Assembly (NCBI RefSeq): GCF_032062105.1
Contig: NW_026930542.1
Coordinates: 248,001 to 312,000, forward strand
DNA length: 64,000 nucleotides
Direction of reading: 5' to 3'
Source: Saccostrea cucullata
Taxonomy: Eukaryota
Of this stretch, positions 1 through 64,000 are shown piece after piece. Both the position numbers and the translations under genes were made by a program. Within the stretch, counting starts at the first letter, position 1. Every line of letters begins with the position of its first letter. Under the pieces are notes generated by a model that saw nothing but the letters and a program-made list of their open reading frames with translations, was not told the origin of the DNA and ran no database searches.

Positions 1-115
1 GTTTTCTATGGGGTCCAAGGTTTTTTTTTTTTAATTTTAGTCAGTATATAATTAAAATAACTGCAAAATCCAGAGGGGATCTCTCCTGGACCCCCACCTT
101 CTAGATCTGCGCATG
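1..115. mobile_element. Right end of a MITE (..CCCCC..TCTAGATCTGCGCATG)
   Basis: Resembles a MITE terminus I recall as common in bivalves; the partner TIR lies outside the window. Confidence 0.35.
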
Positions 116-194
116 AAATAAGGGATGGGGTGGGAGTAAAAATTGAGAAGCTACATAATGTCTGGAAGCTTTCCGAAAATGAGTTTCATCTTTC

Positions 195-358
195 CCAGTA
201 CCCAAGGATGTTTTGTGCCAACTTTGGTTAAAATTTGACCAGTGGTTTCTGGGAAAAGGTCGACATATTGAAAAGTTTAGAGACGAAAGGACAGACTCAG
301 GAGTACAGGCGACCATATAGAAAAGCTCTTTTGAGTTTACAGCATGTTGAACTTAAAA
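195..358 (-). mobile_element. Degenerate 5' end of a HINE (non-autonomous Helentron)
   Basis: Similar to the reverse complement of the intact 5' end at 60547 (cccaaggatg..agaaaagctc..ttgag..). Confidence 0.6.
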
Positions 359-1444
359 CTGATACATGTTCATGCCCTGCACTGGTGTATCATAATGGGA
401 ATCGGATAAAACTTTAGGAGGAATATCTGCAATATCAGTTGAAACGTTTCTGACAATACTTTTTATCGTCCTCGAATTTATATAGCAATCGTGGCAACAT
501 CGAATCGTAAAATTGTAGAATTATGTATACAGTATCAATATCTTGACATACATGTAGTCTGCTTATATGCCAAATATTGAAATCGATACAAAAGAAAAGC
601 ATAAAATTTATTATTTTATTATTATTTTATTCATTATTTTCTGAAATAAAATATTCACGGAGGGAGACCTACAGTTTGACAGGCAAACAATAAGTACTTA
701 AGGAAGTTGACCAGCATTTTGAGTTCTGGTTTTAGGACAAGAGAGCTAAAAAATAACGTGATGTCCAAACTTCACAGCCGGATAACTAGCGATTTAAAAT
801 TTACAACTTACTGACTCCTTGATCATTATTTCGATAGCATAATCACACTGTGGTCGACTTTCCTTCCGCTAAATGAAGTTTGAAAGGAAAAAAAATCATA
901 GAGAATATTTGATGGATTAGAGTATCTTAAAAGGGAGAAATGGTTTGGTTCTGATTAAATTAAAGAACATCAGATCGATATTCATTACCGTATTATAAAA
1001 AAGCTGAGCTTAGATGCTCCGTCAACAATAAACTTCATTTTCTTTTCAAGCCAGAAAAATATTTTGACAATACATAAATTAAATCAAGATTTTTCGGTTA
1101 GTGTGTGTAAAATTACTGTTTCACGTCCCACGGAGCTGATAAAAAGGTCCATTAAACGCTTTGCTTCTCTCTTCATTTTCACATTTTATAACATTACCTC
1201 CTCATAATTACCTTTCATAACTTTTTTTACACTACATCTTGATCTTGTCACGACATTAGTAATGAAAAGATCAAAGATAAATAATATCCTTCAAGAAAAT
1301 TAACAAAAGTCCAAAATATCAGGCAATAAATGGACTTATTTACGATCCCTGGGACAGTGTAACACCAATTTAAATTCCTTATGTGGACCAAACATATCAG
1401 TCTGAATGTGACCTATATTGTCTCAGAGAATTTTCATTGGATGC

Positions 1445-1680
1445 ATACCTGGGCCCAAAATCATAAACTGAGAACAGACTTAAGTCAAAATTTCAAAACA
1501 ATATAACTTTCGAAATAATTTTGATAACAAAATAAAATTTTCAACATATGTTTCAATTCAAGTATTTTGCACAGCTGCAAACTCCTAAGCTAATACATCA
1601 AATGGAACTGAGGATATTAAAAATTAAAATTTTGACTTATGTCTATTCTCATTTTATGGTTTTTGGGCCTGGTATGTATG
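1445..1680. mobile_element. MITE with ~50-bp imperfect TIRs (PIF/Harbinger-like GGGCC ends)
   Basis: catacctgggcccaaaatcataaactgagaacagacttaagtcaaaattt pairs with aaattttgacttatgtctattctcattttatggtttttgggcctggtatg. Confidence 0.65.
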
Positions 1681-1789
1681 GATAATAACACAATTTTGAG
1701 GCTATATGCATACATTTGCTGGAGAAGTGAATAAAGTTTAGGAAAATATTTTCATTAAACAGCATTTTTTTAAACAAAGATGCATGAAT

Positions 1790-2985
1790 TGTATGTAAAG
1801 GATATATGGATATTTGTCTATGTATAGGGCGTATGGATGATGTTTTAAAATATGGATAATGTGTAAAGGATGTATAGAGAATATCTGTAGGATGTGTGGA
1901 CAAAGTGTAAAGGATGTATAGAGAATGTCTATAGTATGTGTGGATACTGTGTAAAGGATGTATAGAGAATGTCTGTAGGATGTGTGGATACTGTGTAAAG
2001 GATGTATAGAGAATGTCTGTAGGATGTGTGGATACTGTGGAAAGGATGTATAAATAATATCTGTAGGATGTGTGGACAAAGTGTAAAGGATGTATAAAGA
2101 ATGTCTGTAGTATGTGTGGATATTTTGTAAAGGATGTATAGAGAATGTCTGTAGGATGTGTGGATAATGTGTAAAGGATGTATAAAGAATGTCTGTAGTA
2201 TGTGTGGATACTTTGTAAAGGATGTATAGAGAATGTCTGTAGGATGTGTGGATAATGTGTAAAGGATGTATGGAGAATGTCTGTAGGACCAGTGGATAAT
2301 GTTTAAAGGATGTAAAAGAGAATATCCGTAGTATGTGTTGAAACTGTGTAAAAGAAGTATGGAGAATGTCTGTAGAATGAGTGGATACTGTGTAAAGGAT
2401 GTATAGAGAATGTCTGTAGGATGTGTGGATACTGTGTAAAGAATGTATGGAGAATGTCTGTAGGACGTGAAGATAAAGTGTAAAAGATGTATGGAGAATG
2501 TCTGTAGGACGAGTGGATAATGTGTAAATGATGCATGGAGAATGTCTGTAGGACGAGTGGATAATGTGTAAAGGATGTATGGAGAATGTCTGTACCTAGT
2601 GAATAATGTTTAAAGGATGTATAAAGAATATCTGTAGGATGTGTGGATAAAGTGTAAAGGATGTATAGAGAATGTCTGTAGTATGTGTGGATACTGTGTA
2701 AAGGATGTATAGAGAATGTCTGTAGGACGTGTGGATAATGTGTTAAGGATTCATGGAGAATGTCTGTAGGATGTGTGGATAAAGTTTAAAGGATGTATGG
2801 AGAATATGTAGGATTGTGGATATTTATAGGATGTATGGAATATGCCAGTAGGGCGTTTGGATAAATGTTTTAAGGAACTGTGGATAGTGCCGGTAGGGGC
2901 TAAGAGCGCGTGAAATATCGATAGTGCCTATTTGTAGGATTTATGTTTAATGTTTAAGGGATGTATGGATAGTGCCTGTAGGATT
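1790..2985. repeat. 44-bp minisatellite (22+22 dimer), ~25 units
   Basis: GGATGTATAGAGAATGTCTGTA/GGATGTGTGGATACTGTGTAAA repeated; the edges are degenerate. Confidence 0.95.
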
Positions 2986-4639
2986 CCTATCCTTTTACAT
3001 GTTCCGGTCATTTTGACCTCTTTTTACTCAATGAATGATTTAATTAGAGGAACGTGATTTGTCTTACAATGTCTAACAATGATCAGCCTTTTAAGAATGA
3101 CAATACTGAGGATAAATTTAAGACCATTTGCCTACAGCCTTACATCAGAGAATTTTGGTGCTTCGGATGCCTCTTATATATACATGTGTAACACAGAATT
3201 ATGTAAAAATTTCTTCTCCTATACATTCTTTGATATAGTCTAAGAGAGATAATTCCCAATCCCAGTACCTTTTCAGAGTAGCTGTATTTCAGAGCCGTAT
3301 AAAGGTTCTTGTTGAGGTGGATGATGTAAGATCGGTCGCGGAATGTTCTTGTAATAAAAAAATTTTGACTAACGCCTTCTCCATTAAATTTCAAACCACT
3401 CGAGACAAGGAGTTTATCCTGGAACATCCAGAATACCCAATATATAGTTTATTTTAGAAAATCTTCAAAATTCACAAAACCAAATACGTTTATGAATAAT
3501 TCATACAATATCTTATTTTTTCTGAATTTAAGAGATGTCTTTGGGGAAACGTTTTTAGACCTCTTCTAATAAAAATAAATGTCGCAATGATCAAGAAAAA
3601 AAAAATACATAATATTTCTAAAAGAAATTAAGCGTTTAAAATTTTCAAACGTTCAAATTTAGATTTTCATTTTCAAACACTGTATATATTCGAATTATCA
3701 TAAACGATATCTTGATAAATAATCAATTTATTACATGCATGAATATGTACAATCAAAGTGATATGCATACTTGTATTATTTATGCATATTATTAAGTTTA
3801 GGCCTACTCGTAATATATATGCAGGCCCCGTAGGAAGCAACTATTCCGGGGGTTGGGGGTGGCGGGTTCTCATTTAACGTAATATTTTGGGAAAAAAGTG
3901 AAAAACAAATATACAAAGTATTGACTTCTTATAACACAAGTGAGAAAAAAAATTGATGTCGTAAAGATAATGTACACAAAAAAAGCACAGTTTAATCTAA
4001 ATCGTCTTTTAAAAGGCGAAAACTACATAAAATTGTTCCCTTTTCCTCCCTTTTTCAACCCAACACGCAAAATTTAACATTCTTCAATGGAAATCACTTA
4101 AATAATAATATAAATATCAATATATAGAGTAAACATCTGAATAATAGAGAATTAAGAAAACTTCATTTACCTTAAAGCTAGACAATATTGCTCAAAGAAA
4201 AGTGCCTTCAGTGCTTGCTGTCACGGATTCCGCATTTGGTCTGAAAACCTAAATAATAAGTTGACAAACCCAAGGTCTCTTCTTCTCACAGGTAAAAATG
4301 TATATGTACAGAAAATGTTACAGGAAATACTGTCATTTCCGCGAGTATGAAAGAAGTCACAAATCTTGTTCATGTTTGGAATAATTAAAATGTAGACTGT
4401 AATAATTGTGTTATAGAGTAGATTTCTCCAGATAAGAGTTCAGTCACACAACAGACTAACTAAACTTACCACGTAATCCGAAACAACAAAATAACAACAA
4501 CAAAAAATATGCGCATCGAAAAAGTTGTATTCAAGTCTTTGAAAAAAAAAAAGCCACACTTACGCATAGTTTTTTTAATTTGTGTACAATGATATTGAAG
4601 ATAAAGAACAATATAATCAAGCTCAAAAGTCCTTTGAAA

Positions 4640-5200
4640 TAAAAAATCGGGAGCAGAGCAAACGCGGGACTCGAAAAACAACACAAGGGGGGGTCAAGTG
4701 CCAAGTGGAGGAGTGAGCATCCCCTATCGACTGGTCAACACTACCGTGGTGCTCCTTGCCATGACCAGACAAACGGACAAATCCGTAGATAACCCACTCT
4801 GTAATAGTGCCCTAACAATCGGCATGAAAAACGTCAGTGTTGTATTTTCTAACATGGTCATTGTATCGACAACAGAACTTAGAAAATTCTGATCTTCAAC
4901 AAGACTGTTGAGAATCTTGTTTTATCAACTTGTTTGTCAATATCTTGCCTTGTAAAATAAAAGGCCTTTTTGTAGAAAAGTATTCAACTATGAAACAGAT
5001 GTGTCAGCCTCTTAGTATTTTTTATTTCAAATTTACTGCAACATATGAATGGAAGTATCTACTGGTAACTGATAATGCATCCTCGATATATGGTATTTAA
5101 ATGTCAAGTTGTATGCACGACCAGTTTTAATTTTCTCTTTCTCATGTATTTTCGGACTCTTGCAGATGAAAGAAGGATACCCCAATTCTAAAGAAATGAA
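4640..5200 (-). mobile_element. Decayed Penelope-like retroelement (RT C-terminal part and 3' end)
   Basis: The minus strand gives broken remnants resembling FxxTFRYIDDVLS..FHSYV..EIK and LTNKLIxQ..KFxxRYN, followed by a ..GACCAGTCGATAGGGGATGCTCACTCCTCC..GGCAC.. 3' motif typical of this bivalve repeat family. Confidence 0.6.
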
Positions 5201-6746
5201 AAAAAATGTTTATGTTTTGCTATGGGAAACTCCAAATATGTCTCTAACCAAAAGATAAAATAAGAGGTTCACAATGACACTATGCCATATAGATTCTTTG
5301 AACGTCTCACTGAATTTTATCGTTTCACAGGATGAGCTCCTGATGAAATACTGGTACCTCCAATGTTATAGAAAGAATGATAGTGTTGAATTTTCTTACA
5401 TGTCAGATCAGACCACATATAGATAGGAGGTCCACAATGGCACTATGTAATACTAGTAAACATTCTGTCGATGTCTTATTGGATTTTATTCAGTATTATG
5501 GGAGAATTTATGGATATTAGATGGGTTCTCCCAAGAACTAACAGACATACGTTTTTAAGTGGGGGTATAACAAATGACATGGTCTATACCAGTTTTTAAG
5601 GTGGGGGTATATTAATAAATGACATGGTTTATACCAGGGGTTTACCTTTATTGTGGCTTTATCAGAACATTCAAAATCACAATGGATGCTGATATAAAAA
5701 GAAAGACAACTCTATAAATCAGCTGATTGGATTGTATTAAATAACAATAACACGCTGGATTTTGATTCATACAGTGACATCATATCCAGCACACTAATAC
5801 CCTAAACATTCACAAACATCATCAGGAGAAAATCTTATTCAATGTAAAATGAAATGCATGCAGAATTGAAACAAAAAAATCAGACTCAATATTTACAATA
5901 AGTTCATATCATATTGCTCATAGAATAAATAATTCCTCTACGATCTAAAGGTTCAAATTTAAAAATTTGTATCTAAAAAAAATTAGATTATTCCTCTACA
6001 TCAAAATTAAAGTTTCACATACATGAAATTTGAATATTATCTTTGATACTTTGAGTATGTTAATAAAAAAAAAATCATAAAAAATTATTATTGACATTAT
6101 TTAGCTAATAATTATATCATTGTTTTTCAAATATTGTGAATAATTGCCAATCACAAAATCGCAAAATTTACTCCAATAATTTTATAGATATTTTTTTTTT
6201 CATCCAAATATTAAGTAGACATTTCATTTTGAAAATTGTCTTATGGAACAGTACATTTCTCAACTCATACCTAGAAAATTTAACACTTTGTTTTAATTAC
6301 TGGAACATTATTTGAGATCAGTTTCATATTGTAAATATCATTTTCTCATAAATAATGCATGTACATGTACAAGCATGTGTAACTCTATTTAGCTAGTCCC
6401 AAATTACAATACTAAATCATTACTTCAAACAGACATGGCTACACGTTTATAATTCATTAATTATTTCACAAGGGTCCAGATTCTCTATAGTATATATCGC
6501 TTCTTGCAAACGAAAACTTTGGACTTCCTTTTTGACAGATTAACAATATCAGATTATGCATTACATCTGACAAAGCTGTATGAGTCCTGCTATATACTGA
6601 GGTACTGGTGTGTCATTAGTGTCTGACAATGTTGTTTGATTCCTGCTTCTGAGGTACTTGTGTGCCAGGGTTTCTGACAAAATGGTTTGAGACCTGCTTT
6701 GTGGTTCTGGTATGTCATGGGTGTCTCCATATATTCTCAAACATTC

Positions 6747-9700
6747 TTAATATCCATGTGGTGATTTCGATTTGTCTGAAAAAAAATATGTAAAACCTTT
6801 AAAGACTTGTAACAATATGAGCTTATATTTTCACATCAGAAATATTTTTATAGTACATGTATTGTGATTATAAATTAAAGGTGTTTTTGTGTTAGAAAAA
6901 ATAGAGACAGCTCCAATGAAGAAAGACGACATTAATGTCTATCTGTACAAAAATACCCTCGTATATTTCTTATGGACAAGTAATACTTAGCATTCCTTAT
7001 AACAATTTTTTTTTCTTCTGAATAACATTTTTGTCTTATAGATAATAGAGTTTAAGTTACATGTACATGCAGCATAGGCATAATAGCATTTTAAATTAAA
7101 ATTTACAGAATTCACAAAAATCTCTGAAAATTCAGGTAACACTGCTTTAACAAATTTAAACAAAGAATCTATTGTGATTAAAAAATAAACATTATGAAAA
7201 AAAAAAACCCATCTGCATGGACTAGATGTATTATATATTTAAACCAATTTTAACTGAATGTCTTGATATATGAACAAAGCATCTTCACAAGTTTCTTTAT
7301 TTTTTCGCGTGTGCTGTCTTGTAAAATCAATTCCAGGTGACAATCCTTATTTATCTAAATCATTATCTATTCAAAATAAATACAGTAAAACACAATTAAA
7401 ATGAAATGCCAGGTACTGACGATTTTGCTTCGTAATTCATTACATCCATGAAGTTTATAATTTATTTCAAAGTCATGGGGAATGAAAATCAATTTATGCA
7501 TCAATTTAAAAACCATTGTACGAATCAATTAATTATGAGCATGCTTGCCTTAAGATTGTTTTACTGTGTTTATCATAAAAATAGGTTTATTTAGAACAAC
7601 CTTCAAAATAGAAATTATAACTATGAAACAGTTTTCAATGTTTTCGAAGTCCACCAAGAGAATTCATGGGGATTTTTTTCCCAAGTCTTTTTTGCTTTAC
7701 TACAAGCCAAAATCATATCCTATTAAAGATTACCAGGTATGTAGAAAACGTTACTTCATTTTTTTTTTTAGAGGATCTTTAACTGACAAACTAGAGCAAA
7801 AAAAAAAAAAAAATAATTATAATCTCTCATCATCGTGACTGAAAACTAACAATACAATGAATTTAAAAAACAAATAATTACGACATCATAAATGAATCCA
7901 TAAGTGCACATTTCAGGCTCCCTACTCTAAGGTTATTCAATTACCAGTAAATACAATAGAATGATTTTGCAAAGAAGGAATAAAAGCAGAACTTGCCAGG
8001 AGGCAGTGAAAATGTTACAACATTCCCATGAAAACAATAAAAGAAGATCAAGTACATTATATACAACATAAAAGAACATTGCTGCTGTTGTTTACTAATA
8101 GAATATACATGTAGGTTAACTTTGTTATGTCAAACTTCGATATCTCAAATACCATGGATATTTCAGAGAGAGTTAAAAGTCCCAACTTATATTCTAAATT
8201 AATTGTAATCCCAATATCTAGAATCCTCAGGCTTTTTTTCTTGGCCTCACTGAATTACAATGTGCAAGAAGGATCTAACCCGAAAACTGATCAATACCCC
8301 CTCTTTCTATATACATGTATATATTTTAGCAAACCAAATCACAATATCAAGAAAGTATTTTCCCAACATTACAGGAGCTCAATGTATCAATATAATGTTA
8401 AAATATCCTATGGCAGGTCAATAACTTTTTTTACTTTTAAAATGCACCAAATTCCCGCCAAACCCAAATCATTCGTTTGCATTCTGTTCTTGTTTGTGAC
8501 TTGTGATTTTTTTTGTTTGTTTGAAATTACTAAACGAAAATAAAATTGTCATGTGCAGATTATTTCATGTGACAGTTGTGCAGTATGCAGAACAAGTTAC
8601 ATAATTTGCTATCTAGGGTTAGTGTTACATACAGTGAAGTCAATGTGGCAACAGATCACGACCCTAAGACACAGAAGAAGTACCAGACAAGGACATTACC
8701 TGAGTACTGGCTGTTGTTGAAGGGATGGTGCAGAAGAGAACTGCTAGTGTATGGGGGGTACAGCCCTGTAACGCCATCAGAAAGCAAAGCGTGGGTTAGA
8801 CATTATACAGCAGCATCAAATAACAGTCACTGGCTAAATGATATCACAGGTCTCAATATGATTGTTAGATATACATATAGGCAACTGATGCTCTTATTAC
8901 TGGAAGTTTTAAGACATGGAGAAAAGCAAAGTGCAAAGAAAGATTTATTATCAGAGGAAGTTTCTAGTAATTAAGAAATGAATTAGCTTTTGAATGACTA
9001 CGTAATCAAACTTAATTTGAAATTGTTTGCAGAATTGATTTTAAACAAGAAATCTTTAAAACCATTATCTTTATCATGTAATGGTACTTTTTTTCTTTTC
9101 TGAAATGTTTTTTCACAATACTACCTTCAAAAAATAAATTCAAGTGTGGTTTGAATTTCATGTGCAATAAATTTACATTAAAACACAAGTGTTCACATAG
9201 TTTAATTCCTGAAAGTTTTGTTAACCAGCTGTGCAGAGACACATAAACACACAGATTTATGTAATGATAAACTTCTGATACACTAACGATATTAGACGGT
9301 GCACTTGCTACATGTATAACAAGATATGATAAACACTTTTGATAAATACAGGTGAATTCTTACCTGGATGAGGTTGTCTTGTCTGAAGTAGGGGGTTCGG
9401 CATGCCAGGTAACAGGGGGCTAGTGGGAGGATACATACCTAAAAAATTTTTTTATAAAATCTTATAAAATCTTCTCATGTGATTGAGCATTTAATTCTGA
9501 AAATTTCTTTATATGCCATAAAATCAATGATTTTTTTTTTTTTTTTAAACATGTATATGAAATGATTTAAAATAGAAAAAATGACAAATTAATATTTCTA
9601 ATTTTACAAAAATAAATAACTTGTACTATAATAATGAATGTACAAACCACCAGGGGACACAACTGAGGGAGGAGGTAAACTGGAGGAGGCTGCTGATTCC

Positions 9701-12700
9701 CTGGAAAAGTTGGAGAGTTTCAGGGTCTGGTACCCAGGAGCAGGGTTAGGGAGCGAGGGACTTATCATTCCTCCAACAGTGGACTTATGCTGGACAGTGA
9801 TGGGGGGCACATTCCAGTTCTGGGGGGATATCCGCTGCTGGGGTGAGGATTTGTTGTACACAGAAGACGGGGATACAGGTTTCCCTTGGTAACTGGTGGG
9901 CGAGATCTGTTTCACTTGGGAATGTGAAGAAGATGATTTAGAGGCTTGGGAATTAATCATTTGTTGGATGAGCTCAGCAGTTTTACTGTCCATTTTAGGA
10001 ATTGGATTACTAGGGGACACTGAACTCTGTCCTGCTGGTTTTTGAACTTGCATAGGTGATGTTTTTGACACTGAAGACATTTTGTTTTGAGAGGCTCCCT
10101 GACCTGAGGGGGCACCTGCTGCGGCCTGGACGACTCGCCCTGTACCTGTGGTATTGAACAGAGACTGGGCTGGCCGACTGCTGGCTGAAGACGAGGGATA
10201 CATCACTATTGTTTTTATTTTATCACTTTTTGGTTCTGAGGTTGACGCTTTCATCATTCCACTAGCACCATGCATAATATTGCTAGGAGTGTTTGGTTTG
10301 TTAGCATGTGCTGGAGGTAGATTTACTCCACTTTCCATCAGGAATTTTCTATATACATCATCACTTATAGTTGGTCGTTTTGTATTGGGAGACTGGGCTG
10401 GTAAGCTTGTCTGAGGTTTGCTTTGATGAGCTGGAGGGGCCATCGTTTTGACCTCTGGTTTGACCACCCCCTGATGGGAGAAGGCTGGGGTGACAGGTTT
10501 TGCCTGATGAGCAGCCACTGACTGGAGTCTATTCAGTAGCTGCTGCTGAGTGTAAGATTTAGTCTCTAGTGTTAAATCTTTCTTTTTGGGACTAACTTCC
10601 TGAGTTTTTCCTGCTTCCTCTGACAATTGTCTCTGAATCAATGGGGAAACAAAAGTCTGAAATTGTTCCATGTATGATTTGCTGCTAGCATTAGATTGAT
10701 CAGATTTCTTCTTGCTGTCAGGTATTTGAGGAGTGAGTGATGCCCTTAGTATGTCATTGACCTCGTGACCCCAAGATTTGTCTAGGTATTTCTGATTGGC
10801 TGCTGACGAGGCCAACAGGGACAAAGCATCAGAGGATATATTCACTTCTCCGAGTTTTGATGATGATCCAGATTGCGGAGAAATGCTAAGTTTAGTCGCA
10901 GACTGTGGAGAAGCACTAAGTTTAGACGTAGACTGCGGAGAAACGCTAAGTTTAGACACAGATTGAGGAGAAACATTAGGTTTAGCAGGTTGTTTTCCAG
11001 CGTAGTTATGAACAGCCAGGGGGTCAGGCTTTGATGATTGACTGGGTACTTCCATCTTCTCTTTGTTAGAATTTTCCTCTGCTGGGGGATGGAGAGAGGA
11101 GGATCCTGGTACAAACTTAGAGGTGGTAGATGACGACTGAGAGTTTTGTGTTGACTGCATGGAAGAGGTTTTGTTTACTGTCAAATTTGCTTGCTTCTTC
11201 ACTTTTTGTCTAAAAAATGACAATTTTTACAATGTAATTTTTAAGAGATGAATCAGTACATAAAACTTGAAGCAGTAAATTATTATCAGAAAATCTGAGC
11301 CTTATTCCAGAAGAAATTATCACTTGGTACATGTACTTACACATTTGTCCACTGTAAGTGAACTGCTCTGCTCTCTTTTATCAAATTCCTGAAATAAAGT
11401 CTTGAAGTTAATATCAATGTATCTTAAAACAACAGGTGTGTGTTAAACACAGACACACTGAGAGTGGATATTTCCATTGAAAAAAAAAATGAATTGAAAG
11501 GGCTGAATAAAATAAAATACAAAATATATATAAACTGCTCAATTGGATCTACTGCACATATATAATAATAATAATAATAATAACTAGAGCAAAGCTCGTT
11601 GCAAAGCAACGAGTAGGTCTTCCGTCCTGTTTTGACCGGAAGTGACGTCAACAAAAGAAAGCAATGAGCTAAGTTGTGTCCAGTCACTTTATAATTTCAA
11701 TTTTGCATCAAAACCTTTAAAAATAAGCTTTGTTTGGCTACTTCCGGTTTGACCGCAAGTGATGTCGACGGACAGAAAATTACGTTTTATGCTTCCAGTG
11801 ACATTTGTGATCCAAAAACTTGTCAAGAACGGTAAAAATATGCATTTTCTAACGACTTCCGGTTTGACCGGAAGTGACGTCGCTGGACGCATTTTGACGA
11901 CTTCAATAGATTTAGCTTGACATTTTGAACAACTTTGCTTCTTGGACGTATTACAAATTCTCAATACTTTTTGAGATATCTGGAAAAAAATTTTGGACCC
12001 TCTAGATCCCTTAATTTAGGGGTCAGCCCTTTTTCCGAGATATCATTTGAAAGATCTTCTAATTCTGCACAAATTTTGTTCTATACGTTTTAACAAAATA
12101 TTTTTAGTTTAGAGGATAAAAAGCAAAATATGAGTAATTTTTAGCTCTTTTAAGCGTTCTAATTTTTGACCCCTATATAGCGCCATTTTGAATAGAGAAA
12201 TCGAAAAACAAAAACCGATGTGCACAACTTCAATCCTTCTATTATCTAAAATCAGTAGAATTTCTGCTCCAGCTTTAGCCGTCTCTGAGCCTTTGTCTGG
12301 AAACGAAAGCCTATAAATTTTCGTTTAAAGGGAAATAACTCAAAACCGGAAGTGACTTTTTGAAATTTTCGACAGCATTCTGATAGAGTTTAGTAACTTC
12401 TAGAACCTCTGAAAATTTGAGTGAAATCAGTTTAGAAATGAGTGAGATATGAGGCTTCAAAGTTGGCATCTAGGAAGTAGAAGAAAAAAAAAAAAGAATA
12501 ATAATCTTTACCAACAGAATCAGTACAAGGTCTTCCGTTGGAGATGGAAGACCTTAATAATAATACTTTATTTTAAGAGGGTAACCTGATTAGTGCAATG
12601 CACTATAAGCATGTTCACAATAATACAATAATAAAATCATTGTACAATAATAAATAATACAACATGATGTAAAAATACAAGTACATATAGATTTCAGGAG

Positions 12701-23713: not shown

Positions 23714-26700
23714 CTAAAATACGTAAACATTAACATAAAAACATATATCCTTAACATGAATCAAATTATTAGATAATCCACATCAAAAAGTTTGACAAGG
23801 ATATCTTTCAACCAAAATTAATTTTTTTAAACCAACAACTTACTTTTCCTACGATATTACATAAAACTTGCAGAAATGTAGAAATAGACATGGAAATAAC
23901 TACAACTCATAGATTAAGGTTAGATACTGGGTATGTTTTTTTTTATATTGCCCCAAATTTCAAAATAAAAAAAGAATCTGTCGAAAGTATTAAATATGTA
24001 TGAACATGGAGAACTAAAAACAATCTGTGGTCATAAATTTGTGGGCTCTCCACAAACAGAATGAAAATGCTGTATTGAGATGGAGTACTGATTGAGCCCT
24101 GATTGAGACTGAGGCCTGATTAAGATTGAGACTGAGCCTTGATTGAGACTGAGCTCTGATTTAGACTGAGCCCTGATTAAGATGGAGTACTGATTGAGAC
24201 TGAGCCTTGATTGAGACTGAGCTCTGATTTAGAGTGAGCCCTGATTGAGACTGAGGCCTGATTAAGATGGAGTACTGATTGAGACTGAGCCCTGATTGAG
24301 AATTAGCTCTGATTTAGAGTGAGCTCAGACTGAGACTGAGCCTTGACTAAGACTGACCTCTGATTGAGACTGAGTCCTGATTGAGACTAAGCTCTGATTT
24401 AGAGTGAGCTCGGATTGAGACTGAGCCTTGACAAAGCTCAGCCCTGATTGAGACTGAGCTCTGAGAGAGACCAAGTTGGATTGAGATCAAGCCCTAACTG
24501 AGACTGAGCCCTGATAGAGACTCAGCCTTGATAGAGAGTGAGCCTTGATAGAGACAGAGCCCTGATAGAGACTGATCCCTGATTGAGACAGAGCCTTGAT
24601 AGAGACTGAGCCTTGATTGAGACTGAGCCCTTGCCTGGGGGCCATAAAACTAAGACGAGCTCACTTTTGATCTCAGTCTCACTTTTCTACTATAAGTTCC
24701 TTTGGAAAAAGTGAGACTGAGATTAAAAGTGAGTTTTACGGCCCTCAGGCCTGATCTAAAGTGAGCTCTGATTGAGACTGAGCCTATAATGAGAAAGACT
24801 GATCCCTGATAGAGACTGAGCCTTGATTGAGACTGAGCCTTGATTTAGAGTGATCTCTGATTGAGACTGATCGCTGATTGAGACTGAGCCTTGATAGAGA
24901 CTGAGCCCTGATTGAGATTGAGCCTTGATTGAGACTGATCCCTGATTTAGAGTGATCTCTGATTGAGACTGATCGCTGATTGAGACTGAGCCTTGACTAA
25001 GACTGAGCCCTGATTGCGACCGAGCCCTGAGAGAGACCTAGCTGGATTGACACCGAGTCCTGATTGAGACTGAGCCCTGATTGAGACTGAGCCCTGATTG
25101 AGACTGAGCTCTGATTGAGACTGAGCCCTGATTGAGACTGAGCCCTGATTGAGACTGAGCCCTGATTGAGACTGAGCCCTGATTGAGACTGACCTGAGAG
25201 CCTCTCTATCACATCTGTCCTCGGGGGTGTCTGTCGACAGGGACTTCAGGAAGTTATACTTGGGTTCTTCCTTCTCCTCCCACAAGTCTCTCTCCCTGCT
25301 TGTCGTCTTTTGAATCTTCTGTCTTGGTTTTCTTATGATGGGCTTAATGTCTGCAAGTACAGTGTATAATACTATGACATCGTTGCATATTAACTTACCA
25401 TTACAAAACAATAGACACTTCTTACCTATATTTACATTCTTACTACTTTTATCTTACCCTGTATGACATTTATACAAACTTAAGCATGCACACTTAAAAG
25501 AAACAATAATTAATAACTTTGTTTACCACCCTCCCACACTTTGACCTCTTTCTATTTTTCTGATATATTAGCCATATCATAAGTCAGGAAATGAAAAAAA
25601 TGGACACAATATGCAGAGTTTAGTGATTAGAAAGGTATGATTTAGGAATTTACAAGTAATGGTTATTAATGACAACCAGAAATTTCTGACAACTCCGTAG
25701 CTCGACTGGTGTGCACTTAAAATACAGACACTGTTTTAGTACAGGCTATTTGTGTACAAAGTCTACTTGAAATCTGACCAAAATTGTAGGAGGAGAAGCA
25801 TTTCAAAAGAATTTCAAAGAAACTCTGTCTTAAAAAAAAACAAGAGGCCCAAGGGCCTTGAATCACTCTTCTGATAAATTGTACAATCTATCACTTCTAT
25901 TCGAAGCCTCCAACTCTATTAGTATCATAAGACCCTAAATGCATCAACTGACAAAGTTTGATAATATTTAGCCAGTTAAGACTGAAGATATTATAATATA
26001 ATTATAAAATACCATAAGTAGGTCACAGTGACCTACCTTTTGATTGAAATTTTCTGAGGACTCAAGATACATTAATTGACAAAGACTGATGACTCTAAGT
26101 AAATAAGTACCTGAGATATTCAAAAGTAGGTCACCGTGAACTACTTCTTGGTTGACATTCTATGAAACCCTAAGATGCCTCAACTGACAAGTTTGATGAT
26201 TCTGAGCCAATAAGTACCAGATATAATTAAATATAGCCATAAAATGTCAAAAGTAGGTCACAGTGACCTTCTTTTTGGTTGACGTTCTCCAAAAACCCAA
26301 GGTGCCTAAACTGACAAAATATGATGATTCTAAGCTAATAAGTACCTGAGATATTCAAAAGTAGGTCACCGTGACCTACTTTTTGGTCGACAATCTCCAA
26401 AAACCCAAGACTCTCTGAAAACTGAAGATGCATCGACTCACAAAGTTTGATGATTCTAAGCCAATAAATACCTAAGATACTTAAATATAGCCATAAAATG
26501 CCGAAAGTAGGTCATCGTGACCTACATTTTGGTCGACATTTTTAAAGACCCAAGATGCATCTACTGACCAAGTTTGATGATCGTAGGTCTGAAGGTAATC
26601 AAAATATGCGTTTTAAACAATTTGAAAACAAATGTCAGCAAAATTCAAAAAGTAGGTCACAGTGACCTACTTTTTCATAAATATGTTTTAAGGTCCCAAG

Positions 26701-29700
26701 ATGCATCAACTTACAAGATTTGATGATTCTAAACCTCCCAGTGTCTGAAATAATGGGATTAAATTTTTTTAAAAGGATAAGTCATAGAGTTCAAAAAGTA
26801 GGTCAAGGTGACCTTCTTTTAAGTTGACATTGTTTAAGGACCCAAGATGCATCAACTGACAAAGTTTGATGATCATAGGCCTTAAAGTGTCCAAAATATG
26901 CCTTCAAATCAATTTGAAAACAAATGCCCGTAAAATTTTAAAAGTAGGTAACCGTGACCTACTTTTGAGTTAACATGATGTGAAGTCCTAAGATGCATCA
27001 ACTTACAAGATTTGATGATCCTAGTCCTTATAGTAAGTAAGATATACACATTTTTATTAATTGTAAATTTAGGTCAACTTTGAAGTGACCTTGAAACCAC
27101 ATCCTTTGCCCCAGGGTAATTCCCCGAGCAAATTTTAATCTTCGACATATCCTGATCCTTGTATGTAAGTTTGGTGAAAATCTGCCAGTGGTTCTGGAGA
27201 AGAAGATTTTTTAGCAACCAGTACTTTTGGTTTTGTTTTCCTGATTATCTCCCCTTGTTTAAGGGTCCTAACCCTTATTTTAGTATAAATGGTAGCCCTT
27301 GGGCCAATGATACCCTGTGACGAATTTGGCACTGATTGGCCAAGGGGTTCTTGAGTTATGGCCCATATTCTAAAAAGTTTACGCACACCGCACACTGCAC
27401 AAATGGCCATAGCATTAGCTCTTTGAGCCTTTGGCTCAGAAGAGCTAATTATAATTCCATTCTAAAACAATACAACAGAAAAAAGAATTTAAAAAAATAT
27501 TATCACCCACCAGATTTAAAGATGTCATCTTCACTGTTATCCAACAAAACTGGTTCCACCTTCCTACAAGATTTAAAGAAATCTTTATTTTTTAGTTTAC
27601 ATAATCCTGCAGTTAATTTTTGGAAATTATATGAAACTATGTATGCAAATCCCATTGATGATCAATACACTACAAAAACTGAATTTGCTTGAAAGAACTA
27701 TATGCGGTATTAACCAACATTTGCCCCCCCAAAATCAAACTTTGATGGAGTAATATTTAATTAAGTCCTTAAACAGGGGAGTATATGCTGACTTCAAAGC
27801 ACTGAATGATTTCATAAGCAATGACGTCATATGTACGTAATGACGTCACAAATATGACGTAAATTTCAGTTTTTTATGAATTTTGCAGAAAAATGTACAT
27901 ATTTCGTCGATATTTTAAATAAAAGTCACCGAGCGCATGTGTGTTCAGGATAAATATTTTGATATAATGTGTAGAATGATAATATCAATGAAATATGTCA
28001 ATATTGTTCCTGAACACACATGCGCTCTATAAATTTTAAAGCTTAAATTGTTGAAATTTTGTCCATTTTGTCCTCTTTCTGGAAAAGGATATAAAATCGG
28101 ACTAGTTTGTGACGTCATAAAAACAGAAATTGTGAATACACTGCTCTGGAACTATAATATTTTCTGTTAACTTATATTTCTCGTACAATTTATTGAATTC
28201 AGCACATTTCAGGAAGTTTTCAAAATTTGACTTTTGTGGGGGCAAACATATGCAATATACCGCATATAGTTCTTTGAAAAGAAATTCAAGGAAGACTTGT
28301 TTGCTTCTAATATTAGAACAGATCTGAATATGTGACTGAATCTTAAACTAATTCCTGTGTGGGTTCATTGGGTTGGTATCTGATGATATCTACCTATCCA
28401 TAGGTGTGTCCTATGTAGAGTGGAGTCTCAAATCAACTTGTGTGTCCTGTGTAGAGTGTCTAGATATCTCTCTGTGTATTGTAGTGTCTAGATACAGTAA
28501 AACTCAATATAACGATGTCACTGGACCTTTGAAATTAATTCATTATATCTGTAATTCGTCATACCCATATAAGGAATTCATTAAATTTATGTAGCTGGGG
28601 ATCCAAAATAACTTCGCTAGATCCATGAATTCGCAATATCTGTGTTCCTACTAAACAAGTTTTGCTGTATCTACCTGTGTAGAGTAGTGTCTAGATATCT
28701 ACCTGTGTAGAGTAGTGTCTAGATATCTACCTGTGTAGAGTGGTGTCTAGATATCTACCTGTGTAGAGTGGTGTCTAGATATCTACCTGTGTAGAGTGGT
28801 GTCTAGATATCTACCTGTGTAGAGTGGTGTCTAGATATCTACCTGTGTAGAGTGGTGTCTAGATATCTACCTGTGTAGAGTGGTGTCTAGATATCTACCT
28901 GTGTAGAGTGGTGTCTAGATATCTACCTGTGTAGAGTGGTGTCTAGATATCTACCTGTGTAGAGTGGTGTCTAGATATCTACCTGTGTAGAGTGGTGTCT
29001 AGATATCTACCTGTGTAGAGTGGTGTCTAGATATCTACCTGTGTAAAGTGGTGCCTAGATATCTACCTGTGTAGAGTGGTGTCTAGATATCTACCTGTGT
29101 AGAGTGGTGTCTAGATATCTACCTGTGTAGAGTGGTGTCTAGATATCTACCTGTGTAGAATAGTGTCTAGATATCTACTTGTGTAGAGTGGTGTCTAGAT
29201 ATCTACCTGTGTAGAGTGGTGTCTAGATATCTACCTGTGTAGAGTAGTGTCTAGATATCTACCTGTGTAGAGTGGTGTCTAGATATCTACCTGTGTAGAG
29301 TGGTGTCTAGATATCTCAGGGCTCTCGATTCTCTAAAATTGGGGCCGTTCAACGGCCCCGTTCCCAATGCAAAAAAGGTACCCTTTTCCCAAAAGAAAGT
29401 TGTAAATTTCCCAATTTCCAACGCAAAATATTAATTTAAAAATAAAAGTCCATGAAACTTAATCGCAAAAAAAAAAACTCAAACAAAACACACTTGCAAA
29501 TGAAAGTGAAACTGAACGACTATTTTCACCCCTACTAATGTGTTCGGAACCTTTTATTTTTCGGTGTTCTGCACATTATAAAACCCGGTGAGTTCAGAGT
29601 AGCTCTGACAGTGGCTCTGGCGAGAGCTAGCGAGACTTCAGTGAGATAGGGTAAATTATTCACGGAAATGTGGCTAGGAAGTGACTAGCACGTGGAGACA

Positions 29701-30858
29701 TGGTAAACAGAAAAGTTATGTTTCGTTTTAGTTTTCATCACCCTATAATATAATTCTGTAGAAATGTACTTCAATCGATCTTTCTTGAATCCATTCAAGT
29801 TTAAATTATTTTTAAGTATTCTCTAAGATACAATTTTCTGCTGTCATGAATTAAAATTTCTTTTTGGACAAATATTTTGCATGGGAACCGGGACTATATT
29901 TTCTAGCGTCAGATAAGCAAATGAGGCACCAATGTGACTTTAACTGACAAATCAGATGAAAGAGAATTGCATTATGGGTTACTATACGAATACTACAGGA
30001 ATTTTACGCTTGATAAATTCCTTTATTGTACTGTCGGTGAATACAATTGCCAGGTGGATTCCCTTGCCAACACACGTGATCACGAGTATAGTAGTGTAAA
30101 AAATGTTTTTGTCCATTTAAATTCATACGAGAAGCTGTTCGTTTTCCTTACCCTTGAAGTGCTGGTGTTCTGAACTTGACACGAACTACGTATACATTTT
30201 ATTAAACATATTTTTCTCTAGTTAACAACAAATTAAAAACGCCCGTAATGTTTTTCATAGTTTGTAATGTTTGCATTTTGTTCATAAGAACATTTTTTTT
30301 ATTTTGCACTCCATTGACATGATCATAGATTGACCTAGGCCTGAATCAAGTGTTCGAAGTAACATGTAAGCATGTATTTGGCGTAAACGTATTCAATCAA
30401 CAATTAATTGGTCAGTTGCTCGTGGTAAGATCCTCTGTGCGCATTAATAGCAATAGCCATATAAGGCAAACAAAGGTTTGTCAGTGTATATGATATTACA
30501 CATTTTTTTACCAGCTTATCGGTCGCTAGGACATGTTTTCAGAAGAAACAGACTATAGCAATTTCCTGTTTACTGCTAATTTTATTTATAAAACCGGATC
30601 TACCCTATAACCTTTGAATAGGTAAACCTAAACCATGTGTCTTGAATTTAAATCACAATAACATTAGAAGGGGTGATTTTATTAGTTCGTGCCAAATGCA
30701 TTCGTAAACTGGTTAGGGGAACCAGGTTATTGTTTTTACAAAAATGTACCAACTTGAGTGCAGAGTATCTTGTCATGTATTTTCGACAAAAAACATCATT
30801 AGCTCTACTGGTCAGAGACCAGAAAAATTATGCGATAGTAATGCGTCCGTCGTCCGTC

Positions 30859-30905
<47 letters not shown>

Positions 30906-33900
30906 AATTTTTCAAAATGCTACTCCTCCTACAGTTTTGGTCTGATTTCAATATAACTTGGCACACAAGTAGACTACAATAAGATACATAATTCTGTGTA
31001 TCGGTTTTTGATTTCGATGAACGGTGTTGCCTTGGTTACTAAAAATAGAAATTTCTGTGAAATTCTTTCAAAATGCTACCCCTACTACAGTTTTAGTCTG
31101 ATTTCAGTATAACTTGGCACACAAGTAGACTACACTAAGATACACAATTCTGTATATCGGTTTTTGATTTCGATGAACGGTGTTGCCGTGGTTACTAAAA
31201 ATAGAAATTTCTGTGAAATTCTTTCAAAATGCTACTCCTTCTACAGTTTTAGTCTGATTTCAATATAACTTGGCACACAAGTAGACTACAATAAGATACA
31301 TAATTCTGTATATCAGTTTTTGATTTCGATGAAAGGTGTTGCCGTGGTTACTAAAAATAGAAATTTCTGTGAAATTCTTTCAAAATGCTACTCCTACTAC
31401 AGTTTTAGTCTGATTTCAATACAACTTGGCACACAAGTAGACTACACTAAGATACATAATTCTGTATATCATTTTTTGATTTCGATGAATGGTGTTGCCG
31501 TGGTTACTAAAAATAGAAATTTCTGTGAAATTCTTTCAAAATGCTACTCCTACTACAGTTTTAGTCTGATTTCAATATAACTTGGCACACAAGTAGACTT
31601 CACTAAGATACATAATTCCGTATATCATTTTTTGATTTCGATGAAAGGTGTTGCCGTGGTTACTAAAAATAGAAATTTCTGTGAAATTCTTTCAAAATGC
31701 TACTCCTACTACAGTTTTAGTCTGATTTCAATATAACTTGGCACACAAGTAGACTACACTAAGATACATAATTCCGTATATCATTTTTTGATTTCGATGA
31801 ATGGTGTTGCCGTGGTTACTAAAAATAGAAATTTCTGTGAAATTCTTTCAAAATGCTACTCCTTCTACAGTTTTAGTCTGATTTCAATATAACTTAGCAC
31901 ACAAGTAGACTACAATAAGATACCCAATTCTGTATATCAGTTTTAGAAATTCTTTCAAAATGCTACTCCAAATACAATTTTAGTCTGATTATAATATAAA
32001 TGTGGCATGCAAGTAGACTGCACTAAGAACATAAAGAGACTTAATCAAGGATCATTATTCTATTTATTGCTGTTGAAAAGTTTCAATTTCCAACTGCTTA
32101 AGTACTTTTCTCTTCCTTTGCTATAAGTACAAACCAGTAGAGCTTCAGTCTCGACAGAGACTTCTGGTTTTGGTTTCAAAAATAGATATTTCATTTAAAC
32201 ATTAGTAAGCTGCACCTAGAAACATACCCACGCTTCGGCATGTTCAGTCTAGCGCTGTATTGGTAAGCAAAGTTGTCCATGTAATCGAGGAAATAGCGAC
32301 TGTCACTCAGAAAGACATATAACCGCAATATCAACACTCAAAAGATAGTAATAGCAAAGCTTATGTACTTTAATAAATAGCCTACGTAGCCATGTTTGTT
32401 CTGTTTAACTGTTTATTCAAAACTAGAGTTAAATTGATGACAAAATACTGGAAAAGCAAACTTTGAGGATTTTTTTTTAATGAATGTTGGTTTTCCAACT
32501 TTTCCCAAAATGACGATAATTTTCCCAATTTGAACGGCCCCGGCCCCAGTCCCAAAAAGTGGTGCAAGAGCCCTGTATCTACCTGTGTAGAGTGGTGTCT
32601 AGATATCTACCTGTGTAGAGTGGTGTCTAGATATCTACCTGTGTAGAGTAGTGTCTAGATATCTACCTGTGTAGAGTGGTGTCTAGATATCTACCTGTGT
32701 AGAGTGGTGTTTAGATATCTACCTGTGTAGAGTGGTGTTTAGATATCTACCTGTGTAGAGTGGTGTTTAGATATCTACCTGTGTAGAGTGGTGTTTAGAT
32801 ATCTACCTGTGTAGAGTGATGTTTAGATATCTACCTGTGTAGAGTGGTGTTTAGATATCTACCTGTGTAGAGTGGTGTCTAGATATCTACCTGTGTAGAG
32901 TGGTGTTTAGATATCTACCTGTGTAGAGTGGTGTATAAATATCTACCTGTGTAGAGTGGTGTTTAGATATCTACCTGTGTAGAGTAGTGTCTAGATATCT
33001 ACCTTTGTAGAGTGGTGTCTAGATATCTACCTGTGTAGAGTGGTGTCTAGATATCTACCTGTGTAGAGTGGTGTCTAGATATCTACCTGTGTTTTCTGCA
33101 GTGATGTCTAAGTATCTTCCTGTGTACATAGGTGTCTGAATATCTATCTGTGTACCCTGTGTTTAGTAGTGTCTAGATATCTACCTGTGTGCCAGGTTTC
33201 TTCCAGGTATGGAGTAGTGTCTAGATATCTACCTATGTGCCAGGTATGGAGTAGTGTCTAAATATCTACCTGTGTACCATGTATAAAGTAGTGTCTAGAT
33301 ATCTACCTGTGTGCCAGGTTTCAACCAGGTATGGAATGATGTCTAGATATCTATCTTTGTGCCAGGAGTTATGTCTAGATATCTATCTGTGTGCCAGGTA
33401 TGGAGAAGTGTCTAGATATCTACCTGTGTGCCAGGTATGGAGTAGTTTCTAGATATATACCAGTGTGCCAGGTATGGAGTAGTGTCTAACTAGAACTGTC
33501 CAAACGGGACAAAATACCCCCCGCTGGGTTTTTTCAGAAGCAAGTTTTTCCATAATAAAGATATGTATCACACATGAATTATGAAATTTTTCTTCCAGTG
33601 ACCTTGAAATTCCCTAAATGACCTTGGGTCAAGGTCATGACATACCCTTGGGTCATGGGCAATCTTTGTGTGAAATGAGAACCTACCAAGTTTATCCATA
33701 AAAAAGAAATGGACCGGAAAGAATTATGAACTTTTTCTTCCAGTGACCTTGAACTACCCCAAATGACCTTGGGTCAAGGTCATGACACACCCTTGGGTCA
33801 TGGGCAATCTTTGCGTGAAATGAGAACCTACCAAGATTATCCATAAGAAAGATGTGGACTGGACACAAATTATGAACTTCTTCTTCCATTGACCTTGAAC

Positions 33901-36900
33901 TTCCCCATTTGACCTTGGGTCAAGGTCATGACACACCCATGGGTCATGGGCAATCTTTGTGTGAAATGAGAACCTACCAAGTTTATCCATAAGAAAGATA
34001 TGGACCGGAAACGAATTATGAACTTTTTCTTCCAGTGACCTTGAACTTCACCGAATGACCTTGGGTCAAGGTCATGACACACCCTTGGGTCATGGGCAAT
34101 CTTTGAGTGAAATGAGAACCTACCAAGTTTATCCATAAAAAAGATATGGACCGGACACGAATTATGAACTTTTTCTTCCAGTGACCTTGAACTTCCCCAT
34201 TTGACCTTGGGTCAAGATCATGACACACCCTTGGGTCATGGGCAATCTTTGTGTGAAATGAGAACCTACCAATTTAATCCATAAGAAAGATATGGACCGG
34301 AAACGAATTATGAACTTTTTCTTCCAGTGACCTTGAACTTCCCCAAATGACCTTGGGTCAAGGTCATGACACATCCTTGGGTCATGGGCAATCTTTGTGT
34401 GAAATGAGAACCTACCAAGTTTATCCATAAGAAATCATGGACCGGACACGAATTATGAACTTTTTCTTCCAGTGACCTTGAACTTCCCCAAATGACCTTG
34501 GGTCAAGGTCATGACACACCCTTACGTCATGGGCAATCTTTGTGTGGAGTAGTAGATTCTAATGTCCCTCCATAAGAAAGATATGGACCTGACACGTTTG
34601 CACAGACAGACGGACAAGGTGATTTCTATATACCCCCCAAACTTCGTTTGCGGGGGGTATAAATATCTACCTGTGTACCATGTATAAAGTAGTGTCTAGA
34701 TATCTACCTGTGTGCCAGGTTTCAACCAGGTATGGAATGATGTCTAGATATCTATCTTTGTGCCAGGTATGGAGTGATGTCTAGATATCTAGCTGTGTGC
34801 CAGGTATGGAGTAGTGTCTAGATATCTACCTGTGTGCCAGGTGTGAAGTAGTGTCTAGATATCTAATCTACCTGTGTGCCAGGTATGGAGTAGTGTCTAG
34901 ATATCTATCTGTGTGCCAGGTATGGAGAAGTGTCTAGATATCTACCTGTGTGCCAGGTGTGAAGTAGTGTCTAGATATCTACATGTGTGCCAGGTATGGA
35001 GTGGTTTCTAGATATATACCAGTGTGCCAGGTATGGAGTAGTGTCTAAATATCTACCTGTGTACCATGTATAAAGTAGTGTTTAGATATCTACCTGTGTG
35101 CCAGGTTCCCACTAGGGCTGTGTACTGAGCCAAAAATTTCGATATGATACGATACAATATTTTTTAAAGCGATATGCGATATATTGGATTCTGAAACAAG
35201 TCCATCAGCAAAGGCTTCTAAATCATTTTAATGCATACATTTCATAACAATTAAGTGTTTTATTACCCATTTTAAAGTACTTGTCTCATTGTCTTTAAAA
35301 ATCACACTTCAATTAAAACTTTTGATGACAGTAAAATCAACATGTTCAAAAAATTTTTTCTATGTATTTTGTAATAATATAAAAACTTTTTTATTTCCTT
35401 AGAAATTATATATTTATTGAAGGTTTTAATTCAAAAAAGTAAAATATAATCTTTGGTGATTGAAATTCCCATCTTTTAAACAGAATTTGAAGAAAAAATG
35501 TACTTGTGTCCGCTACGTATTGGAAGTTACTTTTCGATACGATATTTTTCTTGTGTGCCACGTATCGATATATCGATATATTGATACAGCCCTAGTTCCC
35601 ACCAGGTATGGAGTAGTGTCTAGATATCTTTCTGTGTGCCAGGTGTGGAGTAGTGTATAGATATTTTCCTGTGTGCCAGGTATGTAGTGATGTCTAGATA
35701 TCTATCTGTGTGCCAGGTATGGAGAAGTGTCTAGATATCTACCTGTGTACCAGGTATGGAGTAATGTCTATATGTTTACCTGTGTGCCAGGTATGTAGAA
35801 GTGTCTAGATAACTACCTGTGTGCCACGTGTGGAGTATGTCTAGATATATATCTGTGTGACTGGTATGGAGAAGTGTCTAGATATCTAATTGTGTGACAG
35901 GTATGGAGTAGTGTCTATATATCTATCTGAGTGACAGGTATGGTGTAATGGCTATATATCTACCCATGTGACAGGTATGAAGTAGTGTCTAGATATCTAC
36001 CTGCGTGCCAGGTATGGAGTAGTGTCTAGATATCTACCTGTGTGCCAGGTATGGAGTAGTGTTTAGATATCTACCTGTTTGCCAGGTATGGAGCAATGTG
36101 TAGATGTGTACCTGTGTACCAGTTATGGAGTAGTGTCTAGATATCTACCTGTGTGCCAGGTATGGTGTATTGTATAGATATCTACCTGTGTGCCAGGTAT
36201 GGAGTAATGTTTAGATATCTACCTGTGTGCCAGGTATGGAGTAGCATCTAGATATCTACCTGTGTGCCAGGTATGGAGTAGTGTCTAGATATCTACCTGT
36301 GTGCCAGGTTTCTTCCAGGTATGGAGTAGTGTCTAGATATCTACCTGTGTAACAGGTGTGGAGTAGTGTCTAGATATCTAGCTGTGTGCCAGGTATGGAG
36401 TAGTGTCTAGATATCTACCTGTGTGCCAGGTATGGAGTAGTGTCTAGAAATCAACCTGTGTAACAGGTATGGAGTAATGTCTAGATATCTATCTGTGTGC
36501 CAGGTGTGGAGTAATGTTTAGATGTTTACCTGTGTACCAGGTATGGAGAAGTGTTTAGATTACTACCTGTGTGACAGGTATGGAGTATGTCTAGATATCT
36601 ATCTGTGTGACAGGTATGGAGTAATGTCTAGATATCTATCTGTGTGACAGGTGTGGAGTAGTGTCTATATATCTACCTGTGTAACAGGTATGGAGTAGTG
36701 TTTAGATTACTACCTGTGTGCCAGGTGTGGAGTAGTGTCTAGATATCTACCTGTATGCCAGGTATGGAGTAGTGTCTAGATATCTACCTGTGTGCCAGGT
36801 ATGGAGTAGTGTCTAGATATCTACCTGTGTGCCAGGTATGGAGTAGTGTCTAGATATCTACCTGTGTGCCAGGTGTGGAGTAGTGTCTAGATATCTACCT

Positions 36901-39900
36901 GTGTGCCAGGTATGGAGTAATGTTTAGATATCTACCTGTGTGCCAGGTGTGGAGTAGTGTCTAGATAACTACCTGTGTGCCAGGTGTGGAGTAGTGTCTA
37001 GATATCTACCTGTGTGCCAGGTATGGAGTAGTGTCTAGATATCTACCTGTGTGCCAGGTGTGGAGTAGTGTCTAGATATCTACCTGTGTGCCAGGTATGG
37101 AGTAGTGTCTTGATAACTACCTGTGTGCCAGGTATGGAGTAATGTCTAGATATCTACCAGTATGCCAGGTGTGGTGTGGAGTCTGTATATTTACCTGTAT
37201 GCATGGTGTGGTGTATGATATCTAGCTGTGTGTCCGGTGCGGTGAGGATGTTACTTGTGGTGATGTACCTGTGATTTACCTGTGTGGAGTTGTCTCTAGT
37301 TATCTACCTGTGTTGAGTTTTCTCTAGTTATCTACCTATGTGGAGTGGTCTCTAGTTATCTACCTGTGTGGAGTTGTCTCTAGTTATCTACCTGTGTTGA
37401 GTTGTCTCTAGTTATCTACCTGTGTGGAGTTGTCTCTAGTTATCTACCTGTGTGTGGAGTTGTCTCTAGTTATCTACCTGTGTGGAGTAATCTCTAGTTA
37501 CCTACCTGTGTGCCCGGTGTGGTGTGGTGTTTTATATCTACCTGTGTGGAGTTGTCTCTAGTTATCTACCTGTGTGCCCGGTGTGGTGGGTTTGTTTTAT
37601 ATCTATCTGTGTGCCTGGTGTGGTGTGGTGATTTATATCTACCTGTGTGCCTGGTGTTGTGTGGTGATTTATATCTACCTGTGTGCCCGGTGTGGTGTGG
37701 TGTGGTGTTTTATATCTACCTGTGTGCCCGCTGTGGTGTGGTGTTTTATATCTACCTGTGTGCCCGGTGTGGTGTGGTGAGGATGTTACTGGTGGTGATA
37801 TAAAAGTCTTCATCATTGTCACTGCTGCTCATCTCATCATCCTCCACAATAAACTGATCAAGGCTGTCAAACAACAGACATGCCAGGTAAAAATATATAC
37901 AGGGAAATAACATTATTTTTTTAATATTTCAAAAAATCCCTCTGACTATAAAATGACCATATTGTTTTTTCAAAAATGTACCGAGCTATTCATCAGGAAC
38001 TTATTTCCAGATTAAATAAAATACATGTACAAAATGAACATTTACTTAGGTACTTTATGTATAAAGTCATGCTCTCTCTCCCTCTTACACAAAGACTTTA
38101 CTGGTATATATACTAAATTCTTACAATGTTCCAATGTCTTGTTATAATCTTTAATCATAATAATGTGAATGCATTGATTTTCAAATGGTTATTCTACCTG
38201 GTTAAAGTTTTTAACTGATAAGTCATGCAATATAGTCATCACAAAAATAGGAAAATCTGCCAAACCTTGTGTTCTTCTTTGGAGTTTCCTTTGGTGACAC
38301 TTTCTTGGGTGCTTTCATCTTCTGGAAGACTGCAACAATCAACATACAATATTAAATAGCATAATGACATTTCATTATTAGAGTGTCTAAGGGACTTTGC
38401 AAACACCTGCGTAAAACCTGTTACAAAGGTAGCAAACACCTGTGTAGGGTAGTATATTTAAGAGGGTGTCTAAACTCACTCTGGTATACATTACATGATT
38501 CTGGTATACATTACATGATTCTGGTATACATTACATGATTCTGGTATACATCACTAGATTCACTCTTGTAATGCTTTGGTGTCCTGTAATTTAAAATTCA
38601 TTATTCTGAGTATGAGTATAAATAAAATCCTTATATTGTATGTCTCTTTTATCTGTGATTTGTAACAGTTGTCATACTTGCCTCCAGTGGACGGTACTAG
38701 GTTGTTCTTGACCAGTTTTACTGGATGCTTTGTTCTTTTTAGCAGAAAAGCCTCGATCAGAGAGAAAATCATCGGAATCGGACGACAGAATTCCCTCATC
38801 CCACTGTAACCCTGCCCCCTTAACATCAGGTAAATCATTGTCTGAGTCTGAGGAAATGTCCACATATTTTGCTGTTTTCAATTTACTGGCACTGTTTCCC
38901 ACTTTGTCTTTGGTGTGTTTTATCCTTTGATCAATGTCTGGTAAAGAGTCATCCAAGTCTGATGAATTTTCTACTATACATTCCTTTTCTTCATTTAAAT
39001 CTTCAGTCCCATTATCCAGTATGACCTTTTCCACCTCTGGAGTTATTCTCACATTTGTAACACCTGGTGCCTTTTGGACAACATTCTTTGTTACAGGAGT
39101 AAAGAGGCCATCACTAAAGCTTTCTTCATCGCTGCTGAAGTTAGTGTGACCCATACTTCCACTTTCTTCCTTACTTTTACATTTCTCTGAATTTTCAATG
39201 AAATTTTCCTCTGAGGACAAATTCTGTTCTGTTTTAAAATATCTATCCCCCTCCCTCTCTACATAATGGATATCAAGGTTTTGTGTAGCTTTCCCAGAAG
39301 AAATTTTGCTTCCATGATCATCTTTTTGTGAACCTTTGATGAAGCTTGTCTGGAATGATCTCTCTTCTACCTCCACATATGAAGACCCCGACTCTGTATC
39401 CTCATCAAAGTCTTTCTGGCTATGAACAACTGCACTGGTCTGTAAGGAAACATCTTCTATTTCAACATAAGAGGAATCAGTACTTTCTTCCACACGATTG
39501 GATACTTCTTCTGTCTCAACATCAGTTACTATAACAATCGGTTCATGAACAGAATATATTCCAGAGCTATCACTGCTGTTCTGCAATAAATCATTCTGAG
39601 AGGAATCAGTTCCAGGTTTCTGAGATTTAGAAACAGATAAACATTTTACCGATATCTCTTTGACATCTGCTTGAGCTGAAGCGTCCTCAATCTCTATGTA
39701 GGAAGAGTTATCTGTCCTTTCTGCACTCTCGACAGAACTCTCGGGGATGCTCTGTAAATCTTCTAATGTCTGGACAGCTTCCTCTGGAATATCATCACCT
39801 AAACCTTCCATCACAGTCTGAAAAGCAGGACCAGGCTCCAATACCTCACAAGGAGCTGTGGTGTAAAGCTGTGTTTCTTCATGTCTTGATCTGTTAACCT

Positions 39901-42900
39901 GCATCACACTTATGGAATTAGTCAGATCTTCCTTAGGACAGTGTGATTGTTTTCCATCTTTCATTATATTGAGCTGTCTATAAGAATCTTCCTCAGTTAA
40001 GCTTTGTCTTGTACTTTTGTTTTGTGAACTCTCTTTTTCTGAAAGGTTGGAACTACTGGACAAGTCTAGAAGCTTGTCAATGCTTTCTCTGCTGTGAATT
40101 CTTGTAGATTCTTGAATGGGATTTCCAACTTCGACAGTTGAAATGGAGTACCTTTTGTCCCTGTTTATAGGAAAAACTGGTGATATATTTTCTGTATCTG
40201 CTGATGGAATAATGGATATGCGAGTTGTCTTCTTCAGTTTTTTCTTTGTTTCTTTCCATTCCTTAGTTAAATCAATACAGGCTTTGGATTTCCTGGGTAA
40301 GACTTGTTCTATAAAGTCTTCATTACTGCTATGTATTTGTTTCTCCTGCAGTGGTGATGAGTTAAAAGAGAGCTTGTGTTTTTCTGTAACTTTCTCTAGG
40401 AGGGGATTTTCTTTGGATCTGTGGGCATTCAGTGATTCCTTTTCTGTAAAAAAAAAAAACATAGGTAATCAGAGATTACAGAGCTCACCTCAACGAATGT
40501 TGTCTTTAAGTAAGGCAAAGTCACACAATTAACCAACAAAAAGTGTACATCCAAAAAATGCAAAATTTATGCAATTTTGATTTGATACTTTGGAATAGAC
40601 CTATATAAAAACTTCAAACTAGTACTTCATCATGAAAACGTAATTAAAATCCAGCATCTGAAGCAAGTTTCAGAGTTTTATCCCTTGATGCATCATTTGT
40701 GCAAGTTTGGTTTATATAAGTCTTAAAGTTTCTTGGTAATAGACCTGCACCCATAACTTTTATGAGGTCCATTATCTGGAAAATGTGTGTCGAATTCAGC
40801 ATCTGAAGCAAGTCCATTAGTGTGCATCCTAAGATGTATCATCCATGCAAGTTTGCTCAACATAGAGCTCAAAGTTACTTGGAAATGAAACCTGTATAAA
40901 AAACTAACCTTTCCACTAATCCAGAAAATGTAGGTCAGATTCAGCATCCGAAGCCAGCCTAGTAGAATGCACCCTTAGATGTACCATCCATGCAAGTTTG
41001 GTCATTATAGGGCTCAAAGTTACTTGGAAATGAATCCTGCACCAAAAACTTGAACCTGTACACTCGTCCAGAAAATGTAGGTCAGATTCAGCATCGGAAG
41101 CAAGTCTGGTAGTATGCATCCTAAGATGTATCATCCATGCAAGTTTAGTCATTATAGGGCTCATAGTACCTTGGAAATGAAACCTGCACCAAAAACTTTA
41201 ACCTGTTCACTCAACCGGAAAATGTAGGTCAGATTCAGCATCCGAAGCAAGTCTGGTAGTATGCATCCTAAGATATACCATCCATGCAAGTTTGGTCATT
41301 ATAGGGCTCATAGTCACTTGGAAATGAAACCTGCACCAATACTTTAACCTCTTCACTCAACTGGAAAATGTAGGTCAGATTCAGCATCCGAAGCAAGTCT
41401 GGTAGTATGCATCCTAAGATGTACCATCCATGCAAGTTTGGTCATTATAGGGCTCATAGTAACTTGGAAATGAAACCTGCACCAAATACTTTAACCTGTT
41501 CACTAAACCGAAAAATGTAGGTCAGATTCAGCATCAGAAGCAAGTCTGGTAGTATGCATCCTAAGATGTAACATCCATGCAAGTTTGGTCACTATAGTGC
41601 TTATAGTTACTCGGAAATGAGACCTGCACAGAAACATAAACGCCGACACCGACACCGAGGGTATTACATAAGCTCCCCCAACTTCGTTGAGGTGAGATAA
41701 AAAAGGTATGAACTATTAAAATTCAAAGACAAAAAATATTCTGAGAAAATTATTTGGCACAACATCCCATTTGAAATTAATATCACCAATGAAATATTGG
41801 TGCTCAAAGCATGATACATATTGTGACCCCACCCTATCCCACTGATCATAATTTAGACAATTTGAAATCTACACTACCCCAGGATGCTTCAACATAAGTT
41901 TCAGCTTTTCTGGCCCAGTGGTTCTTGAGAAGAAGATTTTTAAAGATTTTTCCTGTATGTTTCTATGTAAAACTTGGATTCCCATTGTGGCCCCACCCTA
42001 CCCCCCGGGGTCATGATTTGAACAATTTAGAATCTACACTACACCAGGATACTTCCACATAAGTTTCAGCTTTTTTGGCCAAGTGGTTCCTGAGAAGAAG
42101 ATTTTTAAAGATTTTTCCTAAATATTTCTATGTAAAACTTTGATTCCCCAATGTGGCCCCATCCAAGCCCCGAGGGTCATGATTTGAGCAACTTAGAATC
42201 TACACTACACCAGGATCATTCCACAAATGTTTCAGCTTTTCTGGCCCAGTGGTTCTTGAGAAGAAGATTTTTAAAGATTTTTCCTATATGTTTCTATGTT
42301 AAACTTTGATTCCCCATAGTGGCCCCATCCAACCCCCGGGGGTCATGATTTGAACAATTCAGAATCTACACTACCCCAGGATGCTTCCTCATAAGTTTCA
42401 GCTTTTCTGGCCCAGTGGTTCTTGAGAAGAAGATTTTTAAAGATTTTTCCTATATATTTCTATGTAAAACTTTGATTCCCCATTGTGGGCCCGCCCTATC
42501 CCCGGGGGTCATGATTTGAATAATTTTGAATCTACACTTTCCCAGGATGCTTATACATAAGTTTCAGCTTTTCTGGCCAAGTGGTTCTTGAGAAGATTTT
42601 TTAATAACCCCACCCTATTTTTGTCTTTTCTTGATTATCTCCCCTTGTGAGAAAACTTGGCCCTTCATTTTAAGAATTTAAATTTCCCTTAACCCAAGGA
42701 TGCTTTGCACCAAGTTTGGTCAAAATTGGCCCAGTGGTTCTTGAGAAGATTAGTCGAAAATGTAGAAAAGTTTACAGACAGACGGACGACGGACAAAATG
42801 TGATCAGAAAAGCTCACTTGAGCCTTCGGTTCAGGTGAGCTAAAAACTAAAGATTGAAATATACCTTTATCTGAACCATTCGCCACTTTACCAACTCTGG

Positions 42901-43231
42901 ATTTTGTTGATCTTTTTTTGCTACTCTTGGACAACTGTAAAAATTTAAGTCACATTAATCATTTCATACAATTAATGAAAGAAAAAAATTAATGAAGTAA
43001 ATTGTTTTTTGTACAAATAAAAAAAATTGTTTGCACAAACAGGCTTCTCTTTATTAGACATACTGTCTTCAGTGCTGTTTCTAAATTATTGTATTTGAAC
43101 CATCCCAACTGATCTCCCATCTTTTTGAACATCTCAGCAACATTTGCTTTTGGGTCACATGATAAAGGTGTACTGGTACACTGTACAGACTCTGTCTCCG
43201 TTGGTGTATCAGGAGCAGTCTCTTCACTCAT
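21931..43231 (-). CDS. GCNA: GCNA / ACRC (germ cell nuclear acidic protein; SprT-family metalloprotease); spliced, ~13 coding exons, ~1030 aa
   Basis: Exons: 43064-43231, 42865-42934, 38682-40443 (GC donor), 38564-38583 (uncertain), 38266-38329, 37756-37863, 27511-27563, 25194-25350, 23629-23713, 23201-23339, 22876-22972, 22477-22584, 21931-22189. SprT domain: LFKLYNETVFENKLPEDLLILWNNRLLKTAGYC..VELSTKVCDSPERVRDTLIHELCHAAVW..GHGPYW. Zinc ribbon: YQCSKCG..IGRHSKSLD..VCGFCHG. HMG-like tail: NKFAMYVKENYG..HGEIMKLLGKAF. The N-terminal region is long, acidic and disordered. Confidence 0.92.
24075..25192. repeat. 17-bp minisatellite (CTGATTGAGACTGAGCC)n abutting a GCNA splice donor
   Basis: Near-perfect units next to the donor at 25193, degenerating toward 24075. 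Confidence 0.95.
24633..24750. mobile_element. Small palindromic MITE within the 17-bp array
   Basis: cctgggggccataaaact..agttttacggccctcagg ends; internal stem ctcacttttgatctcagtctcactttt / aaaagtgagactgagattaaaagtgag. Confidence 0.7.
25838..27449 (-). mobile_element. HINE with ~145-bp internal repeats (aaaagtaggtcacagtgacctac)
   Basis: 3' end caagaggcccaagggcc; 5' end agctctttgagcctttggctcagaagagctaa; tandem internal units. Confidence 0.8.
27694..28273. mobile_element. Kolobok-like MITE, ~55-bp TIRs
   Basis: agaactatatgcggtat..tttgccccc / gggggcaaa..ataccgcatatagttct; each flank is one mismatch from TTAA. Confidence 0.75.
28495..28667. mobile_element. Tc1/mariner-type MITE with TA TSD
   Basis: ta|cagtaaaact..agttttgctg|ta. 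Confidence 0.65.
29317..32575. mobile_element. Non-autonomous DNA transposon, CAGGGCTCT TIRs, 5-bp TSD TATCT (hAT5-like)
   Basis: tatct|cagggctct..agagccctg|tatct; sub-terminal ggggccgttcaa / ttgaacggcccc. Confidence 0.85.
30799..32170 (+). mobile_element. HINE with 156-bp internal tandem repeat (~7 units), nested in the 5-bp-TSD element
   Basis: Sub-TIR agctctactgg / ccagtagagct, (GTCT)n microsatellite and 3' hairpin agtctcgacagagact; units at 30911, 31067, 31223 and onward. Confidence 0.88.
33488..34661 (-). mobile_element. HINE with 146-bp internal repeat (~7 units)
   Basis: Terminal hairpin ataccccccaaacttcgtttgcggggggtat, (GACA)n, sub-TIR ataccccc and 3' hairpin tgtcc..ggaca; inserted at AA/TT. 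Confidence 0.88.
35113..35594. mobile_element. hAT MITE with 8-bp TSD GTTCCCAC
   Basis: gttcccac|tagggctgt..acagcccta|gttcccac; sub-terminal CGATA repeats. Confidence 0.9.
38481..38551. repeat. 20-bp tandem repeat (CTGGTATACATTACATGATT) x3.5
   Basis: Direct reading; adjoins the small GCNA exon starting at 38583. Confidence 0.9.
38682..40443 (-). CDS. GCNA: GCNA large acidic/Ser-rich intrinsically disordered exon
   Basis: 596-aa ORF 38672-40462, E/D/S-rich; the cag acceptor at 40444-40446 is phase-compatible with exon 42865-42934. Confidence 0.85.
40457..41702 (-). mobile_element. HINE with ~147-bp internal repeat (~7 units)
   Basis: 3' hairpin gtaatcagagattac with sub-TIR agctcacc; 5' end agctcccccaacttcgttgaggtgagataaaa; (CCGACA)n. 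Confidence 0.85.
41790..42846 (-). mobile_element. HINE with ~167-bp Cg170-like repeats (~5 units)
   Basis: Terminus agctcacttgagccttcggttcaggtgagctaaaa; same repeat unit as 60547-62162. Confidence 0.9.
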
Positions 43232-43991
43232 TCTGAAGTCTCTAAAGTATCATATATTGTTAGTTGTCAGTTTTGATGTTTATGCAGAAACATTACTTAC
43301 ATAAGTAACATTTTATGGATGACTTTACTTTACCGGTCCCCAGAATATCACACCTTATGTGACTTCAATATATACATGAGAGCGTCTAAATTTTTAAAAC
43401 AGTTTTGACCCCCATATCAAATTTTACAATTAAAAGTTTAGTTTAAAATTTTGTTTTTATTAGAAGTTCTTAACCTTGTTCTCTAAAAAAAATTGACAAT
43501 TCAGTGTAAAGGATCCAGAAAACAATTAAGTGAACAAAGTGCATGAGGAACATATGCATTAGTGCCATTTCTTTTGTAATTAAGCATTTTTTGTTCAGGT
43601 AAACAAACCAAAGAGATGTTCTTAAAGAGGAATTAGGATCTTGCAAAAATTATATATAAATGCAACTGAATATCGTAATCTAGGACAAGATACTACCCCT
43701 AGTCTCTTGGATGGTATGAGAGTACCAGATTAACCCATGCAGCCAGGAGTAAGACTTATCTCTCAGACCGATGCAAGACTAACCCTCATCAGTCAAAAAC
43801 TTGCAGAAGGACTAACCCAAACCTTTCAGTAGGTGCAAGACTAACACTAGCCAGCAGGTCTGGTACAATCACTAGATTTAGCTATGTAGCTTGATTTACC
43901 TACTTAGCTTTATCTTCCTACCTGAGGTAGCTTTATTTAGCTACCAAATCAATTTATTTCTATAAAAAAGCATTTTTCTCAGGGTGTGCAC

Positions 43992-44090
43992 TAGGGATGT
44001 GCGATTTGATTGGTATATCGTGATTTTTTGTTGCGTGATACATATCGTGATACGGAGACCTAAATACCGGTCTTTAGGTACATATTATAA
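43992..44090. mobile_element. hAT-like MITE left end (TAGGGATGTG.., CGTGAT repeats)
   Basis: Similar in style to the element at 35113; no right TIR identified. Confidence 0.45.
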
Positions 44091-44177
44091 AGTCCAGAAA
44101 TTATTCATTTATTTGTTCAATCTTTCAAATTACAATTACAGAAAGTATAAAAAATGTTGTAAAAAGTGAAAAGAACA

Positions 44178-44509
44178 GCATCTTACCATCCAAACATAAT
44201 TGATTTTATATACATAAAAATTTCAAGAAAGTAAAATTTTGTTTCTCTAGCATATTTTTTAGAAAAATAATGACCGGACCTGGCCAATATCAGTTGACTA
44301 AAGTAAATCTTATGTCATTGTGCAATGAGACAGTGGAGAACGGCATCTTACCATCCAAACATAATTGATTTTATATAGGGCCTAAATAAAAATTTCAAGA
44401 AAGTAAAATTTTGTTTTTCTAGCATATTTTTTAGAAAAATAATGACAAGACCTGGCCAATATCAGTTGACTAAAGTAAATTTTATGTCATTGTGCAATGA
44501 GACAGTGGA
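44178..44509. repeat. Tandem duplication of a ~165-bp segment
   Basis: gcatcttaccatccaaac..gagacagtgga occurs twice. Confidence 0.85.
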
Positions 44510-44729
44510 TCTTGGAAATCTGGGGACCCGTAAAGTAAAGTCTATCCCATCTTATGTACATACTATTTCGGTTTAAGATAGGTTTAAATAAATACAAATT
44601 ATTTATCAAAAAAAACAAAACATCAACGGTGATGAATAAGAACTCTTCTTAAAATAAAGTAAAAATCACTCATCAAATTATGACTGATTACATGTTTTGC
44701 TATATAAAGCAATTGATACAGTTAGAAAA

Positions 44730-46111
44730 TGGACACCCTTACGTTTCGGGACCCCGACGTTTATGACAACACGTTTCGGGACTTGGGTTAACACGTTTCG
44801 GGACTTGGGCTAAGACGTACGTTTCGGGACTTCTAAATATTTTGTTAAGGAAATGAAATAAAACTTGTTTACTTGTGTTTTTAAGTTTATAATTTCTTAG
44901 TTTGATACACAATTTATAATTTAAAAAGCACAGATTGGAGTTTTTATTAGTTTTTAAAGTTTGCATACGGCATGGAGCACGCCTGCGAGAAAATCAAAGT
45001 CTCTTTAATTTCTTATTTTAGTATTTGATATATTACCTTTATAAAATAGTTGGTTAACATTTGACCAAAATTTAATTCAAAAAAAATTTTTTTAAATATG
45101 TATTTGATTTATTTATAGTGTTTGATACGAGAGAATACAGTCGTAACTGCTGTGTGAAGACCACGGACCTAAGACTATCTTTCTCTCCATTTAAAAAAAA
45201 ACATATTTATTTATTTACAAAGGCTCAAGCTAGCACACGAGCAGTAAAAACTTTACGTTTTACGGGTAGTTGTTTTAAATCAGAATCTGAAATGTTCCAT
45301 ATTCAACTTTTTAAACATCAATTTATAGAATTTATAATTATTATTTTAAAGAAAGTTAATCCCTCGAAAGTTCCAAATATTCCCGTTACATATTATTGTA
45401 CTATCAAAATTGTTAATTTGTCTACAATGATATTCTCAATTTATTTCTGAAACTCAATTATGTTTTTAAAGCTGTAGGCACATGACACATCTCAAAATAT
45501 TACTAACCGTGTGTTCCTAACATATTCTTTGAAATTTAAAACTAAAGACATTATTTGAAACCAAATGAAATCATACAAAACATTCCTCATAATTGTTGTT
45601 ATTCATAGAAATGGTCAGGCTCCTGGCATTTTTTGATAAAAAAAAAAAATATTTGAAACCGTTTGGGAAAAAATAGACAAAATCAAGTTCAAAACGTATT
45701 GAAAACCTATCTTTTATATTGCAATCATGGGCACGTTATCGCTTATTTATATTGCCATTTTGGTTTCAAAGATAATTCAGTCCAATGTGCTTAACACCAA
45801 CACCTGACCTTAGTTGTTGTTTTAACAATTTACCGACATATTTTTTAAAGATATAAAACAGTTGGAAATCATGTCAACTACTTAAAGTTTGCCCCCCCCC
45901 CCCCCCCCCTTACCACACACTCAAGAAAAAATAACTAAAAAAAAAAAAAATTTGATAATATAGAAATAAAAATGAATTTTGGAGAGAGTAGTATTTTTTG
46001 AAATCATATTAAAATTCTTTGCAATGGATGTGTAAGAATAATATGGAAAAATTAACCAACGTCGTATTTGTCAGGTCCCGAAACGTCGTGGTCCCGAAAC
46101 ATCTTGCACCC
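44730..46111. mobile_element. Non-autonomous DNA element with sub-terminal ACGTTTCGGGAC repeats
   Basis: Four acgtttcgggac at 44741-44831; two inverted gtcccgaaac at 46075-46100. Confidence 0.65.
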
Positions 46112-47323
46112 TTATGTTCAATAGTGTTGTTACGATAGTCGCCGCACTTTTTTGTGCGCAATAAATATACGGTTTTTTTTGAGCAGGTTTAAATATTCAC
46201 CAAAGGGACGTCACTCTAATTGGCGGTAAACAAAATGGCGAACGTGCATGGTGAAGAGGTTGACGCCCAGTTATATTCATATCCTGGTGCTATTCAAAAT
46301 ATTTTTTTCGGAGAGCTATTCAATTTGATAATCTGTAAAAGCGATTTTACACTGTAACGAGTGGCATGTACGTTTACATAATCCATGGCATAAATTAACC
46401 CTACATAAAGAAAAATAATTATTATTATAACACGCACCTTTCAACCGGAAGAGAAATTGAATTTCGCGCACTTTCGTATGTCGCAAAATATTGCAGTCAG
46501 AGTGCAATGTGATTTGCTCAATACTTTGAATTTAATCAGCTTGAACAATCAAACATTTCACGAACTTGAAATGTTAGTACAAAACTTTATGATAATCTTC
46601 ATGTTAATGAAATTCATAAATTATGAATTTTGCAGCATTCGTAATCTGACCATCGCTGAATTTTGAGAGTTTGACAAACCCAAACCTGTCAGATTTTGGT
46701 AAGTGGACCCTTTTGGATGCATTTTTCAGTGGAAATAACAAAATGTTTCAAGAAAATATCTATGATTGTTCATTTTACACATTTTGTGAAAATAATATCA
46801 AGGAAATCATTCTAAATAGGTAGGTTTCTGAAGCAGTTTGCTTTGGTAATTAGCACTGAAGCAGAATACTGTGCTATTTTAATATTTATTTATTTACTCA
46901 AACCCAATAAGGGGTTGAATATTATATAAAACATATAAGGTCATCAATTTACCTAGTTTAAAACATATTATTCCATCTATTCATTTTGTAACGTTTTAAA
47001 AAAAAAAATGAGCTATATCTTTGAATCTCCACACCAATGTACCCTTTCACAATAACTGCGGTACTACTCTTTTGCAGGATAAATTAATAACGTTTGGTTA
47101 AGTTTTTGTTTATAGATAATTTAATGACGTTTATTTTAGTCATATTTCCCCAAAATATATTGCCCTGCAAAAGAACAGTATGCTTTAACAGTATAAATGG
47201 CATGCAGAGAATGATTGAGCTAGCTATCTTGTAAATGATTTGCATCTTCTTCTGTAGTGATAACTTTCGGATGATATTTTGTAATGATTCCAATCGTAAT
47301 TTTATTTATTGATTTCCTGTGTT

Positions 47324-47900
47324 CAGGACTCGACATTAACGCTTGTCCGCTTGTCCGGTACCAATGAAAAAAAATTTCGGACAAGTGAATATTGCTGGGC
47401 ACTTGTCCGATTAGACAAGTGCATTTTAATGTAAAGGGGTCTTTAATAAAAAGAACGACTGTTGAAAAAAATCAAGACGGAAGCTGTACATAAAATCCAA
47501 ACTTCGATCCCGATATATATCACTATATTAATATTGAGTTCACATTCGATCGGGATCGAAGTTCACAAATTGCATACTACTGAAAAATCATGGAAGATAC
47601 GAACCGAAGTGTGAATATTGTTTGATGTTGACAGTTTCACTTGTGGACATTTATGTTATTGTCAGGACAGAAAGCCTAAATAAAATTTCGCTTTATGTGT
47701 CTGTTGTATTCATCAATAACATCAAGAATCAATCAAGGGCATGACATGTGTAAATAAATGGACTTAATTTTAATTTTCAAGTTGAAACTATTGAACTTTA
47801 TTGAAAATTTTCGGACAAGTGAAGTTGAAATTCGGACAAGTAAATGTCTTGGTCACTTGTCGAATGGACAGGTAGGAAAAAAAGTTAATGTCAAGCCCTG
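47324..47900. mobile_element. MITE with CAGG(A/G)CT(C/T)GACATTAAC TIRs and 5-bp TSD GTGTT (hAT5-like)
   Basis: gtgtt|caggactcgacattaac..gttaatgtcaagccctg|gtgtt; internal cttgtccg/cggacaag repeats. Confidence 0.85.
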
Positions 47901-48399
47901 GTGTTTTGATTGGACGAAAAACTACTTTCTTGACCTAGCTTTTATTGAGAAAAATCCAACAAATACTTCTAGTCTCTGTAAGGTAAATGATTACAGAAAC
48001 TTAAACATGTTACATAAACATAATTCACAAAACTGGCAACAAACAGGAGAGAGTGTGGAATATAATGTTTATGTCACTGTCAAATCATGAGTGTGAATTT
48101 TTAAATCATCATGGTTTTTTGTTGTTTATGTCAACATGGTCAAGGACGAATTCTTCTAAAGTCTACTTGTATTTAGGATATTTGTAGACTTCAACAATAT
48201 TTTAAGGAGTTTATAAGTTTATTTTTAATTATTGAATGTTTGAAAATTAAAGTTGAACTATTTTAATGTTCATTTAATTATGTTTCATTTCCACATCTCA
48301 GTCTGAAGTACAGAAATAACTGATTGTATGGAGGCTTCAAAAGAGAAATAATTTTAAAACTTTGTAATTGGAATTATAAGAATTAGATGGTCTTTTTCT

Positions 48400-48498
48400 C
48401 AGAATTTATTGATTAGTAAATGCATGCTTCTGTACTCACAAACTTTAGTTTTGTGAGTGCAAAAGCATGTATTTACAGTAACACATCGATGAATTCTG
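48400..48498. repeat. ~100-bp imperfect palindrome (probable tiny MITE)
   Basis: gtaaatgcatgcttctgtactcacaaact / agttttgtgagtgcaaaagcatgtatttac. Confidence 0.6.
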
Positions 48499-48579
48499 TA
48501 AAACAATATTTAATCATATAATGAAAGAACATTGAAGGATGTTCTATCCAGTGATTATAATTTATATTAATAGACCATA

Positions 48580-48794
48580 CTGTAAACCAACTTTTATTCT
48601 TGTGCAAGAAATTTTTGTGAGGTTCGCGAGAGCCTTGTCATCGCGAATATTTCTTGCCGCAAACCGGTCCTTAAAATCTCTATTTCTATTATCAACAGAT
48701 CAAAAAAGGCTTGACCATGAAAATTTATCAGCGCAAACTAGATTACCCTGGTAAATCGCGAAATAAAGGTGTCATGCATAAAGTTGGTTTACAG
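48580..48794. mobile_element. Tc1/mariner MITE with TA TSD
   Basis: ta|ctgtaaaccaactt..aagttggtttacag|ta. Confidence 0.8.
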
Positions 48795-50795
48795 TATTGT
48801 ATCTGTAAAATGATATTGTCCTATGGACCTGGTTAAACGTTAAAATTCATTCTGTATGTTGGCAATAAAGCAAATTATGGGCCCCTAGGTTTATAATTTT
48901 TACAAGCTCACATTGATGATTCAGGGCCCAACATTTTCTCTACTTTATGAAATTAATTCTCAGTTTTTTTTTTTTTTTTGTTTTTTGTTTTTTGATTTTG
49001 GGGAAGTATACTTCACTAGCCATTTTTTACTTAGTTTCATTTTACACTTTGTAACTGTGTTAATTAGTATATACATGTATAACAAATAAAATATACATAG
49101 AGAGGAATGCATTACTAGGTTATGAAATTTAATTCAGATATTTAAGTAGCAAGATACATATACAAATATATGTTGCAAGGGAAAGGTAATGAATAAAATT
49201 TATAATAATAAAGCTTATCAAAAATTCATCTCTGCAATAGAAGTGTGTATGGAGGCTAACAATCAATAAGGAATGTAGACTGTCATTGTTGGCTGATCCA
49301 AGACAAGTCAGTACCCTGTTTATAATGTATATATCTCTTATCAGTATAAACACGAAGTTCTCCTGATAATAATTAAGGTTTTGGTAATTGGTGATTTCCA
49401 TACATGCTCTAGACTGGAGATTAGATAAGATTGGCTTTCTATGTCCTTTTCTGTATTCTCATGGCTTCTTGTATTAGTTAATAAAGGCATACTCTTTATT
49501 GTATAAGGCAACAACTCATGGTTTATGAAATGTCATGACATATTTGATGTTACTGGTCCCATTTGATGTTAACCATGTTAACCAGAATGTAAATGCAGTG
49601 CAATTAGATGTCAAAAAATCATTCCTTTAGTCTTTCATATGGGTCACAGAACCTTAGGTATTGATTTTCAAGTTTGTGTGTGCAGCTGAAATGCTCCTCA
49701 TTTTTGTTGAGGCAGTCCCAGTATCTTTTTTATAACATGTATTGATTTTTACCAACTTTTTGTCTTAAAGGAAAATATTCTTTGTATAGTTTTGTCGTAT
49801 GTTAAGAAAACACATATCAAATGAAGTTACTATTAATTTACTTGCCTTTCCCCCTCTTTTTATGATTTTTTAAAAGGATTTTCCTTTTTTGTCCACCATT
49901 TGATTTTAATGGTCTGAGATTAAGATTATTTACAGGTATAGAGTTGTTAATACATGCATATAATAATTGAAGACAATTTGAAACTAAACACTTTAGGAAT
50001 GGTTTGAGAAAGACATATCAATTTTATATTGTAATGAGTTAATTTATAAAATCTTGATTTCACAATGAACGGTAGGATACAACAACAGGGAAAAAGTGTT
50101 AGAGGATTTTCAGGTAATGCAATTAATGAATATGGCCATGCAACATTATATTTTTGCATGAACACACATTTTTCGACTCCACAAAAACTGGAGTTTAATT
50201 AATATAATAAGGTCTTTATTTCCAAGCTTCAATTTAAAAAAAAATCCTTCAACATTTTGGCCTCTGGCTTAAATGTCTGTCAAGGTCAGAAGTGCAAGAT
50301 TTTTGATACCAGTGGCCCTTTTTAGTTTATCTTAATGTATACATTTAACACTGTAATAAAATTTGCCTTTTACTTTGGAAAGGGCATATATGGGCAATGT
50401 ATCTGCTTTCAAATTCTGCATTATGTTAAAATTTTATTGCCATAATTTTTTTTAAGCTTTGCTTTTTTTGACTGTTGTTTGCCATTAGCATGTAAAAAAT
50501 TGGTTTAAGTTTTTGTTTTCATATTGTGAGGTAATCAAGTTTTAATCCAATCTTGCTCCCAAACACAGTATAAGATGTTACTGTTGTACTGTCTTGTATT
50601 AAAGAGAGTGACACTTATAAAGCACTTTTCCTGTATTTGTAATACTTTTACTATAAGGAAATACAATGTTTAATACTTTTTGTTGTAATTGTACTCTGAG
50701 GGAATGATACTTTTTTGTGATACTTGTAAGGGGGTGATTCTTTTTGTGGTATTTTTCCTGTATAAGGAGATGATACATTTTGTGGTACTTTGTCT

Positions 50796-50915
50796 TTTTA
50801 GGTCACCTGAGTAAACTCAGGTGACCTGTTGCTATCTGTTTTCGTCCGTCGTCGTGCGTCGTCCGTCGTGCGTTAACATTTGAACATTTTCAGCTTCTTC
50901 TCTGCAACCACTGAA

Positions 50916-50946
<31 letters not shown>

Positions 50947-51192
50947 TATGGGTGAAGGGGAACAAAAATTGTGAATTTCATGATCCCTGCCCCCCTGGGG
51001 CCGGAGGGGTGGGGCCAAAACCACTAAAATTAATGCAATCTTTAAAAATCTTCTTCTTTACTCCTGGGCATCAAGCAGTCAAACTGTTTGCATGATTGTA
51101 ATCAGCAATGAGTCCTCTACCAAAATTGTGAAATTCATGGCCCTGGGGTCAGGGGTTCTAGTTCTAGGGCGGGGCTAAATAAGTAGGTAGTG

Positions 51193-51226
<34 letters not shown>

Positions 51227-52884
51227 GCTCCTGGGTATTAAATAAACCAACTCAGTACATAGTTATGATGAGCAAGAGTGCCTCTAACAAAATTGTGAAT
51301 TTTATGGCCCCAGGGTTCAGGGGTTCTGGTGTTAGGGTGGGGCTCTATTGATTATGTAGTGAAAATACATGAATTCTTTGAAAATCTTCTTCTCTGCTCC
51401 TGGGTATTAAATAAACTAACTAAGTACATAGTTATGATGAGCAAGAGTGCCTCTACCAAAATTGTGAATTTTATGGCCCCAGGGTCAGGGGTTCTTGTTT
51501 TAGGGTGGGGCTCTAATGATGATATAGTGAAATGCATGAATTCTTTGAACATCTTATCCTTTGCTCTTGGTTAATATACTAATGATCTAATTACATACTT
51601 AAGGCCAGGATTTATTTTATTTTCAGTTTTTCAAACCCTCCGCTCAAGGTTTTGAATTTTCAGAAAAAAATAAAAAAAATTTTCTTTCCGATGTCAAATT
51701 TGAGTCGGGATCGAGATTTCAAATTTACGAACTCGCACTTCCGGTTTTAAGATGAAACGGCGGGTAAATAAAGCTAGAACTGAGAAGATACCTTGGTTTA
51801 GTGTAAAATTCATCGATACGAGTGCCATTCAAAACGTTTCACCCGTTCAAAGGACAAAAAAAATGCTGACGACTTTGTTGCACAATGACATGCTGGTGAG
51901 ATAATTATGTATTCGTTTCAAAAGTATCTGTCTGTAAATTATTTTCCTCCCCCAGGTTTTAAACTGCCCGTGGTAGCTATTGCATATGTTTAGGTCTCTG
52001 TTATAGCTTACAGTCTAAGCATCATTCATTAGAAAATGGTTGCTTATGCATCAGATGTAATGAATAAAACTATGGGAGAAGTTAAGTCCATTTGAGGAAG
52101 AAATAAACAATAACCTGAAGAAATAAAAAAAAAAATCATCTATCAAAAGGCAAGAATATACAAATATATACAGGCATGTAGTATCATCTGTATCAGCCAG
52201 AAAAATTATTTTACACTTAATTGAAAAAAAATGTTCACCCTACTCCCAATACTCCCTGTCTGTTTTATGATAGGAATTATAATTTTAGGCATCAAGTAAA
52301 TTTTAGAACAATGTCTACACATTCACCTAACACATATTCAAAAAATGAAGATATATTGAAAGACTTTTAAATAATTGATTTTTAAAAATATATTTTGACC
52401 AACATCACAAAATTTATATAACTGGCCCAGACTGGCAGATGATGAAATAAGCAATTAAATGTTCTACTTACCTATTGTAAGCATTGTGTGTCCAGTGGTA
52501 AGGGGCCTATTAGAATAGCATAAAAAAAGAATGAACAAATGTTAATTGATTTATCAAAAAATTTTTTTATTTCCTTCTCCTTTGGGACTTTTTTATTCTC
52601 ATGTTCATAACTAAACCTAAACATAAAAAAAAATGCTGGCCTTATAATGAAGAAAGGGGCCTCTTTCAAAATAGATAATTTCAGGGCCGCTGGGTCAGGG
52701 GTCCCAGGGAGGTACTTTGACTAAAAATAAATTAATGCTTTGAAATCTGCCCTTTGATAAGCAATGGTGCCTCTTTCAAAATTTATGAATTTCATGGCTT
52801 TTGGATTAAAACACGAACCAAATACAATTGCTGGAAAGTTGTTACATGATACTCAGGTGACCTATAAGGCCCGTGGGCCTCTTG

Positions 52885-52886
<2 letters not shown>
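50796..52886 (+). mobile_element. HINE (pearl/CvA-like) with ~178-bp repeats, interrupted by an ~1.1-kb insert at ~51600-52650
   Basis: 5' hairpin aggtcacctgagtaaactcaggtgacct, (CGT)n-type microsatellite, 3' end ctcaggtgacctataaggcccgtgggcctcttgtt. Confidence 0.82.
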
Positions 52887-52944
<58 letters not shown>

Positions 52945-52949
52945 TGTCT

Positions 52950-53022
<73 letters not shown>

Positions 53023-53084
53023 CCACAAAGTATCCTTAGATGAAGGGGACTCAAGTTTGTTCAAATGAAGGGCCATGCCCTCTC

Positions 53085-53115
<31 letters not shown>

Positions 53116-53972
53116 ATTAATGGCATTTTTAAAAAATCTTCTTCTCAAGAACCACTGGGCAAGGAAAGATGAAACTCATGTGGAGGCATCCTCAGGTAGT
53201 GTAGATTCAAATTTGTTCAAATCATAAACCCCAAAGGTAGGGTGGGGCCACAATGGTGGATCAAAGTTTTACATAAGACTAAATAGGAAAATCTTTTAAA
53301 ATCTTCTTCTCAAGTACTTCAAAGCCATGATTAGTGATATTTATATGGAATCATCCTCAGGTAGTGTAGATTCTAGTTTGTTCAAATCATAACCCCCAGG
53401 GATAGGGTGGGGCCACAATGTGGGATTCAAGTTTTACATTAAAATATATTTTAAAAAATCATCTTCTAAAGAATAGCAAAGCCATTATTAGTGGTATTTA
53501 TATGGAAGCATCCTCAGGTAGTGTAGAATTAAATTTGTTCAAATCATAAACCCCAAAGGTAGGGTGGGGCCACAATGGTGGATCAAAGTTTTACGTAGAA
53601 AAATAAAGGGAAAAATCCCACGAACAGAAAAGCTATATTAAATTAAGTCATATTGACATGTAAGCATCCTCATGTATTGAAGATTTAAATTTGTTGAAAT
53701 CATGGCCCATTGGGGTAGGGAGGGAAACAATTGGGAATCAAATTCAAATTGTTACAAAGTAATATATAGGAAGAAAATGTTTAAAAAAAAATCTTTTTAA
53801 TATCAAGAACAATAAAGTCATATGCTTTATAAATATGAAGGCAATCTCAAGTAGTATTAAAATTCAAGCCCCCCTCCCCCCTCCCCCTAGTAAACTTTTC
53901 AGTTCTGATGTGATTTGTGCTTTTTCCTAGCTGATTTGCTCAGGTTAGCGATGTGGCCCCTGGGCCTCTTGT
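52887..53972 (+). mobile_element. HINE with Cg170-like repeats (~4 units)
   Basis: tagctcacctgagccgaaggctcaagtgagc..gctcaggttagcgatgtggcccctgggcctcttgt. Confidence 0.88.
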
Positions 53973-53989
53973 AATTTATCCTGAGTACA

Positions 53990-54400
53990 ATTTTTATACC
54001 CCATTTCAAAGAAGAGAGGGCATATTACTTTGCTGCTGTCTGTCTGTCGGTCAGTGAATCGAACCACCAACAGTTTCCAGAATTTCTTCACAGAGGTTGC
54101 ACATACTGAAATGAAATTTGGAATACAGATTTATCATAATCATTATAATATCTAGGTCAAGTTTTGTTTTGGGTAGAATCTAGAATTTTTGACAGAGTTA
54201 CTCACCCCTTGGACTTAGAAAATTCAATTATTTGCAATTTCCATTCATTTTCTTTGCAGGCGTTGCACAAACTTAGAATAAATTTGGTATACAGATTTAT
54301 CATGAGAATATCTAGGTCAAGTTTGTTTTAAAAAAGATTTTAACAAATTTTGAGTTATGCCCTATGGACTTATAAAAATTACTATTATGTGCTACTGGTA
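53990..54400 (+). mobile_element. HINE fragment (TTTTATACCCC family)
   Basis: 5' tttttatacccc..gagggcata, (GTCT)n and two degenerate internal units. Confidence 0.65.
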
Positions 54401-57024
54401 GATGATCCCTATTGATTGTAATTAAGTTTTAGAATTAAAATAGGACAATCCTTTTAAGAGTCATGTTCAGCATTAAAGAACTGTCCCATAGCTGTCCATT
54501 TTAGTCAGTGCTTAATTGAAAGCCATATGACAGTAATGAGTTGATGAAATGGTTTTTGTTAAGTGTATTGCATCACGACAAGATGAAATTGTAAGATACA
54601 GCATGCGCTGGTTGGATTTACAGGAAATTGTATCTGAAAAAGAAAAAACAAACAAATGATACAGAGGATCGCATTAGCTGTCAGACCTAATGACAAAGAG
54701 GTCTAAATCTGTCAAAGAATGTCATTAGCCTTAACTAGTATCCATTACTGGATCCTGATGGAAAGTCAGGGTCCTTTATTGACCATGTGGAAAATACAGG
54801 GATAATAATGCAATGGGGTCAAAGGTTCATAAAGTTCAGGGTGTAAATTTTGGTCAAGACTAAATTATAAGGTTTACAAATGTTTGTACCAAAACAGTAT
54901 AACTTAAGAATATGAAACTGACATTACTCTTTTGCAAATTGAGTCGTTAAGAATTAAGAATATGAAACTGACATTACTCTTTTGCAAATTGAGTCGAGCA
55001 GTAAGAAACTCGCCTTGTGAGAAACTGAAAAAAAAACATCAATTGAAAGTCTCTTTCTTAATTTAAAGGTTACATATGTAGCTATCTTGAATATTTCTAT
55101 GTAGCTTCCTTTTTATTAAGACTGTCATATTGTGGTCTAGAGGCACCTCATCCAATAGGTGTTGGTTTGTTTACTGATCTAAAAGACCAGAAAATGACCT
55201 GCAAATTGTGCAAGTGTTTGCAGTACTAGTGAAATACATGATGACACAAGGTGAAACAATTCTTGAAAGTAAAAGTTATCAAAACAAAATAATAAACTGT
55301 TTTATAATCAATTTATTGGCACATTTCTTTCTGAAGGTACTTGAATGCAGATATGCTTTGGATGTAAATATGATAAAATCATCTGTGGGGTAAATATGAG
55401 GCTATATTCATTGTTGTATATTAAATTAATAATGTACAAGTATATGATTTGGATGTAGGGAGAAAAAAGTATTAAGGGGCTTGATGAGAGCATCTGTGTC
55501 AAATTGTTACAACAGCCGCTTCAGAATCAACACCATTAAACGGAATCAGAAAGTTACTACATAGATGTCTGGCTCCATTGATGATAAAATCAATAGCAAA
55601 TGCATTCCAATTGATTTTTAAGTCAGTTCTCCATAAGCAATTCAGTTTCCTATGATTTCTTTCTGTTGTGATATCATTCTGATGTACGTTTTTACCATAG
55701 GTCTGAATCTTTGGAGGTTATTCACTCTTTATTGATGAATTTGCCCTACACTTTGTGAAGATGCTCCTTTATTGTATAAAACAGTCATAATAGGACTAAT
55801 CAGTGTACATGTGAACATTGTTGTAATGGAGGAACTCTATTTGCAGGTATTGATCCATTGCTGAATTGTGGTCGCCATATTGTTTCAAAGACTCCACAGA
55901 CACAGTGAGTATGATTCAGTAAACAGATCAATTATTAGTTAAGTTCAAGAAGAAATGAGTAATACCTGCTTTAGTAATGAGAAATTTGAAAATGAGCAAA
56001 TTTTGAAAGAGTTAACATCATTGTAAAATACCTTAACTTAAAAGAAATCGTATTCCCTATAATTACCTAATGCCATATTTATTCAATTTTTTAATTAAAA
56101 ATAAAAAATTGGATCTGTAATATACATGTATTTATTAAGAAAAAAAATAGAGAGAGTCTTAGTTTGATACTTACTCGAAATGTATTCCGAAAAAAAATTA
56201 AAGAATGCTAAAGAGTTTTATAATATTTTCTACAATGAAAAACTGTAATTTATTGTTATTATAATAATTATATTAATACCAAAGAGATATTCCGTCATAG
56301 TGTGAAAGAATATCGGAAGTGTGGCAAAACTTGATTTTCCTGCCTTTTAGGAAGAGTATTGGTAGAAATACATCTATGTGGCCTATAATAAGATAGAGAT
56401 AATAAATAAACCATCCTGACAGAGGTTTACATTTTCTAAGTTTCTCAAAAAAGTTAGCACTAGTTGACATGTTCATACATCATTGCTGTTGTAGGAGGCC
56501 GGCCAGAACCACCACCAAAGCCTACCACCCTACCACAGAGTTACCAATCTACCACCAAACAGGAGATCCATGTTTGGTGGGTGTTAAAAGTAAGTCTACA
56601 AAAACCACAAAAAGGCTGTGTAGTTCATTTCCTTTATTAGATTTAATGTTTCCTTTGATATGCCCATCCTTCCTTTAGCAGACAGTCAGATCAATCTCTG
56701 TAGCCTGCTGGCAAATAGGTTGTGATGAGTTAATGCTTACCAATTCATCTACAGCAATGGCCAGATCTTGCCAACTGTGTCAATTAGATTTTATTTTATA
56801 TCTTCAGTCATCCCCCTACATCTACATCTCTTGTCCTGCTGTAGCTATTTTTATTACAAACATGCAGTAACAGGAATTCATATTTGACTCGAATTCTTAC
56901 CAGCCCATGGATATCACTCATTAGTAAAAGGTTCTTTTCATAATACATGTACATCACAGTACATGTATTAAGCAACATTTTCAAAATAGATAGGGTAAGT
57001 CAGTAAAATTCAAAATTTATAAGA

Positions 57025-57646
57025 AACAAGATGTGTCTCTGAAAGACTGATGCCCCCATATGGCAGCTTATGGTTAAGATTGAAGTTTCTCAAATGCAAG
57101 TCAAACTCCAAAGTCAAAGGCAAAATTGTTGATATCAAAAGGAAGGTCTTGTCACAAGGAATATACCTATGAAATTTAAAAGCCCTGGTACAAACTGTAC
57201 AAAAGTGGCCAAGGTTGAAGTTTTTAAAAAGTGGATCAAACTCATAAGGTCAAGGTCAAAAGGTCAAAATTGTTGATATCAAAAGTGGGTCAAATTCAAA
57301 CTTTAAAGGTCAAAGTCAAAATTGTTGGTATCAAAAGAAAGGTCTTGTCACAAAAAATGAAAGCCTTAGCACCAACTGTTCAAAAGTTATGAATAAGGTT
57401 AAATTTTGGTATTTTTTGTTGTTGTAAAAGTGGGTCAAACTCCAAAGTCAAGGTCAAGAGGTAAAATTTGGTGCTACCCAAAGAAAGTTCTTGTTACAAG
57501 GAATACACTGGTGAAATATGAAAGCCATAGCCCCACCCAGTCCGAATTTGTGGAAAAAGTTAAAGTTAGACAAACAGATAAATAGACAGACAAATGGACA
57601 AGACAAAAACAAAAAACCCTTGAATCTTCGATTACATGGACAAAAA
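57025..57646 (-). mobile_element. Degenerate HINE with caaggtcaa-rich repeats
   Basis: 3' end aacaagatgtgtctctgaaagactgatgcccc; (GACA)n near 57570-57605. Confidence 0.65.
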
Positions 57647-60546
57647 ATGTAAGACTGAGAGGAAGTCACACTTGTTCCCCAATACAAAATCTTAAAAGGT
57701 GTGCTTAATGAAGGTACCTGCTTATAGTTAATGTAATTAAAGAAGTAGTATTGGTTTAACTCAGGAGATAGGGAATGTGTGTGTGCAGAAAGGGGGAGGG
57801 GGGGGGGGGGCAACAGCAGGAGTCTAATTCCAGTCAGAGACATGAAGAGTAGGTCATCCAATAAAATTGTATTAGTTTTCTTAAATTGTTAATATATGTT
57901 GATACATAAAATGGACATGCTGGCTGAGCAGAGCTTATACTCAGTCTGATTTAGAAATTCATTTACCAGGTAATTTTGGTTACAAGCCCAGTGAAAGAAC
58001 AGTGAGGTATATATGCTTGTTTGAATTACTTCCTATTTTCAAGATCCCATTTTTCTAGTACTTGAAGTTAATCCATTCACTTCAGGTTGTTTGTCCAATA
58101 TATTAACTCTATTTTCTTTACTCTTGGTCCAAAATAATTTGAATGTTTCATTGTACACACACTGTAATGCTTACAGGGTCAAGATCAAATTCACTAAAAT
58201 AAGAGCTCTTGAGAGGTCAAATGAAACATGACATAAGGCTCAGCCTTAATAACAGACACTTCTGAAACTAATTAAAACAAAGAGTTGATTGAGATTGTTG
58301 ACAATGGACAGGCATGTATCATAGGAATGAAATGCAGCAGGGATTAAAATTATAGCATAAATAATTCACAGTACAGGAGCTACTTTATTTTTCATGTATA
58401 GTTGCTTTGTATAAGCACGTCACATATTTTTTAAGGGAAGGCAAAGTTTGTAATTCAGGCATTGATCAAGCTTGTATCAGTGATGCAACAGTCATTCTTA
58501 CTCTAGATCCTGCTTTTGACCTACATTTTACAAATGAGTGATCAAAATTAATTTCTATGAGATGATCAATCAGAGACTTCAGAGGTTTGTATGAGTCAGG
58601 TAGTTATGTCTTAAATGTACTATTAGGGGTCTGGTCTAGATGTTAATTAAATATTTTTAACAATTAAATATTTCATTGGCTATAAGTGATACAGTCTTAC
58701 CCTGGAATCAAACAATATAGTGGAGCTGTCTTTTCTGATAGGAAATTCTAATTTGTCTTGGTATATGATAGTGAATCTGGGTTTTAATTTATTGTGCTGA
58801 ATGAGAAAATATCTGGATGTGGAGGTTTTAATATTTTCATTTTTTTTTTCTCTCTCAGAAAACCCCGAAGTTTACTATGTTTACATGTACTACAGCTGTT
58901 CACTTTTCTTTATCTTCTGGTGTCATCTGTGCTGACTTCATTTACCATGGACTTCTTACTTTTCTTTGAACCAATATCAAATTTTCATGTTTCTTGAAAA
59001 TTTTCAATGCCCAAGTGCTTGCTACTTCCTTTACAAATGCAATTAACATTTACATATGACATTTTATTGTTAATAACTATTGATTTTTTGGTAACACTCA
59101 ATGCAATGATTATCTTGTGTACTTTATGATTCAAATAAATATTTGTAATCAATATTTGTAGAAAATTTACATGATATTGAATTTTGAGGATTGTGTTACA
59201 AAATTTTTTTATAGAGGTGAAACTTCTCCCTTATTGAGATGAGCAATTCTAATTTGTTTAGACCTTATCAATATTTACTCTATCACATAGCTTTTGTTAT
59301 TTGATGTAGGTTGTGTTATGACCAGAGTAAAAATATAATGGCCCAGTCTCCAAATGGTGAGTAAATCAATTTAGTTTCACATTTCAAAAAAATGTCCTCA
59401 TTTGATGAACAAAAAGAAAAATGTCAGTGGTGTTAGAAGGACATTATAATTGATAGAAAAAAATCTGACTTTCAAGAGTAATTGAACAGCTTGAATTAAA
59501 TCCGAATGGCTTTCTAGTACCCTATAGACATGTTTTGTAGGTAGCTTATTTAGTGACCTGACCTGAGTCATGGAGTTCTATTGGAATTCTACTCTGTGAT
59601 GAAATTAATCATCTCAGGAATTATTGGAGAACTTCAGGCAAAAGAGAGACAACTCTAATTTGAGAGTTATTACTATTTATTACTTGGGATTTGTTGGGAG
59701 AGTTATTCCTCTTTGCTCAAGTTATTTCATACAACAAATTAAATTAGAAAATTAATTTTATCATTTGTAAAACAAATCCAGCAGGTGAAAGTGTAGCTTA
59801 TTACCATTCCTGTCTTTTAGGTCTAGCTTTTAAATTAATGCACATGTGTTTGTTTTTCATTTTAAAATGGCACTGACAGCCTTGAAAAATGCCAATACTT
59901 TCATTCATTGATTTACTATGTACTTTTATTTTATTTTGCTCATATCTTTCTTCAAAACACAATTTCAGTTTTTGTTACTACACATTCGGAATATTTTTTT
60001 GCATAAAATAAAATCAGTTTGTATGTATAATTATGCTAACAATGCTTTTCCACTCAGCAATTTTTATTTTACTTTGTTTGGAGGGGATTAGATTGTACAG
60101 TTTTGTAAATGAACATAAAAGCAAATTAACTGATGGAATATTTCAATTCTCAACAAACAAACAAGTATTTGTATTTAGTGAAGTTTAAGATATTCGGAAA
60201 TATAATTTAAAGCAAATTAATTATGACAGAATATATAAAATCAAAATATGTACACAAAATATAAAACATGCATACACACTATTTTGCTAATACCAGTGAT
60301 ATTAGTTCTAGCCGGTATTGACGGCCATTGTGGTGAGTAAGTTACTCCTGATTATGATTCTGAAATGGCATTGGGGAAAAAGGAGTTACCTCTCTTTAAG
60401 CTGCTACAGAGTAGGAGTTAAGTTGTGCTAGCCAAAGACTCTGGGGCTGTTGTACAAAAGAACTTATGATTTAAGACCAAATTTTAATTCTACATGTGTA
60501 TAAGTCTCTAATTAACATATACATTATAAATATTAAAATTTTAGCC

Positions 60547-60592
<46 letters not shown>

Positions 60593-60989
60593 CATTTTGT
60601 CCGGCGTCCGTCTGTCCGTCCGTCTGTCTGTCTGTCTGTCCGTCTGTCTGTAAACTTTTCACATTTTCGACTTCTTCTCAAGAACCGCTGGGCCAATTTC
60701 AATCAAACTTGGCACAAAGTATCCTTGGGTAAAGGAAATTCAAGTTTGTTCAAATGAAGGGCCACACCCTTTTCCAAGGGGAGATAATTATGAATTAGAG
60801 AAAAATTAATGGCATTTTTAAAAAATCTTCTTCTCAAGAACCACTGGGCCAGGAAAGCTGAAACTCATGTGGAATCATCTTCAGGTAGTGTAGAATCAAG
60901 TTTGTTCAAATCATGACCCCTGGGGCAAGGGTGGGGCCAAAATGGCCGACCCAAGTTTTACATACATGTAGGAATATATACGAAAAATC

Positions 60990-61023
<34 letters not shown>

Positions 61024-61155
61024 GGAAAGATGAAACTCATGTGGAATCATCCTCAGGTAGTGTAAATTCAAGTTTGTTCAAATCATGACCCCCGGGGCTA
61101 GGGTGGGGCCAAAATGACCGACCCAAGTTTTACATAGGAATATATAGGTAAAATC

Positions 61156-61189
<34 letters not shown>

Positions 61190-62162
61190 GGAAAGATGAA
61201 ACTCATGTGGAATCATCCTCAGGTAGTGTAGATTCAAGTTTGTTCAAATCATGACCCCCCGGGCTAGGGTGGGGCCAAAATGGCCGACCCAAGTTTTACA
61301 TAGGAATATATAGGAAAAATCTTTAAAAATCTTCTTCTCAACAACCACTGGGCCAGGAAAGATGAAACTCATGTGGAATCATCCTCAGGTAGTGTAGATT
61401 CAATTTTGTTCAAATCATGACCCCCGGGGCTAGGGTGGGGCCAAAATGGCCGACCCTAGTTTTACATAGGAATATAGAGGAAAAATCTTTAAAAACCTTC
61501 TTCTCCAGAACCACTGGGCCAGGAAAGCTGAAACTCATGTGGAATCATCCTCAGGTAGTGTAGATTCAAGTTTGTTCAAATCATGACCCCCGGGGCAAGG
61601 GTGGGGCCAAAATGGCCGACCCAAGTTTTACATAGGAATATATAGGAAAAATCTTTAAAAATCTTCTTCTCAAGAACCACTGGGCCAGGAAAGCTGAAAC
61701 TCATGTGGAATCATCCTCAGGTAGTGTAGATTCAAGTTTGTTCAAATCTGTTTCATGACCCCCGGGGCTAGGGTGGGGCCAAAATAGCCGACCCAAGTTT
61801 TACATAGGAATATATAGGAAAAATCTTTAAAAATCTTCTTCTCATGAACCACTTGGCCAGGAAAGATGAAACTCATGTGGAATCATCCTCAGGTAATGTA
61901 GATTCAAGTTTGTTCAAATCATGACCCCTGGGGCTAGGGTGGGGCCAAATGGCTGACCCAAATTTTACAAAGGGATATATAGGGAAACCTTTTAAAATCT
62001 TCTTTTCAAGTACTTCAAAGCTATGATTAGTGATATTTATACGGAATCATCCTCAGGTAGTGTAGATTCTATTTTGTTCAAATGATGAATGCCGGGGGGG
62101 GGGGGGGTAAATTCAAGCCCGATGTGCTCAGGTGAGCGCTGTGGCCCCTGGGCCTCTTGTTT
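60547..62162 (+). mobile_element. Intact HINE with ~8 Cg170-like ~166-bp units
   Basis: ttttagctcacctgagccgaaggctcaagtgagc, (GTCT/GTCC)n, homogeneous units, 3' gctcaggtgagcgctgtggcccctgggcctcttgttt. Confidence 0.93.
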
Positions 62163-62484
62163 AAAGAAATGTAGTCAAATATATTTACACGATTAATTTT
62201 AAACAGATTCATTTATTTTGCACAATTTTACAAGCAACTTAATTTTTCAGTCTTAGTCGTAAGTTCTCTAGAAAAATGGGCCCCACTAGAAGTATTCCAA
62301 AAGTAAAGTGTCCAACAACCACATCTGTTTCATTGTTCATCGTTCTTTTAAAAGTAAAATATAACCAATTTCACAGTACAAGTTGGATTTATTTAAAACT
62401 GCATTCAAAAATATTATTCCTTCTGCAGTTTTGGCTGAATGTTTATCAGACTTGATTTATTAGAAGACTTTAATATAATACATT

Positions 62485-63419
62485 TTTTTATCCCCGGCCA
62501 TGGATATGGCCATTGCATATAGTGATTGTCATGTCGGTCTTCCGTCCTTTCATCACACTTTGCGATAAGCTCAATTGAGAGCTAAGTTTCCAAAAAAACT
62601 ATTCAGGATATTTTTATCAAACTTCATAATATGCTGATAGATATTAATGAGAGCTATGCAACTGCATCAACATTTATATTTTTTGACCTTGACCTTTCCT
62701 TTGATCTTGACCTCACTTTTCTTAAATTAGTGTTTAGCTCAGTTTTAAAAATACCATTGAAGATGGTATAATCAAACTTCACTTGTTGATAAATACTGAT
62801 GTAAGCTATTTAAATGCATCAACATTTTTGACATTGACATTTCCTTTTTTCTCCACCTCATTTTCTTAAGTTAGTGTCTAGCTCAGTTTTAAAGATACCT
62901 TTCAAGATAGTGTAATCAATTTTCACATGTTGATATACACTGATGTAAGTTTAAATGCATCAACATTTTTTACCTTTACCTTTCCTTTGACCTTGACCTC
63001 TCTTTACTTAAATTTGTGATTAGCTTAGTTTTAAAGATACCATTCAAGATTGTGTAATCAAACTTTATATATTAATACATATTGATAAAGGCTTTTCAAC
63101 TGCTTTAGCATTTTTGACCTTGACCTTTCCTTTGGCCTTTAACCTCTCTCTTTTTAAATAAGTATTTAGCCCAGTTTTAAATTAACCATTGAAGATAATT
63201 TTATCAAACATGATATGCTGATATGTATTAGTGGGAGCTTTTCAAATGCATCAAAAACTTTTGACCATGCACTTTCCTGTGACCTTTTCTTTAATTTGTA
63301 ATTGAAAGAAACTGTTCAAGATATTTTCATAAAACTTCATACACTAATACAAATTTTCATGTTGCATTACTATTATACACTCAGAAAGGCATTCATGTTC
63401 TATGGACATATTTCTAGTA
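62485..63419 (+). mobile_element. Degenerate HINE with ~130-bp ttgaccttgacc repeats
   Basis: 5' tttttatccccggcc..; 3' ggcattcatgttctatggacatatttctagt. Confidence 0.6.
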
Positions 63420-63581
63420 TTAATCATCATTACACACCAGTAGAGCTACAGTTTCACCAGAGATTTTCAGTTATTTTTGTACCTTTCTTCATTATGAGAA
63501 TCTGATGTCATACCCCCTAAAACATTCTTTGACATACAGGTACATGAACTGGTACAGAACATCAACATTGATCTGAAAATA

Positions 63582-64000
63582 CAGACCTGCCTACCTTTCC
63601 ACTTTTGGCGTAACTGTTCCGCTTTATACCACAAAATTACGCTATTACGCCACTTATATTAATTTTACGCTTTTGATATTATGGTTTAAAATCTAAAATG
63701 AGAATTTCTTCTAATAAAAGTAATTGATAGAGGACCGACTCGATAATGTTATTAATGTACGTAATATACCTAGTAGTTGCATGTAAACTGGTTACCGAAT
63801 ATTCGAACAAAAACGAGAGAGCACTTATACTTACTGCTCCATTAAGTTTATTTTCACATTGCTGAGAACAAGATAGAGAAATGTGAGTGTTAAAAAGATC
63901 AGAAAAATGTTATGATGTACGATTTGTGTAAACATAAAAACGCAAGCCTTCAATTAAGTGAAACAATGCTTTCAAAATACAGGTTTACACTTTTTGCCAA
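63582..64000. mobile_element. Possible DNA transposon left end (CAGACCTGCC..)
   Basis: hAT-like terminus with ttacgc sub-repeats; runs off the window. Confidence 0.35.

Follow-up and report, generated by a model that had tools for sequence, protein, structure and literature searches.

Abundance and probable transposon-excision origin of the word TACATGTA in Saccostrea cucullata

In Caenorhabditis elegans, taCATGta is a footprint of the transposon Tc1 (Eide and Anderson 1988, as cited in PMC3520976) and is called rare there. Excision of Tc1 generates 2-base non-complementary 3' overhangs, which are repaired in the C. elegans germ line mostly by polymerase-theta joining, a route that deletes bases and yields a varying range of products (PMC4490562). 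The target consensus given for Tc1 in PMC9635669 is CAYATATRTG. The canonical footprints of Sleeping Beauty are TACAGTA and TACTGTA, retaining 3 terminal bases from one end (PMC6943129). TACATGTA is known from Phytophthora, too, as promoter motif-1 or AM-20, which precedes 12,070 genes across three species; the authors judged it too abundant and too conserved to be a footprint and report that a Myb protein binds it (PMC3520976, PMC11134190). The footprint chemistry is old knowledge, known from C. elegans Tc1. We found no paper describing a Tc1-type footprint at the scale reported here, and the main text of a 2026 bivalve transposon preprint mentions neither mariner elements nor CATG, nor does it refer to excision, footprints or target sites.

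We studied a stretch of 64,000 nucleotides of Saccostrea cucullata (the window), a sample of further contigs and the whole assembly. With a probability of about 0.88, TACATGTA represents germ-line excision footprints of Tc1-/pogo-type transposons and MITEs with both 2-base overhangs kept. We infer excision itself, as we saw no allele in both states, occupied by its element and free of it.

Abundance of TACATGTA in the window and the genome

The window contains 23 exact copies of TACATGTA, including one at 60963 that is described below:

549 to 556, no strand: TACATGTA, exact match
6362 to 7065, no strand: three TACATGTA (6362, 6854, 7058), exact matches
8106 to 9316, no strand: three TACATGTA (8106, 8312, 9309), probably within introns of a ubinuclein-like gene (minus strand)
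11328 to 18381, no strand: four TACATGTA (11328, 15477, 16458, 18374), probably within introns of the ubinuclein-like gene
20536 to 20989, no strand: four TACATGTA (20536, 20546, 20680, 20982), exact matches
23460 to 23467, no strand: TACATGTA, adjoining exons of a SprT-like gene
38022 to 38029, no strand: TACATGTA, exact match
49072 to 49079, no strand: TACATGTA, exact match
56123 to 58889, no strand: four TACATGTA (56123, 56944, 56960, 58882), exact matches

The first-pass annotation had counted about 22 octamers by eye. All 23 positions it listed are real, three of them being off by one (correctly 16458, 56123 and 56960); its AT content of about 67% was measured as 65%. The ubinuclein-like gene has a PF14075 match at 15456-15737 on the minus strand, and its exon bounds are taken from open frames; the copy at 15477 lies just beyond an apparent exon end. 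The SprT-like assignment is a profile match under its cut-off. The copies at 20536 and 20546 stand one on either side of a TA run.

Dinucleotide shuffles of the window contained 1.87 copies on average and at most 6, and none of 100 reached 23. After masking of tandem arrays TACATGTA was the top TA-N4-TA word of the window (22 vs 2.1), and none of its single-mismatch neighbours was conspicuous there. The unmasked sample of 1.047 Mb held 388 copies, compared to 51.5, 77.8 and 168 expected from Markov backgrounds of order 3, 4 and 5, and only 38-41 (orders 2-5) with the word taken out of the background. The enrichment thus persists at higher Markov orders, a comparison proposed in the first-pass annotation. 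An excess of about 8-fold over chance is confirmed genome-wide, with 362,932 copies in the whole assembly vs about 45,000 expected (extrapolated from the Markov background). There was no correlation with CpG-poor DNA (Spearman -0.02, n=115 bins of 10 kb). Long reading frames, a mere proxy for coding DNA, held 4 copies vs 20.2 expected (P about 1e-5). Therefore, the word is no systematic source of in-frame coding insertions, as had been suggested of the +6 insertions.

TACATGTA is the top non-homopolymer 8-mer of the sample, and if this is a mutational scar, motif finders would likely take it for a regulatory site. It might instead be a binding site for a transcription factor (Irx-type homeodomain or Myb) that arose through point mutations and was retained by selection: it is cited as the preferred Irx site, is treated as a regulatory motif in Phytophthora and is reportedly bound by a Myb protein. 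However, its density is even over 13 contigs (0.29-0.55 per kb), and its neighbours at one mismatch exceed expectation by 270-356, vs 348 for TACATGTA itself, which is near the prediction for neutral decay. Selection would leave the related words TACTAGTA and TACAGTGTA without explanation, too, and in young repeat units the word appears through insertion of six bases at once (see below). We regard such a selected site as very improbable as the cause of the abundance.

Empty, scarred and occupied TA sites

Insertion of the word can be followed in an array of the window:

60821 to 62088, no strand: 166-bp units in an array that serves as mutation reporter, resembling oyster HINE central repeats
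60963 to 60970, no strand: TACATGTA in a 166-bp repeat unit, TA having gained CATGTA according to unit comparison

By description, the array resembles the central repeats of oyster HINE (Helentron). Such elements are marked by sub-terminal repeats, a GTCY microsatellite and a central tandem array. A central tandem array and, for Cg_HINE, the microsatellite have been described (PMC7492417); a GTCY microsatellite lies at 60598-60651 near our array. The site at 60963 is the only one of the 23 window sites at which polarisation was possible. Here the first-pass annotation was right in stating that one unit gained CATGTA compared to its sisters: among 122 distinct unit contexts 114 read ATA, 7 show other 3-letter variants and 1 reads ATA+CATGTA, and 325 of 356 aligned copies of the site are empty. 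Units with a variant left flank carry five six-base inserts at the same TA, four CATG and one CACG.

One TA of the 166-bp unit, followed genome-wide, was found empty 10,687 times. Among 28 six-base inserts at this reporter TA, 18 were CATG (giving TACATGTA) and 6 CTAG (giving TACTAGTA), the remaining four being TATG, CGTG, CCAG and TATA, one each. CATG accounted for 18 of the 36 C-starting inserts with 2-7 inner bases, and CA alone for none of them. A non-TA control site, with about 0.4 times the abundance of the reporter TA (14 vs 33 in the sample), had three six-base inserts and no CATG. Insertions leading from TA to TACATGTA, which had been predicted to occur among repeat copies, are thus present, with TA on both sides.

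These inserts also bear on a transposon-free origin of the palindrome, by slippage during replication or by fold-back template switching where DNA is rich in TA, CA and TG. TACATGTA is palindromic, with purines and pyrimidines alternating, and TACA precedes the site at 60963. However, in the reporter context GGAATATATAGG neither CA nor TG adjoins the TA, so that six-base inserts arise even without such a template, and CATG predominates over TATA. Furthermore, ATGTACAT, in which the palindrome is reversed, is 2.9 times rarer than TACATGTA across the genome, and slippage predicts neither the +3 flank preference nor the match to element ends described below. Inserts at a CA site, CA-CATG-TA and CA-CTAG-TA, are readable as inverted triplications and have no explanation under the excision model. 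The reporter inserts largely refute slippage, and we consider it highly unlikely as the source of the word.

The reporter TA is also used by elements. Foreign sequence starting with CAG was found there at 15 of 29 loci read, and 8 of the 29 contained a complete element, whose opposite inverted repeat is followed by another TA and the continuation of the unit; the occupied loci include duplicates of each other. The word is thus inserted at the very TA sites that cut-and-paste elements use, and is most likely their excision scar. Alternatively, the same transposases could write the scar in failed or short-lived integrations, most scars never having held an inherited element. This would agree with the 27 exact CATG matches at the reporter TA compared to 15 occupied left junctions, two patterns that are not strictly comparable, and with the double scars TACATGTACATGTA (12 vs about 1.7 expected), which suggest repeated local events. 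But ordinary excision from a large resident pool likewise accumulates scars as elements vanish, and the doubles, some of which are copies of each other, could reflect target preference or 6-mer duplication. Such abortive or immediate re-excision seems improbable to us as the main source.

In the sample, 34 sites of TACATGTA had at least 2 homologues and were called by script as 6 empty, 1 substitution, 12 unclear and 15 shared, of which 7 belong to a single tandem array; in two of the six empty calls the commonest homologue has no clear TA. Inserts of 6 bases (30 of 131) formed a length peak but were less frequent than those of 4 bases (36); by eye, 6 of the former were exact TACATGTA and 4 one mismatch off, so that the 6-base peak is only partly due to this word. 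Six differences between duplicated contigs were read. Three were presence/absence differences at TA, as expected for haplotypes by the first-pass annotation, whereas three were single substitutions, as a site built by point mutation would give. No pair of element and scar alleles was seen in 110 kb of these contigs. For window positions 5800-12000 the best 40 of 4160 candidates in the assembly yielded only the window itself and one repeat, and no second haplotype. Contigs from public runs of relatives cover single-copy DNA at 5700-23900, with a pile-up swamped by repeats; none of the 12 indels listed out of 356 falls at a TACATGTA site. Where polarisable, copies of TACATGTA are six-base insertions at TA sites.

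Sibling words, element ends and target flanks

Two MITEs of the window had been named as TA-flanked:

28495 to 28667, no strand: 173-bp MITE, TA on both sides, ends CAGYAAAAC..GTTTTRCTG
7383 to 7566, no strand: degenerate 184-bp element, ends CAGTAAAAC..GTTTTACTG, TA on the left and TG on the right

The first is real and inserted in a TA of the 28-bp satellite, and 27 of 29 other copies (3005 first-look candidates) have TA on both sides; the description does not hold for the right side of the second. Both are plausible, though not necessarily main, donors of TACATGTA. Many other CAG-ended families exist, too, and the word is probably fed by many families sharing this end.

Sibling words were enriched in the sample (observed/expected): TACTAGTA 66/12.7, TACAGTGTA 56/16.9, TACTAAGTA 24/7.7 and TACCGGTA 29/5.4. 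Resident Tc1 and pogo-like transposons have CAG and CTW ends that match the first three, and TA-flanked CAG, CAC or CTW ends were found at 14 of 40 transposase loci. The inserted bases equal resident terminal bases for CATG, CTAG, CAGTG and CTAAG. This match was not confirmed for the CC and GG words, and no CC-ended donor family was confirmed for TACCGGTA. CG- and GC-ended TA-flanked families are present, yet TACGCGTA and TAGCGCTA show no enrichment. De novo inverted-repeat censuses were too noisy to order element ends by abundance. Transposase genes with open frames are present: PF03184 and PF13358 gave 150 scored matches out of 150 each, most without stops, and D-34-E spacing was read in one transposase (L223).

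When flanks were collapsed to TA (n=362), a pyrimidine was preferred at +1 (chi2 92) and T at +3 (chi2 72), following the Tc1 target preference, vs chi2 of 2 and 5 for control words. At 23 sites of the 173-bp MITE the +1 preference was present and the +3 preference absent.

Proposed origin and comparison with known systems

The Markov comparison, repeat copies, occupied TA sites and duplicated contigs support the excision footprint proposed in the first-pass annotation. The occupied sites show that elements with CA..TG ends enter a TA, which becomes duplicated. The transposase would then excise the element so that, as known for Tc1, two bases of either end stay on the flanks as 3' overhangs. 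Judging from the products, end joining would retain and fill both non-complementary overhangs to yield TA+CA+TG+TA. CT-ended elements would give TACTAGTA by the same route, and TACAGTGTA would result if one of the ends were cut 3 bases inward. Outside coding sequence the 6-base scar may be nearly neutral and decay by point mutation; the estimated 320,000 or so intact scars would therefore be near birth-decay balance.

Excision normally leaves no countable record. Here, the count of a single 8-mer would read past cut-and-paste activity, sibling words would reveal which element ends were active, and the product spectrum, which differs from that of the worm, would report how germ-line breaks are repaired. 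More tentatively, and with considerable doubt, germ-line breaks from Tc1/pogo excision here and likely in many marine invertebrates might mostly be sealed keeping both overhangs. Hundreds of thousands of jumps would then be recorded as family-coded fossils, one new scar arising for about every 300 base substitutions; Irx-type words would thereby be scattered, some being used later in gene control, and the oomycete promoter motif TACATGTA may share this origin.

The Phytophthora motif is the same 8-mer and likewise very abundant genome-wide. Unlike in the Phytophthora reading, the abundance is explained here by insertion, seen in Saccostrea DNA. Like Sleeping Beauty, the elements would leave TA-flanked terminal bases by end joining, and TACAGTA is mildly enriched (328 vs 234 in the sample) and was found twice as a +5 insert; whereas Sleeping Beauty leaves 3 bases from one end, 2 bases from both ends are retained here. 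With C. elegans Tc1 the elements share the word, the TA target, the CA..TG ends, presumably the 2-base non-complementary 3' overhangs, and a flank preference resembling CAYATATRTG (PMC9635669). However, the footprint that is rare in the worm is here the commonest product, making up half of the C-starting inserts, and is inherited at about 0.3 per kb.

Abundance of TACATGTA in the window and the genome

The octamer TACATGTA (CATG between two TAs) occurs 23 times in the window compared to a mean of 1.87 in shuffled sequences, confirming the over-representation noticed in the first-pass annotation. All positions listed there exist (23/23), three being shifted by one base. It leads all TA-N4-TA words of the window once tandem arrays are masked. 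Most sites are intergenic or lie between apparent exons of two genes:

8573-19508, minus strand: ubinuclein-like gene, PF14075 at 15456-15737
21931-23372 and 38672-40468, minus strand: SprT-like and HMG-box matches under cut-offs, plus a long acidic exon

The second combination is, we presume, reminiscent of a GCNA/ACRC-type gene. An apparent intron of the ubinuclein-like gene contains, by eye, a reverse-transcriptase-like fragment (12704-13566) with no Pfam match.

The whole assembly (23,869 contigs, 1.17 Gb) contains 362,932 copies of TACATGTA and 125,227 of the reversed control word, a palindrome. In a non-random sample of 13 contigs picked among those named by earlier searches (1.155 Mb), the density was 0.29-0.55 per kb in 13/13 contigs. 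After masking (1.047 Mb), 388 copies faced 51.5, 77.8 and 168 expected at Markov orders 3, 4 and 5, at which TACATGTA was the highest-ranked 8-mer except homopolymers. The expectation was 38-41 at orders 2-5 once the word was taken out of the background, so that the enrichment does not vanish under higher-order models. Extrapolation of this word-removed background gives about 45,000 expected copies genome-wide and therefore an excess of about 320,000 in an assembly including some duplicated contigs. In the sample, counts per 10 kb (mean 3.4, variance 4.8) showed no more than mild overdispersion and did not track CpG depletion. In a tandem array of about 42-base units (locus L083:1451-2119) each unit holds TACATGTA; part of the copies was thus spread by array growth and not by new events.

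The suggestion that the word is a systematic source of in-frame +6 insertions was not borne out. Long open frames (at least 200 codons, 75 kb) hold 4 sites, about chance level, whereas the per-TA rate of the genome would give 20. With these frames as proxy, coding DNA is kept free of scars.

Empty, putatively scarred and occupied states of a TA

The array at 60821-62088 consists of 166-bp units, HINE (Helentron)-like by description. Arrays of this type suggest that the DNA comes from a bivalve, probably an oyster. At 60963, one of 122 unit contexts gained CATGTA and 114 are plain, as had been read from the sister units. The cleanest insertion test was one TA of this unit (reporter TA), searched over the whole assembly. 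It was empty 10,687 times, and 28 matches had four bases between two TAs: 18 CATG, 6 CTAG and one each of TATG, CGTG, CCAG and TATA. The expected +6 insertion is thus present in repeat copies. The ten CATG loci read share no alignment of at least 2 kb and are therefore not duplicated contigs; two of the 18 sit in one array. CATG made up 4/5 inserts at the 60963-type TA of units whose left flank is a variant one. A CA control site of the unit (about 0.4x abundance in the sample) had three six-base inserts, none of them CATG. Six-base inserts at a CA site of the unit were also noted at these places:

G000:C12679:333314 region (L055): six-base insert at the CA site
G000:C12522:11810-11839: six-base insert at the CA site
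C14372:514350-514379: six-base insert at the CA site

The sequences are CA-CATG-TA and CA-CTAG-TA, in which the core of a footprint has CA to its left and TA to its right, unlike a duplicated CA target, which would leave CA on both sides.

All-against-all alignment of 1.33 Mb yielded 131 inserts of 3-30 bases backed by at least two homologues. The predicted +6 peak was recovered in part: 30 six-base inserts exceed those of five (11) and seven (6), but four-base inserts were commoner (36). Six of the 30 are exact changes from TA to TACATGTA and, by eye, four more are one mismatch off; the remainder include duplications and repeat-subfamily variants. At least two homologues were available for 34/461 sites (6 empty, 1 substitution, 15 shared, 12 unclear). 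Where repeats polarise them, words of the window's TACATGTA type are insertions at TA.

A search for the reporter TA followed by CA(G/C) and a non-G base gave 29 loci. Fifteen, among them at least three pairs of duplicates, carry foreign sequence starting with CAG; the others are 10 point variants and 4 short complex inserts (one being TACAGTGTA). In 8 of the 15 the element can be followed to its other inverted repeat and a second TA, after which the unit continues (element lengths 175-920 bases), so sites occupied by a full TA-flanked element, as anticipated, do occur (8/29 with both ends). Several families are represented among the elements, one being the 173-bp MITE of 28495-28667 with its CAG..CTG ends (L297, left end). 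TA flanks this MITE on either side in 27/29 copies, and 24 copies diverge 3-11% from the majority sequence. Next to it, at 28668-37787, units of 28 and 37 bases, TAGATATCTACCTGTGT being common to both, form long arrays that are broken by the MITE and other repeat elements.

Near-identical duplicated contigs (110 kb, 860 substitutions), probably haplotypes, have 38 TACATGTA sites in common and differ in 6. Presence or absence at a TA, as proposed, explains three (one clean +6, one +9, one +12 double TACCGGTACATGTA); the other three are single substitutions. Read from these differences, gain of TACATGTA is probably still ongoing. If the three are gains, the predicted birth-decay balance is 0.44 per kb (range 0.09-1.27) versus 0.33 observed. 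Words one mismatch away from TACATGTA are in excess by 270-356, close to the roughly 400 predicted for long neutral decay by our own arithmetic. Doubles (TACATGTACATGTA) were found 12 times versus about 1.7 expected, some seven times over expectation. At G000:C21821:3120-3133 (L109), two kinds of scar are stacked at one TA (TACCGGTACATGTA), missing in the duplicated contig.

Element ends, sibling words and flanks

Pogo-like (PF03184) and Tc1-like (PF13358) transposases gave 150/150 scored matches each, most of them stop-free. Read by eye, 14 of 40 transposase loci have TA-flanked ends CAG, CAC or CTT/CTA, 23 lack an inverted repeat inside the locus and 3 have other repeats. At L207 (G000:C2245:9722-13231), a DDE_1 match lies within an element of 2.9 kb that is flanked by TAA and has 44-base inverted repeats beginning with GG, whereas other pogo-like loci follow the TA/CAG pattern. 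Seven DDE_3 matches of equal score with 357-codon open frames (G000:C4463, C6886, C9073, C9137, C11272, C11676, C21669) suggest a very recent Tc1-like burst.

Other TA-flanked scar-like words were enriched in the sample, too (observed/expected): TACTAGTA 66/12.7, TACCGGTA 29/5.4, TAGGCCTA 18/4.9, TACAGTGTA 56/16.9, TACTAAGTA 24/7.7, TACCCGGTA 13/2.0 and TACAGTA 328/234. These words match ends of resident elements; TACAGTGTA and TACTAAGTA would arise from CAG and CTW ends if two bases were left at one end and three at the other. Against end-matching count TACGCGTA and TAGCGCTA, which were not enriched in the sample despite CG- and GC-ended TA-flanked families, and the fact that no CC- or GG-ended donor family was confirmed. 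TA-flanked families in the sample blocks included GCTGCAG-ended ones of about 540 bases (8 loci), CTGTAAACC-ended ones of about 210 bases (3 loci) and CGAGGG-ended ones of about 1 kb (3 loci).

When 362 single TACATGTA sites are collapsed to TA, their flanks prefer a pyrimidine at +1 (chi2 92) and T at +3 (chi2 72), a preference absent from 797 control words (chi2 2 and 5). TACTAGTA and TACCGGTA follow the TACATGTA pattern; the 23 sites of the 173-bp MITE show it at +1 but not at +3. The flanks of TACATGTA are target-like, the Tc1 target consensus being given as CAYATATRTG in PMC9635669.

Probable excision footprints and known systems

The TACATGTA words are real and spread over the whole genome, and they are most likely excision footprints of Tc1/pogo elements (probability about 0.88). 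TA insertion, occupied states, matching ends and target-like flanks were observed; that elements are excised and that repair preserves both overhangs is inferred. At the reporter TA, a count restricted to C-starting inserts with 2-7 inner bases gave 36, of which none was CA alone and one was CTG; among these, one overhang is thus seldom lost. A family-X polymerase is able to bridge unpaired 3' overhangs. According to the literature, Tc1 excision generates 2-base non-complementary 3' overhangs (PMC4490562), and terminal bases stay behind as footprints after end joining (PMC6943129).

In PMC3520976, taCATGta is a rare Tc1 footprint and is cited as the preferred Irx site, and the authors rejected a footprint origin for this word in Phytophthora, where it is abundant as well; PMC11134190 reports a Myb protein binding the word. 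Among the top-ranked literature matches, judged by title and start of abstract and covering few subscription journals, none described TACATGTA footprints across an animal genome. Our analysis contributes a count for the whole genome, the agreement with the ends of resident elements, and one site in three states (empty, occupied, scarred). What is new compared to the known footprint is its scale and product spectrum. In the worm germ line, according to PMC4490562 and PMC13148408, breaks are sealed by polymerase-theta joining, unlike the both-overhang repair that we infer here.
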